The position numbers and the translations under genes were made by a program. From the IMG/VR virus record IMGVR_UViG_3300044645_002359, positions 137,261-201,260 of that record: 64,000 bases of DNA; one strand, given 5' to 3'. The notes under the pieces are model-generated. The model was not told the origin of the DNA and searched no databases. It worked only from the letters and a program-made list of their open reading frames with translations. This document shows positions 1-64,000 of the stretch, piece by piece; the first letter of the stretch is position 1; each line of letters begins with the position of its first letter.

Positions 1-2
1 AA

Positions 3-635
3 CCCTGGGATACAACCCCCGGTTCACAAACTGGCCTTGGTTTTACAACCTGGACCAACTTCAACACCGCTTATGGCACCGCAACCGGCCCCGCCGCATG
101 GTCCGCTCTCTCTGCTAACCCCATTGAGGACATTCTGACCCTGAAGCGTGCTGTTGCCAACCAGATCGGCATCCGTCCGAACTCCGCTGTTCTTGGAACC
201 GCTGTTTTCGACCTCTTGCTGACCAACCAAGCGATCCTTGAGCGTATCAAGTATACCTCACCCGACAGCATCGATACAGATGTCATCGCTCGCTACTTCG
301 GTCTTGAGCGTGGCCTGCGCGTAGCCGAAGGTCGTTATTTGGCCGCAGACGGTACCTTGCAACCGGTATTCCCAAGCAACGGTATCCTTCTGTTCTACAG
401 CCCCAACGGCCCCTCTGATTCAATCATGCCTGCCGGTGGCGCTAATGCTGCGACTCCTGCGTTTAGCTACACATACCAGTTGACTGGCACACCCGCTGTC
501 CGTCCTGAGTACTACATTCGCGAACGCCGCGTTGTACGTGCTGAAATCTCAATCGAACGTGTGGTTAACCTAGTTGGCCTCGGTGCAACTGGTCTTATTG
601 GTTCTGGCGCTATGATCACCGACATCCTGTCCTGA
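3..635 (+). CDS. major capsid protein, C-terminal part (lambda gpE-like), 5'-truncated
   Basis: Frame is open from position 3 (PWDTTPG...NPIEDILTLKRAVANQIGIRPNSAVLG...), upstream of the listed 216 start; resembles the gpE-type capsid C-half; C-ending codon bias typical of a highly expressed gene. Confidence 0.7.
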   Translation, partial: PWDTTPGSQTGLGFTTWTNFNTAYGTATGPAAWSALSANPIEDILTLKRAVANQIGIRPNSAVLGTAVFDLLLTNQAILERIKYTSPDSIDTDVIARYFGLERGLRVAEGRYLAADGTLQPVFPSNGILLFYSPNGPSDSIMPAGGANAATPAFSYTYQLTGTPAVRPEYYIRERRVVRAEISIERVVNLVGLGATGLIGSGAMITDILS

Positions 636-662
636 TTAGGAAGGAAATAAAGAGGTGACACC

Positions 663-1106
663 ATGGCAATTCTCAGACCGATTACAAAGGCCCAGTACGA
701 AGTTTCCTTCGTAGCCCCTGACGGCCCCACCCTAATCGCCACGTTTACAAAATTCAGCGGAATCAAAGATTCCTCCGATAGTAGTGATTATGCCAATGGT
801 ACAGGTAACCGTATTTATCACGTTGTAGGCCCCAGAAAGGCAGACAACATCACTCTAACCGCACCGTACGATCCCACGATCTTCAAGCAGTTGGAAATTT
901 ACTGGTTGCAGTACAATTGTAGAGAAATCACAGTTACTATCACTCCAAAAGATTGTGTTGGAAACGGCTCAGCTGCGGCTGGCGGCCAATACACCTGTTA
1001 CGGATGTCAATTCATGTCTATCAATACTGCTGACGTTGACCGTGAAAGCGGCAACGTTCAAGAGATTGAAGTCCAGTTGACAGTGAACTCTTGGGATAGA
1101 ACCTGA
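663..1106 (+). CDS. tail tube protein (T4 gp19-like)
   Basis: 147 aa; FTKFSGI...DYANG...GPRKADNITLTAPYDP...EVQLTV matches the gp19/CIS tube pattern; GAGG RBS. Confidence 0.7.
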   Translation: MAILRPITKAQYEVSFVAPDGPTLIATFTKFSGIKDSSDSSDYANGTGNRIYHVVGPRKADNITLTAPYDPTIFKQLEIYWLQYNCREITVTITPKDCVGNGSAAAGGQYTCYGCQFMSINTADVDRESGNVQEIEVQLTVNSWDRT

Positions 1107-1116
1107 GTCACAAGTG

Positions 1117-1144
1117 AAAGCCCCCTAACCGGGGCTTTTTTTTT
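1117..1144 (+). terminator. rho-independent terminator
   Basis: AAAGCCCC-ctaacc-GGGGCTTT followed by a T-run after the tube gene. Confidence 0.85.
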
Positions 1145-1157
1145 CGGATACCATAAG

Positions 1158-1168
1158 AGGGTAAAACC
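1158..1168 (+). promoter_or_regulatory. putative late promoter box GGGTAAA
   Basis: AGGGTAAAACC; first G of GGG is 36 nt before ATG 1195; recurrent motif. Confidence 0.6.
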
Positions 1169-1194
1169 TTTGTAAGAATAGACCTTTTGTATAG

Positions 1195-1671
1195 ATGGCC
1201 AAAACCCTGTTTTCAAGTGGCGTCATAGTAACAAGTGAGTGGTTAAATGGCGCTAGAAATATAGTATTTGACGGCCAGGACTTAGACTGGCATTACAATC
1301 CCCTGGGTCTGAACTCCCTTGTAACCGTAGGACCTGATGGCTTAGACAGTCGCTACTTGACCTTGAGCACAAGCCAGCCAGGTTTGTCTAGCTCAGGCGA
1401 ATTTTTGACAGGGCAACCCATCTCGGGAGGGAAAGTTGTATCAGGTTCTTGGTCTTTCGGGTTTAATCCCGTAGAAAATCCAACCTTAACACAGAATTAC
1501 GATAACGCCCCTCAGAGCTACCTTACTAATCTCAAGTACGAAAATGCGAACGGGATAGACCCGGCATCCATTGCACAAAAGTTTGCAGCTTTGTCCGATT
1601 CAGACTTGATAACAAAGAAAGTTTTGGTGGAATACCTCAGTACTCTTGTAGTGGACAACGGCGAATACTAA
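1195..1671 (+). CDS. putative baseplate/tail structural protein
   Basis: 158 aa ORF at the head of the baseplate operon; MAKTLFSSGVIVTSEWLN start resembles fibre/wedge N-termini. Confidence 0.45.
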   Translation: MAKTLFSSGVIVTSEWLNGARNIVFDGQDLDWHYNPLGLNSLVTVGPDGLDSRYLTLSTSQPGLSSSGEFLTGQPISGGKVVSGSWSFGFNPVENPTLTQNYDNAPQSYLTNLKYENANGIDPASIAQKFAALSDSDLITKKVLVEYLSTLVVDNGEY

Positions 1672-1683
1672 TCGGAGATCCAA

Positions 1684-4506
1684 ATGCCACGTTATTCACC
1701 ACTACCGTCCGTTTCGATAGACCCCCGAAGTGAAGCAGATTTGGTTCAAGCTGCTGCCCAAACCGTCTACGAAGCCTCTAACAAAACTTTAAATGATTTC
1801 AGTGCAGGCAACCCTCTGGCAGTTCTTTTAGAGGGGCAGGCTTTCGCACAGGGAGAATTTTTGTATTGGGCCAATCAGCTACCAGACAAGATCCTGATTG
1901 AGTGGATAGGACCCTTTTTGGGGGCGATGAGAAGGCTGGGGACCACTTCCACAGCCGAGCTGGTTGTAACAATTCCCCCAACCGGGAGTTCTACAGTAAT
2001 TCCCTCAGGAACGATTTTTTCCACTAACCCTCAACTTACATCTGGAGAAAGTTACGAATTCATATCAAATTTAGACCTGGTTATACCTTCGGGAGAGGCG
2101 ACTGGAAGAGTTCCAGTGTATTCAAGGTTCGTTGGAAGCATATATAATGTTCCTTCAAATTCAATTACAGGGGTTGCTAATACAGGTGCTCTCAATCTTT
2201 CGGCAACCAACCCTCAGCCGTCTGTTGGAGGTAGCGACGTAGAAACTTTCCAAGAAGTACAGGAAAGATTTTTCACCCTTATCCGTAGAAGAAACCCTGT
2301 CAGTGAGTCCGATTGGCAAGACTTTTTCATTGATTTGTACGGGATTGGAACTTTAACTTCGGTTCAACCGAATCGTTCAAATTTTTACGGCTACAACTAC
2401 ACCCAAGATTACACTCTCCCTAATGGACAAGTCTCTTTCTTCGTGTTGGGTCCCAACGGTCAAGAATTAACCACGCAACAATTGTCCTTGGGTCAAAATG
2501 CGGTGAACTTTTCCGTACCCGTTGAAAACCAAGGACATTTATTCCCAATCACCTTGAGTCAAGTACAATACAACTTGACTGTTGAGGTTAACTCAAATGG
2601 ATCGTTCGGCTCAAACTTCAAAGACAGTTCTCTAAATTTTCGCGATAAACTTTTCTCAGTATTGACACCGGGTCAGACTTTTCCAGCCGACATCACACCG
2701 ACAGTAAGTGATATCGACGCCGCTTTTTACTCTACTTTTGATGCGAATACTAGATTTAGAGACCCCTCAATAACAGAGTCTTTAGCGTATAATACTCCAA
2801 ATTCCCTGAGTAAAGAAGCAGCGGTTTATACGAACGTCTATGATTTCACACCCTCAAGTAGTATCTTGAAGCAGAATGACCTTATTGTTGTAAACACCCC
2901 CAACCCAACTTTTTACCCAGTAGAGGCTGATTTCACACCTTATTCTTCCAATAAGTACGATCAGACCGTTTATGGTAATCTTTCCTTAAAGCAGATAAAA
3001 CCCTTGACGTCAGGATCTTACCTCCTTGGCGACATTGTGTATTACGACGGTGCTGGGGACCCGGCTGAACAAGGACTTCATGTTGTCTTAGAAAACCTCA
3101 ACATAGCTTCTTCTTCGGACGTTTTGTCTTCTATAGCAAGCGGAAAAGTGTCTGGGGTTAAAACTTTTTCACCCTGGGTTGTAGGCAACTCTTATGTTTA
3201 CTCCTCGGGAGGAACCATAGACCCTGAGATAGTAGAGTACAATTACTCTTCGGGAGAATTTGTGCCTCTGACTCCTTCTTCTGTTCCCTTAAACAGTCGC
3301 CCAGGAGGGTTCGCCTGGCTGGTTTCACAGAACTTCACTCTCAACCCTTCCACGAATGATATAACTGGGGCCCAGACCGAGGTTTTAATCGGATCCTATA
3401 TTACCCCTCAACAACTAGAGCCTAATTCGTCCTACACCTCTGGCATATGGGTTTGCACTCCCCAAATAGGCGGTGGACCATCACAAGTTGTAGATCCGTA
3501 CTACAACTATGTAGATCTGACCAAAGGGGCCATAGTGAAATATGCTTATGTTGAAGCTAATTTCACCTACACCCCTAACGAATTGACCGTTAGCGAGTAC
3601 TTCAACCTCCTAGTTGATCAAGGAGTGCTGTCGGAAATTCTAGTATTTGAAGGGGATGGCGGTTTGCCTATCTACAAGTACAAAGCTCGGTTTAAAGCGG
3701 GTCAATACTTGCTGTACAAAGAATCCGCGTCCTCTCTACCCACTTACTACATATCTTCCTTATTTTTCACACCAGATAGCACGAACATACAGGACTTACT
3801 AGGGAATGGCTCAGTCTACAATTTGGCGCCGACCCCTGCTCTTCAAGCGCAACTGAACTCTGATTTGGCGGGCTCTTCTCTGAAAAATTTCGATCGGATG
3901 TTCACTTTTTTCCTTGGAGACCGCACTTTTTTCCGGGAAGGCTCAAATGTACAGTCTTACACTGCAACTTCTGCAGTTACACCCTTATTTGACTTTAACA
4001 TTTATTTGAACAATGGAATTTTCGTTGAGTCCGAATCTTTAGGGCAAGCTCTACCTTTAGCTAATGGCTATATCCCGTTTTTTAATCCCGTTTACCTTAA
4101 CACCACTGAAGACACAATTTTAAGCGAGGACGGAAGAAATTACTACAGAGTCATGAAAGCTTTCACACCTTCTACAACGGTGACAAACTGGACTGGAATG
4201 GTGACAAACAACACGTCTAGGTACGAAGAATTCGCGGGCAATTTACTACGTTTTGTAGTCTCCTACCGGTGCGAAGAACCTGTTCTTTCCCAGTACGGAT
4301 TGGAGACTTCTTCAATTAAACTTGGATCTTGTCAGATAACCATCATACCCAGAAACACTGGCAGGAACTTTAGTTCCTCACCGAACTTAGTCTACGTCTG
4401 GGAGAATGCCTCAACCTTGAGCGAAGTACCCGATCTTTCCTGGTATACAGGAACCACTTTTGAATATAGCCCACCCAACTACGGTGAAGGAACGTTGGCC
4501 CTATGA
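1684..4506 (+). CDS. baseplate wedge protein (baseplate J / gp6-like) with long C-terminal extension
   Basis: N-terminal DFSAGNPLAVLLE...IPSGTIFST...ATNPQPSVGGSDVET...RFFTLIRRR is a Baseplate_J pattern; 940 aa. Confidence 0.75.
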   Translation: MPRYSPLPSVSIDPRSEADLVQAAAQTVYEASNKTLNDFSAGNPLAVLLEGQAFAQGEFLYWANQLPDKILIEWIGPFLGAMRRLGTTSTAELVVTIPPTGSSTVIPSGTIFSTNPQLTSGESYEFISNLDLVIPSGEATGRVPVYSRFVGSIYNVPSNSITGVANTGALNLSATNPQPSVGGSDVETFQEVQERFFTLIRRRNPVSESDWQDFFIDLYGIGTLTSVQPNRSNFYGYNYTQDYTLPNGQVSFFVLGPNGQELTTQQLSLGQNAVNFSVPVENQGHLFPITLSQVQYNLTVEVNSNGSFGSNFKDSSLNFRDKLFSVLTPGQTFPADITPTVSDIDAAFYSTFDANTRFRDPSITESLAYNTPNSLSKEAAVYTNVYDFTPSSSILKQNDLIVVNTPNPTFYPVEADFTPYSSNKYDQTVYGNLSLKQIKPLTSGSYLLGDIVYYDGAGDPAEQGLHVVLENLNIASSSDVLSSIASGKVSGVKTFSPWVVGNSYVYSSGGTIDPEIVEYNYSSGEFVPLTPSSVPLNSRPGGFAWLVSQNFTLNPSTNDITGAQTEVLIGSYITPQQLEPNSSYTSGIWVCTPQIGGGPSQVVDPYYNYVDLTKGAIVKYAYVEANFTYTPNELTVSEYFNLLVDQGVLSEILVFEGDGGLPIYKYKARFKAGQYLLYKESASSLPTYYISSLFFTPDSTNIQDLLGNGSVYNLAPTPALQAQLNSDLAGSSLKNFDRMFTFFLGDRTFFREGSNVQSYTATSAVTPLFDFNIYLNNGIFVESESLGQALPLANGYIPFFNPVYLNTTEDTILSEDGRNYYRVMKAFTPSTTVTNWTGMVTNNTSRYEEFAGNLLRFVVSYRCEEPVLSQYGLETSSIKLGSCQITIIPRNTGRNFSSSPNLVYVWENASTLSEVPDLSWYTGTTFEYSPPNYGEGTLAL

Positions 4507-5777
4507 GTCAAAACTTAGTTGCATTAAATGGTGGAAGAAACCAAATTGAAACCTCTTCCACTTTTCAACAAGGTGTAAACCTATCACGACAGTATGTTGA
4601 CACCCTAGGGTTAAACCCTCAGCCCACTGAGTGGGTTCTGGGGGGCAGACCTATCTATGGACGATTACCTTCTGCCTCACAAGTCTATAAACTAGACTTT
4701 GGGCTTGACGATGACTCCGCTTACGCTTACGTTCCCGTGGGAAGCAGCTCCTTCGGAAAAGGTTCTCTCCAGGTTCAGTCTTCTGGAGACAATAAATTCT
4801 TAACCATACAGTCCGGTGAAATTGTTTGGAAGTACGGAAATTTAGCAGCAAACCCGGTTATCATATCTCTAGAAGAAATGGGAATGATAAGCACGAAGTA
4901 CCTTTTAGCTTATCAACTCTACTATGACGATTCCCCCTTTGTCGCTGAATATTCAGTTGAAAACTTTTCCTTATCCGGGTATGAATTGAGTGTGAGTAGC
5001 AGTACAGATGTGGTAGAAGGTTGGAGGTACACCCCTGTCTTCGCATTCACGGATCTTGAGTCTCAAACTTGGAGAAATTACGACGGTCTCTTCCCTTCTT
5101 ACTCCAGTGAAGCTTTTCTCTCTTGGCAGAGTCCTTACCCTGCCGCTTATTCCGACCTCACCTTAAGATGCCCTGCGAATTCTTCTGTAACAGGAACAGC
5201 TTCCCTGTACTATATGACTTGTCCCAATCCCGTGGAAGGGGAGACTTACTGTTCGAGCCCCGAATGGATTCTGCAAGGAACTACGAATGTTGAGTCTGAC
5301 ACCGACGGGCAATACTTTAAGTTTTCTTTCCCCCAGCCTTCATACCGCTACGGTTGGAAAGTCGTGTGGTCCGACATTAAAGTTACAATAAATAGAGTAC
5401 TCGTAAGCGGCGTTCTCTCTCTGCTAAGGAAACCTGCAACGGCGACAAGTTTTTTCCGCTTAATCGCCTACCCCGAAAATAGCGTCCCTAAGACTGTGAA
5501 GAATGCCATAGGAATTGAAGTTCCGACCACGTTATGCAAACTCGCTTACGTGGACATAAATGGAGCATATGAAGTTGAGAAGATAACTGACCTTAGAGAA
5601 ATAGTTCACACAGACTATCAACCTGTAGCTGACTGGTTGACTAAGGGATTTGACGAAAATTTGATCAACTTATTTTCACAAGTTAAAGAGTACCCTACCC
5701 TTTGGATGAGCCCCACCGAGTGCATGGTACAAGAATACCTCTCTTTGGAAGAGAAGTTGATTACAGTGGAGAAATGA
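4503..5777 (+). CDS. putative baseplate wedge protein
   Basis: 424 aa, ATGA overlap with the baseplate-J gene, beta-rich composition. Confidence 0.45.
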   Translation: MSQNLVALNGGRNQIETSSTFQQGVNLSRQYVDTLGLNPQPTEWVLGGRPIYGRLPSASQVYKLDFGLDDDSAYAYVPVGSSSFGKGSLQVQSSGDNKFLTIQSGEIVWKYGNLAANPVIISLEEMGMISTKYLLAYQLYYDDSPFVAEYSVENFSLSGYELSVSSSTDVVEGWRYTPVFAFTDLESQTWRNYDGLFPSYSSEAFLSWQSPYPAAYSDLTLRCPANSSVTGTASLYYMTCPNPVEGETYCSSPEWILQGTTNVESDTDGQYFKFSFPQPSYRYGWKVVWSDIKVTINRVLVSGVLSLLRKPATATSFFRLIAYPENSVPKTVKNAIGIEVPTTLCKLAYVDINGAYEVEKITDLREIVHTDYQPVADWLTKGFDENLINLFSQVKEYPTLWMSPTECMVQEYLSLEEKLITVEK

Positions 5778-5778
5778 A

Positions 5779-8616
5779 ATGACAGAGATTAAGCCCACAT
5801 TCAACGTAGAAGAGTTTGAAAATTACGGAAACACAAACTTTTTCCTGACCGCCGACCAATTAAACTCAGTAGCCCTAACAGAGAGTAGAGTAAATGAGCA
5901 ACTTGATTGGCTGGCACAATTGCTCGGGTGGAGCGGTCCTAACTACTGGAACAATCTTGTTTCGTCTGTTTCTCAGAAGAGGGGTCTACAAACCGGCACT
6001 TTCGGTGTGTATGACGGATATCTGTACCCCGAGATAGTTGAGGTCCGAAACTGGGAAAACAAAGTAATTGTGAAGGCAGACACGAGAATTCAGGTTGGTC
6101 AAACTTTCTACTTAGGAGATTACTCATACATCCTGTTGGGAATGAGCCAAGCTGGGGGGAATTACAGCTTGGACTTTGGAACTTTAACTGAGCAATTTTA
6201 CACCGATCTTTCCGGAAATGAGCAGCTCAAAGTAATCGCCCCGAAATCTCTTCCAAGCCCCTTCTACCGCCCAGAGCCAGGAGTATCAGCTAACGCCTCT
6301 TTTATTTGCGAGATTCAAGGTTCCAATCTCGTTTTGTTCCCCGACTATAACACCGAAAGAACACTACCCTACAAGTTTAACACTTTCGTTGCCGGAGGTA
6401 GATACTACTTTAACCTGCCTGTAACTCTCAGCAGTGATACGGTATCGCTTTCGCCTGCATACGACTTTTCCAGAGAACTATGGTACCTTAACATCCCTCT
6501 TAACTTGACAACAGATGAGTTAGGTTTGGAGGGTGCTCTTTCCTATGAAGGTTCAACTTTATTGGTTAGGGTATCTCCTTGGACGAACCCCTCAGATTGG
6601 GGAAATTATGATAAAATAAATAACTTCCGAGGGGTTTGGTCGAACAAGGGAGGTAAGTTGCCTTTTCACTTCGTCTTCGACGCTCTTAGCATACATGGAT
6701 TCAACGAAAGAGTTTCTCTTTGGTTGGGCAACGTTGAAAGATCAATAAAGTTTGATGAGCTCCTTGACTTCGTATACTATCAGACGGTTCCAATATCACC
6801 TGGAGAGCCAGATTTAGGGTACGGTAAAGTATGGTGGAACAGCCAATCCGGAAGTTTTTCGGTCTTTCTAGGGGATCCATTAAATTGCGGTCCGTGGGCT
6901 GAAGTGAACTACCCAGAGTTCCCTGAATTTGGACCCTTTCCTGACTTCGTTTTCCCGGATGTTTCAAGCTTTTCAACCTATACCGGAGATATACCAGAAG
7001 GGTGTCTTGTTACAATTTTAGACTTGTCAGGTTTGGACCCTTCCTTGGGAATTGAGGGTTTAACGCAGACTTTACTTGGTCCAGGACAGATAGAGATGTT
7101 CAGAAAAGAAAGTTCCGAATATTGGACACCTTATTTCATAGCATTCAACTTAGAAAGTGACTTTTCAGTGAACGCTGAGCTCTTGCCTTCTAGAACGCCT
7201 GTGAAACTCTTAGATTCCACGGGTTTGTCTCCCACAGGTGTTAATTATTCTGTTTCCAACCTGAGCCTTGCTGTGTCTGAGTCCTACCCTCTTCTCCTTA
7301 TGAAGGGTACTTCCGAGGGCTCTTGGTACATATCTCCCCCTTCAGACCTCAAATATATCGGAAATACGAGACTATTCGAAAGTTCTCAAGACTACGAAAA
7401 ACCGGTCGACGGGGAGATGAACTGGGACTTTTCAAACCCAGATCCAAAAACAAGACTTGCACGAGTTTTTTACTACAACCGCTGGGAACAAGACCTATTA
7501 ACGAGCGAATGGACATTAGCAGGGGACTGGGTTGGGGTGAATGATGGGACATCTTCTTCGTCGGTTCCAGAGGTTGTAGACTTTGGAGCCATACTAGTTT
7601 ACTGTAACGGGGAACTTCTCTCAGAAGGGGAATCCCTTAGACTACCAAATTTTCAGTTTAGTTTTGAAGTGGACCCCGGTACAGGGATTTTCAATTTCCT
7701 GTATGTGCCCTTGAACTACAACGGCTGCGTAAATCTACCGAAAATAACCGTATCGGACTCACTAACTTCTGCGTTTAAGTTCGATATCTCTAACCTGGTG
7801 TTCAGCGGTTTAACTTACTACATGTCACCAAATGTAGTAGACAGCGAAACTCTACTTAGGTTGTGGAAAAGTGAGCCACTTCACGTTGTTGATTCAATCA
7901 GTGAGCTTGAACTCTTAAGAAACTCTAACCCCTTGAGAGCAGATGTGAACCAAGGTCCTGGTGACATAAACTGGGAGAGATACTTCGTGCGTCTTCCTCC
8001 CGCTTATGGGAGAAATGGAAAAGAATGGCAAAAGGTTAACCTTATATGCCAGGACTTCGGTTACTGGGGTTCTTCTATAAGTCCCGAGAAAATGGCTTGT
8101 CCCTCTGAGCTAGCAGAGCCTAGAATCTACGAACAGGTAGTTCTTTACGGAGAAAGAGTAGACTCTCCTTCTTACTTATATTCTGAGCCTTACTTATACT
8201 CAGACGTTATGTATGACTTTGGAAATTCAGGCGACTACAACAATTCAGATATTGTCCCTGGCTTCGACAGGCCCTATGACGACTTTGACGAAGCAGAGCT
8301 TGTGAATTACAACCCTTTGCATAACCGCCAAGCAAATACTTCCTCCACAGGTACTGGCTACGGGGATTGGGAAGGAATTTACCTGCGCTCTCAAGCTTGC
8401 TCAAGTCTGAGTGGTTTCCTCGTTAACGATCTAAGCGACGGTTCTTTAGAGTCTTTACCGGCACCTGTGTGGGATGCAAGTATTTATAAGTGCCCCCCTC
8501 TCTGTATAGACGGGAAGGCATCGTCTACAGTCGACTCAAATCATTTCAAGATAGGGTACTCTTTCTTCGCCGCCGATCTTTCAGCCGCAGAAGAAGGGTG
8601 TTTTGACTTTGAGTAG
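5779..8616 (+). CDS. large virion structural protein (baseplate-associated)
   Basis: 945 aa; EQLDWLAQLLGW near the N-terminus resembles P2 gpI-like wedge motifs; operon context. Confidence 0.45.
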   Translation: MTEIKPTFNVEEFENYGNTNFFLTADQLNSVALTESRVNEQLDWLAQLLGWSGPNYWNNLVSSVSQKRGLQTGTFGVYDGYLYPEIVEVRNWENKVIVKADTRIQVGQTFYLGDYSYILLGMSQAGGNYSLDFGTLTEQFYTDLSGNEQLKVIAPKSLPSPFYRPEPGVSANASFICEIQGSNLVLFPDYNTERTLPYKFNTFVAGGRYYFNLPVTLSSDTVSLSPAYDFSRELWYLNIPLNLTTDELGLEGALSYEGSTLLVRVSPWTNPSDWGNYDKINNFRGVWSNKGGKLPFHFVFDALSIHGFNERVSLWLGNVERSIKFDELLDFVYYQTVPISPGEPDLGYGKVWWNSQSGSFSVFLGDPLNCGPWAEVNYPEFPEFGPFPDFVFPDVSSFSTYTGDIPEGCLVTILDLSGLDPSLGIEGLTQTLLGPGQIEMFRKESSEYWTPYFIAFNLESDFSVNAELLPSRTPVKLLDSTGLSPTGVNYSVSNLSLAVSESYPLLLMKGTSEGSWYISPPSDLKYIGNTRLFESSQDYEKPVDGEMNWDFSNPDPKTRLARVFYYNRWEQDLLTSEWTLAGDWVGVNDGTSSSSVPEVVDFGAILVYCNGELLSEGESLRLPNFQFSFEVDPGTGIFNFLYVPLNYNGCVNLPKITVSDSLTSAFKFDISNLVFSGLTYYMSPNVVDSETLLRLWKSEPLHVVDSISELELLRNSNPLRADVNQGPGDINWERYFVRLPPAYGRNGKEWQKVNLICQDFGYWGSSISPEKMACPSELAEPRIYEQVVLYGERVDSPSYLYSEPYLYSDVMYDFGNSGDYNNSDIVPGFDRPYDDFDEAELVNYNPLHNRQANTSSTGTGYGDWEGIYLRSQACSSLSGFLVNDLSDGSLESLPAPVWDASIYKCPPLCIDGKASSTVDSNHFKIGYSFFAADLSAAEEGCFDFE

Positions 8617-8617
8617 G

Positions 8618-8628
8618 CGGGTAAAATT
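8618..8628 (+). promoter_or_regulatory. putative late promoter box
   Basis: CGGGTAAAATT; GGG 29 nt before ATG 8648. Confidence 0.55.
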
Positions 8629-8647
8629 CTTTAGCTAAGAAACTAAA

Positions 8648-8950
8648 ATGACAACGAGAAAGAAAAAAGTGTTTTCCGACATTGAGAGTCTAGAACAAGG
8701 CTTAACAGAAGAGATTCTTGAAGAAAGTTTTTCATTACCCTCCTTAGAAGATTTCTCGGAGACCCCTGTAGAAAAGGAAGAGGAGCCAGAACCTATTGAA
8801 AAGGTGAAGGAAGTAACCGAAGAAGTGAAAGCTGAGGTTATTGAACAAGAACCCGAAGGGCAACCTGTTCAAGTGAGACCGAGACCGGCTGCTCCAGCTA
8901 AACGGATCCCTTCCAAAAACACTCCGAAACTTTCTGCTAAACTTAGGTAA
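8648..8950 (+). CDS. hypothetical acidic/Pro-rich protein
   Basis: 100 aa ORF directly after the promoter box; Glu-rich N-half, basic C-end. Confidence 0.55.
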   Translation: MTTRKKKVFSDIESLEQGLTEEILEESFSLPSLEDFSETPVEKEEEPEPIEKVKEVTEEVKAEVIEQEPEGQPVQVRPRPAAPAKRIPSKNTPKLSAKLR

Positions 8951-8953
8951 ACT

Positions 8954-10150
8954 ATGAGCCACAGCCTTAGGAACCAACCCTGGATCCGCCAACAGGCGGA
9001 GATGATGAAGGCACACGAAGCGAATGCAAGATATGCTGGTTCACCACGAGGTACAGTCCGAGGTACGATCGTAAGTGTCGACGATCCAGAGGATCTAGGA
9101 AGGGTCAAAGTTTTGTTTGATGCTATGAATCCGAAAGATCTTCCGCCCGTAGAAGGTGCTGGCGAATTCTCTCTGCCCCGTCCTGGAGAATCAAACAACT
9201 TCTCTCATTGGCTAGACGTATCTCCTGCATTCAAGGGAAAGCAGCCGAAATCCCTTGAGGGGAAAAGGGTTAATATAGCTTTGAGTAACGGTGAATATCA
9301 TTACGCTGTACTCCAAGACGTTCTTTACGACCCCCAGAATCTGACTGAAAGTTCGCAAAGAAACTACGAAATTCCTAGCAACAGTACAATGACACGCTTA
9401 CCTGTGTATGAGGCAGGATCACTGCCCCTTGCTTGTAAGGAAAACCATGGGTGTTCAGTCATAGAAGAAGGCGGTCCGATGAACTCAGACTGGGTTTGCG
9501 TTTGTCTTAAGAGGGACGGTAAATACATTTGGGTTCGCCACGCCGACTTGGCGCATGGGCATGCCGGAGGCAACGATGTAACCTCCCAAGTGGATTCTTC
9601 GGGAAATCGGGCAAGTCCTGGGCAAATGGCAGCGACTTACGATCACGTTTTCGTAACTAGCCACCAGGAGATGAAAAAAGAAGGAAGAACAGGGTATTCA
9701 ACTGCTCCGGCAGGCAACCCTTGGGGTGTAGATTGCCGCTGGACCCCTGCCCCAGGAAGCGAAGCTAAGGCTCTTGACTTCGTGGAAGGCCCACTGTTCA
9801 GCCAAGACACTGCTCTGACGTATGCGAGAAATTCAGGGTTCATAGACAATATAACAGGGTCATTCATAACTACCTACGCGCCGGAAATATCGGCAGTGGT
9901 GGAAAGCGTTCCTGGTTCTACTTTCGTTCAAAGGGCGGTAAAGGAAGCTCAAAAGGTTCTGAAAATAGCAGAGAATTTAAGAAAGATAATAGCAAATCCT
10001 ACTTCTTTTGTTATCAGCGCGGCGGAAAGTTCTCTCTCTTCTTACGCCCCTGGTGCAACGAAGTTCGTTCTTTCAACGCTTCAGAACCCTGCTGCGACAA
10101 TAAAAACTGTTTTCTCGAAACTACCTTCATTACCCAATCCATTCAAATGA
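8954..10150 (+). CDS. baseplate central spike protein (gp5/gpV OB-fold N-terminus)
   Basis: VRGTIVSVDDPEDLGRVKVLFD...SHWLDV is the typical gp5/VgrG OB-fold start. Confidence 0.7.
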   Translation: MSHSLRNQPWIRQQAEMMKAHEANARYAGSPRGTVRGTIVSVDDPEDLGRVKVLFDAMNPKDLPPVEGAGEFSLPRPGESNNFSHWLDVSPAFKGKQPKSLEGKRVNIALSNGEYHYAVLQDVLYDPQNLTESSQRNYEIPSNSTMTRLPVYEAGSLPLACKENHGCSVIEEGGPMNSDWVCVCLKRDGKYIWVRHADLAHGHAGGNDVTSQVDSSGNRASPGQMAATYDHVFVTSHQEMKKEGRTGYSTAPAGNPWGVDCRWTPAPGSEAKALDFVEGPLFSQDTALTYARNSGFIDNITGSFITTYAPEISAVVESVPGSTFVQRAVKEAQKVLKIAENLRKIIANPTSFVISAAESSLSSYAPGATKFVLSTLQNPAATIKTVFSKLPSLPNPFK

Positions 10151-10518
10151 CTTTTACAGAAGATTACGACCCTGGTTTCATAAATTCACCTGGTTTTGGT
10201 CAAAGTGCTACAAATCCTTTGGCTCCCGTTTTCTACCAATCTTTGGGAGTTGTTGAGAGCTTGTCTGTTTATGACTCCATCTACGCAGCAAACTCTATAA
10301 AAGCCAACGTTTCCTTTTCCATCGGGAATAGTTTGTTGTCCCAAAGGGGTTTCACGGTTGCGGTTCCTACAACTTTCCTGGATACCGTGACTTGCGACAA
10401 AGATGTAAGAGTTAATGCAATAACCAACACAGACAGGTTAATAGTTGATGGGAAGGAGTATAGAGAAGGAGTTATTGTTGGAAGGAACGGAACTTTTCGT
10501 GTTTTGGTGCAAATCTAA
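10147..10518 (+). CDS. hypothetical structural protein
   Basis: 123 aa, ATGA-coupled to the spike gene, beta-strand-rich C-half. Confidence 0.5.
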   Translation: MTFTEDYDPGFINSPGFGQSATNPLAPVFYQSLGVVESLSVYDSIYAANSIKANVSFSIGNSLLSQRGFTVAVPTTFLDTVTCDKDVRVNAITNTDRLIVDGKEYREGVIVGRNGTFRVLVQI

Positions 10519-10928
10519 TGGCAATTCGTCGACCTTCAGTTTATCGTCAGCGAGAATTCGTTTTTCAAGACTTTTTCTTCTTTCAAGACGGGGAGTCTCA
10601 ACTTCGCTATATTCTCGGTAAGTATGACGGGGAGCCTTACGAGGTTGTTCCGCAAACTTTTGACTACCCTACCCCTGAGTTTAAGGGAGGGGATATAGTT
10701 TCCCGTATTGACTACACGATAACGGGTAAGTTAATAACAATAGACAATTGGGAAGTGAATTGGAGGGATGAATGGCCTCTTCGGCTGGCTCTTCAGTTTT
10801 TGCTCAATTGCCTCTATCCTTCAGCTCTAGGGTACTCCGTAAGAGTTCAAAAAGATACCTACCCCTTCTGGGTGTCGGAAACTTTGTTCCCGTTGACGAA
10901 CGACCCTAACGACTACCTCTTGCACTAA
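10518..10928 (+). CDS. hypothetical protein
   Basis: 136 aa, TAATG-coupled in operon. Confidence 0.5.
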   Translation: MAIRRPSVYRQREFVFQDFFFFQDGESQLRYILGKYDGEPYEVVPQTFDYPTPEFKGGDIVSRIDYTITGKLITIDNWEVNWRDEWPLRLALQFLLNCLYPSALGYSVRVQKDTYPFWVSETLFPLTNDPNDYLLH

Positions 10929-10934
10929 TTTTTC

Positions 10935-12014
10935 ATGGCCATCCCTAAGATAAAAGAAGCCATCTTGTCAACGCCGAAGACAGTAGTTCTGTACTTTGAC
11001 AGCCCCATTGACACCCGAATTAGTGTTCCAGTGAACAGTTTCACTGTGAACTATGGTCAGTTCGGGGTTGTAACCATTGTATACTCTTCGGACACGATGG
11101 TTTCTCTAGGGTTGGATAGTAGCCTCTCTCCTTGGGACGAAGTTTTCGTTTCCTATGAACCGCCGTTGGATCTGAACGCCTGTATGAGGGGACCCATACC
11201 TCCTTCCGCTAACGATGTTGTTAAGAAAAGAAACGCCGTTAGAGCTTTTTATCGAGTAGCAGTTAGAAACTCTTTAGCGCCCGACGAGCGAACGGACGGT
11301 TCCCGTGAAGGGTCGAACCTTGGGCAAACAATCGGGGGTTACGGCTTCCCCTATCAGAATCGGTCTGGGGTTCTAACCGAACATAAATCCGACCCACGGA
11401 GTGCCTCTCCGGACGACTTCATAATTGCTTACGGGCTTAAAGAAGCAATTCAGCTCACAAACATAGACGACGCAAGCGCAAACTCGGTGAATGTCGCTAA
11501 AATGAGGATGGCGCTTGAGGATGCAAATTCTCTAATTGACTCATACATCGAGCAATCAGGTAAAGCGGGAAGGGTTCTAATAACAAGCAACCGCCGCCGA
11601 ACTGCTTTAATTATAGCAAGATATTACCTAGACAATGTTCGAAGAAGAGAAGATGTATACAAAGATTATGTAGAATCTCTAAAACAGCTTGACGCTGAAC
11701 GCGAAATGACTGCTATTCGAGCAGGGCATGGAGATTCGGCGATAGACACGAAGAGAGGAATTATGCGTTCCTGGCGCATCCCTCAAAGATATAATGGTGT
11801 GTCCGGTAAAGGTCTCAGCGGTTGGACAACGGATACAGCTGGGGATCAAGCACCAGACTACCGTTTAGGTTACGGTGCGGTAGGGCAAAACAACGATCAA
11901 GAAAATTGGATTTCCGCCCGAAACTACGAAGACTTGGGAGGTACTCCTCAAATCACAGCACCTAGTGATGCGGGTGGTTACTTCATTAACGGCTCCGACC
12001 AAACTTTCCCTTAA
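10935..12014 (+). CDS. head-tail connector (Mu gp36/DUF1320-like) with N-terminal Ig-like domain
   Basis: QLTNIDD...ALEDANSLIDSYI...IARYYLD...YKDYVESLKQL matches DUF1320; N-terminus VVLYFDSPI...SFTV...EVFVSY resembles SwmB-type repeats. Confidence 0.6.
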   Translation: MAIPKIKEAILSTPKTVVLYFDSPIDTRISVPVNSFTVNYGQFGVVTIVYSSDTMVSLGLDSSLSPWDEVFVSYEPPLDLNACMRGPIPPSANDVVKKRNAVRAFYRVAVRNSLAPDERTDGSREGSNLGQTIGGYGFPYQNRSGVLTEHKSDPRSASPDDFIIAYGLKEAIQLTNIDDASANSVNVAKMRMALEDANSLIDSYIEQSGKAGRVLITSNRRRTALIIARYYLDNVRRREDVYKDYVESLKQLDAEREMTAIRAGHGDSAIDTKRGIMRSWRIPQRYNGVSGKGLSGWTTDTAGDQAPDYRLGYGAVGQNNDQENWISARNYEDLGGTPQITAPSDAGGYFINGSDQTFP

Positions 12015-12019
12015 ACTAA

Positions 12020-13243
12020 ATGGAACTAAATTCCTTAACGCGCATCGAGCAATTTCTCTGTGACTCTTTAATAGCTTCTCCTTTAATCCCCCTGGGCGTA
12101 AATGTTTTACGTTTGGCAGACGCAGTTGAAAATGAGGGGGTAGTTACCCAGACAAATAATATTGTTGTTCGCTATGTGAATTCTACGAGCAATGTGAAAA
12201 ATAGAGTACCGTTCATCTATGAGGACTCTCTGAACTTTGAGCTAAACTTTTCGTGCCAGAATTACTTGACAAGTTCCGGTCACGACTTTGCAACTCAACT
12301 TCTCATGGGTGCAAAAATCACTCTGTCTGGGAGTGCACCCTCGGGTGCGTATGTACAAGTCCTGCAACCTTTCAGCTGCTCCTCTTCTCAATTCACCGGA
12401 ATAAGCGAAGAATCCCAGTACACCTACACACAGAACTGGACCGTAACAATTGAGGAAACATTGCCTTACATTGCTCTGGATCCCTGTGTTCAACGAGGTG
12501 ATTGTCGGCAAATATTTCCAAGTCGAAACGTTGCAACAACGCTGCCTTTGGCAGGTGTGCTAGATGAGGCGTCGGGTAGCATATACATTCCGTGGTGGCC
12601 TGGCACGAATGAGCTTGAAGCTGCCTTCACCGAAGCCCTCGGAGTTCGTTGGAGTGAAGAACTTACACAGTCCGGAGATTGGGTTTACGTTTGCGCCCCT
12701 GATGAAGTTTTTATTGAGGACCCTCTTAATCAACCTATCTATTTACTGAGCAATAACAACTATACGGAGGACGGTCGCTTAGTTGTTACAGTTTGGGATG
12801 CTATTACGAAAGAGCCAATTAAAGAAGTCTTTTACGTTGACTCTGGCAAAAAACTTGCTCGTTATGCTGTTGAACTTTGGAGGAACACGGTTCTAGGGTC
12901 TCTTGGAGGTGTAATCGATCCGATGAGTGTGAAGGACGCTTCATGGACTTCGGGTATTACTATTGGAGAATTTGCGGTGGTAAGAGGTGCAAATCAGACA
13001 CTTTTCACAGATCCTCTTGACCCGAACGGAAAAATGCAAACGTTGATGGGAGGAACCTTAATCGGCGTGAAACCCGACACCTTCATTCAAACCCCGAAAG
13101 GCAGATTCTACTTTGTCGGACAGTCTCCACAGGGTAAAGGTTGGTTGATACAAGACTCCTTTGAGCTTGCTTCGATTAATTCCCTTTGGAAACTCGGCTG
13201 CAATCCTTGCGAGGGCGGACCGAATCCCCCTAGCCTTTGTTAA
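12020..13243 (+). CDS. putative tail terminator/head completion protein (Mu gp37-like N-domain) with extension
   Basis: Follows the gp36-like gene as in Mu; LTRIEQFLCDSL...IVVRY...LNFELNF N-domain. Confidence 0.45.
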   Translation: MELNSLTRIEQFLCDSLIASPLIPLGVNVLRLADAVENEGVVTQTNNIVVRYVNSTSNVKNRVPFIYEDSLNFELNFSCQNYLTSSGHDFATQLLMGAKITLSGSAPSGAYVQVLQPFSCSSSQFTGISEESQYTYTQNWTVTIEETLPYIALDPCVQRGDCRQIFPSRNVATTLPLAGVLDEASGSIYIPWWPGTNELEAAFTEALGVRWSEELTQSGDWVYVCAPDEVFIEDPLNQPIYLLSNNNYTEDGRLVVTVWDAITKEPIKEVFYVDSGKKLARYAVELWRNTVLGSLGGVIDPMSVKDASWTSGITIGEFAVVRGANQTLFTDPLDPNGKMQTLMGGTLIGVKPDTFIQTPKGRFYFVGQSPQGKGWLIQDSFELASINSLWKLGCNPCEGGPNPPSLC

Positions 13244-13245
13244 CC

Positions 13246-13398
13246 ATGGCGACTCCAGCACAATTATGGGCCCAGTACGACGTTGCTGTTAAGTCCAATA
13301 ACATGCCTCTAGCACAAGCAATCTTGAAACAATTACAAAACTTTAAGAGCTACCCTGCTGTAAAAACAGGGTGCTCACGATGCAGAAAAACACTATGA
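13246..13398 (+). CDS. small hypothetical protein (50 aa, CxxC), absent from the ORF track
   Basis: MATPAQLWAQYDVAVKSNNMPLAQAILKQLQNFKSYPAVKTGCSRCRKTL*; fills the gap exactly; stop overlaps the next ATG (ATGA at 13395-13398). Confidence 0.6.
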   Translation: MATPAQLWAQYDVAVKSNNMPLAQAILKQLQNFKSYPAVKTGCSRCRKTL

Positions 13399-13667
13399 CA
13401 AGCCCCAACGAAAAAATTCTAAAACAGAAAGAATCACTTGCAGCAGCAGCTTTACAGGTTGCAGAAGATGCTCTTGAACTCCTGCAAGGTCAACTGGAGG
13501 AGTGCAGCACTCGCGACCTTGTTACCGTTTTTAACTCGGCTGTGAAAGCCCACCGCGAAATCGTTTCCGACATTGTAAGTCTAACTGATTCTGAAAGCAA
13601 GCAGGAAAAGGTCTTAGCTAAAGAGTACAATACGACACTAGAAAAGTTATTGAAAAATCTAGAGTGA
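13395..13667 (+). CDS. terS: putative terminase small subunit
   Basis: Helical 90 aa protein immediately upstream of terL; start placed at the coupled ATG 13395. Confidence 0.45.
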   Translation: MTSPNEKILKQKESLAAAALQVAEDALELLQGQLEECSTRDLVTVFNSAVKAHREIVSDIVSLTDSESKQEKVLAKEYNTTLEKLLKNLE

Positions 13668-13687
13668 AACAACGAGTTTTAAATTAA

Positions 13688-15451
13688 ATGACCTTTCAAC
13701 ACCCCTCTATAACACATGCTTCTCAACTTGACGAAAAGTCACGGTGGAGAAAGTATAAAAGAGGGATTCGAGAACTTGAGCTTCTTGAGGCCCCTAAATC
13801 CGTAATTCAAGAATTTAAGTACAAAGCAGCGAGAGATTGTTTCCTAGCCTTCTGCGACATCATGAAAAACGGGGACTTAAAAGTTGCCCCATTTCATGAA
13901 ATCATAGCCAGCGCTTTTGAAGATCTTTTTGAACGAAGGTACAGACGTCTCATTATATCGTGCCCTCCGCGTTCGGGGAAATCTATGCTTTCTACGATGT
14001 TTTTAGCGTGGCTGTTGGGTAAGGACGAAAGGACTCAGCATATCTTGGCTTCTTACGGTGCCACGCTGTCTCAAAAATTCCACAGAGAAGCTGTGGTAAT
14101 GATGAAAACCCCTTCCTATAAAAAGATCTTTCCTGAATTTTCTGGATTCAACCGGGATTCTAAATATGACTTAATAGGAGGTGGCTACATACTTGCGACT
14201 TCTGTGGGGGGTATTCTCACAGGTTTCACTTCTGGGACAATTGATATGGACTCAGTAGGTATTGGAGCGGCTTTGATCGACGATCCACTAAAGTCTTCGG
14301 ATTCGAAAGCAGCCCTAGACAACTTAGAAAGTTGGTGGGCAGAGCAAATGTCTACTAGAAGAACAAACCACTACGCTCAAGTTATCATTGCAACTCGCTT
14401 CCATGAGAAAGACCTTCACGGGGTGTTACTTGATGGGGATGGACTCTATGACCCTGGGGAGAACCCGTTCGGATGGAGATGGATCAACATCGCAGGACTT
14501 TGTGAGGACCCTGAAAACGACCCTCTAGGTAGACAACTTGGAGAGAGCCATTGGCCGGAAAATTCTGCCTTCTCTGTGCCTATGCTTGAGTCCCAGAAAA
14601 AGATCATGGGCAGCTTTAAGTTTGCCGCTCTATACCAAGGAGTCCCTGTAGCTTCCGAAGGGCAGATCGTAAAAAGCAGCTGGGTTGAGATCATTGAAGA
14701 GGAAGAATGCCCCGACCTGGATGTTGTATGGTTCGGAGTTGACTGTGCCTTTTCAGAAAGGGAGATGGCTGACGAAAGTGCGATCTGCGTGGCTGGGATA
14801 AGTACTCGGACACCGGACATTGTTTACATTCGAGACATTGTGAAAGGTAAATGGGGCTTTCCGGACTTAATTGAGTCAGTGAAGCAACAGTACGCCTATT
14901 ACAAAGCGAAAGTTCTTTGCATTGAAAAAGCAGCGTCGGGGCACTCTCTCATTCAAATGCTAAAGAGGGAAGCCAGGATCCCAATCGAAGAAATGCGTCC
15001 CTTAAAGTCGAAAACCACTCGCCTTCAGGCAGTCTGCCCTTTACTTGAGAACAGCCGCGTTAAACTAGTAAGGGGTCTATGGACCGATGCGTTCGTAAAA
15101 GAGTTGACCTCTTTCCCCTACGTAAGGCACGAAGACAGTCTCGACGCGATGGTCTGGGCGCTGACCTACTACTCTCTCAAACTTGATACCATCGACAGAG
15201 GGATTCAAGAGTCAATCGTTCAAAACCGAAAGTGGAGTGGCGATCTTCGCAGAGCCGCTTTTAGTGACGGCGCTTCTTACGGAAACCTGTTTGAGGATAA
15301 GGGCAGTGCCCTTGGCGGGCGTAGAATGCCTGGCGACGGTAGTTTAAACGACCCTGACTTTCAGTCTGCTAACACTCCGGATCAAGGTCTCTTCAGGGGC
15401 GGCAGGAGCAGAAACCTTCGCAGTGGGTCTGGATACAACCTTTGGAATTGA
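13688..15451 (+). CDS. terL: terminase large subunit
   Basis: Walker A CPPRSGKS, Walker B LIDDP, IATRFHEKDL, nuclease FGVDCAF and HEDSLDA. Confidence 0.92.
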   Translation: MTFQHPSITHASQLDEKSRWRKYKRGIRELELLEAPKSVIQEFKYKAARDCFLAFCDIMKNGDLKVAPFHEIIASAFEDLFERRYRRLIISCPPRSGKSMLSTMFLAWLLGKDERTQHILASYGATLSQKFHREAVVMMKTPSYKKIFPEFSGFNRDSKYDLIGGGYILATSVGGILTGFTSGTIDMDSVGIGAALIDDPLKSSDSKAALDNLESWWAEQMSTRRTNHYAQVIIATRFHEKDLHGVLLDGDGLYDPGENPFGWRWINIAGLCEDPENDPLGRQLGESHWPENSAFSVPMLESQKKIMGSFKFAALYQGVPVASEGQIVKSSWVEIIEEEECPDLDVVWFGVDCAFSEREMADESAICVAGISTRTPDIVYIRDIVKGKWGFPDLIESVKQQYAYYKAKVLCIEKAASGHSLIQMLKREARIPIEEMRPLKSKTTRLQAVCPLLENSRVKLVRGLWTDAFVKELTSFPYVRHEDSLDAMVWALTYYSLKLDTIDRGIQESIVQNRKWSGDLRRAAFSDGASYGNLFEDKGSALGGRRMPGDGSLNDPDFQSANTPDQGLFRGGRSRNLRSGSGYNLWN

Positions 15452-15469
15452 CAAATTTACTTTACTAAA

Positions 15470-16867
15470 ATGACACCGAAACATCCAAAAATAACACACG
15501 TTTCCCAGCTATCGGAGCACTCAAGCTGGAGAAAGTACAAGAGAGAACTTCTTGAACTTGAAATGAATGGCGGCCACTGGGCAAAAACGACTGACTTAAC
15601 TAAAGAGTCTGTCAAAAATAGTTTCGCTGCCTATTTATCTCTCTCCACATCCGCACCCCTTCTAAACTGGGAAACTTATGAAGTCTTGGGGTCCGCCTTT
15701 GAAGACATTGCTGAAGGCAGGTACCCAATCCTCTTAGTATCAATGCCCCCCCGCACAGGAAAGTCAACATTGGGCTCTCTCTTTCTGTCATGGCTCCTGG
15801 GTAAAGACCCTGATACTAACCATTTCGTAACTTCTTACAATGAGGGTATCACCGACTTAGCAGTAAGTAGAGTTAAGCAGTTGGTTAGTGCCTTTCCTTT
15901 TGAGGAATTGTTTTCAAAACTTGATTTGCGGGCTGATAGCGTAACATCGGCTAACATCCCCTGGCGTAGGCACGGGTATCGTTCACCTTGGGGTGGACCC
16001 AACGGGGTACCAGGGGTTTGGTTAATCGATGACTATCACAAGTCCTCAAATATAACAGTAAATAAAGACTGGATAGAAGAGGAAATTATGACCCGGCGCC
16101 ACCAAAACAGTGCCATTGTTGTTCTCGGGTCAAGATGGGGTGATGAAGACATTTTTGGCTACTTTTTAGAGAAATTCGGTGTCTTTGACCCCGTATCAAA
16201 CCCGAAAGGAGCCGCCCACATTAATTTGTCAGCAATTATTGAAAGTAAAGAAGAGGCAGAAAATGATATTCTGGGTAGGAATGTAGGGGAAACCCCGAGT
16301 ATAATCAATTCCTTCTGGTCCCCCGAAAATCTGAACCATATTAGAAGGAATATCGGCGATGAAAAGTTCTCCTGGCTCTATAAGGGATGCTCACCGACAC
16401 CAGAAATCCCCCCATTAGATAGAGTTATCATTTCTGTTGATCCTGCTTTCAGTGCCGACAGCATTGATAAAACAGGTATTTGCATCGCAGGGGTTACAAA
16501 GAAAAGGGACTACATGTATGTTCTTGATACTTACGAAGGCAATTGGGACTTGAAAACTGTCGGAGTAATCCTAAGCCTAGCAGTTAAGGCATACGGAGCG
16601 GAAGAAATTGTACTTGAATCCGCCAGGGTAAGTGCAGCTTGGACTGTGTACCTACAGGACTTAGGGTTAAACGTTTGCGTAGGTAGCAAGTTGAAACAAA
16701 CCAAATTAAATGCCTTCACTCAAATGTTAAGCTCAGGGAAAGTAAAATTCTCTAATTCGGATACTCTCAGTGCGTTGGATGCCTGTGATAACTTCCAGAT
16801 TTCATTATCCGACACCATGTATGCAGTCTTAGTTAGCTACAGCCAACTACTGCCTGTCGTTACTTGA
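15470..16867 (+). CDS. terL: diverged terminase large subunit paralogue
   Basis: N-terminus HPKITHVSQLSEHSSWRKYKRE aligns with terL1; MPPRTGKS, LIDDY, ISVDPAF present; C-terminal HxD..DA motif eroded. Confidence 0.8.
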   Translation: MTPKHPKITHVSQLSEHSSWRKYKRELLELEMNGGHWAKTTDLTKESVKNSFAAYLSLSTSAPLLNWETYEVLGSAFEDIAEGRYPILLVSMPPRTGKSTLGSLFLSWLLGKDPDTNHFVTSYNEGITDLAVSRVKQLVSAFPFEELFSKLDLRADSVTSANIPWRRHGYRSPWGGPNGVPGVWLIDDYHKSSNITVNKDWIEEEIMTRRHQNSAIVVLGSRWGDEDIFGYFLEKFGVFDPVSNPKGAAHINLSAIIESKEEAENDILGRNVGETPSIINSFWSPENLNHIRRNIGDEKFSWLYKGCSPTPEIPPLDRVIISVDPAFSADSIDKTGICIAGVTKKRDYMYVLDTYEGNWDLKTVGVILSLAVKAYGAEEIVLESARVSAAWTVYLQDLGLNVCVGSKLKQTKLNAFTQMLSSGKVKFSNSDTLSALDACDNFQISLSDTMYAVLVSYSQLLPVVT

Positions 16868-16925
16868 CGGCAAATTGCGATTCGCAACCGCATAAAAAGT
16901 TGCTGTTGTTACCAACAGTTTCAAA

Positions 16926-17129
16926 ATGGCTATTTCACCAACAGATAAAAACCCTGCTATCATGCAGGAGCTACACGGCACTCGTTGCCTTATCACAGAC
17001 CCTGCCTCAGATAAGTACCTCAGTCAAGCCAAGAAAAGACCCCAATATGTCATTCCCGAAGACTCCTACTCCCGATGGTGTGGAGGAGCTAACGGGTTCG
17101 ACTTGTTTGTCGAAAGGGTTCATGAATGA
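16926..17129 (+). CDS. hypothetical protein (67 aa)
   Basis: AAAATG start; preferred over the overlapping 16864 frame. Confidence 0.5.
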   Translation: MAISPTDKNPAIMQELHGTRCLITDPASDKYLSQAKKRPQYVIPEDSYSRWCGGANGFDLFVERVHE

Positions 17130-17181
17130 GTACATAGAGAGTTTGCTTAACCGTGAGGAGTGGTGGTCTCTTTAGAACCTT

Positions 17182-17204
17182 GACCCTCTAACGAGGGTCT
17201 TTTT
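17182..17204 (+). terminator. rho-independent terminator
   Basis: GACCCTC-taac-GAGGGTC-TTTTT. Confidence 0.85.
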
Positions 17205-17206
17205 GC

Positions 17207-17217
17207 AGGGTAAAATA
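17207..17217 (+). promoter_or_regulatory. putative late promoter box
   Basis: AGGGTAAAATA; GGG 35 nt before phoH ATG. Confidence 0.6.
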
Positions 17218-17242
17218 AGATCGTAGAGTTTCCCTTTCACAA

Positions 17243-18067
17243 ATGACTCTGCCTATTCGTTTCGAAGGGGGTGAGGATCATGTAGTCCTAATTATCAACG
17301 AAGCATACACGTTATCCACTGTTGTCACTAACCCTCTTTATCAAATGTTGAAAAGTAAAGAAAAGCGCAAAACACGCCGCGCTGAATCCGCTCAAATGGT
17401 TGAACGCTCCTACAACCGAGGCATGGATGTTGCCTCTCCGAAATTCCTCACCTGGCGGCAGGAAGAGTTTTGGAATCTACTTAAGAGAAATACCGTTACT
17501 ATTGCCGCAGGTTCGGCCGGAACAGGTAAGACTCTTATTGCTCTGCATTTCGGACTCGTTGGAGTAGCAAACGGGGACTTTGACAAAGTCTACTATGTTC
17601 GCAGCGATGTTGGAGTTGAACTGCAAAGGGGGAGAGGAGCCCTACCGGGCGAGATGTCAGACAAGATTGCCCCACTCGTAGCTCCAATATACGACAACCT
17701 TCCCTGCATCATGCGGTCTCAAGGGGCTGCCGAATACCTGCTATCCAAGAAAATTATTGAGCCGATTCTACTCGAGGACATTCGGGGCCGCTCACTAAAT
17801 AATGCTTTCATCATTGTAGATGAGGCCCAGAACTTCCTATCAGGACACTGCAAAACGGCGCTCTCTCGCGTTGGCAAAGACTCAAAAATTTGCCTCATAG
17901 GAGATACAAAACAAACAGACTTGGAAGCTTTCCGCAGAGACAACGGCTTGCTTGACGCCATTCATAGATTGAAAAATCTTGAGCAGGTTGGAATCGTGCA
18001 GTTTCAGAGAGAGGACATCGTTCGCAACTCTGTAATTGCTCACATTCTAGACAGATACGAGGATTGA
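17243..18067 (+). CDS. phoH: PhoH family ATPase
   Basis: GSAGTGKT Walker A, RG..PG...DK..P, RGRSLNNAFIIVDEAQN, GDTKQTDL, IVRNSVI. Confidence 0.92.
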   Translation: MTLPIRFEGGEDHVVLIINEAYTLSTVVTNPLYQMLKSKEKRKTRRAESAQMVERSYNRGMDVASPKFLTWRQEEFWNLLKRNTVTIAAGSAGTGKTLIALHFGLVGVANGDFDKVYYVRSDVGVELQRGRGALPGEMSDKIAPLVAPIYDNLPCIMRSQGAAEYLLSKKIIEPILLEDIRGRSLNNAFIIVDEAQNFLSGHCKTALSRVGKDSKICLIGDTKQTDLEAFRRDNGLLDAIHRLKNLEQVGIVQFQREDIVRNSVIAHILDRYED

Positions 18068-18084
18068 AATTGTCTAGAGTTTCT

Positions 18085-18107
18085 GAGGGGCTTCGGCCCC
18101 TCTTTTT
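18085..18107 (+). terminator. rho-independent terminator
   Basis: GAGGGGC-TTCG-GCCCCTC-TTTTT. Confidence 0.9.
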
Positions 18108-18109
18108 GA

Positions 18110-18120
18110 AGGGTAAAGTC
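18110..18120 (+). promoter_or_regulatory. putative late promoter box
   Basis: AGGGTAAAGTC; GGG 31 nt before ATG 18142. Confidence 0.6.
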
Positions 18121-18141
18121 TAATACACCTTTTTTTTAAAC

Positions 18142-18778
18142 ATGCAAGGTTCATTCTCTGAAGACTCCCTTAAAGTTTTCAACAAGCTTGCTTCAGCAAC
18201 TCAGGAGTTAAATTACAGCGAATCTGGAACAGATTCGTATGACTTCACCCGTTGTGTAAGGCCGAATGGCACTGCCTATGGTACCAAGGGTAAATGTAGA
18301 AAAGGTTCGGAGGAAGAAAGACAAACTTCAGAACTGCAAAAAAAATTCCCCCGAAGTAGAGGCATTGGCTAAAAAACTCATAAAGTTTCAAAAGAAAGAA
18401 AATTTCTTTAAAAGGCTGCAGGACCTTAGACCCGGTGTTTTGAGTGAACATTTTATGACTGCAAAAAATTTAGATTTAGTAATGTATTTTCTTGAAAAAG
18501 AGAAAGCTGCTCTAGAAGCTGAGAAAACAAGGATAAGGAAAGGCGAGATTGAAACTCCAAAACCAAAAGGTACTAAATCCTCTGAAGCAGAAATTGTAGC
18601 CAAAAAGTTAAATACAAGGTTGAAACGAGAATCTAGTTATACAGATTTCTTAGCAAAAGGCCGTGGATCTCTTGATAAAGAGCACGGTGACGAAGTAGCC
18701 CTATATTGGCTTACGAAGTTTAAGGAGGAAAGAGAAGTCCTGGAAGCCAGGAAAGCAAAATCAGAGGCTGAAAAATAA
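18142..18778 (+). CDS. putative internal head protein split by a +1 frameshift at an A8 run
   Basis: ORFs 18142-18372 and 18266-18778 join at CAAAAAAAAT (A8 at 18338-18345); GSFSEDSL N-terminus and YDFTRCVRPNGTAYGTKGKCRKG module. Confidence 0.55.
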
Positions 18779-18894
18779 GAATACTTACTTGGACTTTACG
18801 CGAGTTTGATGAGAAAATTGGGGTCCAATAACAAAAGACTACTCATAGTAACTTTCTCAGTACTAGGCATTCAGAGCCAATCAGCAAATCACCA

Positions 18895-18919
18895 GGGGCT
18901 TCGGCCCCCCTTTTTTTTT
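18895..18919 (+). terminator. rho-independent terminator
   Basis: GGGGC-TTCG-GCCCC, CC, T9. Confidence 0.85.
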
Positions 18920-18924
18920 CTCTC

Positions 18925-18935
18925 AGGGTAAAATA
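18925..18935 (+). promoter_or_regulatory. putative late promoter box
   Basis: AGGGTAAAATA; GGG 36 nt before GTG 18962. Confidence 0.55.
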
Positions 18936-18961
18936 CTACATAACGTGTCTTATGTTTAAAA

Positions 18962-20587
18962 GTGAGTAGTAAATTCCTGTGGCAAAGTTTCTCCTCAAGA
19001 CTTGAAAAGGCAGGTGAGGAAGCCCTAAGAGCTCTCCAGGAAGAAGCAAGAATAGAAAAGCAAACTAAAAGTGCTTCTTCCCCTGAGGGAGACCACACAA
19101 GTCTAGAGATACAAAGGGCGAAGGAAAAAGCTTCTCAGTCTTCAGGGAAAGTTAAAAAATGTTCCACAGGCAAACCTTGTTCTGCGACGTGTATTCACAA
19201 AAATGATGATTGTATATCGACTTTGCCTGCTCCCCTTGGAATTGCCTTAACAAGGCTTTCTAAAGTCCTCTCCGAGCAAGTGGGCGAAAATAGAATTTCA
19301 GAAGAACAGGCAGAAGAGGTTGTATCAAAGATAAAAAGTACAGAAGATTCTCAACTAAAGGCGTTTGACCTCTTTAAGAAACTAGTTGATTCTGGTAAAG
19401 CGTCCGAGACAGAAATGGACTCGGTCGCCAAGCTCCTTATTAGCACCACTTTGACCCCTGGCCAAGACAGAAATGCCCCTCGTGTAATGAGCTTCGACGA
19501 TATCGAGGCGGTCTTGAAGCCAGGGAAATTAGAACAGCTAGAACAAGCTTATCAAAATTCTTTCAGCTCGAAAGGGAAATTCGACCCCTCTCAGAAAGGG
19601 GGAATGGGGGATCTAATAAGTTCGAAGTACCTGGTAAATAAGGTCTCAGATGAGGTTGCAACCGCTGCTTACTATATGCTCCCCTCAAAAGTGCGGTCTG
19701 CCATAGACAAGGCGGGTGCTGTTAAAGGAGAGTCTGTAATGTTCGCCGGCAATGATAAAGACGGTAACCCTACTTTTTCTGACAAACCTTCACGAGAGAG
19801 AGGAATTTTCTTGGTTAAACGCTGGATGGAACAAGGGGAACTGGACCCTTACACAGGAAAACCCATTGACATAAGAAATGCAGAGCCGGAGCACATGGTT
19901 GCATTCGCCCATGCACTCGCAAAGGGTGGTGGTGGTGACCAACCTCGCAACCTGCTTTGGTCGGCATCTCAACCAAACAACCAAAAAGCTGGGTCAGACG
20001 ATAATTTCATGGAGTGGAAAAAACGTCTTCAAGAGTTTAAGAAAATGGGTAGAGAGGCTTACGAACGTGAAGTATATAACCCCGCTGCAAACAAAGCCGA
20101 AGAAGCCAGAGGTAAGAAGGGTTCTGCCTCCGCAGATATAGCCAAAGCTTTATCGTCTCAAACACCAGAAGAAAGAATTGCAGGAGTGAAAGGACTGATA
20201 CAGGCTTACGGGGATAAAGTTCGATATCTGGTAAGAGCGGCTGAGGTAGGCTGGCAACATCAGGATAGAGACTTAGATCACAGAATGGGTGGCAAACCCG
20301 CGTTCATGAACAACGGGGTTCCAAAACTACCCGGAACCAATGTGAAGCCGAGCACAGCGGTTTTGGTAGCATTGGCTGCTGTGGACCCTTCGAAAAAAGA
20401 AGCTCTCAAGGAAGGGTTAGAGGATTTAAGAAAAGCTCGTATTTTGACCGACGGTGAAGCGCAGTCTGTGAGGGGGGATAATAGCGCACGACTTAAACTT
20501 CAGACGCAAAAGAGTTCAGACTACGGCGAAAAATTAGCGGAATTACTGAACAACTTTGTGCCCAATATAAATGTGATATTAGAGTAA
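18962..20587 (+). CDS. HNH nuclease-domain protein with N-terminal 4-Cys module
   Basis: DPYTGKPI...EPEHMVAF...DQPRNLLW...NNQK is an HNH pattern; CSTGKPCSATCIHKNDDC module. Confidence 0.65.
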   Translation: MSSKFLWQSFSSRLEKAGEEALRALQEEARIEKQTKSASSPEGDHTSLEIQRAKEKASQSSGKVKKCSTGKPCSATCIHKNDDCISTLPAPLGIALTRLSKVLSEQVGENRISEEQAEEVVSKIKSTEDSQLKAFDLFKKLVDSGKASETEMDSVAKLLISTTLTPGQDRNAPRVMSFDDIEAVLKPGKLEQLEQAYQNSFSSKGKFDPSQKGGMGDLISSKYLVNKVSDEVATAAYYMLPSKVRSAIDKAGAVKGESVMFAGNDKDGNPTFSDKPSRERGIFLVKRWMEQGELDPYTGKPIDIRNAEPEHMVAFAHALAKGGGGDQPRNLLWSASQPNNQKAGSDDNFMEWKKRLQEFKKMGREAYEREVYNPAANKAEEARGKKGSASADIAKALSSQTPEERIAGVKGLIQAYGDKVRYLVRAAEVGWQHQDRDLDHRMGGKPAFMNNGVPKLPGTNVKPSTAVLVALAAVDPSKKEALKEGLEDLRKARILTDGEAQSVRGDNSARLKLQTQKSSDYGEKLAELLNNFVPNINVILE

Positions 20588-20591
20588 AACC

Positions 20592-20927
20592 ATGAGGAGA
20601 GACAACCGCTTCCCCCGTCCCGACCGCTTCACCTTGGAGCAAGGTCTACCACCCGGCACACTGAGCCACCCTCAAGCCTATGGGGTGTGGTCGATTTTCT
20701 TGCAGTGCGACGATCCTCACGACGTTGCACACAAGTTCCGTTCCTACCGTGACAGCAACTTTTGTTCAATACCCCGTGAGCAACTCCGGGCAATGAGAGA
20801 CACCTTAATTCTTGGTATGAGGGAGTCAAATAAATCCTCGGCAAAACCGCTTAAGGAAAAGCAAAAAGGTCGGCACTATGCCGACTATGAGAATGAATGG
20901 GCGGAAAAGCCCCGCACTGGTGCCTAA
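20592..20927 (+). CDS. hypothetical protein
   Basis: 111 aa, tight spacing in operon. Confidence 0.55.
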   Translation: MRRDNRFPRPDRFTLEQGLPPGTLSHPQAYGVWSIFLQCDDPHDVAHKFRSYRDSNFCSIPREQLRAMRDTLILGMRESNKSSAKPLKEKQKGRHYADYENEWAEKPRTGA

Positions 20928-20929
20928 TT

Positions 20930-21295
20930 ATGACAAGTACGAAAGATAAAATTGAGGGGCAATACCGCATACCCTGTGGCCCGATGGACATCGCCGCCGA
21001 TGCAATTTGCCGCCGCTCATTGCGCGACCGTTTCGACAAGTTGCTCGATAGGCTGACTCTCGAAGTTAACCCTCACCTTCCCACCCCCGGAAAACTACCA
21101 AAAGACCTCGAAGTTTCTGATGACGGAAAAATCGTTGCGAAAAAAGAAGAGTCAGAGGAGGATCGCAGGAGAAAGCTCATTGACGAAGGAAAGTTTCGCG
21201 CAGAGGTTCACGCGGAAATCAAAAAGTACCGTGAGGACCTCCAAGGAAATGGGAAGATGCTACAGGATATCTCTGGTAAGTATGAGTCGATCTGA
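20930..21295 (+). CDS. hypothetical protein
   Basis: Start placed at ATG 20930, just after the previous stop; charged helical C-half. Confidence 0.55.
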   Translation: MTSTKDKIEGQYRIPCGPMDIAADAICRRSLRDRFDKLLDRLTLEVNPHLPTPGKLPKDLEVSDDGKIVAKKEESEEDRRRKLIDEGKFRAEVHAEIKKYREDLQGNGKMLQDISGKYESI

Positions 21296-21304
21296 GTCTT
21301 TCTA

Positions 21305-21315
21305 AGGGTAAAGTT
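21305..21315 (+). promoter_or_regulatory. putative late promoter box
   Basis: AGGGTAAAGTT; GGG 31 nt before ATG 21337. Confidence 0.6.
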
Positions 21316-21336
21316 ACTCAGTCTACAAACTATACA

Positions 21337-21924
21337 ATGTCCAACAGAATCAACGGTGACTTTGACTCTGACTCGATTGAAGCCTTCAGAGCAGCGTACG
21401 CAGCACAAATCCTAGAACCGGAAGACCAAGAGACAGACCAATACACTGGTCTACCCACAAACTTGGTCCTAAATACTTCCCCTTGGCTACAACACACAGG
21501 ACTGTGGAAAGCGAACGACGGCACGAACAAGGACTTCCAACCGAACCAAGTTCTGGTACCCGGCTTAGAAAATTCTGAGGAAGAAGGCGAGTACGACGAA
21601 CTTGACGATCTCTCTGAAGAAGAACTCGAAGAACTTATCGACCAGCTTCTAGCCGACGAAGGCGACGACGACGACGACGAGGAGGAAGACCTGACCTATT
21701 ATGAAGAAGATGGGGATGAGGACGAGCTTTCCGATGAAGAAGTTGAAAGGTTGATTGAGGAGCTTTTGAGTGAAGATGATGAAGAAATTTTCTTGTCAGA
21801 TGAAAATGAATACGAGGGAGAAGAAATAGAAGAACAGGAAATTACTGACGAAGAGATAGATGCCCTGATTGCAGAGATTGAAGCTGAATCCGAAGAGCTT
21901 AATTACGATCCTGAAGAAGATTGA
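21337..21924 (+). CDS. highly acidic protein, putative internal head/scaffold-like
   Basis: GDFDSDSIEAF N-motif; D/E-rich C-half with three EE..LI..L helices. Confidence 0.6.
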   Translation: MSNRINGDFDSDSIEAFRAAYAAQILEPEDQETDQYTGLPTNLVLNTSPWLQHTGLWKANDGTNKDFQPNQVLVPGLENSEEEGEYDELDDLSEEELEELIDQLLADEGDDDDDEEEDLTYYEEDGDEDELSDEEVERLIEELLSEDDEEIFLSDENEYEGEEIEEQEITDEEIDALIAEIEAESEELNYDPEED

Positions 21925-21931
21925 GGTAACA

Positions 21932-22243
21932 ATGGCAACGTTCAATGAAAGAGCTTTTCTCATACGTGCATTAGCTGGAATTTTCGTAGTTCAATTTATT
22001 ACGGTAGGTTACCAAACTTGGTCCTGCCAGTCTTCTGCCACCCAGAATAAAGACTCAACTCAGGTCACTCTTATTTGCAACAATGCCACAAATTCTTTTA
22101 ACGAGACCGGAAAACTTGCTCTAACAACGATTCTTGCTCTCCTGGTTCCTTCCTCGGGTCAAAACGTTTCTGAAATTCTTGATTCGGTGAGAGGAAACCG
22201 CAAACGTAAAGGTGAGGACGAAAATCAAGAGGGTAAAGTTTAG
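21932..22243 (+). CDS. putative membrane protein (two hydrophobic segments)
   Basis: GAGG RBS before ATG 21932; FLIRALAGIFVVQFITVGY and LALTTILALLVP. Confidence 0.55.
   Translation: MATFNERAFLIRALAGIFVVQFITVGYQTWSCQSSATQNKDSTQVTLICNNATNSFNETGKLALTTILALLVPSSGQNVSEILDSVRGNRKRKGEDENQEGKV
22230..22240 (+). promoter_or_regulatory. putative late promoter box inside the 3' end of the upstream gene
   Basis: AGGGTAAAGTT; GGG 31 nt before ATG 22262; encodes the final EGKV of the upstream ORF. Confidence 0.55.
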
Positions 22244-22261
22244 GATCACTGTAGTGTCTTT

Positions 22262-23236
22262 ATGTACGGAGCTAATTTAGATTTTTCTTCTGTGTCTTTG
22301 CCAGGGGTCGGGGGTTCTCTCAATGCAGCTACCGCCATATCCTCCGACAAACTTCAGGAAATGAATCGCACTGGCAAAAAATGGCGCACCGATAAAGACG
22401 GTAACATGTCTTTCCATAACGAAGCCATTTTGGACGCCAATAAAGCAAGTCGCGAACGAAGGGAAAACTTGGTAAATCGTGACCGAGACGCCCATGCAGA
22501 CGGTCAAGCGGCGATGAAAGAAATTTTCGGCCGAAAGAAAGCCCGGATGGAAGCCTTTCGAGAAATAAAAAGAAACGAATACAACTTTGCCGACGACACG
22601 GAACTAATGTCAATGCCACAACCTTTCGGTGAGGGTTGTTCTACAAGTTGCAAAAGCCCTGGAAAGTGTTCTTGCTCTTCCTGTAAAGCAAAAGCGAAAG
22701 CTGACTCAGAATTTCGTGAATGGACCACAGAAAAGCGCAAGAAACTTCAAACCGGTGAGGCGAAAGGGGAATTCGCCGGCCCGGGAATGTCGTTCCCGAT
22801 CGCAAGTCCAGAGGACGTTTCAGCCGCTTGGTCCTCTGTAGGACGGGCAGCGAACCCCCGTAAAATCATGGCAGAAATCATTCGCATTGCTAAGAAGTAT
22901 GGCTGGGAATCTGGCCTACCTCAGACGGTTAAAGATCGCATGGAAGAGGGTGAGTCCGGTCTACCGTCCCCTGACTTTCGTGAATGGCCTTCAACAAAGA
23001 GGGAAGCTATGAAAAAAGGCGACATTGTCGGACAATTCGCTGGCCCAGGAATGTCCTTTCCCATCGCAAGTCCACAAGATGTTTCGGCAGCTTGGTCTTC
23101 CGTTGGCCGAGCTTCAAATCCTCGCGAAACAATGGCTAAAATTATTGCAATCGCTAAGAAAAACGGCTGGGAGTCTGGACTCCCTCAGACAGTTAAAGAC
23201 CGCCTGAACGCAGGTCAGTCAGGATTACCGAGGTAA
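22262..23236 (+). CDS. putative internal head protein with tandem duplicated domain (DUF6582-like)
   Basis: Two ~77 aa copies FREW...FAGPGMSFPIASP.DVSAAWSSVGRA.NPR...GWESGLPQTVKDR; Cys-rich linker. Confidence 0.6.
   Translation: MYGANLDFSSVSLPGVGGSLNAATAISSDKLQEMNRTGKKWRTDKDGNMSFHNEAILDANKASRERRENLVNRDRDAHADGQAAMKEIFGRKKARMEAFREIKRNEYNFADDTELMSMPQPFGEGCSTSCKSPGKCSCSSCKAKAKADSEFREWTTEKRKKLQTGEAKGEFAGPGMSFPIASPEDVSAAWSSVGRAANPRKIMAEIIRIAKKYGWESGLPQTVKDRMEEGESGLPSPDFREWPSTKREAMKKGDIVGQFAGPGMSFPIASPQDVSAAWSSVGRASNPRETMAKIIAIAKKNGWESGLPQTVKDRLNAGQSGLPR
22712..23206 (+). repeat. intragenic tandem domain duplication, period 264 bp
   Basis: TTTCGTGAATGG at 22712 and 22976; near-identical translation. 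Confidence 0.85.
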
Positions 23237-23240
23237 GAAA

Positions 23241-23612
23241 ATGGGTTTAGTTGAAATTCCTCTAATCATTGCCGGTTGGTTTCTCACAGCAGGAATAGCA
23301 GGAGTAGGCGGAACTTTTGCCATTCAGGGTCGGAACAATAAGAGATTAGACACACTAAGGAGTAACTCTGATAAGAAAATTGAAAGACTTATCGAGGAAA
23401 ATGACAAGAGAATTAACACTTTGATTGCTGCCAATACCCTCCAAAATGAGAACGTATTAAATCATATTAAGAACGTAGAAAAGGCTCTTAATGACATGAG
23501 AGCCGAATTACCGGAAAAGTACACTCTCAAGTCCGACCACTTAAGATTGGTAGACAAAGTAGAAGAGTTGTCGATACAGTTCTACAGACATAGAGAGAAA
23601 GAAGGTGAGTGA
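23241..23612 (+). CDS. membrane-anchored coiled-coil protein
   Basis: N-terminal hydrophobic LVEIPLIIAGWFLTAGIAGVGG, then a heptad-rich segment. Confidence 0.55.
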   Translation: MGLVEIPLIIAGWFLTAGIAGVGGTFAIQGRNNKRLDTLRSNSDKKIERLIEENDKRINTLIAANTLQNENVLNHIKNVEKALNDMRAELPEKYTLKSDHLRLVDKVEELSIQFYRHREKEGE

Positions 23613-24117
23613 GAGCTACGACTGGCACCGGCTGGAAGGTTTGGGTTTTGACCTGAACTACATTGAAAAGGCACTTCCTGCCTCATACAAAAAAGGTCTA
23701 ACTGCACGAGAGCAAGGTGTCGCTAAGCGTGAAGCGAAAGATACTATGGAGAAGGCCAGCAGCAAGAAAACCTCGGCGAAAGAATTGTATAAAGACTGGG
23801 AGTCGGATAAGAGTTTCCGGAATAGGGAAAAAGAGATACCGAAGTCCCCAGCCACAGAAGCATTTGAGCGCGACTTTGCTGAGTCTTCCCCTTCCGACAC
23901 AGCCCTTAAGAACAAGTCAAAAAAGTCCGGCATCCCTATGCCTATACTGAGACAAGTGTTTAAGAGAGGAATGGCAGCTTGGAGGTCTGGTCACCGTCCT
24001 GGTGTTGCACCGCAGCAATGGGCTCAGGCAAGAGTGTCAAGTTTCATCACGGGAGTGGGAGGAGCACGGAAGGCTGATGCCGACCTTTGGAAAAAAGCTA
24101 AGGGTAAAAAACATTAG
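23605..24117 (+). CDS. DUF5824-like domain protein (putative internal head protein)
   Basis: ALKNKSKKSGIP..ILRQVFKRGMAAWRSGHRPG..PQQWAQARVSSF. Confidence 0.65.
   Translation: MSESYDWHRLEGLGFDLNYIEKALPASYKKGLTAREQGVAKREAKDTMEKASSKKTSAKELYKDWESDKSFRNREKEIPKSPATEAFERDFAESSPSDTALKNKSKKSGIPMPILRQVFKRGMAAWRSGHRPGVAPQQWAQARVSSFITGVGGARKADADLWKKAKGKKH
24101..24111 (+). promoter_or_regulatory. putative late promoter box inside the 3' end of the upstream gene
   Basis: AGGGTAAAAAA; GGG 32 nt before ATG 24134; encodes KGKK. Confidence 0.45.
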
Positions 24118-24133
24118 TTTAGAACTTAGAGAA

Positions 24134-24502
24134 ATGAGTAACTTGGGATCTTTTTCTCCGGAAGCTTACAGAGCTTACAAATATGGGGTTGAAAACCCGA
24201 GTAATTTCATGGGAATTGCTCCTGCATTCGAGGCAGAACCAGGGAGAAACCCTGATTCTTTTTCCATGGGCGAAGATGACGAGACTGACGAAGACGATTA
24301 CGATCCAGATTACGGGAACGAGGACTTTGAGCCGAACGGGGGCATGGCTATGACCCAACTTCGCTCTATGCAAGATAACATCGAGACTATTCTTGAAATG
24401 ATCGGTCCCTACTCAAACTTAGACCCCTGGATGGCTGCAAAGTTGGCCGAGGCTGAGCATGGTATGACAGCGATCGCCGACGCTTTACAATACAGAGATT
24501 GA
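24134..24502 (+). CDS. putative internal head protein
   Basis: Start moved to ATG 24134 (MSNLGSFSPEAYRAY); C-domain MAMTQL...LDPWMAAKL resembles small domains of cyanophage head proteins. Confidence 0.55.
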   Translation: MSNLGSFSPEAYRAYKYGVENPSNFMGIAPAFEAEPGRNPDSFSMGEDDETDEDDYDPDYGNEDFEPNGGMAMTQLRSMQDNIETILEMIGPYSNLDPWMAAKLAEAEHGMTAIADALQYRD

Positions 24503-24507
24503 TCAAA

Positions 24508-24867
24508 ATGTGGGGATCTTTCTTACAATCTGCTTATGATTCTTTCCTGGAAGCGGCTATAGAAAAGTACGTTGAGAAAGTTGACAAAAATTCACTAGAT
24601 TGCAATGACCCCCACGCCACTCCGAGTCACCCTACGAAATCTCACATAGTTAAAGCGTGCTATCCTGGAGCCCCGAAAGGTGGCAAGCTGATTCGATTCG
24701 GTCAACAAGGTGTGAAAGGGTCGCCAAAGAAAGAAGGGGAATCGGAGGCTTATAAAGCCAGACGAGAGGCTTTCAAGGCAAGACATGCTGCTAATATTGC
24801 GAAGGGTAAGTCTTCAGCTGCCTACTGGAGTAATCTGGAAGAATGGGCGGAAGACATTAAGTGGTAG
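24508..24867 (+). CDS. DUF6321-like protein (putative internal head protein)
   Basis: MWGSFLQSAY start; HPTKSHIVKAC...IRFGQQGV...RREAFKARHA.NIAKGK.SAAYW. Confidence 0.65.
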   Translation: MWGSFLQSAYDSFLEAAIEKYVEKVDKNSLDCNDPHATPSHPTKSHIVKACYPGAPKGGKLIRFGQQGVKGSPKKEGESEAYKARREAFKARHAANIAKGKSSAAYWSNLEEWAEDIKW

Positions 24868-24876
24868 GGTATAATT
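24866..24876 (+). promoter_or_regulatory. putative late promoter box (GGGTATA variant)
   Basis: AGGGTATAATT overlapping the upstream stop; GGG 33 nt before ATG 24900. Confidence 0.5.
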
Positions 24877-24899
24877 CAGGTTGTAATCAACCTTAAACA

Positions 24900-25598
24900 A
24901 TGAAACACAACCACAGAATACTGCCCGGCCACATGGGAGGCGAGTACGTAGAAGGCAATGTTATACCTGTACAAGTAACTCAGTGTGACACTAACACTGC
25001 CAACCATGTAATGTGGCACTTTGCCAACTGGTGCCTTTATGGTAAAGAAGAAGATCGAGCAGCCTATAAAGGTTTATCAGGTTGTTATAGTAAAGAAAAA
25101 ATTATCGAGGAGAGGTTGAGACTAGCTGGTCAAATGCATGTCGATTCCGGCCACATTCAAGAAATAGGCAGGATTAACGGTAAGAGAGCCATGTCTCCGG
25201 GTGGATGGTTATACATGAACAGAATAGAATATGGGCGTTTAGGCTACAAATCAGGGATAGGAAAGTCGGAAAACAGGTTAACAGGGGAACAACTATCTGA
25301 GTTGGCTAAAAAGACTTGGAGAGAAGGGAAAGGTTTGGCAGCTTTAACTCCTGAGCAAAGAAGCGAAATAGGAAAAAGAGCTGGCAAAATTAGTGGACAA
25401 GTGAACAGAGAAAATAAAACAGGGGTTTGCGGAATTCCTCCAGAAGAACACTCCAAAAGAATGTCCGAAACGAACCGTCAAAAATGGCAATGTCCCGTGT
25501 GTGGTTTAATTGGTAATGCCAAGCAAATAAACGCGCATATGGCAGCTGAACATAATCTCGATAAAAAAGCCAAAATTAAGTGTAACTCTAACCACTAG
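24900..25598 (+). mobile_element. free-standing HNH-type homing endonuclease gene
   Basis: HNHRILPGHMGG...GNVI...NHVMWH...EDRAAYKGLSG N-domain, basic helical repeats, C-terminal WQCPVCG...HMAAEH zinc finger. Confidence 0.65.
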
Positions 25599-25599
25599 G

Positions 25600-25610
25600 A
25601 GGGTAAAGTT
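25600..25610 (+). promoter_or_regulatory. putative late promoter box
   Basis: AGGGTAAAGTT; GGG 31 nt before ATG 25632. Confidence 0.6.
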
Positions 25611-25631
25611 CACTGACAGCAATCTCTAAAC

Positions 25632-26255
25632 ATGCAAGGAAATTTCGGTATCCCAAATATAGACCACCTGGTAGAAGGAGTTCACTACCACATTGTAGAT
25701 TGGGACTTTGCAGACCCTGCTCCTGCAGCCCCGACACCTACCCCTCCTCACAATCCGGGTGAATCGTGCCCACCAAATCAAAAAATGGTCTTCGGGGTAT
25801 GCCGCCGCGTGAATGCTAGCGGAGAACAACAAGTAGGAGACGACACTGACCAGGAAAGATCCCTAAAAGACCAAGCTAAGAAAGAAGGCTCGGCTTTTGA
25901 GAATAACAAGGCAATGAGTGCCGGTGGTAAGAAGTACGGTTGGGCTATGAAAGGTGGAAAACCGGTAATGGTGGCTTGGGGATCTGTAGCAGGTGAGAAA
26001 AAAGTTGGGCTCAAGAAGCCTGCTTCTGCGGCTCCACCTACCGCGCTCACCGGTTCCCCCGCTCCACGCGCTGGAGCATCCCCTGCACCCGCTAGAGCTG
26101 GTTCCCCAGCTCCAACTACAGCTCCAACAGCCCCAATATCAGCTACTGATAGAGCTGCTTATAACGCAGGAGGGGGCAATGCCGCAGCGCAAAGAGGCAC
26201 GGGGCGAACTACTGAGCAAGTTATAGCTCAAGGTAAGAAAATTTGGATAGACTAG
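25632..26255 (+). CDS. putative internal head protein, Ala/Pro-rich
   Basis: MQGNF start, WDFAD junction, CPPNQKMVFGVC and KKYGWAMKGGKPVMVAWG modules. Confidence 0.55.
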   Translation: MQGNFGIPNIDHLVEGVHYHIVDWDFADPAPAAPTPTPPHNPGESCPPNQKMVFGVCRRVNASGEQQVGDDTDQERSLKDQAKKEGSAFENNKAMSAGGKKYGWAMKGGKPVMVAWGSVAGEKKVGLKKPASAAPPTALTGSPAPRAGASPAPARAGSPAPTTAPTAPISATDRAAYNAGGGNAAAQRGTGRTTEQVIAQGKKIWID

Positions 26256-26287
26256 ATCAGGGTAAGGGTAGGCGCTGATACGAATAA

Positions 26288-26298
26288 AGGGTAAGTTA
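26288..26298 (+). promoter_or_regulatory. putative late promoter box (variant)
   Basis: AGGGTAAGTTA; GGG 42 nt before ATG 26331. Confidence 0.45.
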
Positions 26299-26330
26299 CA
26301 ATTAACAGACATACTCTCCCCACTTGGCAA

Positions 26331-26852
26331 ATGTATAACCCAAGACCCTTAGACTTAGATACATTCTCAGAACAAGAGTTGCAAATCGAAGGGTACACTC
26401 ATATGCCCACGGATTATTACAGGAACACCGTCATGGAGCCTGAAACCGTCTCCACATTAAGACCGAGTTTCGGAGAGTATGAAGCCATGGGAGAGAGGCA
26501 CGAGGAAATCTCTTCTAAGATTGACTTACTCAATCAAGCAATGAAACTTTCCCGTCAGAGGGGGGCTTTTCAAGAGTTGCAGAATCAAATGGCTGCCGTC
26601 AAGAAACTTGTAAAAGAGCGTGAAGAAATTGATGCAAAAATGGCCACTGTTGACCTTGCCCGAAAGAAAACAGATGACCACAACATTGCTGCCGGTATGG
26701 AAACTTCTTACACAGAGCAACTGGATTCGGTAAACTCTCGCATCAACCGTTTACAAAAGCTTCTTCAGGACTTCAGTGAGTCCATGGGAGAAGGTGAGTT
26801 TGACTTTACTCGTAACGGTCGTAAAGGCAAAGCCTGTGAGGAGACACAATGA
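26331..26852 (+). CDS. coiled-coil putative internal head protein
   Basis: 173 aa; DTFSEQEL, DFSES and FDFTR motifs. Confidence 0.55.
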   Translation: MYNPRPLDLDTFSEQELQIEGYTHMPTDYYRNTVMEPETVSTLRPSFGEYEAMGERHEEISSKIDLLNQAMKLSRQRGAFQELQNQMAAVKKLVKEREEIDAKMATVDLARKKTDDHNIAAGMETSYTEQLDSVNSRINRLQKLLQDFSESMGEGEFDFTRNGRKGKACEETQ

Positions 26853-28129
26853 GGCGCTGCTCGAAAGGAAAAAGCTGCGGAGGAACTTGCATCAACCGCA
26901 ACGTTAAATGCAGAGCCACTTTGTCTCCGAAAGTATCAAAGCAGGTTGAGGAAGCGGGCGACATCTTCCTCCGTTTGGTTAACGAGGATAAAAAACCGAG
27001 TTTGATTGTACAAAGGCTGATTGACGCCTTAGGGTTGGGCCCACTAACTCAAAGAGAAGTTGGCAATGACTTTCCCGTCTTAAAGAGGGAGGCAGAACGC
27101 CAACTCGCTGAGTTGCGCAGCCAACCCTCTATGACAGATGAGGAGATTGATCGGGCCAAACGACTTGAAATGGCTCTTATGGATGCTTGGGAAAAGCATA
27201 CTAAGGCCGACCGCATGGTACTCTACGATCGACAGGACGCTCGAGAGTTTGACCATGATTTCATTCCTACCGACAAATTCGGCAAAGATTATGACTGGTC
27301 TCAGTCTTACGAATCTGGTGCCAAAGGTTTGGGCTCAGGAAGCTACGGAAACGTTATGCTCTCTAAACCACCACCGGCTCTTGTAGTGAAGAGAGGAGAA
27401 GTGAGTGAAAGTGAGGTTAAAATTCTAGAAAAGTTAAACGGTAAAGACATTTCTCCGAAGTTCGTTTCAGCGGAGGTCAACAAATACACCGTTATGGCGC
27501 GAGAAGGGGATATAGAATTCTACGAAGGAAGAATTGCAATGACACGGGTTCCGGGTAAAGCCGTAGAAGATTTTGATGACAATGATCCCGCATACGGGAC
27601 GAAGGTCGGAAGTACAACTCTTGGAGACGCTTATTTTCTTCTTCGTAGGAGACTTCACGAAAGCGGAGTTGCCCATAATGACTCTCACATAGAAAATGTC
27701 ATTGTAGATAATAAGGGGAAAGCACGCTTCATTGATTTCGGGCTTTCTCAGGACGACCCTAGAGCAGCTCTATCAGAGGCCATTGGCATACTTGCAGATC
27801 GAAAATTGCTTCCTCAAGGTGTTGTACTAAAACGAGTTTTAGATGATTTTTCCGGGGACCGAAAAGGAAGGAAATATAAAGCTTACACCCAACCCATAAA
27901 AGACCTTCTTAAGGGTGGCACCAATACCAACCTCGAAAAGGTTGTTCGTAATCGCACTAAAGTATACGCAGAGCTTGCAAAGCTAGGTTTATCCAAGGAT
28001 GAGATAGCTGAGCTTGTGGTTCATGAGTTAAACCAGCCCATCAGCTCCTACAACAAAGGTGCCTGGTCCAAAGTAAGCAAAAAAGATGCAATGCGGATTA
28101 TCCCCCTACTCTACGAAGGCGTAAATTAA
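26849..28129 (+). CDS. protein kinase-like enzyme with N-terminal 4-Cys module
   Basis: GLGSGSYG Gly-loop, VVK, E in SEVKIL, catalytic HNDSHIEN, IDFG; GAGGAG RBS. Confidence 0.8.
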   Translation: MRRCSKGKSCGGTCINRNVKCRATLSPKVSKQVEEAGDIFLRLVNEDKKPSLIVQRLIDALGLGPLTQREVGNDFPVLKREAERQLAELRSQPSMTDEEIDRAKRLEMALMDAWEKHTKADRMVLYDRQDAREFDHDFIPTDKFGKDYDWSQSYESGAKGLGSGSYGNVMLSKPPPALVVKRGEVSESEVKILEKLNGKDISPKFVSAEVNKYTVMAREGDIEFYEGRIAMTRVPGKAVEDFDDNDPAYGTKVGSTTLGDAYFLLRRRLHESGVAHNDSHIENVIVDNKGKARFIDFGLSQDDPRAALSEAIGILADRKLLPQGVVLKRVLDDFSGDRKGRKYKAYTQPIKDLLKGGTNTNLEKVVRNRTKVYAELAKLGLSKDEIAELVVHELNQPISSYNKGAWSKVSKKDAMRIIPLLYEGVN

Positions 28130-28290
28130 TGAAAAATGATCAAAAGTATTTGGAGCTAATGGCTCTCTACAAAAAAGTTCGAGGTAACCCGGATAAAATT
28201 AAACAAGCAGACAAAGTGTTGGATGCGGCTCTGAAACTTGGTAAGAGTGGTGTGAGTCCAGACGCAAAAGAAGCAGCGAGATACCTCTGA
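28129..28290 (+). CDS. small hypothetical protein (53 aa), absent from the ORF track
   Basis: MKNDQKYLELMALYKKVRGNPDK...AARYL*, TAATG-coupled to the kinase. Confidence 0.6.
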   Translation: MKNDQKYLELMALYKKVRGNPDKIKQADKVLDAALKLGKSGVSPDAKEAARYL

Positions 28291-28293
28291 GTC

Positions 28294-28304
28294 GGGGTAA
28301 AGAT
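28294..28304 (+). promoter_or_regulatory. putative late promoter box
   Basis: GGGGTAAAGAT; GGG 48 nt before ATG 28343. Confidence 0.5.
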
Positions 28305-28342
28305 TAGGGTGCCCTTGCACACAGTCTTAAGCTCTTTAGCAA

Positions 28343-31300
28343 ATGTCAGCAAAACGAATAATCCTGAAGCGTTCTTCAATCGCAGGAAAGCGTCCAACTT
28401 CAGAAAACCTCTCTCCCGGCGAACTCGGACTAAATACGAATAGCGTAGAACCGGGCATTTTCTTCGAAGCAACCGACGGTCAGATAGTCAAAGCGGGTCC
28501 TCCTGCTGTACTGCCTTACTCTCCAACCAACTTTCCTGAAAAGGGGGAATTGTGGTACGACCTGGAAGACGGAACCCTAAATGTAGGCGACGCTGAGAAA
28601 CACTGGCGCACCGTAGCCGCTCCTTTCTTAGGGGGCGGAGGAAGCGTAGTATTTGTCGCGCCCGAGTTTGAGTACTCAACGGACTCTCTAAGGAATGACG
28701 GGCAAGCTCTGCCCTTCCAAACTCTAACCCGTGCAATACTTGAATTATCCAAAATATATATAAGCCGCGTTTTAACTGGCTTTTCAACTTCGGATGAGAG
28801 CAACCGCTACACAATTTTCCTATCGTCCTCAGTAATTACAGCGAACAACGGCCCAGGAGTCAGCCTTAACGACTTCACCGTAAATTTTTCCTCTTCAACA
28901 GAAACAGCGGTCACAATTCCACAACTCCAGCAGTTTAACCCTGTTGAAGGGGGTATTATGGTACCTTTCGGTATTTCCATCCGGGGCTTGGATCTGAAAA
29001 AGTGTATAATTTCTCCCTCTTACGTTCCAACTTACTTAAACCCTTCCTTCCCTCCAGCTTCTCAGGGTGTAGACCAACCCCTGAGTTCAATCCTTAAGTG
29101 TGGAGGAAATGTTCTAGCCAACGACTTTTCTGTTATTGATAAGTTGAGATCGAGAGTAGTAATTTCAGTATCGGATAAAAATGGCCTAGCCGTCTTTGAC
29201 TCAGAAAGACCCCATTGCCTCGGCTTCAACGATCTTGTATCCGTTAATTTTGAGCCCACCGTAGATCAGAGCACTGGAACTTTCACTGCTGGAAATTACT
29301 ACGCGATACCACTAAACACTTATAGTTTCTACCTTTCCTACGGCTCTCAAACTGAAAATCCTGCAGCGGAATACGTTCCATTCGCAGCTTTGCCACTTTC
29401 AGGTTCTGGTAAAACTCCTAAACTTTTAGTGACAAACACACTCAAGTCGTCTCACAGGTTGAAAGTTTTTGAAAATGCTACTCTGGCAGACATTGGCGAT
29501 TACTTCACAAAAGTACAAAGAGCTTTTCCAGACTTCTTTGGTGGCAGAGTTACAGAGGGTTCTAGTATAGTAAACAGCGGAGACTACGTAATTGTGGGTC
29601 CGGTTGATACTTATCCAAATAACGAAGGGTCCAACACAACTAAAAACTCGTCTTTCTACGCAAATCAAGTTAACTTGAGATCTGAATACGGAATGAATTG
29701 GGGAGACTTTGATGGCTCCATAGTTTCCGGATTCAAGTCAGTGATCGCGAATGCTTGCACAGCGATTTCTCTTCAAAATGATCCTTGTGTGTACGAAATT
29801 TACACAACGTTGGTGAACCCTGCTACCGGACTCCCTGAGCAAAAGTGGTGGAATTTAACCGAAGCAAAGTTCTTGTCCACTCCTGTCGAACTTCGCCCCT
29901 CTTCAATAGCCGATGTTCCTGTTCCTGAACAGCTCTCTCTACTCAACTCAACACCCATAAACAACATACGCTACTATTACAAGAACCTGACTGAACCTGG
30001 AGGGGCAAGCATAGGAATTGTTGACATTGAAAGAGATTTCCGGCACTTCGGGTTCAGAGTAAGGAACGGTGCCTACGGCCAATTCCAATCGGTTTACAGC
30101 ATTGGACCCGCAATCGGTGTTTGGGCCTTGAATGGTGGTATTTGTAGCTTAACAAATAGTACGACAAACTTCGGATCAGTTGCCTTTAAGACCGAAGGTT
30201 TCCTTGGAATTAACACCATTGGAGGGGCAAAGCCCAACGGAAAGGGTTTCGTTTTAGAGGGTGTTCAAAGACCTTTGGCGCTTCTGAAGTCACAAGTAGA
30301 GAGCCAAGATAATAAGAAAATTCTTTCTCTCGGTGGCAAAATCTCCTCTATCTACATCGACCCTGAGGACCCGAACATACAAATTTTAGGGTTAAACTCG
30401 GACTTCTTACCTTGCTATTTGTTGCCTTATTCATTGGCACCTGGCACTGCACTATGGGTAGAAACTGAGTCTTGTACCTACAGGGGTTTTCTAGCCACAG
30501 ATGGCGGTCCCACAATTATAACAGGTTTGGGAGACCCCATCAATTTCGCTAAGATTAGACTCAGATCTTCAGACAGCACTATTCCGAATGACGAAGGTCT
30601 TCTTCCAGTCTTGGGGGTTCCTTACATTAGAAGATTTATAGACCCGCGACTTGACTTTGAGAGGTCTTACAGTCTTTTTATTCGTAACACCCTTCCAAAC
30701 GCAATCGCGCCCCAAGTCGGTTCAGTTCTGCGCCTAAACCAAACTAGCCAGCAACTGGGGTCTGTTTCATTGAGGCCCAACGTACAATTTGACCCTGGAA
30801 TCTTGGGGGGATGGGGAAGAATTTTTACAGTCGACGCAACCGAGACCGGTGGGCAAGGCTCTTCCCCCCAATTCAACTACGTTATAGGAGACAGCAACCA
30901 AGACCTTACCTATTACGTTGCTATTACGACCACGGATTACAGTCGTCCCTGGGGGCAAGGTCCGAACTTTGATCTTCCCGCCGGTTCTTACACAACGTAC
31001 AGGAATAGAAATTGGTACTCAGCCGAAAACAACCTATGGGGTTGTGTTTATTACGGAGATGCTTCTAGTTTCACTGATAGCTTCGGACCTTTCTCAGTCG
31101 CTCCTGTCGAATCTTGCTCACCCTTCGTAGATACGAGTGTTTTAGAGAGGCAAGACAGAGTCTCAGAGACTTTTCAAGGTTCTTATGCTGCGGATTCCTA
31201 CCTAGCCTTGGAAGGTTATCTGGAACAAACATATTTTAGGGGGGCAACAGAGCCTTACCCAACTTACTCCTCTCAGAATGTATACGATGGAGACGATAGC

Positions 31301-33112
31301 ACCGAAGGGTTAGGATTATGTTTGAAAGACTTGGCGGACGGCGAAGTAACTTACACCGTTTCAGAATTGGTAGAGATACAGTCAGAGCAACAGGCGACTT
31401 TGACTCCAGTTCCGCAAAGATACCGTCCCGCAATAGTAGAGTTCTCCGTTCTATCCTCGGTAAACATTGAAAACCCTCGTCAAACAGCTTCCGTCCTGAG
31501 ACTCAGCTCTGTGTCAGGAGTTGAATACATTCGAGTGATAAATCTGAATGGAACCGTTGTTCGAGGTATTCGTTTAACCTATGAAAATGGCTACTACCCC
31601 ACAACTTTACCAGGGAACGATTGGCCTCAACAAACCACAGTAACAGTTTGCAGTACAAATCCAATCCCTCAGACCGAACTTTACGATCCTGACTGGATAA
31701 ACACGAAGAGGGCCGTATACCGATTCTTCGAAGTTATGGGATACTCTCAAAGCGTCATGAAGCCTTATCTTACCCCGAAGTACTGGGGTGAACGTTTACT
31801 ATCGGTACTCTCTTTAACCGGAAATCTTCCGATTAACGGGTATGCATTGACGACAGATAAGTGGCCCCTTGAGTTTAACCAGCCCTCGATTGTAATTGCA
31901 AACACTCACACTTGGGCTTACGCAGGGTACTACAATTATTCTCGTGGTCTCCCTGAGTTCCAGAGTAACGATTTCACGAGAAAGTTAGCCACGGACTACC
32001 AAGCTACAACTACATGGAGCGGAAGACTTACGGTAACAGGGGTGAACGACAAGGGAGAAATTGTACAGTTTGGTCCTCAGCGTCAGGCTCTCACTGCGAA
32101 CTATTACGAATCTACTGCTCCAATTGTAAACCCGAGCAATCAGCAAATCTATGAAGAACAACCTTATGTTGAATTCCCCTCACAAGTTGTTGTTTACTCT
32201 GCCGACGACTTCTCGTCAAGTTTCGATGGCTCTCAATCAACTTTCGATTTAACTCGCAGTGGTTTAGCAATTCCTCCGGATCAGCTGCTTGCAGAGTCAA
32301 TGTTAGTGACACTCGGTGCTTCCGTTCAAAAACCTTACCAAGACTACATACTTATTGGGAACAGAATTCAATTCACAACTCCCCCCGTAGCCGGTTTGTC
32401 GAGCAACGTTCGAATCATAACTAGCGTTGACTCAAGCCGAACTCTAACGGTCGCTACATTAGCTTTCGTTGAAACCTTCGATGGGGCAAGAACTACTTTC
32501 ACTGCTAATATTCCGTCTGATCCGGCTTCTCTGATCCCTTTGGAGATCACTGCTAACAACACTTTCGTTTTCTTGGGTGGCGTTGAGCAAATTCCTCTCT
32601 CAAATGTGAACCCTTCTCTACCGTTCTCGTACTCGGTAGAAAGAACTTCTCCAACGACAGTTCAATTCTCTTTCACAGGTGTACCTCCTACGGGCACTAC
32701 TCTCGACGTGAGAGCTATTTGTTCTGGCTCCTACTGGTCTCTACGTTCAACTTTCCCTGTGGAAGTTTATTCCCTCGATGACATCAGCAGTGAATTTAAT
32801 GGGGCTCAGACCTCTTTCACTCTGAAGTATGGGGGGAAAGTTGTAAACGCAGCGACTGTAACTGCTGATAACCTTCTGCTAAGCTTAGGGGGCGCCGTTC
32901 AGATTCCGGGAGTTTCTTACACAGTTGAAAACTCAGTTCTAACCTTCTTGGATTCCACGGATGCCCCTCAGCCCGATACTCTTGTGAACTTGAGGGTAAT
33001 TACAAACGCCGAATTCATTTTCTGCCCAAACCAGGGTAAGTATGGAAGCAGCTTTTTGCGTTGGGGTCCTGGCATAGTCCTGACGTTGGCTAACGAAGCA
33101 GGCCTGCTGTGA
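28343..33112 (+). CDS. long tail fibre/virion structural protein (1589 aa)
   Basis: RIILKRSSIAGKRPT...GELGLN anchor domain; beta-helix-like core paralogous to the next gene; C-terminal DD.SS.F[DN]G...F Ig-like repeats. Confidence 0.7.
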   Translation: MSAKRIILKRSSIAGKRPTSENLSPGELGLNTNSVEPGIFFEATDGQIVKAGPPAVLPYSPTNFPEKGELWYDLEDGTLNVGDAEKHWRTVAAPFLGGGGSVVFVAPEFEYSTDSLRNDGQALPFQTLTRAILELSKIYISRVLTGFSTSDESNRYTIFLSSSVITANNGPGVSLNDFTVNFSSSTETAVTIPQLQQFNPVEGGIMVPFGISIRGLDLKKCIISPSYVPTYLNPSFPPASQGVDQPLSSILKCGGNVLANDFSVIDKLRSRVVISVSDKNGLAVFDSERPHCLGFNDLVSVNFEPTVDQSTGTFTAGNYYAIPLNTYSFYLSYGSQTENPAAEYVPFAALPLSGSGKTPKLLVTNTLKSSHRLKVFENATLADIGDYFTKVQRAFPDFFGGRVTEGSSIVNSGDYVIVGPVDTYPNNEGSNTTKNSSFYANQVNLRSEYGMNWGDFDGSIVSGFKSVIANACTAISLQNDPCVYEIYTTLVNPATGLPEQKWWNLTEAKFLSTPVELRPSSIADVPVPEQLSLLNSTPINNIRYYYKNLTEPGGASIGIVDIERDFRHFGFRVRNGAYGQFQSVYSIGPAIGVWALNGGICSLTNSTTNFGSVAFKTEGFLGINTIGGAKPNGKGFVLEGVQRPLALLKSQVESQDNKKILSLGGKISSIYIDPEDPNIQILGLNSDFLPCYLLPYSLAPGTALWVETESCTYRGFLATDGGPTIITGLGDPINFAKIRLRSSDSTIPNDEGLLPVLGVPYIRRFIDPRLDFERSYSLFIRNTLPNAIAPQVGSVLRLNQTSQQLGSVSLRPNVQFDPGILGGWGRIFTVDATETGGQGSSPQFNYVIGDSNQDLTYYVAITTTDYSRPWGQGPNFDLPAGSYTTYRNRNWYSAENNLWGCVYYGDASSFTDSFGPFSVAPVESCSPFVDTSVLERQDRVSETFQGSYAADSYLALEGYLEQTYFRGATEPYPTYSSQNVYDGDDSTEGLGLCLKDLADGEVTYTVSELVEIQSEQQATLTPVPQRYRPAIVEFSVLSSVNIENPRQTASVLRLSSVSGVEYIRVINLNGTVVRGIRLTYENGYYPTTLPGNDWPQQTTVTVCSTNPIPQTELYDPDWINTKRAVYRFFEVMGYSQSVMKPYLTPKYWGERLLSVLSLTGNLPINGYALTTDKWPLEFNQPSIVIANTHTWAYAGYYNYSRGLPEFQSNDFTRKLATDYQATTTWSGRLTVTGVNDKGEIVQFGPQRQALTANYYESTAPIVNPSNQQIYEEQPYVEFPSQVVVYSADDFSSSFDGSQSTFDLTRSGLAIPPDQLLAESMLVTLGASVQKPYQDYILIGNRIQFTTPPVAGLSSNVRIITSVDSSRTLTVATLAFVETFDGARTTFTANIPSDPASLIPLEITANNTFVFLGGVEQIPLSNVNPSLPFSYSVERTSPTTVQFSFTGVPPTGTTLDVRAICSGSYWSLRSTFPVEVYSLDDISSEFNGAQTSFTLKYGGKVVNAATVTADNLLLSLGGAVQIPGVSYTVENSVLTFLDSTDAPQPDTLVNLRVITNAEFIFCPNQGKYGSSFLRWGPGIVLTLANEAGLL

Positions 33113-33116
33113 TTAA

Positions 33117-33127
33117 AGGGTAAAGTT
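33117..33127 (+). promoter_or_regulatory. putative late promoter box
   Basis: AGGGTAAAGTT; GGG 36 nt before GTG 33154. Confidence 0.6.
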
Positions 33128-33153
33128 CACTATATACGTTAGTTCTGAAAACA

Positions 33154-36100
33154 GTGTCATTAACTAGAGCTCAACTACTAATGGGAGACAGCGGCCAAGG
33201 CCCTGTTTTACCCGGACAAGTCCAAGGGGTTAAAGCAGGAGCCGGTGTCAATATTGCCTTAGACGGCACCATCACCTTCAACTCCTCTTCGGCGACCGGA
33301 GTTGTAAGGACAAATAACCCTGCTGCATATAACTCCTACGTTTGGCCTGCTGCACCTATAAATGGTGGTCAGCTCTTCGTTAATTCCACCGGAATTCTAT
33401 CTTGGGGCAGGGTTCCCGGCTTCGGCTTGATGGAGGAAGGCATAGGCGCAGTTCACTTGAAGGCTGCCCTACCCGTTTCTGCGACTCCACCTACAATCGG
33501 GGCAGGGCTAGAGGATGCACCGGAAGGGGGTCTTTATTGGAATAGCGAGAGCAATCTCTTATTCATAAATTACGGGGGAATTTGGACTCAGGCGAGTTAC
33601 GGCCCTGCGGATTTAAATAAGGACCTTTTAACAGGAACGTACACTCTATACGTGAATCCCCAGATTGGAAGTGATATTTATGTGACCGGGATTTATGACC
33701 CTCTTGCAAATCCAGTAGTCACCAACCAAATGGCTACAGCGGGCTATACTGCTCAAAAACCTTTCAAAACCATTCAAAGGGCCGCACTAGAAGTAGCCAG
33801 GATTCAAAGTGGCTTAGGTCAGGATGCTCAGTCATTCGACCGTTTTGTGATTAAGTGTGCCGCAGGAGGGTTCGCAGTAGATAACGCTCTCGGTAGTTCG
33901 TCTGTTTCGGCCTGGGCGAACGACACCGTTCCTTCTGATGCCCAATTAAGGGCCATGAATAGCACTGGTTACCCTGGTATCATTCTGCCCAGAGGTGTAT
34001 CGGTAATTGGAGAGGATCTAAGGAAGACCATTATTAGGCCCTTGTATGTTCCCCCAAAAACGGGTAATATCGACACAGACCGTGGTTCCATCCTAAGGAT
34101 CACTGGTGGAGGGTTCTTCTTCAACTTCACTTTCAAGGACAAAGAAGGTTTGTCATCTAGTCACCACCTTCTTGATTGTTTTTCGTTCGTCTCTGAAGCA
34201 GACTTGGACGATTACTATGCAAAAGTTCAAACAATTTTTTCTCAGTCTTACCCGGACGTTCCTGTTAACCCTGGCGAAACAGAGATTGTTGCCCCTCAAC
34301 CACCAGGCACCCCTGAACAAGATACAGACGGAATCTTAGGAGCTTCCCCGTACATCTTCAACTGTTCTGTGCGTTCGGTTTACGGCCTTTGCGGAATAAA
34401 CGCAGATGGTGACGATGTAACTGGATTCAAATCCATGGTGACAGCCCAGTTTACTGGGGTTAGCTTGCAGAAAGACTTAAGCTGTTGGCAGAAATATAAT
34501 TCGGGTCCGAAAACTTGGACCAATACCATCGCCAATTATGATACATACATTGCGTTGGATCCGAATAATGTTAGGATGGATCCTACGAAAAGAAACTTTC
34601 ACATTAGGTCCATCAATGGAGCGTTCATACAGGAAGTTTCTGTATTTGCCATCGGACAAGGAATTCACCACTGGGTGAAATCTGGTGGTGAAGTTTCTAT
34701 CACAAACTCTAACAGTTCTTTCGGAGGCTGTGCTGCTTTAGCTGAGGGTTACAAAACAGAAGCATTTCCACAAGACTCGAACTGGAACGTTGCCACGATA
34801 AACTTGGCAACAAACATGACGGATCAAACTGCCGTCGTAAATAATATTTCTTTAGGTGTTGTAGATGCCGGAGTAGCAGATAATGCTATCACTATCACTC
34901 TGACCCAACCGCTAATAGACTCAGAGGTGTACCCCGGTGTTCCCCAAGTTCTTGCGTCAAAAAATTACACTTTCACTGATGGAAGCTACCTGTGGATTGA
35001 AAACCCGAACGGACCGGATTGGAGGGCGCCTTTATCCTCAGCAGCTTGGAGTTCCTCCAGCCCAACGGACATTGAAATTACTGTCCAAATGGAAAACCAA
35101 GATGGTGATTTCCCGGGAGTTGGAGGCAACCCTAGTTTAGAAGGTAGTAAGGTTTACATCCGCCGCCTTGTAGACAACCGCTCTTTGACTCAAAGACGAT
35201 ATAGCATTAATGTCACCAACACCGATAGCAACACTCGCACTCCTTTAAGGGACTATGTAATTCAAACTACCCTGGGCACTGGTGGTGGAGTCGTAGACTT
35301 GCTTCCTGAGTCGGACATGGTAATTGTAAACAAGTCGGGTCCCATCCCAATTGGAACAGACCCGGTTGTTAGGAAGGCTCAAATTATTCTGGAAAGAGCT
35401 AATCCTTCTAATGTTTGGACCGCAGGAAATTACTACAGATCAGGTGAAACGGTTAAGTATCAAAATAAACACTTCACCTGCGTAGTTAAGAACTCAGATG
35501 TTGTTTTTGACCTCGAAAAGTGGAGCCAATCGTATGTCCATATGCAATCGGACTACAACGCTTACGACTTTTTCGTCAATGTTGCTCCTGTAATTTATTT
35601 CGACAATGATACGGATGGTGACCAACCAACGACAAATTGCGGCTATGACTTGACTACATGTTGGTTCACTGACCCGAAGATTATTTCTCAGTACACAACA
35701 GCAACGGACTATAGAGGTGTTTATCAATTCCTGATTGGTATCGGTTTCACTGGCCCTGAAGCTACAGACCTTCTGCTACCCGTAGCAACTGCTGATAGGG
35801 AATTAAATCCTGCTTCTAATGTAGACATGAAGGGATATATCCCCGATGGAGCAGCAGACTTACTGTCAAACTGGCCCATTGAGTTCAGGCGCCCATCTGT
35901 TATACGAATGTTCGGTCATGCTTGGGAATGGGCGGGCTTCCTCAACTATACGAAAGCACTTCCCCGTTACCAAGGCGACTTGTCCCCGCAGAACCAGTTT
36001 ACTTATTACTTCACCAACGAACTTGGTGGTAGAGTTTACGCTACTGGCTTCAACCAAGAGGGGTACTTTGTAACTGCCGCTGGTTTGACTGATTTGAGTA

Positions 36101-36804
36101 CCAATGCGACACTAGGTGTGCAGGATCTTGGTAACCCATTCGCCGGGATTGATATTCCTACCTATTTCCCAGAACTTTCCGTAGGAAATTTGACAGTAAA
36201 TTCTGAGATATCTGGATCTCCGCTATTCTCACCAGGGTGGTATACGAACTTCCGTGTTGCTAGCCAGACTCAAACTGGAATAACCCGTTATGCTACCAAT
36301 GCTGAGACAGCCGCAGGTACTGCCACTGACTTAGCCATTTCTCCGGCAACATTGGCATCAGCTTCGCTATTAGAACCGGGCTTAGTCGTACAAGCAGCAT
36401 TCTCGTCCGCCCCGACTGGGAGGTTCCTGTATTGCAATGGGGCTCCAGCATCCAGAACAACTTATTCGGCCCTTTTCGCCAAAATCGGAACAACTTATGG
36501 CATTGGGGATGGGTCAACAACCTTTAATTTGCCTGACGGGAGGGGTTTGACTATTCGTGGTTGGGATGACGGCAGGGGGTTCGACCCTGGGAGGGTGTTC
36601 GGTTCCTATCAGGCAGACGGCATTCAGGCCCATACCCATTCTATATACAATAGTGATACTTCAACATTCCCTTATACTCCAGGGTACATATCCGCACTTT
36701 TAGGTACTCAAACGGGTTCTTTTGGAGAGGTAATCTCTTCATCATTCGGTGGAACTGAAACCAGAGTTAAGAGTATTGCATGGAAGTTTTTCATCTCCTA
36801 TTAA
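33154..36804 (+). CDS. long tail fibre with C-terminal tail-collar domain (1216 aa)
   Basis: APTGRFLYCNG...SRTTYSALFAKIGTTYG.GDGSTTFNLPD.RG..IRGWDDGRG.D..R.FGS.Q.D....HTH...ETR. Confidence 0.85.
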   Translation: MSLTRAQLLMGDSGQGPVLPGQVQGVKAGAGVNIALDGTITFNSSSATGVVRTNNPAAYNSYVWPAAPINGGQLFVNSTGILSWGRVPGFGLMEEGIGAVHLKAALPVSATPPTIGAGLEDAPEGGLYWNSESNLLFINYGGIWTQASYGPADLNKDLLTGTYTLYVNPQIGSDIYVTGIYDPLANPVVTNQMATAGYTAQKPFKTIQRAALEVARIQSGLGQDAQSFDRFVIKCAAGGFAVDNALGSSSVSAWANDTVPSDAQLRAMNSTGYPGIILPRGVSVIGEDLRKTIIRPLYVPPKTGNIDTDRGSILRITGGGFFFNFTFKDKEGLSSSHHLLDCFSFVSEADLDDYYAKVQTIFSQSYPDVPVNPGETEIVAPQPPGTPEQDTDGILGASPYIFNCSVRSVYGLCGINADGDDVTGFKSMVTAQFTGVSLQKDLSCWQKYNSGPKTWTNTIANYDTYIALDPNNVRMDPTKRNFHIRSINGAFIQEVSVFAIGQGIHHWVKSGGEVSITNSNSSFGGCAALAEGYKTEAFPQDSNWNVATINLATNMTDQTAVVNNISLGVVDAGVADNAITITLTQPLIDSEVYPGVPQVLASKNYTFTDGSYLWIENPNGPDWRAPLSSAAWSSSSPTDIEITVQMENQDGDFPGVGGNPSLEGSKVYIRRLVDNRSLTQRRYSINVTNTDSNTRTPLRDYVIQTTLGTGGGVVDLLPESDMVIVNKSGPIPIGTDPVVRKAQIILERANPSNVWTAGNYYRSGETVKYQNKHFTCVVKNSDVVFDLEKWSQSYVHMQSDYNAYDFFVNVAPVIYFDNDTDGDQPTTNCGYDLTTCWFTDPKIISQYTTATDYRGVYQFLIGIGFTGPEATDLLLPVATADRELNPASNVDMKGYIPDGAADLLSNWPIEFRRPSVIRMFGHAWEWAGFLNYTKALPRYQGDLSPQNQFTYYFTNELGGRVYATGFNQEGYFVTAAGLTDLSTNATLGVQDLGNPFAGIDIPTYFPELSVGNLTVNSEISGSPLFSPGWYTNFRVASQTQTGITRYATNAETAAGTATDLAISPATLASASLLEPGLVVQAAFSSAPTGRFLYCNGAPASRTTYSALFAKIGTTYGIGDGSTTFNLPDGRGLTIRGWDDGRGFDPGRVFGSYQADGIQAHTHSIYNSDTSTFPYTPGYISALLGTQTGSFGEVISSSFGGTETRVKSIAWKFFISY

Positions 36805-36808
36805 ACAA

Positions 36809-37156
36809 ATGCTCGTATACAACTACCACCCAACCCACGGGTATTATATCGATTCAGAAGACGCACCCCCATCCCCTGAGGAACCGGGTATTTGGCTTAT
36901 ACCACCGAATTCCACGACTGAGGAACCCCCTGAAACTAAAGACAATGAGGTAGCTTTTTGGTTGGGAAATGGATGGGTAATCAAGGAGGTGCCACCACAA
37001 AAAATTGAAAAAATTTGCCCCCTCCTACGACAACCTTGCATAAAAGAACTTTGCGAATGGTTTGTGCCGACTTATGACGAGCCAACTGTTAAATCGACTG
37101 CTAAATCAAGTGAAAGTACTGGGAAGTGTTCCGTTCTACTTTTATTGCCAACTTAA
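36809..37156 (+). CDS. tail fibre assembly chaperone-like protein
   Basis: VYNYHPTHGYYI......SPEEPG.WLIPPNSTTEEPP...W is a Tfa-like start; start moved to ATG 36809. Confidence 0.65.
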   Translation: MLVYNYHPTHGYYIDSEDAPPSPEEPGIWLIPPNSTTEEPPETKDNEVAFWLGNGWVIKEVPPQKIEKICPLLRQPCIKELCEWFVPTYDEPTVKSTAKSSESTGKCSVLLLLPT

Positions 37157-37208
37157 GCCCCTCTTTCTAATTATACTTAAGGCGTTATCGAAGGCCATTA
37201 AACTGGGG

Positions 37209-37219
37209 CGGGTATAACT
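37209..37219 (+). promoter_or_regulatory. putative late promoter box (GGGTATA variant)
   Basis: CGGGTATAACT; GGG 44 nt before ATG 37254. Confidence 0.5.
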
Positions 37220-37253
37220 CACTATAAGGACTGAAAACGAACTCTAAGTCACC

Positions 37254-40200
37254 ATGCCCCAAACAATCCAAATCCTAAGGAGTCTAGAGGCAAAGAAGCG
37301 CCCTAACCCCGCAACTCTTTTACCGGGGCAACTGGCTGCTAACATTGATCCAACAGAACCTGGCTTATACTTCTCTGACACAAGCGGCAACCTCAGGAAA
37401 GTTGGCCCTTGTCACATTGGCAGTGAACCACCCAACTCCGACGTAGTACCACCTGCATTCGCAGGAAATTGCATTGGAGAGATGTGGTATGATACTGTTG
37501 GGGAGGTCCTGAAAATTTGGGATGGAACTATTTGGGTATCTACCCAAAGTGGGGGTGGTGGTGGAACCGGCGATTTAGGAGACCTTGCTCTTACCAATAC
37601 TGCTAGCAACCCGTTCCTTATTTTCACAGATTCCAGCGGAAATCCTCAAAAATTTAATCTTAACGCATCTCTTACTCAAAAGGGACAAGTACAACTTTCC
37701 TCCTCTTTGACAGATGTTTCCGAGACGTTAGCAGCCACACCGAGGGCAATCAGTCTCTTAAATACCAACATTGGAACCGTAAGTTCAGGTTTAACTACTG
37801 CGAACGCAAACATTGCCACCCTACAACAGCAACTTTTAAAGTTCAGAGATGGCAATAGGATATATGTTTCTAAAAGCATCTATGCCAGTGATAGCAACAA
37901 CGGGACTTCTCCTGGCGAACCTTTATTAACACTTGGCGCAGCGGCAGCGGCTGCCCAACCGGGCGATCTAGTTGAAGTTGGTCCTGGCCTTTATACCGAG
38001 CCAAGCCTTCCCATTCGTTGGAAGCGTGATGTTGGCATTTTGGGTAAGGGTCTTCGTAACGCACGGGTACAACCTGCAGCCGGTCAAGAATACAATGACA
38101 TTTTTAAAGTAGATAGTGGATTCTGGTGCTGGGGACTAGAATTCGCTGGCCACCAAGCTGATAGTTCTACCGGACAGCAAGCCTGGGCTATTAGTTTTAA
38201 TGAGACTGCCGATAATACTTCTTTAGGGGCTGTTGGCCTTGGGGCGTATATTTTCAAATCACCATACATCCAGAACTGTACCTCCCTAACAGCAGAGGAC
38301 GATAACGGCAATGCCGGATCCCAGTCAACGGGTGATACTGGGGGTGGAATCATTGTTGATGGTGCATCTTGTGCTAAAAATAGCCCCATCCGATCAATGG
38401 TAGTGGATAGCTTTACACAGGTTAACCTTGGTGGTCCAGGGTGCCTTGTGAAGAATGATGGTTATGCTCAGTTGGTTTCCTTCTTCGGAACTTTTTGTAA
38501 CTACCATGTCCGCACTGAGAGTGGGGGTCAAGTAAACCTCTCGGGTGGTGGTACCAGTGACTTTGGTACATACGGATTAATGGCCGACGGTTACTCTCCA
38601 TCCCCTTTATATACTGCGAAAGCACGTGTTTCTGCATTCGGAGCCACAAGAATTGAAAAGGGAGTTACATTTGACATTCCCTCTAACCTGATAACTTGCA
38701 CTGACTTGTTGGGCCATGGTCTCTCAATTGACGACCAAGTAATTTTCAATTGTTCACAGGGTACGTTCCCGGACAACATAGTAACAGGGACGGAATACTA
38801 TGTGATTTCCAGCGGATTTACAACAGTAGATTTCAAAGTTTCCCTAACTCAGGGGGGATCCCCTGTTGACATTTCCGGAACTGCCACAGGGGCTTACACA
38901 GTTATTCGCCAGGGTAATACCGAAGTAGATGTTATAGACTTGGGTGCCAATAGATTAGGCAGGCAACTCAAATACCCGACTGCAGGGAGCGCAGGAAGTC
39001 CCGGAAATGCCGTTACGATCACGGCAAGAGGTGGTTCGACCGCAGGATCTAGCTTCACCGTAACCTTAGACACCAGCACTATCAGGCACGAGTACATTGG
39101 TGGCGGAACCGTCACCATCGGGGCTAACTCTTACCCCGTCTCAAGTTGCACCTATGACAACCTAACCGGCTCCACGGTTTTAGCGGCCACAGGTTATGCT
39201 CCCACCTTGGGCGCACAAGTGACGATGCAGGATCTGTTCTTCACTTGTAGTTCCTCCAGCCGCCCTAGCTCTGGTATTTTACTATTCCCCCAACTTCCTT
39301 TCCCAAGTGGCGGTGCTACACCATTCACCTACACTAAGACAGGCGCCAATACATTCACTTATTTAACCACTGCAACTCCTTCTGGTCCAGAACACGAATA
39401 TGTTTCAGGAGGTACTGCCGTCATTGGATCGACTAACTACGGTGTTGCAGATTGCTCCTACGTTAAAAATACTGGCCTCGTAACGATCACAACGGTTACC
39501 CCATTGCCTGGGGCTTCATCCGGAACCGTAACCGTTGAAGGTCTAAATTTCATTTGCCCAACTTCGGGTTATATTGTTACTGGTAGTGTTCCAATTGACA
39601 TTAACGGAAACCCTGTGGCATTTGGCGCACCCACTCAAGCTGGTTACCGAATTAACTTCTATTCAGGTGTTAATGGGGGTCTGAAAAATACGATTGATGC
39701 CGACCAAGTCATTGACTTCCGTAATAGAAGCCAGGTTAGTGCCCCTAGCCACACTTTTGAATATGTAGGGTCCGGTACAAATTACGATGCTTTGCCCTAT
39801 AATGGAGGGGTTCCCGTACCTGCTAACAAGATAGTTGAAACCAACAATGGTAGAGTTTTTAGTAGCAATACCGATGAATTGGGGAACTTTGCTGTTGGGA
39901 CTCAATTTTATGTCGATGGGACCAACGGGTCAGTAACTATTAATACTGATCAGTTTAACCTGAGTGGCCTCAACTTTATCGGTCCATTCAGCCGAAACGG
40001 AGGTATAAGCACCGTTGGTGAGCAGCTTCGTGAGATTAGCAACAACACTAGTTTAATCGCGAGTACTGGAGTTGCAGATGGAAATACTGCACCAACTCAG
40101 TTTGCTGTTAAAGAGTACACAGGTAGCCGTTACGTTACGAATGTAGCTACCGAACTTGGTGGGCCTTTAAGTGTTACCGGAAATGCCGGTGCCAGCGGTG

Positions 40201-41795
40201 AGGGTATTTGGAGTTATGTGAAGACTTTATCTATTGCAGCAGCAACGACTTCCGCTCGTGGAACCATGAGTGCAGCCGATAAGTTGAAACTTAACAGCAT
40301 TGCCGATGGGGCAACTGCAAACCAGACTGATGCGTTTTTGCTGAGTCGTACCAATCATACTGGGACGCAGACGGCGTCAACTATTACCGGGCTAGCTGCA
40401 GTGGCCATCAGCGGCAGCGCCACTGACTTGGGCACCGGCACGCTCCCGGCTGCCAGGCTTCCAGACACAACAGTAACCGTCGGCAGCTACGGCACAGCCT
40501 CTGCAGTGCCTCAGTTCACGGTTGACGCAGCGGGGCGGCTTACGGCAGCGGCATCCATCGACATTGCCATCGCCTCCACTGCGGTATCTGGCCTTGGCAG
40601 CCTAGCCACGCAGTCAGGCACATTTTCTGGCACTAGCAGCGGTACAAATACAGGCGATAATGCTGTAAATACCCTTTACTCTGGCCTGGTTTCTAATGCT
40701 AATCATAGCGGAGACGCTAGTGGCTCCACTGTTTTAACCCTTGCAACCGTCAACTCAAACGTCGGATCGTTTGGCTCTGCAACTGTTACCCCAATTTTCA
40801 CCGTTAACGGTAAGGGGCTGATCACTGCTGCTAGCACTTCCACTATTACACCTGCCGTCGGCAGTATCACCGGCCTAGGAACCGGAATTGCACAAGCCCT
40901 AGCCGTCAACACTGGCGCTGAAGGAGCCCCGGTGATCCTAGGCGGAGCGGGAGGAATTCCTTCAAGCCTCACGCTCACCAACGCCACCGGGTTGCCGTTT
41001 GGAACAGGCATAAGTGATAAACCTACAACCCTATCAGGCTACGGTATAACAGACGGCTTCACCGAAGCCAACGTCCGATCAACGACTCTCACAGGGTATA
41101 CCAGTGGCGCCGGGACGATCACGGCTGCAGACACTGTGCTCACAGCAATCCAAAAGCTTAACGGTAATGCAGCGACGTTCGGTACTGGTAGCGTTACTAG
41201 CGTCGGTCTTAGCCTCCCAAATTTGTTCAACGTTACTACTACGACGGTCACCACCAGCGGCACCCTGACGGCCAGTCTGAACACGCAGGACGCCAATCTT
41301 GTCTGGGCTGGTCCGACCAGCGGTAGTGCAGCGGCCCCGACCTTCCGAACCCTGGTGGCGGCCGATTTGCCTTCGACCCCGCAATTCACGAACTTAGGTT
41401 TGGGAACCGCCGCTGTGAGCGGCTGGGAGTTGACCGTCGTAGGCGGAATGGTACAGAGGCGAGAATTGATAAGCCCAGTCAGTGGCGTTTATACGATCGA
41501 TGTCACATCGGGCAATGAATTTTATCTTGACAACCCTATCAACGGGGCCACCACAATTAACCTGAGCAACCTAAGCAACATTCCAAATAGTTATCGCTGG
41601 ACGGGTGTGTTAGAATTTACCTACACTAGCGGCGCGATCTCGTGGTTTACCGGCAATTCTGGGTGGACCGTGAGTTGGAAAACGCCTACAAAAACAGCAA
41701 AAGTTCCAACCTCTGGAAACGTTGAAGAATTCGTAATCCGTGTGATTGGTTCCTCATTTCGGATTGTTGTGGCACCAACTACGGAGACTAACTGA
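37254..41795 (+). CDS. long tail fibre (1513 aa)
   Basis: IQILRS..AKKRPNP..L.PGQLAAN anchor shared with 28343; pectate-lyase-like beta-helix (SPYIQNCTS); Thr/Gly/Ala-rich trimeric shaft. Confidence 0.75.
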   Translation: MPQTIQILRSLEAKKRPNPATLLPGQLAANIDPTEPGLYFSDTSGNLRKVGPCHIGSEPPNSDVVPPAFAGNCIGEMWYDTVGEVLKIWDGTIWVSTQSGGGGGTGDLGDLALTNTASNPFLIFTDSSGNPQKFNLNASLTQKGQVQLSSSLTDVSETLAATPRAISLLNTNIGTVSSGLTTANANIATLQQQLLKFRDGNRIYVSKSIYASDSNNGTSPGEPLLTLGAAAAAAQPGDLVEVGPGLYTEPSLPIRWKRDVGILGKGLRNARVQPAAGQEYNDIFKVDSGFWCWGLEFAGHQADSSTGQQAWAISFNETADNTSLGAVGLGAYIFKSPYIQNCTSLTAEDDNGNAGSQSTGDTGGGIIVDGASCAKNSPIRSMVVDSFTQVNLGGPGCLVKNDGYAQLVSFFGTFCNYHVRTESGGQVNLSGGGTSDFGTYGLMADGYSPSPLYTAKARVSAFGATRIEKGVTFDIPSNLITCTDLLGHGLSIDDQVIFNCSQGTFPDNIVTGTEYYVISSGFTTVDFKVSLTQGGSPVDISGTATGAYTVIRQGNTEVDVIDLGANRLGRQLKYPTAGSAGSPGNAVTITARGGSTAGSSFTVTLDTSTIRHEYIGGGTVTIGANSYPVSSCTYDNLTGSTVLAATGYAPTLGAQVTMQDLFFTCSSSSRPSSGILLFPQLPFPSGGATPFTYTKTGANTFTYLTTATPSGPEHEYVSGGTAVIGSTNYGVADCSYVKNTGLVTITTVTPLPGASSGTVTVEGLNFICPTSGYIVTGSVPIDINGNPVAFGAPTQAGYRINFYSGVNGGLKNTIDADQVIDFRNRSQVSAPSHTFEYVGSGTNYDALPYNGGVPVPANKIVETNNGRVFSSNTDELGNFAVGTQFYVDGTNGSVTINTDQFNLSGLNFIGPFSRNGGISTVGEQLREISNNTSLIASTGVADGNTAPTQFAVKEYTGSRYVTNVATELGGPLSVTGNAGASGEGIWSYVKTLSIAAATTSARGTMSAADKLKLNSIADGATANQTDAFLLSRTNHTGTQTASTITGLAAVAISGSATDLGTGTLPAARLPDTTVTVGSYGTASAVPQFTVDAAGRLTAAASIDIAIASTAVSGLGSLATQSGTFSGTSSGTNTGDNAVNTLYSGLVSNANHSGDASGSTVLTLATVNSNVGSFGSATVTPIFTVNGKGLITAASTSTITPAVGSITGLGTGIAQALAVNTGAEGAPVILGGAGGIPSSLTLTNATGLPFGTGISDKPTTLSGYGITDGFTEANVRSTTLTGYTSGAGTITAADTVLTAIQKLNGNAATFGTGSVTSVGLSLPNLFNVTTTTVTTSGTLTASLNTQDANLVWAGPTSGSAAAPTFRTLVAADLPSTPQFTNLGLGTAAVSGWELTVVGGMVQRRELISPVSGVYTIDVTSGNEFYLDNPINGATTINLSNLSNIPNSYRWTGVLEFTYTSGAISWFTGNSGWTVSWKTPTKTAKVPTSGNVEEFVIRVIGSSFRIVVAPTTETN

Positions 41796-41797
41796 TC

Positions 41798-42838
41798 ATG
41801 CTAGGGCGTAACGCATTACTAATGGCAAACGGTGGGACGGGTACGCCAGGCTTTGGGGTCAGGTTTAGCAACCCAGCAACTTTGCCGCCCGGAACAGGTT
41901 ACGGAGTTGCTTTTAGTCCTGATGGGTCCGCTATTGCGGTTGCTTCTAGTGCTACCGCATACCCTTGGTCGTCATCAGGATTCGGCACTAAATATGCCAA
42001 CCCTGCAACGCTTCCCGCAAGTTTTGCGTATTGCGTTGCCTTTAGTCCTTCCGGTGGATCCATCGCTTTTGGCCATTTTTCAAACCCTTTTATCACTGCA
42101 TACCCCTGGTCATCATCAGGATTTGGCACTAAATATGCGAACCCTGCGACGCTGCCAGGAGGCTATGTCCTGGGCGTAGCATTTAGCCCTTCTGGTGATT
42201 CTATTGCAGTAGCCGGAAACGGCTCTCCATGGCTTATTGTTTATGCCTGGTCATCATCAGGATTTGGCACTAAATATGCTAATCCTGCAACATTGCCTAC
42301 AGGGGTTGGCAATGCGGCTGCCTTTAGCCCTGACGGTGCTGCAATTGCGGTCTCCCACGTATCGTCTCCCCGTATTACCGCATACCCCTGGTCATCATCA
42401 GGATTTGGCACTAAATATGCGAACCCTGCGACGCTGCCCACAGGCGACGGCAAAGGTGTTGCTTTTAGTCCTGATGGTAGTGCCTTGGCGACTATCCATT
42501 TTTCAAGCCCTTTTATCACCGCATACCCTTGGTCATCATCAGGGTTTGGGGTTAAATATAATAATCCGGCAACATTGCCGGTTATGTCAATAGCCACCAC
42601 GCCCGCCATGGGGGTTGCGTTCAGTCCGGACGGGAGAGCCCTTGCGGTTGCGCACAATAACTCCCCACATATCACCGCATACCCTTGGTCGTCATCAGGC
42701 TTTGGTGCTAAATACAACGACCCGATCACTTTGCCGCCGAATGATGGCCTTGGCGTTGCCTTTAGTCCTGATAATAGCGCTTTGGCGGTTGCTCACGCAG
42801 ACAGCCCGTTCCTCTCTGTTTACACTTTCACCACATGA
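41798..42838 (+). CDS. 7-blade beta-propeller (WD40-like) protein, putative receptor-binding tip
   Basis: Seven ~47 aa repeats VAFSP.G..IAV....P.ITAYPWSSSGFG.KY.NPATLP. Confidence 0.75.
   Translation: MLGRNALLMANGGTGTPGFGVRFSNPATLPPGTGYGVAFSPDGSAIAVASSATAYPWSSSGFGTKYANPATLPASFAYCVAFSPSGGSIAFGHFSNPFITAYPWSSSGFGTKYANPATLPGGYVLGVAFSPSGDSIAVAGNGSPWLIVYAWSSSGFGTKYANPATLPTGVGNAAAFSPDGAAIAVSHVSSPRITAYPWSSSGFGTKYANPATLPTGDGKGVAFSPDGSALATIHFSSPFITAYPWSSSGFGVKYNNPATLPVMSIATTPAMGVAFSPDGRALAVAHNNSPHITAYPWSSSGFGAKYNDPITLPPNDGLGVAFSPDNSALAVAHADSPFLSVYTFTT
41860..42830 (+). repeat. coding tandem repeat, period ~141 bp
   Basis: A 59 bp stretch is identical at 42098 and 42380 (282 bp apart, two periods). 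Confidence 0.85.
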
Positions 42839-43095
42839 ACAGCAAGCTCCCCATCCTCGCCCCCGCCCTTGAAGGCCGCGATGCCGAACTTCTCGGCTAC
42901 CAGGTCAATATCGATAACTATGTCTTAGCGATTGCTAAGATTGAACAAGACTACGCTGACAATGACGATCTCATTGCATTCCGTGACGACCTCCAAACCC
43001 GACTAGACGAGGAGCGCCGCCAGCAACTGCGCTGCCAGGTCATCCGCGATGTAATCGCCGAGCAGGTCGCTCAACTCACCATTGAAGCCGAATGA
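42835..43095 (+). CDS. small coiled-coil hypothetical protein (tail tip module)
   Basis: 86 aa, ATGA-coupled on both sides, GC-rich. Confidence 0.6.
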   Translation: MNSKLPILAPALEGRDAELLGYQVNIDNYVLAIAKIEQDYADNDDLIAFRDDLQTRLDEERRQQLRCQVIRDVIAEQVAQLTIEAE

Positions 43096-44006
43096 ACCTA
43101 ATCAACCTCCTCACCAACGCCTACCCCGTCAGCCTCTACGAGGTGCGCCAGGCCAACCCCAACGTTTCCTTTCCCGTCAACCCCACCGACGAGGATCTAG
43201 CACCGTTCGGCTATGCCAATGTCTATCCTACCTTACAACCCACTGAGTACGATCCACGCACACAGCGCATCGAAGAGGCAACTCCAGAGCCCGATCCCGA
43301 GGGTATCTATCAGCAGCAGTGGACAATCCGCGAAGCTACCGAACAAGAAATTGCGGCCTATGATGAAGCTAACCGCCCTGCCCCTAATTACTCAGGATTC
43401 TATAACGACCTGATCGCCAATCCGATCTACACAGCAATCAGCATGAGGGCAGCATTATTTCAACCCCTACTTGCTGCATCGACAGAATTTATTGCGGCAT
43501 TTGCCGATGCCAAGGCTGGCAACCCGAATCCTGACGCCATCCGTATGACAGTCTGGAGGTTGTTTTATTGGTTAAAACCATCTGTCGATGAAGTGGCGGC
43601 AATTCAGACAATGCTTGAAGACAATAACCTAGCCGATTTATATTCATTGGAAATACCAGTCCCGGTCTTAGAGGCATTCAATTCACTACCTAATCCATTC
43701 CTTTTCTATCAAGGTGTGTTGGGTAGTAACTTATATCAGAGGAAGTTGGTTCAGCTTATTCTTTCCGGTGCAAGTTCAGTTCCCGGCGATGCGACAACGA
43801 TAATGGGGTTTGCCATTAAGGACGCCCAGGCTGGATTAGTTCCTCCGCCAGTTGTTGGCGCCCCCCCAAATAGTCTCCAATCCGCAATCTGGCTATTTAT
43901 GGCTGCTGTGGGGTCATTGATTGATGAGGATGATGTGGCTGAACTTCAGACTTTACTGGATGCTGCTAATCTATCGGGGATGTATTCGCTGTTGCCACCA
44001 ACATGA
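43092..44006 (+). CDS. tail fibre assembly/chaperone-like protein
   Basis: YP.SLYEVRQANPNVSFP...DLAPFG...QRIEE.TP....G.Y.QQW N-domain typical of fibre-associated chaperones; duplicated C-domain. Confidence 0.5.
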   Translation: MNLINLLTNAYPVSLYEVRQANPNVSFPVNPTDEDLAPFGYANVYPTLQPTEYDPRTQRIEEATPEPDPEGIYQQQWTIREATEQEIAAYDEANRPAPNYSGFYNDLIANPIYTAISMRAALFQPLLAASTEFIAAFADAKAGNPNPDAIRMTVWRLFYWLKPSVDEVAAIQTMLEDNNLADLYSLEIPVPVLEAFNSLPNPFLFYQGVLGSNLYQRKLVQLILSGASSVPGDATTIMGFAIKDAQAGLVPPPVVGAPPNSLQSAIWLFMAAVGSLIDEDDVAELQTLLDAANLSGMYSLLPPT

Positions 44007-44077
44007 TTATGTAGGGAAGGTGTTAAACTCTCGGCAAAGCTTCTCCTTTCACCCACCGTACCCTTAGTCAAAGATAT

Positions 44078-44836
44078 TTAAAAGTCTAGAGCTAGATCTT
44101 CTGGACCCTGCTTTGAGAAAGAACCAAAAAGTTCAGAAGGTGTTTCATAACCTTCGCTCCCTTTTGACCTATTAGCTGAAGCACAGACGAGGGAAAATCT
44201 GGCTTTAGCCTCGTGATACAACTTCCAATCTTTCCACAGAATCTCATCTTTGAATTTCTTGGCAGTAGGTGGCCCAGTTAGAGAAACATCCGTATAGGTT
44301 AAAGAATTTAACTTTATAAAAGAATCGGCAATTTCCGCGAAAGAAAGCCCTACATGGTCAACGTCGGTTCTCATGCCTCTTCGAATGCTCTTTCCTGTCA
44401 AGTAACAAGTTATTGGAAGGTTCAAAGACTCTCTAAAGTCCTTCAACTGAGATGAAACTCCATTCCTCATGGCAGCTTTCACGGCATTGTAATGCTTTTC
44501 TTCTAAACTCGCGCTTGTTGCTATCTTCTTAGCGGGGTACAAAAAGTCTATCAACTTAGCCTTTGGGACGGGTTGCTTCGAGCCCCCTCGCTCAAGGCTT
44601 ATCATTTTAACTTTTCTACCCCCTGCAATTTCTACATTCCTCAAGTAAACATTAACGTCTAGGTCGTTCGACAGTTTCGCCCACGTTGGAGAAAGACGGC
44701 AAGATCTCAGAACGAAGTCTCTGGGCTCACCGACCAACCTTGAATTTGCTCGATGGTTTTCAATTATTCTACTTAGTTTTTCCGTGTAGTCCTTCTTAGT
44801 TAGCCCAAGGGTGTCTTTTCCTATCGTGTTGCTCAT
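44078..44836 (-). CDS. DUF3223/DCL-like, HNH-related protein
   Basis: C.LTG...TDVDH...SF..IA..F...W..YH...A...LVCA.AN.SKG; only clear minus-strand gene in the window. Confidence 0.55.
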   Translation of the reverse strand: MSNTIGKDTLGLTKKDYTEKLSRIIENHRANSRLVGEPRDFVLRSCRLSPTWAKLSNDLDVNVYLRNVEIAGGRKVKMISLERGGSKQPVPKAKLIDFLYPAKKIATSASLEEKHYNAVKAAMRNGVSSQLKDFRESLNLPITCYLTGKSIRRGMRTDVDHVGLSFAEIADSFIKLNSLTYTDVSLTGPPTAKKFKDEILWKDWKLYHEAKARFSLVCASANRSKGSEGYETPSELFGSFSKQGPEDLALDF

Positions 44837-44857
44837 TTCAGTGGGTTGAATCTAATA

Positions 44858-44868
44858 AACTTTACCCG
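44858..44868 (-). promoter_or_regulatory. putative late promoter box on the minus strand
   Basis: Reverse complement CGGGTAAAGTT; GGG 31 nt before ATG 44836. Confidence 0.6.
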
Positions 44869-44911
44869 ACTACAAGGAAGCTAGGATAAGGTCAACGGTA
44901 ATTGACTCAAT

Positions 44912-45286
44912 GTGCTAGAAAAAACTTCGGTTATTCGTCAACGGGGTGACCTGAAATACCTCCTTGGAACTGAAGTTGAGTGCTCGGGGAGGGTAAAAGA
45001 GCTTCGCCCCCACGAAAAGAGAAAAGATCTAGACTCAATTTGTTTAGTGAATGTCATTGTAACACCTTTACCATTCGGTGAATCCATATACGTAGACCAC
45101 TTATGGATTTTGAGGCGCCAATTCAAAAAAGTCGGCAAAGTGCCTGAACAAAATGAAAGAGTGTATTTCACTGGCAAAGTTTACTCCTACAAAAGACTAG
45201 GAGGGAAATCAATCGACCGTGGATTATACGGAATAGAAGATTACGGAGTTCTTCCTTTAATGTTGGGGAAAGTTCATGAAAATTGA
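44912..45286 (+). CDS. hypothetical protein (OB-fold-like)
   Basis: 124 aa; beta-rich, ERVYFTGKVYSY. Confidence 0.5.
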   Translation: MLEKTSVIRQRGDLKYLLGTEVECSGRVKELRPHEKRKDLDSICLVNVIVTPLPFGESIYVDHLWILRRQFKKVGKVPEQNERVYFTGKVYSYKRLGGKSIDRGLYGIEDYGVLPLMLGKVHEN

Positions 45287-45512
45287 GATCAAGAGTCAAA
45301 TTTTCGAGGGAAGAGAATACCTTGAGTTTCTCTTGCACGATGGGCCAAATGAAAGAGAGAAGATAAGGGGTTACGCCACTGACCTTATCGTAGCGTTCAC
45401 GAAAATCATTGAGTGGCACGAAAGGATAGAGTCGGAGTACGGTAGTGGTGAGGGTATACCCTCTATGCCCGAGGGCTATAGTAAGATCGAAGCGGAACCA
45501 CCGCCTTTGTAA
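45276..45512 (+). CDS. hypothetical protein
   Basis: 78 aa, overlaps the previous stop. Confidence 0.5.
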   Translation: MKIEIKSQIFEGREYLEFLLHDGPNEREKIRGYATDLIVAFTKIIEWHERIESEYGSGEGIPSMPEGYSKIEAEPPPL

Positions 45513-45525
45513 TCTTCATTAAACA

Positions 45526-46146
45526 GTGAAACCAACAGAGTTAGAGTTTAAAGAACTCAAGCAAAAGTCCTCAGAGTGGGCTGAACAACGACTGTCTGAC
45601 CCTAAAACAGTAGTTATTGACTGTGAAACTACTGGGATCTTAAGAAACGATCCAAATACCGAAATCGTTCAACTTACAGTTACGAACGTTGCAGCCAGGC
45701 CTCTATTTTCAATGTTGATTAAGCCCGCTCAGCCAATGAGAGACGAGCTGGTAAATATCCATGGCATTTCCAACGAGATGGTGATGGATAGTCCCATTTT
45801 CCCTCAGGTAGCGAAGCTAATCTCGTTCATTCTCGAAGGTAAGCACGTTGTCGCATATAACGCTGACTTCGACGTTGCCCTCTTGGTTCATCTATATAAA
45901 AAGTACGACATACCCGCTCCGAAGTTCTCCGGGGCCAGTTGCTGCATGGACAGGTATTCCGAGTGGAAGGGTGAATGGAACGAAGGTAAGGAAGGAATCC
46001 GTTGGCAAAAACTTCCAAACTTGTCAGGTATGCCTGCTCACGACGCACTGTCTGACTGCGTTTCCACTATTCGCGTAATGGAATTAATGGCCAGGGGAAT
46101 TGACTTGGCTACCCTTGATTCTGAAGAAATTTCTCTAAACTTTTGA
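45526..46146 (+). CDS. DEDDh 3'-5' exonuclease (DNA polymerase III epsilon-like)
   Basis: VIDCETTG, IHGI, AYNADFD, HDALSDC. Confidence 0.9.
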   Translation: MKPTELEFKELKQKSSEWAEQRLSDPKTVVIDCETTGILRNDPNTEIVQLTVTNVAARPLFSMLIKPAQPMRDELVNIHGISNEMVMDSPIFPQVAKLISFILEGKHVVAYNADFDVALLVHLYKKYDIPAPKFSGASCCMDRYSEWKGEWNEGKEGIRWQKLPNLSGMPAHDALSDCVSTIRVMELMARGIDLATLDSEEISLNF

Positions 46147-46151
46147 TAACC

Positions 46152-46451
46152 ATGTTCGGTAAAATTACGATCACCTACGAGCCCCCCAACAATGACCCAG
46201 ATGAGAGTAGGGTCTCTATGCAATTTTCTTCAGAGGCAGACCTGAACGAAATTGTAAGGAACTTCGAGCGTTTCCTTCGAGTAATGGAGTACCCTCTAGA
46301 TCAAGGTGATTCTCTCGAGGTTGTTTACGCAAAAGACTGCCCTGACACACCTGCGCACTTCACGGCTTTCCCTAGTCTCGGAAAAAACTGTTACCTCACT
46401 TTGACCGATGGTAGTCTGTATAACCTAACATCAAGAGATTCGGAGAGCTGA
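46152..46451 (+). CDS. hypothetical protein
   Basis: ~99 aa; FS.EADL.EIV..FERFLR.M.Y resembles common small phage proteins. Confidence 0.5.
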   Translation: MFGKITITYEPPNNDPDESRVSMQFSSEADLNEIVRNFERFLRVMEYPLDQGDSLEVVYAKDCPDTPAHFTAFPSLGKNCYLTLTDGSLYNLTSRDSES

Positions 46452-46452
46452 G

Positions 46453-47295
46453 GTGGAAAACAATAATCCCTGGTTCATTGAAGGATCAAGTAAATCTCGT
46501 CTAGTTACCGTTACACCTCACGCAGAAGAGCATATTGCTTATATCGCCAGAGTAACAAGCAAGAACCAAAGCAACCCTAAAATCTCAGGTTTGCTAAAGT
46601 ACTGTGCAAAAGACGGACATTGGAGCGTTTTCGAGCAAGCTACCATGTCAGTAGAAGTTGTCACACCTTTGGCAATCTCAATTCAGGCACTGAGGCACCG
46701 GTCCTTTTGCTTTCAGCAATTTTCAGGAAGGTATGAAGATCAGGGTTTCATGAGAAACTATACAGAAGATCTTTCCACCTACCAAGATCTGTTCTACATG
46801 CCCGAAGAAGCAAGGCTCCAAGACACCAAGAACCGTCAGAATAGCTTCGTGGCAGATGACGCAAGTCTCACAGACTTTATGTGGTCTGAATTCGAGTTCG
46901 CCTACAAAGCTTCTATCACTGCCTACAATAATCTCCTTGGGCGCGGTATCGCTAAGGAACTAGCACGTTTTGTTCTTCCCGAGGGTGTGTATACTCGTCT
47001 CTACATTACCGGAAATGTGAGATCGTTCATTCACTACATTAACGTGAGAGACGATCATGGGGTGGCTCAGTGGGAACACGTAGAACTTGCAAGGGCTGTG
47101 CGTTCCGTGTTTGCAACCCAATTCCCCACTATTTACAGCTCTTTGTTCGACCCGCAAACGGGTAGTCTTTTATACAAAGACAAAGAGCACGAAGAGCAGA
47201 TTGCCCAACTTCAAGGAGAAATTTCGGTCCTCCAAGACGAGATCACAGGCTTGAAAACTACTATTACCCTTCTTCAAAATCGACTGTCTAACTGA
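46453..47295 (+). CDS. thyX: flavin-dependent thymidylate synthase
   Basis: GHWSVFEQ, RHRSFCFQQFSGRY, KELARFVLP, RSFIHYINVR. Confidence 0.93.
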   Translation: MENNNPWFIEGSSKSRLVTVTPHAEEHIAYIARVTSKNQSNPKISGLLKYCAKDGHWSVFEQATMSVEVVTPLAISIQALRHRSFCFQQFSGRYEDQGFMRNYTEDLSTYQDLFYMPEEARLQDTKNRQNSFVADDASLTDFMWSEFEFAYKASITAYNNLLGRGIAKELARFVLPEGVYTRLYITGNVRSFIHYINVRDDHGVAQWEHVELARAVRSVFATQFPTIYSSLFDPQTGSLLYKDKEHEEQIAQLQGEISVLQDEITGLKTTITLLQNRLSN

Positions 47296-47528
47296 TGAAC
47301 AACCAAATTGCAAAAGGATTCTGGAAAATCGTTGAGGATTCTCCCCCTGTAGATAAAGAGTATTTGGTTGCGTTCCCTGATAGAGCAGGGAGCTACAATC
47401 TCATAGACTGCGACATTTGGCAGTTTAAATCTGGAGAATGGCGTAGCTTGTCAGACTCTAGGTTTCTAGAGGAAGAAGTTGGCCTACCGGCTTACTACAT
47501 TGACATTCCTATGCCGAAAGCTGAGTAG
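47295..47528 (+). CDS. hypothetical protein (DUF551-like)
   Basis: W.....SPP....YLV...W......Y.....P.PK pattern. Confidence 0.5.
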   Translation: MNNQIAKGFWKIVEDSPPVDKEYLVAFPDRAGSYNLIDCDIWQFKSGEWRSLSDSRFLEEEVGLPAYYIDIPMPKAE

Positions 47529-47538
47529 TTTACGAAAG

Positions 47539-47569
47539 ACGGTAACTCCAATAATAAAAGGGTTACCGT
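47539..47569. promoter_or_regulatory. inverted repeat (operator or hairpin)
   Basis: ACGGTAAC-N15-GTTACCGT directly before ATG 47580. Confidence 0.45.
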
Positions 47570-47579
47570 TACAACCCTC

Positions 47580-48563
47580 ATGAGTGAAAGTCAACCCGCC
47601 CGCCCCAAACTCGAGTCTTACTTCAAACTTGACAGTGATCCTGCTCCTTTGGTGGTAGTTGACTTTCACGTATACTTACACGATGTGAAAAAGTGGTTCG
47701 AAGAAAAAGTTGAGGGGTCCGTCAGTAAAGAAGTAGAAGACAAATTGATAAAAGGATGTTGGGCCTTGAAGATAAATCGAGGGCCGGATATGCTGCCTAG
47801 GCACGATTACCGTATTGTTGTTGTTGCAGATAGCAGATTTTCGGATACAGGTAATTACTGGCGCGACACTTTCATGAAACGATCTGCAGACGTGCAGTCG
47901 GCTTGGTTAGCTTTTGCGGAAAAAGAGGGGAAAGATCTATCGGAAATCCCAACCCATTACAAGGGCACTCGTGGAGAGAAAACCGAGACGTTTTGGCGCA
48001 TATTCAACATAGGTTGGGACTACGTCAACAAATACTATCCGGTTTTTTCTCAAGAAGGGTTTGAAGCGGACGATGTAGCAGGGGCTATATATCGCCTGTC
48101 TCGCAATAGCCCCCCAGGTTCTGTGGTACGAGAGAGGCAGATTTTGCTTTCAACTTTAGACCGAGATTGGTCTCAATTGGTTGATGAAGACATGAATGTT
48201 TATTTCGCAAACACCCGTGTTCCCTTCCCTAACGAAAAGATTCAGGAAAGATTAGTAGGCAATATAGGGGTTATTGAACATACGAAACATAGGATGGGTT
48301 ACGACCTTGACCACCCGAAGAATTTGGCCGACTGGAAAGTTAAACATGGTGATTCATCTGACAATTTGCCACCAGGCTCTCCAAAATGTCTTTTCGACCT
48401 ATGCGAACCCCATACAGAATACACTATAGAAAGAACTGCTTCCTGGTACCCTCAGCTTGAGGAGTGTTTGAATGACCCCTCTGCCAATATAAAAACTTTT
48501 CACTTTGATCAGGCTTACAAAGAATTCGCTAAAATTAGTATTGACATACCGGTGAGGTTGTAA
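47580..48563 (+). CDS. 5'-3' exonuclease/flap endonuclease (T4 RNase H/T5 FEN-like)
   Basis: VVVDF, YKG.R, GFEADDVAG, STLDRDWSQL, GDSSDNLP. Confidence 0.85.
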   Translation: MSESQPARPKLESYFKLDSDPAPLVVVDFHVYLHDVKKWFEEKVEGSVSKEVEDKLIKGCWALKINRGPDMLPRHDYRIVVVADSRFSDTGNYWRDTFMKRSADVQSAWLAFAEKEGKDLSEIPTHYKGTRGEKTETFWRIFNIGWDYVNKYYPVFSQEGFEADDVAGAIYRLSRNSPPGSVVRERQILLSTLDRDWSQLVDEDMNVYFANTRVPFPNEKIQERLVGNIGVIEHTKHRMGYDLDHPKNLADWKVKHGDSSDNLPPGSPKCLFDLCEPHTEYTIERTASWYPQLEECLNDPSANIKTFHFDQAYKEFAKISIDIPVRL

Positions 48564-48565
48564 AG

Positions 48566-48576
48566 CGGGTAAAACT
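48566..48576 (+). promoter_or_regulatory. putative late promoter box
   Basis: CGGGTAAAACT; GGG 31 nt before ATG 48598. Confidence 0.6.
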
Positions 48577-48597
48577 AGGTAGAATGAATATGTACGG

Positions 48598-49269
48598 ATG
48601 CAATCCGACTCTGCCTACTTTGCTCAATGTAATCCGATGGCTCACCTTCTTATTGAAGTGTGTGGCGGAAATGCTGCGGCTATTCCTCAGCATTACCTTG
48701 ATAATTTCCACCATGACTTTGCTGACGGGGATATCTCTCTGGTTCCAGCACTCTCTAAGCTTGATGACGAGGTAGACTTGAGCCCAGAAGAGCTTGATGA
48801 GACCCTGGAAGCATTGCAAAAAGTCAACCCGAACCACTGGCCCGCCGTTGACGTTATAGAAAACATAGACCCACACAGGCTTCTAAATTTATCTGGGGAA
48901 TTTGAAAATCTCTCTGAAAACTTTGTTGAAGACAACCTCGGCACTGCGGAAAAAGTTGAAAGAGTTTTGAAGGGAGTGATTGAAAGTGTTTTCGGAGGTA
49001 CTGTAAACAGTATTCGAGATCCCAAGGGCGAATATCCGTCAAGTTCAAACGACTTTTTACAGGAGGATGACGGTACCTTTTCAGGAACCTTTCAACATGA
49101 AGGCCATCACTTTCGCTTTGAGATAGCTCCCACCGAGCAAGGGTGGATCTGCACTTATCGCATGGAAGAATCCTCTCTCGACAAGATTCCTCAGATTGTG
49201 AAAGATGCGAAGAGGGACAATAAAGAATCTACGAAAGTTAAAAGTGTTCGCAGTCAGGGGTGGAAGTAA
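48598..49269 (+). CDS. acidic hypothetical late protein
   Basis: 223 aa after the late box; contains an HDFAD junction like the 18-28 kb proteins. Confidence 0.55.
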   Translation: MQSDSAYFAQCNPMAHLLIEVCGGNAAAIPQHYLDNFHHDFADGDISLVPALSKLDDEVDLSPEELDETLEALQKVNPNHWPAVDVIENIDPHRLLNLSGEFENLSENFVEDNLGTAEKVERVLKGVIESVFGGTVNSIRDPKGEYPSSSNDFLQEDDGTFSGTFQHEGHHFRFEIAPTEQGWICTYRMEESSLDKIPQIVKDAKRDNKESTKVKSVRSQGWK

Positions 49270-50798
49270 TGGCTTTTTCAGGTTCAATACCTCTTGTTTC
49301 CCTGGGGTCTGGCTCTTTAAGTGGCATAGCCGGGGGGCTAATCAACAACCTAACTTCCTCGGCAATCAGTGTAGCTTTAAGCCCCAGGTTATCTGACCAG
49401 TGGGCGAATTCCTTAGGGCTAAACCCTCAGGCTCTAACAAACTTTGTAGGAACCATTGCGACTCCGGGGCTAATCTCAGCAGGTGGTCAGGCCATCTCTC
49501 AGGCGCTGACCTCTTCGATTGTAAACTCGAAAGCTCTTGGGCCTGCAGGACCCTTGGTCCAAAACTTTGTGACCGGAGCGGCTAACAATTTAACCCAGGG
49601 TTTGCTCGGAAACATTTTTCCGCCAACAACGAGTAGCCCTACGAAATTCTTCCCTGGCGCGGGGAATGAGCCTGAAGCTGATTACCAGGGGTTCACTTAT
49701 AACCTCGGAACCAACGGCCCTGACGTTGTTTTCTCTCTTAAACCCGCTACGACTGGTGCTCAAGCCGAAGTGAAAGACCAAGTCTCTGGAAACGGTCCCG
49801 GCGGTGTTTCAACGTCTATACCAGCTGGTCAGAGTGTTCCGTCATCTAGTGGCGCTCCTGCCTCTTCTATCGGGGACTATTCAAAAGCCTTTCAAAACAC
49901 TTCCAACACATTCCTGACTGACTTAAATCTTCAAGCTATCTCGGCAGGGTCAAGTAGCGGTATTCCGTTCGGTAGTCCGGACGCATTTAAGACTTTGTCT
50001 GCAGTCCCCTTGAACTTAACTTTTTCTGCAGTGGGACAACCTTTCTCTTTAGACACATCTCAAAGTTCAGTTTGGAATTTTATCTGTGCCCCAGAAGAAA
50101 TTTCGTGGTCCACTGCTGCTCAGGTTGATCGGGTTCCAATTTTCGGTACCAACTACCCACCTGTAGTGTCTGGTAGCAGGGGAATGAGAGAGCTGAGCAT
50201 GTCAAATGCCCTGGTTGAGGGGTTCACAAGAGGCAAGACCATCGAAGGGAAAATATCCGACTTAGAAAATCTACTGAACTTCTCTCTTGATACGAAAAAC
50301 GGGTATGTGAAAGTACCCGTGTACTGGATTTACGCGAACAACAAGAGATACGGGGATGTTGACGGCGGTTGTTTCATTATCAAGGAGATGAAAGTTAAAG
50401 AGGAAATGAGAGACTTGACTGGTTTGTCGACTCGTGCCAAAGTAGATATATCTTTTTCTCAGGTTCCTCCATACCAAGTCGACGACGGTAGAGACATAGC
50501 GAGCAAGACAGTGTCGGGAACGACTTCGAGTCTGGGTGCAGTTGCTAACGTTCAGAGAGAAAGACCCATAAACATAGCCCCAACCACTGGAGCTAGTGGC
50601 AGAAGGGGGAGGCAAGGTAGCAGTGTGACGGGTAGTGCTAATCAAGGTGTTTCTCCAACTGTGAAAATACTGGGGGTTCCCACAGGAGCGACTAATGTGA
50701 AAATTGATACGAATAAAAAGGGTGAATCTACGGTTAGATACATATTTAATGGGGTTGAACGTTCGAAGTTGTTACCTAGAGGCACACCACTATTTTAA
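49269..50798 (+). CDS. tail tube initiator / CIS-tube-domain protein
   Basis: FICAPEEISWST.....RVPI.GTN.P.V.SGS.G.RELS...DIS...VP.YQV resembles baseplate-proximal tube initiators. Confidence 0.55.
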   Translation: MAFSGSIPLVSLGSGSLSGIAGGLINNLTSSAISVALSPRLSDQWANSLGLNPQALTNFVGTIATPGLISAGGQAISQALTSSIVNSKALGPAGPLVQNFVTGAANNLTQGLLGNIFPPTTSSPTKFFPGAGNEPEADYQGFTYNLGTNGPDVVFSLKPATTGAQAEVKDQVSGNGPGGVSTSIPAGQSVPSSSGAPASSIGDYSKAFQNTSNTFLTDLNLQAISAGSSSGIPFGSPDAFKTLSAVPLNLTFSAVGQPFSLDTSQSSVWNFICAPEEISWSTAAQVDRVPIFGTNYPPVVSGSRGMRELSMSNALVEGFTRGKTIEGKISDLENLLNFSLDTKNGYVKVPVYWIYANNKRYGDVDGGCFIIKEMKVKEEMRDLTGLSTRAKVDISFSQVPPYQVDDGRDIASKTVSGTTSSLGAVANVQRERPINIAPTTGASGRRGRQGSSVTGSANQGVSPTVKILGVPTGATNVKIDTNKKGESTVRYIFNGVERSKLLPRGTPLF

Positions 50799-50804
50799 CC
50801 CCAC

Positions 50805-50815
50805 GGGGTAAAGTC
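50805..50815 (+). promoter_or_regulatory. putative late promoter box
   Basis: GGGGTAAAGTC; GGG 47 nt before ATG 50853. Confidence 0.55.
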
Positions 50816-50852
50816 TAATTAACACTAGGCTAGTACCGCACGAGAAACGCGA

Positions 50853-53800
50853 ATGGCGGACAATAAAACTTTTACTCTGATCGGTAAATTTGACGATCAG
50901 ATTACCAAAAAGTTAAAAAACCTGAACAAGGAGCTTGAAAAGCTAGGCAAGCCCCTTAAGAATAACAACGCCGCCGCTTCCCTTCGAGATGGGTTTAAGG
51001 CTGCTAACACAGAGCTGAAGAATTTAAGCAAGACTTTTGAAGACCTGAACTCCAGAGTAGGGTTAATTTCAAAACCTATAAATGGAGTCACAAGAAGTTT
51101 GAATGACGCAGCGTCGGCTGCAGGTAAAGTTAGAGACACAGTGTCTCAAATTGGAGAGGGGGTGAAGGGGTTAGACGGGATAACTGAGTCTCTAAGTGAA
51201 GCTGCTCGAATGGCTGGGAGAACGCAGGAGGAGGTAGCCGGGATCGGAGAAGCTGCTGGAAGAGCTACGCGGCAAGCCGAAGATTTGATGACCACTCTCC
51301 TAAAGGCTGACGCCCTAAGCAAGTTCGGGGATGCGATGGCCAGTGGATTTGAGAGAGGGATGAGAACTATGTTAGGAACCGCTCAAAAGGGGGCGGGTCT
51401 GATCTCAAAACTTTTCAAAGAGTCAATGGAGGATGAGCTAGCCGACGTGAAAGCTGCCTCCGGTATTGAAGGATCCTTTAGGCTCAAAGGCTATGAGGGG
51501 TCTTTCAAAGATTCTCAGAAGATGTATAAAAAGTACGATCAAGTTGTGTCGGAAATGATCCGGCAGTCTTCGGCACCTACAGCTAAAGTTGTTGAACTTC
51601 AGAGATATACTTTGGATACGATGGGACCCCTCATGTTGGCTGCAGAGGGGGTGGCCAAGGGTACCAAAATGAAGGACATTGACCCGAAAAAATTAGAGGC
51701 TTCTGCTAAAAACTACGGTGCCTTTCTAGAGAAAGCGGCTCTTTTCTCTCAGGGAACAGGTTCTGCGGGTTTCCGTGTAGCTGCTGGAATTGAGGGTCTA
51801 GTTACCCGAGGGAAGATCGACACAACTATTGACTTCTTCACAGACAACATCATGTTGATGAAGAACCTTGAGGAAGCAGGTTTCATGGGCCGACAAGGTG
51901 GAGGTGGAAGTGGAAAAATGATGAATGCCACTGACGCAGTTAGAATGAAGGCCATGATGGATGCCTTCAATAAATCCATGTCAAGTGAGTCTACCAAAGC
52001 AATGGCTCAGAGTTTAACGGGCTCTCTGCAAGGTCTTCAGGACACTCTCTTCAACCCTTCCGTAGGGATTCTTGGGATGGCTGTAACTTTCACCAAGGAA
52101 GAACAGAAGAAGGCGAATGATTCAATCATTAAGATACAAAATGCACGTATAGACAGATACCGTTGGGATCTGAAAAACGAGGCAGCGGATTCCCGAAGAG
52201 CTAAGCAACTTAGGGCTAATATTGAGCAAGCTCAGCTTACAAGAGACCAGCTGACGAAAGATGGAGCAGATGAGATTAGTACCCCCTTCAAGGCATTCAG
52301 CTACGCATTTTCTAACTTAGTGAGAAGTCTAACTGACGCCTTAAACTCCATAGGACCAGTTTGGACGAATTTCGCATTGGCCGCAATAGAAGTCACAAAC
52401 ACGGTGTTTGGGCCGCTATCGGGAACATTGAGTGCTGTGGCTTCTAACATGAGGTCAAAAGACCCTTCAAATAAAATGACTCAAGCTGAAGGATTTGGCA
52501 GAATTGTGGGGGAAATTTTCAAGACTGTAGGGCAAATCATGGGTGATCTTGCAAATATGATAAAAGACCCCAATAGCGCATTGGGGAAGGCTCAAAGTGA
52601 ATTTATGAAGGGTTTCATGTCTGCATTCACAGGACCTGGCTCCTTAGACGCGGCTAAGAAAGGCATAGAAAGTGGAATATCTGCCTTTGTAGGGAAACTC
52701 TTTGAGTTTATTTTCAAAGTGATAACTTATGAGCCAATCAGACCCTTAGTTTTAACCTTCATTGGTGCCATATTCGGTCCCCCCCTTATAAGTGCCGTGA
52801 TATCCTCTGCAACTCCCTTAATAGCGAGTGCCATTTTTAAGGCAGTTTCAGGTTCCTTAGTGGCCTCAACTTCAGGGTCTGTTGCGGGTGCTGGAGCAGG
52901 TGCAGCTGGCGCGGCGGCGGCGGCAGGTGCCGGGGGATTACTGGCGTCAGTCTTAGGTGTCACTGCAATAATTGCTTTATTAGTAGCAGCATTTGTTATC
53001 TTTGAAGGACCCCTGAGAGCATTAGCAGACTGGTTAACAGACACTGGCATTAAACTAACCGAAAGTAGTAACTGGGCTGCATCTGCCGCAGGGTATTTCT
53101 TAAAAGGTCTAGCTAATGTTTTAAGAGGGCTCACAGACTTTTTTACTGGAATTTGGGACATTTTAGTAGGGATGTTCACAGCTGACCAAGAGAAGATAGT
53201 CCAAGGCGTTCGGAAAATTTTCTGGGGTATTGGAGAAGTTTTAAGGGGGGTTGTACAAAGCATATTGGGAATGGGAGGAATTATCGTTGGTGCAATCGGT
53301 AATTTGTTTAACGCTATAGGTCGTATCATCGAAAGTATGATACCTGGAAATAGCGCAGCTGCTTCAGGCCAGGGCAGGAAAACTTCCGACTGGGGTTCCA
53401 GTGGAACCCCGCAGAGAAGATCAACTGCGGCGGCTCCTAAGACATCTTTAAATCTTTACGGTGGCGCAGGCCCCCAAATGACTTCTTCTTTGGGATCTTC
53501 CGTAGAAGAGTCAAGTAAAAAACTTCAGTCTTATAGCCAAGTTGTGGGCATGACTGTAAAAGAGTCTCAAAACAACTTGTCGGTTTCAAGAAGTCTCTCT
53601 CAACAACAAGCAGTAGTGACCCAAAAAATGACTGCAGCGTGGGAAAAAACGAATACAACCTCTCAAGGAAATTTATTGTCCTCTGCTACAGACTTATCAA
53701 AGTCTATCACCTCTGCATCATTCAAAATAAATCAAGCAAGTTCCTCAGTGAAGGCTAATTCTAGCCCCCTGGCTGCTCCTGCAGTTCGTGGCTTCCTGCC

Positions 53801-54602
53801 AGGGTCTTCCAACAATAAAATGTCTTTAGACGAAGCTCTCTCTTCTGAGATGCGGAATAAACCGTCCGGCTCTCATCTTGTTATTGCAAATTCAACTGAA
53901 ACAGTTATACCTGCTGCCCAAGGGTACACTCCTGCGTCTGGGGGACCTCTCCCGATGCTTGGTGCGGCACTTTCTAAGTATGTCGGACCCCTGAACAAGC
54001 TTGGTGAGATGGCCGATGGGCTCAGGAAACTTAGAGAAAGCTCCATGCTCTTCGGAGGTGGCTCCGGAAGTCTATTGGGGGCCAAGTCTCTAGCAGCAAT
54101 GTTCGGTCTCAGTTTAACTTCATTCATTCGACCCCATTCTGTTGGATCCTATCACCAAACAGGAAGGGCTATGGACTTTTCAAATAGCAGTGGTCCCACT
54201 CCTCAAATGATGGCATTTGCGAGAGAGATGATTAAGCGGTATGGCAGTTCTTTAACAGAACTTATTTACACACCGTTAGGCTTCAGTGTTAAAAATGGAA
54301 GAAAAGTAGCCCCTCTGGCAGCGGCTGGCCACTATAACCACGTTCACGTGGCTTACGCCTTAGGGCAAGGTAGCCCTGCGTTTTTCTCTAATCAAAATGA
54401 AGCTATGGCTTGGGAGCGAAAGATGATGCCTCCCTCCGCAAAAGTGGCGTCATTCACAGCGAACACCTCAGAAGGGTTCGGCCACTCAACTATTAACGCC
54501 CCAATCACGATTTATCAACAACCGAACCAAGACCCGGAAGAACTTGCTTCTATGGTAGCAATGAGAATTGGTATGGTCGTAGACGAACTCAGGAACCACT
54601 AA
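50853..54602 (+). CDS. tape measure protein with C-terminal M15-like peptidase domain
   Basis: 1249 aa helical, Ala/Gly/Leu-rich with hydrophobic repeats; YHQTGRAMD (H-x6-D) and HYNHVH. Confidence 0.75.
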   Translation: MADNKTFTLIGKFDDQITKKLKNLNKELEKLGKPLKNNNAAASLRDGFKAANTELKNLSKTFEDLNSRVGLISKPINGVTRSLNDAASAAGKVRDTVSQIGEGVKGLDGITESLSEAARMAGRTQEEVAGIGEAAGRATRQAEDLMTTLLKADALSKFGDAMASGFERGMRTMLGTAQKGAGLISKLFKESMEDELADVKAASGIEGSFRLKGYEGSFKDSQKMYKKYDQVVSEMIRQSSAPTAKVVELQRYTLDTMGPLMLAAEGVAKGTKMKDIDPKKLEASAKNYGAFLEKAALFSQGTGSAGFRVAAGIEGLVTRGKIDTTIDFFTDNIMLMKNLEEAGFMGRQGGGGSGKMMNATDAVRMKAMMDAFNKSMSSESTKAMAQSLTGSLQGLQDTLFNPSVGILGMAVTFTKEEQKKANDSIIKIQNARIDRYRWDLKNEAADSRRAKQLRANIEQAQLTRDQLTKDGADEISTPFKAFSYAFSNLVRSLTDALNSIGPVWTNFALAAIEVTNTVFGPLSGTLSAVASNMRSKDPSNKMTQAEGFGRIVGEIFKTVGQIMGDLANMIKDPNSALGKAQSEFMKGFMSAFTGPGSLDAAKKGIESGISAFVGKLFEFIFKVITYEPIRPLVLTFIGAIFGPPLISAVISSATPLIASAIFKAVSGSLVASTSGSVAGAGAGAAGAAAAAGAGGLLASVLGVTAIIALLVAAFVIFEGPLRALADWLTDTGIKLTESSNWAASAAGYFLKGLANVLRGLTDFFTGIWDILVGMFTADQEKIVQGVRKIFWGIGEVLRGVVQSILGMGGIIVGAIGNLFNAIGRIIESMIPGNSAAASGQGRKTSDWGSSGTPQRRSTAAAPKTSLNLYGGAGPQMTSSLGSSVEESSKKLQSYSQVVGMTVKESQNNLSVSRSLSQQQAVVTQKMTAAWEKTNTTSQGNLLSSATDLSKSITSASFKINQASSSVKANSSPLAAPAVRGFLPGSSNNKMSLDEALSSEMRNKPSGSHLVIANSTETVIPAAQGYTPASGGPLPMLGAALSKYVGPLNKLGEMADGLRKLRESSMLFGGGSGSLLGAKSLAAMFGLSLTSFIRPHSVGSYHQTGRAMDFSNSSGPTPQMMAFAREMIKRYGSSLTELIYTPLGFSVKNGRKVAPLAAAGHYNHVHVAYALGQGSPAFFSNQNEAMAWERKMMPPSAKVASFTANTSEGFGHSTINAPITIYQQPNQDPEELASMVAMRIGMVVDELRNH

Positions 54603-54603
54603 T

Positions 54604-56211
54604 ATGGCAAACAGCTTAATAATCCCACGCTGCGAAGTTGTCTGGGGAGACGTGAACCTCATGAATTACAACTTCGACGGTAGTACACCAGGGTTGACAA
54701 ACCAACCCCTAGTCTACGATGTAAGAGTATCTTTGCAAGATTCCGGCCAAACACCCACAGGTTCCATGCGTTGGAACCCAACCGGTGTGGCTTTCAGAGT
54801 TTATGAGAAATTGATAGAAACTGCAATCAACAAGACCATCACTGTTAGGTATTACTACCTAAACGGTCGTTCTATTACTTTCTCGTTCGTGTGGTCTGGG
54901 CAAACAGAGGTTTACGGAAAAGAGATGTCTCTTGAAGTGAAACTTGCCTCTGAACTCGACGGTCTTGTGAATGCGAACATAAAGAGCACAGCACAAGCCA
55001 GTGACCAAGGCTCTTCACCTTTAACCAACCTATCGCAGTTGAACTACACGTTCGGTGTTGATAAGTATGACCTGGTGAAAATAACGCCCCAGACACAGGA
55101 AAACTTGAAAACAACCAAAGTTCTTTCAAATTACTCAGAAGGAACCAACTATCTTGACAGTGTGAAAAACTTATTTGAGCAGACAGGCAGTATAGTTATG
55201 GCGTCTAATATTGTTTCTCCGGGGGGAACACAAAAATTGTCAGCAAACTGCGTTGTATTGGGACCCTACCTATCGGATAGTAAAACAGTAGAGGAACTTC
55301 CCGCACAGAGTCAATTCCCCGACCCATCAGTAAGGTACGGATACTTTCTCGGCCCAGGCATCATAAATACAATTACAAAAACGTCTGAATGGCAGCCACC
55401 CCAAAAAACACAAACTAGCTTAGACAGCATTCAAGCTAAGGTTCAGGCTACCGACCCTGGAACGCAGGGGCAACCTACGCCGACTACACCACAAAGCCAA
55501 CAAGCTGCCGCTGCGGCTCAGTCTCAAAACAGAAGCGGGGCTGGGAACACTGCTAATTCCCGTGCGAGGCCCGGAGTTCGATTGAAGGATAACCAAGATG
55601 GGGAAAAAAGAAAGCTAGAATTGCAGCAAGAGCGAGGGTCTAAACTAAGTGCTTCCTTATTTATGTGCCCTTCCCTCACAGGTATTAAACCAAGCGATGT
55701 TGTTTTCATTCCAAACTTCAGCGGAACTTACATAGAAGACTGGATTGTCAACGGAATTGAATACGCGCAGACTGACGGCGGTGTTGAAGTTTCCCTTCAG
55801 GCTAGCAGACAGTACGGACTGGGCAATTTGATGAACAAAAGACTCGGCGATGAATGGTTAGGAAAAGCTAAAGCCAAGAATTTGGTTGGATCTACTGGAA
55901 CTCTTGAGGGATGGCACGAATACGCTTGGGGATCACTGGGCTTCAATAAGCCGGTTGAATCCTCGCAAACGGCCGCTACAACAGGCGGTTCTCAAACGGC
56001 AGTTACAGCGGGAAATTCCCCAACAGTTTCGGATTCTTTTTCACAGTTGGCAAAACCTTTTGGAACTTCCCAAACTTTGATAACAGATAAAGCCCTTTAT
56101 GATTACTTGACTAAATACTTGAATGTGAAAGCTGTGAATGGAAGCGGAGTTATAGACCTCCCTATCGACAAAGTAAGGCAGTTAAACCAACTTCGTTTAG
56201 AGGATCGCTAA
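54604..56211 (+). CDS. baseplate hub protein (gp27/gp44/gpD-like)
   Basis: Follows the tape measure; P.L.GIKPSDVVFI....G.YI..WIV..IEY.Q..GG...SL.A C-terminal hub pattern. Confidence 0.6.
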   Translation: MANSLIIPRCEVVWGDVNLMNYNFDGSTPGLTNQPLVYDVRVSLQDSGQTPTGSMRWNPTGVAFRVYEKLIETAINKTITVRYYYLNGRSITFSFVWSGQTEVYGKEMSLEVKLASELDGLVNANIKSTAQASDQGSSPLTNLSQLNYTFGVDKYDLVKITPQTQENLKTTKVLSNYSEGTNYLDSVKNLFEQTGSIVMASNIVSPGGTQKLSANCVVLGPYLSDSKTVEELPAQSQFPDPSVRYGYFLGPGIINTITKTSEWQPPQKTQTSLDSIQAKVQATDPGTQGQPTPTTPQSQQAAAAAQSQNRSGAGNTANSRARPGVRLKDNQDGEKRKLELQQERGSKLSASLFMCPSLTGIKPSDVVFIPNFSGTYIEDWIVNGIEYAQTDGGVEVSLQASRQYGLGNLMNKRLGDEWLGKAKAKNLVGSTGTLEGWHEYAWGSLGFNKPVESSQTAATTGGSQTAVTAGNSPTVSDSFSQLAKPFGTSQTLITDKALYDYLTKYLNVKAVNGSGVIDLPIDKVRQLNQLRLEDR

Positions 56212-56212
56212 G

Positions 56213-56240
56213 TTTACCTCTCCTGGACAGAACCTATACT
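56213..56240 (+). promoter_or_regulatory. host sigma70-type promoter
   Basis: TTTACC-N16-TATACT upstream of 56300; a CTGAGC/GCTCAG hairpin (56254-56271) follows. Confidence 0.5.
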
Positions 56241-56299
56241 TGTTTTGAACGTGCTGAGCAATAGGGCTCAGAATATCGCGTTCTTAACCAGTAACAAAA

Positions 56300-57271
56300 A
56301 TGGCTGTAATTACATTCAAAATCCTGCCCCAACTTGATGACAAGAACCGCGCTCGGCTTGAGTCGAAGAGTTATACAAGGGCATACACGGACATTCCGAA
56401 CAAAGCACTCCCTGAGACTTATCGCAACGGTTTGTCCACAGTCTTCAAGGTCCTAACCGGCGAAGACTTCGACCCTGAAGGGTCTACCTTCACCGTAAAG
56501 GCAGACGCCAACGGAACTTTCCAACGTTTGTATTCTCCTACAATCTTCTCAACTGAAGAAGGCGGTTTGGTGATCCGTTGGGGCGACCGCGACATCCCCC
56601 TCCTTGTAGCTCCCGGTAAAATCGGCGTAGCGAATGCACCGAAGGGCACCAAGTTCGCGTTCAAAGATGAGCAAATCGGTAAGTATACTGAGCCCGTTCT
56701 TTCTGTGTCTGCACAGGGAGAGGGAACTCTTTACACCCTGCCTATCACAATTCGCAAGAAGGAAATCAAGGAAGAACTTCCCGCCGACCTTCTTGAACTT
56801 CTGCTCGACGAAAACCCTGAAGCAATCGCTGAAAAGGTTTACGCCGCACCAGACATTACGAAGCGCGGTGAAAGCTCCGGTGGAGAGCGTCTGATCGGTC
56901 CTTTCCTAAAGGTCGCTAGCTTGCCCCTAGGTGAGTACACAATCACCAGCTACAGGGTCAAAGAAGGCGGAGCCTATGGAACCGACTACTTTCTCCAAGC
57001 GAAAGTGACTGAGCCTTTCGTGGCTCCAGTTCGCACTCAAGTTGACGGAGAATGGATTGACCAAGAAACCGAAATCTCTGACTGGGTTATCGTCAAGCCG
57101 AACGGGGCAATGAAAAAAATTCTCGCCGCCGAACCCTTGATTACTCCTGATGCCCCAGCAACTTTGAAAGTTAACGAGCACTATGAGTACAACGGCAACC
57201 CTGCGGCGAAAGTTACCTTGAAGTGTCCGAACTTCGTTCAAAATCCCGAGAGCTTCGACCTGGACTTTTGA
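56300..57271 (+). CDS. highly expressed replication-region protein, possibly ssDNA-binding
   Basis: C-ending codon bias like the capsid gene, beta-rich, acidic-aromatic tail ESFDLDF, adjacent to the helicase; function inferred. Confidence 0.45.
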   Translation: MAVITFKILPQLDDKNRARLESKSYTRAYTDIPNKALPETYRNGLSTVFKVLTGEDFDPEGSTFTVKADANGTFQRLYSPTIFSTEEGGLVIRWGDRDIPLLVAPGKIGVANAPKGTKFAFKDEQIGKYTEPVLSVSAQGEGTLYTLPITIRKKEIKEELPADLLELLLDENPEAIAEKVYAAPDITKRGESSGGERLIGPFLKVASLPLGEYTITSYRVKEGGAYGTDYFLQAKVTEPFVAPVRTQVDGEWIDQETEISDWVIVKPNGAMKKILAAEPLITPDAPATLKVNEHYEYNGNPAAKVTLKCPNFVQNPESFDLDF

Positions 57272-57305
57272 TAAGTCCCCTTAAGGTGAACTCTTAGACT
57301 TACAC

Positions 57306-57340
57306 GACCCTGGCATACCGCTGGGGTCTTTTGCTATACT
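57306..57340 (+). terminator. terminator overlapped by an extended -10 promoter
   Basis: GACCCTGG/CTGGGGTC stem (two G-U pairs) plus TTTT, then TGcTATACT (57332-57340). Confidence 0.6.
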
Positions 57341-57372
57341 ACATCGTCAAACCCTAAACAACAAGAGGCTAT

Positions 57373-59397
57373 ATGGCAGATCCCTTTTCTGGGGGACTCG
57401 GAAGTACGAAACAGGAAATTGGTATCCTAAACGAAGCCCGAGAAAGAAACAAAGCAACTTCCTTTCGCTCGAAGAAAGACGGAGAGGAAAAACAAGAAAA
57501 GAAGAAAAAAGCGCCAACGAGAGTATCAGAGCTTTACAATGCGGGTATTACCCTTCTGAAGGCGAAAGGTTTTACCGTAGAAATTGACGAAAATGGTGAC
57601 CACTGTTTACACAGAATATTGAAGCCCTCGCCTCCGCAAATGGTTCGAGGCATTCGTTATCCTGCAGACTTTAACCCCTTACAAGACATCTCTGTCTACG
57701 ATGACTTTGAGCGTGTAGAAACATGCTTTCATCCTGACTTGTGTCCAGACGAAGTGAGAACATTCTGGGAACCTTTATACAGCCCTAAGGCGGGAGATTC
57801 ACCTCTTCTTTCTTTCAGCGAAAGGTTATTGAAGATGAGAAAAGTTAACCAGAGTAAAAACCTTAGTGAAACTTTAGATTACGGTCATACTTTTGATCCT
57901 GCGGGTAGGTTCGGTGGGGAGCCAGTAATGAACCCTCGTGTGTGGGTGCCAGATAGAGAATGGTTTGACCCCGCTTTGCATAAAGTATCAATTAGAGACG
58001 TATTTACTATCTTCCCTGAAGCCGAGTGTGAGATGCTTAAGCTTATCATGGGCCGCATAGGGGTTGGTAGAACAGATCATCTTCCGCCAGGTAGAAAAGA
58101 CAAAGTAGATCACACTGCTCGTATGGCGGGAGTGATCGTGGGTAAAGATCCAGGATTAGGGAAGAGCACCATCTTCAATGGCATGACTGCTGCTTTCTCT
58201 AAGTGCGGTTTCATCACCCATTCTTTCAAGTCAACAGAAGACCGGTTCGGTCTAAAGAAAGTCGCGTTGAGCGACATCGCTTACAAAGATGATACGGCAC
58301 TCCCTTCCTTGAAAAAATTCTTGGCCGCAGAAGAAACAAAGATCCTGATCACCGGGGGTATCTTCACAGTTGAGGACAAGTTTCGAAACTCAGAGGAAGT
58401 TTGGCCAAAAACTGTACTTCTTCTAAATGCCAATGACTGGAATAGCAAATTCGCCTATGATTTGGATCCCGGAATCATTGATAGGATCAAGCTAATTAGT
58501 ACTTACAGAGAATATGAAGTTGCTAAAAATAGGGAAAACTTAGAAGGAACAGTTTGTGAGGGTACCCCTGACCTAAGACCCCGTGCCCACATTCCCTACT
58601 TGGCCAATAAACTTGGCGTTAGCAAAGATGCTTTATACTTGTGGTGCCTTCGTCTAGCAACGGATCGCTTCTGGGAAGTTATCCAAGACACCTCAGACCC
58701 AAGCATAAACAGACTTCAGGTGGAAGTTCGCTACTGGACCACACGTCAACGGATTCGCTTCAAGGCAGACGTTACTCAGGCTCTCGTGAACGCGATGGCG
58801 TTCGCTCACTCTGTGAGGACGCAATCAGAGTGGGATTTCATGCCTGAAATGACACCGGACGTTCTTTATGATTATCTACAATCTCTTTACTTCGTAGGAG
58901 TAGACCCCTCTTGCCAACACCTGACAGCTCGAATGAAGAGGGAGTGGGAGCTTGCAGGAAGAACTTCAACCCACTACTATCAAGGTTTCCGAGAGTTGAG
59001 ATGGGAGTCTGTTAAAAAGGCAATTTCTCTTGCTAAGGAAAGCCTGTTCGACGATACAACCGGGCTTCGAAAAGAAACCAAAGATAAAACCGCTCTTACA
59101 CTCATCCGAGAAATCATGGAGAAATTGGTGATGAGAGACGGCTTCAAGATTGGGGGCGAAGCGAACTACGTCATCGAGAATTGGAACAACTGCCGCCACG
59201 CGCAAGAAGAGCTTGTGGTTGAGGGCAGAAAGTTGGTCGGATTCATGGAAGATATCGACAAGGAAAGATTGCTCAACCCGAAAGCAGTATGTTTTGATGA
59301 TTGGCTTCTCGATAAGCACTATTCTCCTGACCGTGCAGAGAAGTTCCGAGACTCCGCTCGTAAAAAACTCTATGAAAGTAAGGGGGTAAAAGTATGA
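57373..59397 (+). CDS. SF3 (D5/NrS-1-like) DNA helicase
   Basis: IVGKDPGLGKS Walker A, IAYKDD Walker B, LLLNAN motif C, DRIKLI. Confidence 0.75.
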   Translation: MADPFSGGLGSTKQEIGILNEARERNKATSFRSKKDGEEKQEKKKKAPTRVSELYNAGITLLKAKGFTVEIDENGDHCLHRILKPSPPQMVRGIRYPADFNPLQDISVYDDFERVETCFHPDLCPDEVRTFWEPLYSPKAGDSPLLSFSERLLKMRKVNQSKNLSETLDYGHTFDPAGRFGGEPVMNPRVWVPDREWFDPALHKVSIRDVFTIFPEAECEMLKLIMGRIGVGRTDHLPPGRKDKVDHTARMAGVIVGKDPGLGKSTIFNGMTAAFSKCGFITHSFKSTEDRFGLKKVALSDIAYKDDTALPSLKKFLAAEETKILITGGIFTVEDKFRNSEEVWPKTVLLLNANDWNSKFAYDLDPGIIDRIKLISTYREYEVAKNRENLEGTVCEGTPDLRPRAHIPYLANKLGVSKDALYLWCLRLATDRFWEVIQDTSDPSINRLQVEVRYWTTRQRIRFKADVTQALVNAMAFAHSVRTQSEWDFMPEMTPDVLYDYLQSLYFVGVDPSCQHLTARMKREWELAGRTSTHYYQGFRELRWESVKKAISLAKESLFDDTTGLRKETKDKTALTLIREIMEKLVMRDGFKIGGEANYVIENWNNCRHAQEELVVEGRKLVGFMEDIDKERLLNPKAVCFDDWLLDKHYSPDRAEKFRDSARKKLYESKGVKV

Positions 59398-59774
59398 ACA
59401 TACAAACCCCAGAACAAATTCTCGTGGATTCATTTACTTACGAATGTCAAAAACAACTGCGACTCAAGGAACAACTTGAATCCGAAGGGTTTATTCTGGC
59501 AGATGATCCCGCTGGGTTATACGATATGATTGGAACAGTTCAAGAACTGAATTGTTTCTGTGAGTTATACACTCCTCGACTTCTTGTGAAAACTTTCGTG
59601 GAAGGAACCGAGCACATCGATTACGCTTTCCACTTAGTTTCTTTGTGGCAAATTGTAAAATTCGGCTACTTGATCCCGGAACCCGGACAATACTTTGCAA
59701 CAAGGTATATTATCGGTGTTCGCAAAGTTAGCGAAAATTCTTTCGTCCCCTCACTGCGTTTGCCCCTCAACTGA
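59394..59774 (+). CDS. hypothetical protein
   Basis: 126 aa, ATGA-coupled. Confidence 0.55.
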   Translation: MNIQTPEQILVDSFTYECQKQLRLKEQLESEGFILADDPAGLYDMIGTVQELNCFCELYTPRLLVKTFVEGTEHIDYAFHLVSLWQIVKFGYLIPEPGQYFATRYIIGVRKVSENSFVPSLRLPLN

Positions 59775-60229
59775 TGAACGGACTTTTCCAAAATCCGGAA
59801 GATTCACAGCCCGACCTGCCCACCCCGATTAATTCTCAGGGTGGGTATGGTAACGGGTCGGGTTCCTTTAGCTTGAAACGTTCTCTCAAGCGCAAAGTGA
59901 AATCTAGAGAAGACCTTTCTCAACCGAAAGAAAAAACCTTCGCGGAAGCTAACCCCCTTAGAACAACTTCCGGATCGGAAAATAACGCTGTCGACCGGTA
60001 CTTCGGTGCCTTCAGCATTGAGTCTAAGAGGCACGTTTGGGACCTTCTTAGCAAGCACCCTCAGTTCGGAGACGAAGGGGGTTTACGAAAAAACCGCATC
60101 CGCAATAATACAACGGAAGTGCTCCCCAACGATCCTTTCCGAAATGTCACGAACGGTGGCTATGTAGTTTACGAACATCCTGAACCAAATGGCACAAACT
60201 TACAAAGACCCTCACAGCTACCTGAATGA
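59774..60229 (+). CDS. hypothetical protein
   Basis: 151 aa, TGATG-coupled. Confidence 0.5.
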   Translation: MNGLFQNPEDSQPDLPTPINSQGGYGNGSGSFSLKRSLKRKVKSREDLSQPKEKTFAEANPLRTTSGSENNAVDRYFGAFSIESKRHVWDLLSKHPQFGDEGGLRKNRIRNNTTEVLPNDPFRNVTNGGYVVYEHPEPNGTNLQRPSQLPE

Positions 60230-60689
60230 AAGCCTTGTAAAAAGAGGGAAGTCCGGTCACCAAGAAGTTTATTTAACCCACGTTACGGTAGTTGCTGAAG
60301 CTGAAGCTGACTACGGTTATCGAGTTTCACCTCAAAAGTTCGACTTTTTCGCCCCTTTAGGTAATTATTACAATAGTCCAGAATGGTTGATTCTACTTGT
60401 ATCTCTGCGGTCACAGGGCACCGATACCCAAAGAACGATCACTTTTGATCAAACAACTTTTCAGTTCCTGCCAGAGGGCAGTCATCTGAGCCTAAACATT
60501 TTCTTTCCTGAAAGGAACGTAGAAACGTTTGACTACGACGTCCTTGCAGCTCAAGACATGCTAAGAGAAGTTGCAAAATTTGCTGGGAAAATCCCCACAA
60601 CCATCCGTTTCAACTTGGGGCTTGTAAAAAAGTCTTATGAAACCATGGTTGAAGATGGAGAGGTTGAAGAAGTAGAATTCAGCTTTTAA
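60189..60689 (+). CDS. hypothetical protein
   Basis: 166 aa ending EEVEFSF. Confidence 0.55.
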   Translation: MAQTYKDPHSYLNESLVKRGKSGHQEVYLTHVTVVAEAEADYGYRVSPQKFDFFAPLGNYYNSPEWLILLVSLRSQGTDTQRTITFDQTTFQFLPEGSHLSLNIFFPERNVETFDYDVLAAQDMLREVAKFAGKIPTTIRFNLGLVKKSYETMVEDGEVEEVEFSF

Positions 60690-60692
60690 CTC

Positions 60693-60927
60693 ATGCATAC
60701 ATACATGGCAATAAATACCGTGAGGGGGTAAGTTCTACATAGGTAGCACTCACAACTTCGAGAAGAAAACTGAAGATTGCAGTAGGGGAGGAGCTGCAGG
60801 ACTCAGGTCCCTTAATAGTCAAAGATGGAAGTGCACAGAAACAGGGCACGTCTCTAACCCTGGAAACTTAACCCGCTATCAGAGATCTAGGGGTATAGAT
60901 ACCTCAAATCGAATTAAAATTAACTAA
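60693..60927 (+). pseudogene. decayed GIY-YIG homing endonuclease
   Basis: MHTYMAINTV in one frame, then GKFYIGSTHNFEKK...SQRWKCTETGHVSNPGNLTRYQRSRGIDTSNRIKI* in the +1 frame; frameshift near G5 (60724-60728) and a large internal deletion. Confidence 0.7.
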
Positions 60928-60946
60928 AACTAACTACACAAGTAAA

Positions 60947-61276
60947 ATGAACGCAAACGACTATCAATCTAGTGCATTAAAAACAGCAATTTACCCTAAC
61001 CAAGGAAACAATTTTATTTACCCAATACTTGGATTAAGTGGTGAAGTAGGGGAAGTAGCTGAAAAACTGAAAAAAGTAATTAGAGACGAGGGGGGAGTTC
61101 TCACTGACTCGAGCCGAGATAAGATAGCTCTTGAGTTGTCCGATGTTTGCTGGTATTTAGCAGTTCTGGCTTACGAGTTAGACTACAGCTTAGAGGACAT
61201 TTTTCAAATGAACTTGGACAAACTTGCATCCCGTAAAGAGCGAGGCGTTATTCAAGGAAGCGGTGACAATCGCTAA
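60947..61276 (+). CDS. mazG: MazG-like nucleoside triphosphate pyrophosphohydrolase
   Basis: LGLSGEVGEVAEKLKKVIRD...ELSDVCWY...NLDKLASR..RG...GSGDNR. Confidence 0.88.
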   Translation: MNANDYQSSALKTAIYPNQGNNFIYPILGLSGEVGEVAEKLKKVIRDEGGVLTDSSRDKIALELSDVCWYLAVLAYELDYSLEDIFQMNLDKLASRKERGVIQGSGDNR

Positions 61277-61763
61277 TTTCTCCCTAACAAACGCACCCTT
61301 TCTTTCCGAATGGGACTTTAGATTCATTCGCCGAGCCCAAGAAATTTCCTCTTGGAGCAAAGACCCCAAAAGAAAGGTTGGATGCGTCTTGGTAAGAGGA
61401 AAGAGAGAAGTTTGCGAAGGGTTTAATGGGTTTCCTGAAGGGTTGTCCGACGAGCTGAAACGTTTGACAGACCCGGATTATAAGGGTAAAGTCATTATCC
61501 ACGCAGAAGCGAACGCGATAATAGATGCAACTCGAAGGGGAGTTACACTAGAAGGAACCACTGCTTATATTACTCGTCACCCTTGTTCACTCTGTGCAAG
61601 TATGCTCATACAAGCAGGAGTTGAAAAGATTATTTGCCCACCTCCTGCCTTACAAGGCTCGAAGTGGTCGGACAATTTCAGAACCTCTAGTGATCTTTTA
61701 CTAGAAGTAGGAGTTCCTGTTTATTACTTTAACGAAACCGATGAATCCCGACATCCCAACTGA
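61263..61763 (+). CDS. dCMP deaminase family protein
   Basis: SKDP..KVGCVLV, GFNGFP, HAEANAI, PCSLCA; GTG start at 61263. Confidence 0.9.
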   Translation: MTIANFSLTNAPFLSEWDFRFIRRAQEISSWSKDPKRKVGCVLVRGKREVCEGFNGFPEGLSDELKRLTDPDYKGKVIIHAEANAIIDATRRGVTLEGTTAYITRHPCSLCASMLIQAGVEKIICPPPALQGSKWSDNFRTSSDLLLEVGVPVYYFNETDESRHPN

Positions 61764-61995
61764 GTCCAACCAACCGGATGCAATCGCTTTGACTCTGACT
61801 CAAACTTTCGAGTTAGAAAAAATGCAAAGAGCTATTGACTCCTGCGATAATGCTTCTGAATTGAAAGCACTCGCTAAGCAGTTACTCTCCGCGTGGATGA
61901 CTCAGAAAGCAGCTTGTTTGTGGGTCATGCGTCAAAACAACGAAAGATTACCTTCCATGGCTCTACTGGAAGAATATCGAAATTTAGAAAAGTAG
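61741..61995 (+). CDS. nblA: NblA-like phycobilisome degradation protein
   Basis: LTLTQTFELEKMQRAID...KQLLSAWMTQKAA..W.MRQ resembles the NblA helix-loop-helix (L[ST]LEQ.F start). Confidence 0.5.
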   Translation: MNPDIPTESNQPDAIALTLTQTFELEKMQRAIDSCDNASELKALAKQLLSAWMTQKAACLWVMRQNNERLPSMALLEEYRNLEK

Positions 61996-62001
61996 GGGGA
62001 T

Positions 62002-62037
62002 GGGCGGTAAACCGCCCTGTATAGCCGGTAAACCGGC
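62002..62037. repeat. two adjacent palindromes with TAAA loops
   Basis: GGGCGG-TAAA-CCGCCC and GCCGG-TAAA-CCGGC. Confidence 0.85.
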
Positions 62038-62038
62038 C

Positions 62039-62067
62039 TTGTCTTTCGCCCTTAGAGACAGTATACT
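62039..62067 (+). promoter_or_regulatory. host sigma70-type promoter for the sigma factor gene
   Basis: TTGTCT-N17-TATACT, then AGGAG and ATG 62088. Confidence 0.7.
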
Positions 62068-62087
62068 TATAGGAGTTGACAAACACC

Positions 62088-62693
62088 ATGTACACCGACG
62101 AAACCTTTTACAACGCTGTGCGGGGCGATTCTCGCGCTGTAACAGAGACTCTGAGAAAGTTCACACCCCTTGTTCACAAGTTCGCCCATAAGTACAAATT
62201 TATGGTGCCCGACTACATGTATAATGACCTCGTACAGGTAGGTCTTGTGGACGGGGTTCTTAAGGCAATCAAAACTTTCGACTTAGACTACAGAGTCAAT
62301 GGTAAACCGATTCGTCCAATGACTTGGATTTACCCTAATGTTCGTGGCGCAGTCCAAGGGGCAGCTCGAAAAGAGAAGAAGAACCCGAAGTATGCTCTCT
62401 CTCTGGAACAATCTGATTGGTCTAACAACCTTGAAGATCCGAATGCTTACGAACTGAAAGAAGATTTTTCTAGCATTGACATTGCCGAACTTGTAAGGAA
62501 GGGTTGCGGGTCTCTGGACAGTAAGCGGGCACAAATCGTCTGTGACCGCTTCGGACTACTGGGCAGAAAGCCCATGCGCCAAGGCGAGGTGGCCCTGAAG
62601 TACGGTCTCACCAAGCAAGCAACCAACGGGCACATCGCACGTTTCACTAAGAAAGTGAGAGAGGCAGTTCCCGAACTACAAGACTTTATTTGA
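62088..62693 (+). CDS. phage RNA polymerase sigma factor (sigma70 family, regions 2 and 4)
   Basis: PLVHKFAHKY...DLVQVGL..G.LKAIKTFD...TWIYP.VR; DRFGL...PM.Q.EVA..YGLTKQ HTH. Confidence 0.88.
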   Translation: MYTDETFYNAVRGDSRAVTETLRKFTPLVHKFAHKYKFMVPDYMYNDLVQVGLVDGVLKAIKTFDLDYRVNGKPIRPMTWIYPNVRGAVQGAARKEKKNPKYALSLEQSDWSNNLEDPNAYELKEDFSSIDIAELVRKGCGSLDSKRAQIVCDRFGLLGRKPMRQGEVALKYGLTKQATNGHIARFTKKVREAVPELQDFI

Positions 62694-62700
62694 GGGACAT

Positions 62701-63048
62701 GTGGAACAAGAGAACAAAGTCATTGTAACCAAAGTCTTCGACCACGGCTGTTCAGTCTGTGACACGATGTCGCGGTTTGACAAGTCCGTGTTCGAGGGTT
62801 TCCCAGAGATTTCTTACCAGGAAATTTCTTTCGACAATCTAAGAGACTATGAGGGGAATCTAACGAAAACGAGAATCTATCAGTGTCTTGAACGGTACGC
62901 AGTTTCTCCAACGTATGAGATTGACTTTCCGACTTACCTGTTTCTAGGGAAAACTGGAAAATACCTTGGTTTCTTGCAAGGTGCTCTCACCTTGAAGGAG
63001 TTGAGAGACGGGGTAAAACAAATTTTAGAACAACGTTCTTCTGAATAA
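62701..63048 (+). CDS. thioredoxin-fold protein
   Basis: CSVC motif and FPTYLF cis-Pro loop. Confidence 0.7.
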   Translation: MEQENKVIVTKVFDHGCSVCDTMSRFDKSVFEGFPEISYQEISFDNLRDYEGNLTKTRIYQCLERYAVSPTYEIDFPTYLFLGKTGKYLGFLQGALTLKELRDGVKQILEQRSSE

Positions 63049-63064
63049 TCGAGGTCTGTATGCA

Positions 63065-63403
63065 TTGGAAAGTCTTGGTACTCACGCGCTAGTTCGCGTT
63101 TTCAATTCTGATTTTGATAAGTTGAATTGCATCAACCGACTTCGGGAAGCATTTGAATTCACGGTTCTAGAGCATGGGTTGGTTGCTCTTAGCGACCCTA
63201 TCCTTCACCAGTTTGACCCTCAAGGTTTGACTGGTATTATATTGCTCGCAGAAAGTCATCTTTCAATTCACACGTGGCCTGAAAAAGGTGAAGCCGCAAT
63301 TGATGTGTTCACCTGTGGAGGGCGTCCCTCGTCTGAGATTGCATCAACTTTTTGCAAGCACCTTGGGTGCCCCACTTACACCATTAAAGAGGTAGAGAGA
63401 TGA
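63065..63403 (+). CDS. speD: S-adenosylmethionine decarboxylase proenzyme
   Basis: G.H...HQF.PQG.TG..LLAESHLSIHTWPE.G.AAIDVFTCG. Confidence 0.92.
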   Translation: MESLGTHALVRVFNSDFDKLNCINRLREAFEFTVLEHGLVALSDPILHQFDPQGLTGIILLAESHLSIHTWPEKGEAAIDVFTCGGRPSSEIASTFCKHLGCPTYTIKEVER

Positions 63404-63576
63404 TTAAAACTGCGAAGCTGGTGAAGAGAGCACTGGAACAACCAGAGTTGTACAGCGAAGGGGAATTAAGATACTTCCGCCTTTGGTTGGACGAGAAGAA
63501 AAAGCAAAAGGAGAAAAAGAGGGCACTGAAACGACTGATGTTGGAGAAACAGTTCTTGGAATCGCCTGGAGGGTGA
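63400..63576 (+). CDS. small basic hypothetical protein (58 aa), absent from the ORF track
   Basis: MIKTAKLVKRALEQPELYSEGELRYFRLWLDEKKK...*, ATGA-coupled to speD. Confidence 0.6.
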   Translation: MIKTAKLVKRALEQPELYSEGELRYFRLWLDEKKKQKEKKRALKRLMLEKQFLESPGG

Positions 63577-63630
63577 ACCAAGTTTACGGCCCAGAAGCCG
63601 AGCTAGAATAAACCGTCAAACAACCGAAAA

Positions 63631-63834
63631 ATGACCGTAACCACCGAAGATAACAATCGCAACAACATCTACGCCAAAGAACCCGAAATGGTTCCCGTTG
63701 ATCCCGATTACAGGCCCATGGTAGCTTGGGACTCCGTCGGAGAGACTCTTAATGGCAGGATGGCCATGCTTGGGGTTATTGCCGCACTCGGCTCTTACGC
63801 CCTTACCGGCCAGATTATTCCTGGAGTTTGGTGA
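63631..63834 (+). CDS. hli: high-light inducible protein
   Basis: ETLNGRMAMLGVIAALGSYALTGQIIPG chlorophyll-binding helix. Confidence 0.93.
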   Translation: MTVTTEDNNRNNIYAKEPEMVPVDPDYRPMVAWDSVGETLNGRMAMLGVIAALGSYALTGQIIPGVW

Positions 63835-63878
63835 TTCCCTTTCAGTTAATTTTTCAATAAACAACAACGCTGTTCAAA

Positions 63879-64000
63879 ATGGCAAAAGCAAAGTCTCCAA
63901 CCGGTCAACGAGAACTCAAAATTGTAGAGAAAAAGACCTACCAAGGCAACTCAAAACGAACCAAGTTCTCTCCAACTTCGGCAAACTCTCCGAAGAAAAA
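63879..64000 (+). CDS. small basic protein, 3'-truncated
   Basis: MAKAKSPTGQRELKIVEKKTYQGNSKRTKFSPTSANSPKK runs off the window. Confidence 0.55.
   Translation, partial: MAKAKSPTGQRELKIVEKKTYQGNSKRTKFSPTSANSPKK

What the first reader, a model, noticed from the sequence alone, without database searches (positions are those of the whole stretch)
44078..60689. Common C-terminal tail E-x-hydrophobic-x-[LF]-x-F on DNA-acting proteins: candidate clamp or hub docking motif
The extreme C-termini are EDLALDF (DUF3223-like nuclease, 44078), EEISLNF (DEDDh exonuclease, 45526), ESFDLDF (putative SSB, 56300) and EEVEFSF (60189). The proteins are unrelated. T4 gp43, gp33 and gp55 are known to share a C-terminal [ST]LDFL-type clamp-binding peptide, and bacterial SSB tails end in DDIPF. 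This suggests one replisome hub, phage or host, recruiting several enzymes.
Basis: partly seen in the sequence, partly recalled or inferred. Interest (0 to 1): 0.6.

Follow-up and report, generated by a model that had tools for sequence, protein, structure and literature searches.

The report
Shared docking tail on cyanophage replication proteins
Three unrelated DNA-handling proteins of this cyanophage (its probable single-strand DNA-binding protein, a 3'-5' exonuclease and an HNH-like nuclease) end in the same strictly conserved eight-residue tail, which looks like a docking peptide for one shared replication partner that could not be identified here.

Summary
The window is the last 64 kb of a 201-kb cyanophage contig related to Synechococcus phage S-CBWM1. 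The 323-aa OB-fold protein, the DEDDh exonuclease and the 252-aa protein all end in [PS]-[DE]-x-Φ-x-L-[DN]-F-COOH. The 252-aa protein is HNH-like, not DUF3223. The strict motif occurs three times at C-termini and never internally in 61,893 residues. It is kept in every orthologue examined: 120 and 120 database homologues, about 25 viral contigs, and S-CBWM1. In the OB-fold family the tail is ancestral. It is present in S-TIM5 and A-HIS2, and in 63 of 128 full-length representatives at 50% clustering, plus 18 more with 1-3 extra residues. That family always sits in a FEN / primase-helicase / Pol-gamma-like replication module, and these phages encode no other SSB. The best reading is a family-specific SSB tail tip that two nucleases in this lineage have copied, so that all three dock on one site. 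That site is probably a phage replisome protein, as with T7 gp2.5 and gp4 on the polymerase. The host beta clamp remains a rival: the hydrophobic spacing fits, but the defining Gln is absent. No phage clamp or clamp loader exists. The fourth tail (166-aa protein) looks like a terminal beta-strand, not the same motif. The hub is unidentified.

The parts
56300..57271 (+). Probable phage single-strand DNA-binding protein (323 aa, phrog_25892, no Pfam family). It has two beta-rich domains; the C-terminal domain (res 209-311) is an OB-type barrel.
   Evidence: AF2 model pLDDT 85. VIA-align Z 4-6 to OB folds, including several bacterial SSBs. Foldseek prob 0.87-0.96 to a small SSB, 4dam. BFVD hits beyond its own family are mostly phage SSBs/DUF669. 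No PF00436 or PF10991 SSB elsewhere in these phages. Conserved position next to the primase-helicase.
57245..57268 (+). Tail tip PESFDLDF-COOH of the SSB-like protein
   Evidence: Residues 318-323 have pLDDT <50, i.e. flexible. [DE]-[SA]-F-x-L-[DESAN]-F holds in 119/120 homologues. S-TIM5 gp096 ends EEDLNLDF at 25% identity. Family-wide consensus is [DE][DE]x[LI]DL[DN]F.
45526..46146 (+). Stand-alone DEDDh (DnaQ/RNase T-like) 3'-5' exonuclease, 206 aa
   Evidence: PF00929 E 7e-18, residues 29-184; phrog_192. The D-x-E, D and H-x4-D motifs are visible in the translation.
46120..46143 (+). Tail tip SEEISLNF-COOH of the exonuclease, about 8 residues after the last helix of the domain
   Evidence: Orthologues end EISLNF / EVSLDF / EISLDF / DIDLDF / DIALDF / EINLDF (S-CBWM1, 43% id). 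A variant with a 17-residue in-frame deletion still ends VIDLNF. Homologous exonucleases of phages 186, VP882 and P2559S lack it.
44078..44836 (-). 252-aa protein with an HNH-like (beta-beta-alpha-metal) nuclease domain in residues ~114-231; N-terminal half poorly modelled
   Evidence: No Pfam/PHROG/PDB sequence hit. AF2 pLDDT ~90 for residues 110-225. Best structural match is phage T5 SciA endonuclease, Z 5.7 over 92 residues, followed by the GVE2 and Gme HNH endonucleases, Z 3.8 and 3.1. Invariant D158, D160-H161, H208 and N222-R-S-K-G226. Support is modest.
44081..44104 (-). Tail tip PEDLALDF-COOH of the HNH-like protein, after a ~14-residue low-confidence linker
   Evidence: P-[ED]-x-[LVMI]-[SA]-L-D-F in 120/120 homologues. 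S-CBWM1 gp123 ends DGDISLDF.
60189..60689 (+). 166-aa protein of unknown function ending EEVEFSF; probably not the same motif
   Evidence: Orthologue ends are EVEFSF / EIEFSY / EIEYAY / EVDVGF / EVEVGW / EIEIEY, with no indels in the last 60 columns. No family or Atlas lead. Absent from S-CBWM1.
57373..59397 (+). Primase-helicase (674 aa), candidate acceptor of the tails; adjacent to the SSB-like gene
   Evidence: phrog_25243 'DNA primase' E 8e-126; PF19263 DUF5906. The same adjacency is seen in S-CBWM1, L181 and L183. Its own C-terminus has no motif.
47580..48563 (+). Flap endonuclease / 5'-3' exonuclease (327 aa), a conserved member of the same replication module and a candidate acceptor
   Evidence: PF02739. 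FEN lies upstream of the SSB-like gene in A-HIS1, A-HIS2, L181 and L183.

Best explanation
The tails are a genuine short linear docking motif, [PS]-[DE]-x-Φ-x-L-[DN]-F with a free carboxylate, at the end of a short flexible linker. Its original owner is a previously undescribed two-domain OB-fold protein. That protein is the probable SSB of the cyanophage replication module built around a mitochondrial-type (Pol gamma-like) family-A polymerase, a DUF5906 primase-helicase and a flap endonuclease. In the S-CBWM1-like lineage to which this phage belongs, the DEDDh 3'-5' exonuclease and an HNH-like endonuclease have acquired the same tip. Inferred mechanism: the terminal Phe and its carboxylate, Leu(-2) and the hydrophobic residue at -4 lie on one face of an extended peptide. 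They insert into a hydrophobic groove with a basic rim on one acceptor protein, and the flanking acidic residues add electrostatic steering. Because SSB and the two nucleases carry the same tip, they share or compete for one site, so the nucleases are delivered to, or exchanged with SSB at, the place where SSB hands over single-stranded DNA. The most likely acceptor is a phage replisome protein: the Pol gamma-like polymerase or the primase-helicase, less likely FEN. This follows the T7 precedent, where the SSB gp2.5 and the helicase-primase gp4 both end in acidic ...DF-COOH tails that bind the family-A polymerase. Shown here: the motif, its conservation, its convergence on three unrelated folds, its flexibility, the module context, and the absence of a phage clamp. 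Inferred: that it docks, and on what.
For: Motif and statistics. Conservation in orthologues and in 240 database homologues, with alternating conserved and free positions. Deep conservation in the SSB-like family: S-TIM5 gp096 ...EEDLNLDF and A-HIS2 ...DDLDLDF; 63 of 128 full-length representatives at 50% clustering end Φ-x-Φ-x-[FW], and 18 more carry it with 1-3 extra residues. A few distant members end instead in the canonical bacterial SSB tip ...DIPF (P0337, P0395), so this position is used as an SSB tip. SSB identity: OB fold and no other SSB in these genomes. Module co-occurrence of FEN, SSB-like, DUF5906 primase-helicase and Pol gamma-like in A-HIS2 and unrelated contigs; the shared module is noted in PMC7156551. 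The host Cyanobium SSB tips are different (EEEVPF, DDDIPF), so the phage tip is orthogonal to the host SSB interactome. T7 gp2.5 ends ...EDGDF and gp4 ends ...NDTDF; their tails bind the polymerase (PMC12339929). The tails are disordered in the models.
Against: No binding was demonstrated or predicted. The acceptor is inferred from co-occurrence and analogy only. T7 tails are long and poly-acidic and lack the Leu(-2)/Φ(-4) pattern, so the chemistry here is closer to groove-binding peptides such as clamp-binding motifs. The primase-helicase of this phage does not carry the tail, unlike T7 gp4. SSB function of the OB-fold protein rests on weak structural scores (Z 4-6) and on context. All phages concerned infect bacteria that have a beta clamp, so co-occurrence cannot exclude a host acceptor.
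Confidence: 0.5

Rival explanations
1. The tails are clamp-binding motifs for the host beta sliding clamp (DnaN). The phage has no clamp of its own and tethers its SSB, a proofreading-type exonuclease and a nuclease to host clamps left on DNA.
For: The hexapeptide x-Φ-x-L-x-F has the hydrophobic spacing of the QLxLxL/F class (Hda QLSLPL and Pol IV QLVLGL, from my own knowledge). In the exonuclease the motif lies at the extreme C-terminus just after the DEDDh domain, like E. coli epsilon's motif and the C-terminal Q[Y/L]ALF of mycobacterial DnaQ (PMC11348249; PMC3664792). Nucleases such as NucS also use C-terminal clamp motifs (PMC11109965). No phage clamp or loader was found. A phage protein is known to use the host clamp (Mu MuC, PMC12867686).
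Against: The defining Gln at position 1 is absent: 0 of 240 close homologues and 1 of 63 family representatives. An SSB docking on a clamp has no precedent that I know of. Pol gamma/T7-type family-A replisomes do not use clamps. The tail is ancestral in the SSB, not in the nucleases.
Confidence: 0.2
2. The acceptor is the SSB-like protein itself. The tip binds the OB-fold DNA groove in cis or of a neighbour, giving auto-inhibition or cooperativity as in T7 gp2.5 and E. coli SSB. The nucleases use the same tip to ride on SSB.
For: Tail-to-OB binding is established for T7 gp2.5 and E. coli SSB (my own knowledge). It would explain why SSB and its clients share one peptide. The family-wide conservation of the tip goes with the conserved OB core.
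Against: In the AF2 model the tail is not docked on the core and has pLDDT 35-53. If the tip occupies the ssDNA groove, nucleases would bind only DNA-free SSB, which is an odd way to recruit them.
Confidence: 0.12
3. The tip mimics the host SSB C-terminal tip, either to capture host SSB-interacting proteins or to block them.
For: Acidic residues followed by a hydrophobic residue at -2 and a terminal Phe, as in host tips ...EEEVPF and ...DDDIPF. A few distant family members do end in ...DIPF.
Against: The penultimate Pro that defines bacterial tips is replaced by Asp/Asn in nearly all members (P at -1 in 1 of 63). The extra conserved hydrophobic residue at -4 is absent from host tips. The existence of separate DIPF-ending members suggests the two tips are alternatives with different partners.
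Confidence: 0.08
4. There is no common partner. The similar ends are independent features: structural strands, stability or degradation signals.
For: This is probably true of the 166-aa protein. No partner has been shown.
Against: Three unrelated folds share an eight-residue pattern, including Pro/Ser at -7. It is kept through 45-75% sequence divergence and through an in-frame deletion. It always sits at the free C-terminus after a low-confidence linker, and it is confined to replication proteins in four genomes.
Confidence: 0.07

Closest known systems
T7 replisome: acidic C-terminal tails of gp2.5 (SSB) and gp4 (helicase-primase) binding the family-A polymerase gp5
   Same: An SSB and other replication enzymes share a C-terminal tail ending ...D-F-COOH (T7...EDGDF...NDTDF). 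The polymerase is family A. There is no clamp. The terminal Phe is essential in T7 (PMC12339929 and papers cited there).
   Different: T7 tails are about 20 residues with more than 10 acidic residues and no conserved Leu(-2)/Φ(-4). Here there are only 2-4 acidic residues and a strict hydrophobic i, i+2, i+4 pattern. Here the clients are nucleases rather than the helicase-primase. The SSB folds are not detectably related by sequence.
Bacterial SSB C-terminal tip (D-D-D-I/L-P-F) and its interactome
   Same: An OB-fold protein, a flexible linker, and an acidic-hydrophobic tip with a terminal Phe and free carboxylate. A few members of this phage family carry the canonical DIPF tip at the same place.
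   Different: There is no Pro at -1 and there is an extra conserved hydrophobic residue at -4. In bacteria only SSB carries the tip and the nucleases carry the pocket; here the nucleases carry the tip too.
Bacterial beta-clamp-binding motifs (QL[SD]LF, QLxLxL), including the epsilon/DnaQ motifs
   Same: A hydrophobic 2-4-6 pattern, often at the extreme C-terminus, shared by many unrelated DNA enzymes including DEDDh exonucleases and nucleases. One hub serves many clients.
   Different: Position 1 is Asp/Glu/Ser/Ala, never Gln. The motif is strongly acidic. The founding carrier is an SSB.
T4 gp45 clamp-binding epitopes of gp43, gp33 and gp55
   Same: [quoted passage not shown] Some family members end ...SLDFLN or ...LDLSFLG, reminiscent of the T4 epitope as I recall it.
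   Different: No gp45-like clamp or clamp loader is encoded in this phage or its complete relatives.

Membership tests
Bacterial beta-clamp-binding motif (QL[SD]LF / QLxLxL) | Gln at motif position 1 | tested here: not met
   Position -5 is D/E/S/A/T/C in 240 homologues. Q occurs in 1 of 63 motif-bearing representatives.
Bacterial beta-clamp-binding motif (QL[SD]LF / QLxLxL) | Hydrophobic residues at positions 2, 4 and 6 (or 2, 4, 5) | tested here: met
   -4 is L/I/V/F/M, -2 is L and 0 is F, nearly invariant.
Bacterial beta-clamp-binding motif (QL[SD]LF / QLxLxL) | Binds the hydrophobic cleft of DnaN | tested here: inconclusive
   The single complex job (Cyanobium DnaN dimer + residues 219-252 of the 252-aa protein) returned 'no answer'. 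This is evidence neither for nor against.
Bacterial SSB C-terminal tip (DDD[IL]PF) | Acidic run followed by a hydrophobic residue, then terminal Phe with free carboxylate, at the end of a disordered tail after an OB fold | tested here: met
   Tail ...NPESFDLDF with pLDDT <50 for residues 318-323; OB-type domain at 209-311.
Bacterial SSB C-terminal tip (DDD[IL]PF) | Pro at the penultimate position | tested here: not met
   -1 is D/N/S/E/A. Host Cyanobium SSBs end VPF/IPF.
Pfam SSB (PF00436) / gp2.5-Enc34 type (PF10991) | Sequence match to the family model | tested here: not met
   No Pfam hit for the 323-aa protein even at E<=10. No genome-wide hit. The resemblance is structural only.
T7-type acidic tail system | SSB and another replisome enzyme both end ...D-F-COOH, and a family-A polymerase is present | tested here: met
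   Pol gamma-like polymerase at G000 118547-121483 (PF18136 + PF00476).
T7-type acidic tail system | Long poly-acidic tail (about 20 residues) | tested here: not met
   Only 2-4 acidic residues in the last 10, and the linker is about 8-14 residues.
T7-type acidic tail system | The tail binds the polymerase | not testable with these tools
This needs peptide binding assays or multimer modelling with alignments.
T4 gp45 clamp-binding epitope | A phage-encoded gp45-type clamp and clamp loader are present | tested here: not met
   PF09116, PF02916, PF13177 and TIGR00663 are all blank in G000, G001 (98% complete), S-CBWM1, S-TIM5 and A-HIS1.
DEDDh exonuclease (RNase_T, PF00929) | Family model match and catalytic D-E-D-D-h residues | tested here: met
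   E 7e-18 over 29-184. DCE, NADFD and HDALSD are visible.
HNH endonuclease (252-aa protein) | Beta-beta-alpha-metal fold with a D/H-H...N...H signature | tested here: inconclusive
   No Pfam HNH hit. Best fold match is T5 SciA at Z 5.7, with two HNH enzymes at Z 3-4. Invariant D160-H161, H208 and N222-x-x-K-G.
   No hit at E<=10.

The most novel reading that the evidence does not exclude
A private docking code of the cyanophage Pol-gamma-type replisome. A new SSB family carries its own tip peptide (Φ-D-L-D-F-COOH), orthogonal to the host SSB tip. The tip is read by a pocket on the phage polymerase or primase-helicase, and phage nucleases have copied it to gain access to the fork. This would be the first SSB-tip system in which clients carry the tip rather than the pocket. 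Because mitochondrial Pol gamma is the closest relative of these polymerases, it could show how an ancestral Pol-gamma replisome was wired.
Probability: 0.35. Interest if true: 0.75.

Novelty: new variant of a known kind. Interest (0 to 1): 0.55.

Why it matters
The replication machinery of Pol-gamma-type cyanophages (S-TIM5, S-CBWM1, A-HIS1/2, Mic1 and many uncultured freshwater and marine relatives) is uncharacterised. The literature I found lists the polymerase, FEN, helicase and primase as the shared replication components and does not mention an SSB (PMC7156551). This work points to the probable SSB, gives it a diagnostic C-terminal signature, and supplies a short peptide that can serve directly as bait to pull out the hub of that replisome. 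Two nucleases have converged on the same peptide. That is a clean natural example of linear-motif spread inside a phage genome and gives three independent handles on one binding site. If the acceptor is instead the host clamp, this would be a Gln-less clamp motif carried by an SSB, which would also be new.

Tried and rejected
(1) Complex prediction of the Cyanobium DnaN dimer with the last 34 residues of the 252-aa protein returned 'no answer' (score 0.19, below the mark, controls not run). It is not used as evidence either way.
(2) A phage-encoded clamp or loader was searched with four families in five genomes; nothing was found.
(3) I tried to define a cyanobacterial clamp-motif consensus from host DnaQ-like and UmuC-like proteins of three Cyanobium-type genomes. 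No obvious motif was readable, so the attempt was uninformative.
(4) Sequence searches for the 252-aa, 323-aa and 166-aa proteins against Pfam, PHROGs and PDB sequences gave nothing usable. Foldseek against PDB gave nothing for the 252-aa model. ESM Atlas feature searches gave only chance-level leads; the nearest named cluster for the 323-aa protein was Phi29 SSB at 0.78.
(5) I looked for other tail-bearing candidates. The S-CBWM1 246-aa protein ending VVALDY is structural and its G000 orthologue lacks the ending, so this is chance. The G000 protein ending GLGFKF is not acidic, though that ending recurs in G001 (GLGFKF) and S-CBWM1 (GLGYRF); it was not followed up.
(6) Ideas considered from memory and dropped:
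- The eukaryotic RNR R2 tail (FTLDADF-like) binding R1. S-CBWM1's own NrdB ends ...AMDYSL, so its R1 is tuned to a different peptide.
- PDZ class II ligands (Φ-x-Φ-COOH). Bacterial PDZ proteases are extracytoplasmic.
- TPR/EEVD-type carboxylate clamps and C-terminal degrons. There is no supporting feature.
(7) The reads tools, other genetic codes and metagenome scans were not needed and were not used.

Full report
WHAT THE WINDOW IS. The window is the last 64 kb of a 201,260-bp linear viral contig (IMG/VR type, about 71% complete). Gene content and order match Synechococcus phage S-CBWM1 (Aokuangvirus): tail genes are followed by a nucleotide-metabolism and replication block. Many uncultured relatives exist, including a 277-kb, 98%-complete contig, G001. 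The replicative polymerase lies outside the window at G000 118547-121483. It is a mitochondrial-type family-A enzyme with its own exonuclease domain (PF18136 + PF00476). The same type is known from S-TIM5, A-HIS1/2, S-CBWM1 and Mic1 (PMC7156551).

THE OBSERVATION. Genome-wide, among 343 crude ORFs, 15 end in Phe. The pattern [DE]x[LIVMF]x[LF]xF is C-terminal four times against 0.09 expected (P about 3e-6). I chose that pattern after seeing the data. The stricter [DE]x[LIVMF]xL[DN]F occurs three times at C-termini and nowhere internally in 61,893 residues. In G001 (525 ORFs), S-CBWM1 (207) and S-TIM5 (201), the motif sits only on the same protein families.

CONSERVATION. S-CBWM1 orthologues are 43-55% identical and end DGDISLDF (gp123), LDEINLDF (gp126) and DGALDLAF (gp135). 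About 25 viral contigs keep the tails. In 120 database homologues of each of two families the last eight residues are:
- P-[ED]-x-[LVMI]-[SA]-L-D-F for the 252-aa protein
- P-[ED]-[SA]-F-x-L-[DSEAN]-F for the 323-aa protein
Positions -4, -2 and 0 are essentially invariant and -3 is free. This i, i+2, i+4 pattern, on three unrelated folds and always at the free C-terminus, is the signature of an extended peptide that lies in a groove. An exonuclease variant with a 17-residue in-frame deletion still ends VIDLNF. One relative has even gained ...ENVALDF on the small protein downstream of the exonuclease. Homologous DnaQ-like exonucleases of phages 186, VP882 and P2559S have no such tail.

The 166-aa protein is different. 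Its end varies as EVEFSF / EIEFSY / EVDVGF / EVEVGW / EIEIEY, with no indels before it and a strand-like alternation. I read it as a terminal beta-strand and drop it from the motif.

WHAT THE CARRIERS ARE.
(a) 45526-46146 is a DEDDh exonuclease (PF00929; phrog_192). The motif follows about 8 residues after the last helix.
(b) 44078-44836(-) has no Pfam, PHROG or PDB sequence match and no DUF3223 match.
- Its AF2 model is confident only for residues ~110-225.
- That part is closest to the phage T5 SciA endonuclease (Z 5.7, 92 residues), with two HNH endonucleases further down.
- It has invariant D-x-D-H, H208 and N-R-S-K-G. I call it HNH-like with modest confidence.
(c) 56300-57271 has no Pfam family (phrog_25892, unknown function).
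- Its AF2 model (pLDDT 85) has two beta-rich domains and a disordered tail.
- The C-terminal domain is an OB-type barrel with weak, recurrent similarity to bacterial and phage SSBs.
- None of the five phage genomes has a PF00436 or PF10991 SSB.

THE KEY NEW RESULT. A profile search of the 323-aa family against 1.84 billion representatives found 180 members. Of 128 full-length ones, 63 end Φ-x-Φ-x-[FW], with consensus [DE][DE]x[LI]-D-L-[DN]-F. Another 18 carry the same motif followed by 1-3 residues (LDLSFLG, SLDFLN). A few end in the canonical bacterial SSB tip ...DIPF. Members include S-TIM5 gp096 (...EEDLNLDF, 25% identity), A-HIS2 (...DDLDLDF) and A-HIS1 (...DDLLSGW).

Wherever context could be read, the gene lies in the order FEN - small ORF - SSB-like - DUF5906 primase-helicase ... 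Pol gamma-like polymerase. In those distant phages it is the only protein with the tail. So the tail is the ancestral tip of this SSB-like family. The exonuclease and the HNH-like protein acquired it within the S-CBWM1-like lineage.

WHAT THE ACCEPTOR COULD BE.
- A phage clamp is out. DnaN, both gp45 domains and clamp-loader AAA+ models find nothing in the five genomes, while the controls ring.
- The host clamp fits the hydrophobic spacing. It also fits the precedent of DEDDh exonucleases and nucleases with C-terminal clamp motifs (PMC11348249, PMC3664792, PMC11109965). But the defining Gln is absent, and an SSB client would be unprecedented.
- Host SSB-tip mimicry is unlikely. Cyanobium SSBs end ...EEEVPF and ...DDDIPF, and the phage tip has Asp/Asn where the Pro should be.
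- The T7 system is the only known case in which an SSB shares its tail with another replisome enzyme. gp2.5 ends ...EDGDF and gp4 ends ...NDTDF, and both bind the family-A polymerase (PMC12339929).

Given the strict co-occurrence with a family-A polymerase and a primase-helicase, I favour a phage replisome protein as acceptor (about 0.5). The host clamp is next (about 0.2), then the SSB core itself (about 0.1).

MECHANISM (inferred). Phe(0) with its carboxylate, Leu(-2) and Φ(-4) occupy a hydrophobic groove with a basic rim, and the acidic residues at -1, -5 and -6 steer the peptide. SSB bound to ssDNA presents many tips. The nucleases, carrying the same tip, reach the same site or compete with SSB for it. 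That would place a 3'-5' exonuclease and a nicking or cleaving HNH enzyme at the fork or at recombination and repair intermediates.

NOVELTY AND SCORE. The kinds are known: SSB tips, T7 tails and clamp motifs. The specific motif, the SSB-like family that carries it, and its spread to two nucleases are, as far as the searched literature shows, undescribed. I rate it a new variant of a known kind, interest 0.55. The finding is solid as an observation and immediately testable with peptides, but the hub is unresolved.

LIMITS.
- ORF sets were crude (longest ORFs, minimal overlap).
- The structural similarities are weak (Z < 6).
- The clamp-motif and T4-epitope sequences quoted without a call number come from my own memory.

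Noticed in passing
window 47580-48563 (C-terminus ~48520-48560): The flap endonuclease has its own conserved C-terminal segment: [QE]F[AS]K[IV]x[LI][DE]xP[VTI][RK][LV] (IDIPVRL here; QFAKICLEPPVRL and QFAKVGLDSPTRL in relatives). It differs from the acidic ...LDF tip and could be a second docking peptide or simply the last helix.
   Followed up: partly
window 48598-56211: Four large genes (223, 512, 1249 and 535 aa) sit between FEN and the SSB-like gene. The 1249-aa one weakly resembles tape-measure proteins; S-CBWM1 annotates the equivalents as tape measure and 'rare lipoprotein A'. They split a replication module that is contiguous in A-HIS1/2 and other relatives.
   Followed up: no
L180 (A-HIS2) 13464-14063: The RNase_T-like exonuclease of A-HIS2 ends ...NASEDLDLS, i.e. 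the SSB-type tip (its SSB ends ...DDLDLDF) without the final Phe. It may be a decayed or nascent copy of the motif.
   Followed up: no
L026 480-794 (orthologue of window 46143-46451): In one relative the small protein just downstream of the exonuclease ends ...GMENVALDF, while its orthologues in other contigs do not. This looks like a lineage-specific gain of the tip on a fourth protein.
   Followed up: partly
proteins P0337, P0395, P0306: Distant members of the SSB-like family end in the canonical bacterial SSB tip (...GIPF...DIPF...DIPY) instead of ...LDF. This suggests tip swapping between phage-specific and host-type partners.
   Followed up: no
window 40001-44000: GC content rises to 0.52 against about 0.46 elsewhere, over the genes 41798-44006 just upstream of the HNH-like gene. 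S-CBWM1 has a glycosyltransferase at the equivalent place.
   Followed up: no
G000:C1 114681-116696 and 110987-112069 (outside the window): The phage encodes a GyrA/ParC-like topoisomerase subunit (PF00521) next to the polymerase, and a DUF1517 protein, a family I recall as typical of cyanobacteria and plastids.
   Followed up: no
window 5779-8616: A 945-aa protein in the tail-gene block ends ...EEGCFDFE, superficially like the motif but with an extra terminal Glu. I took it to be chance.
   Followed up: no
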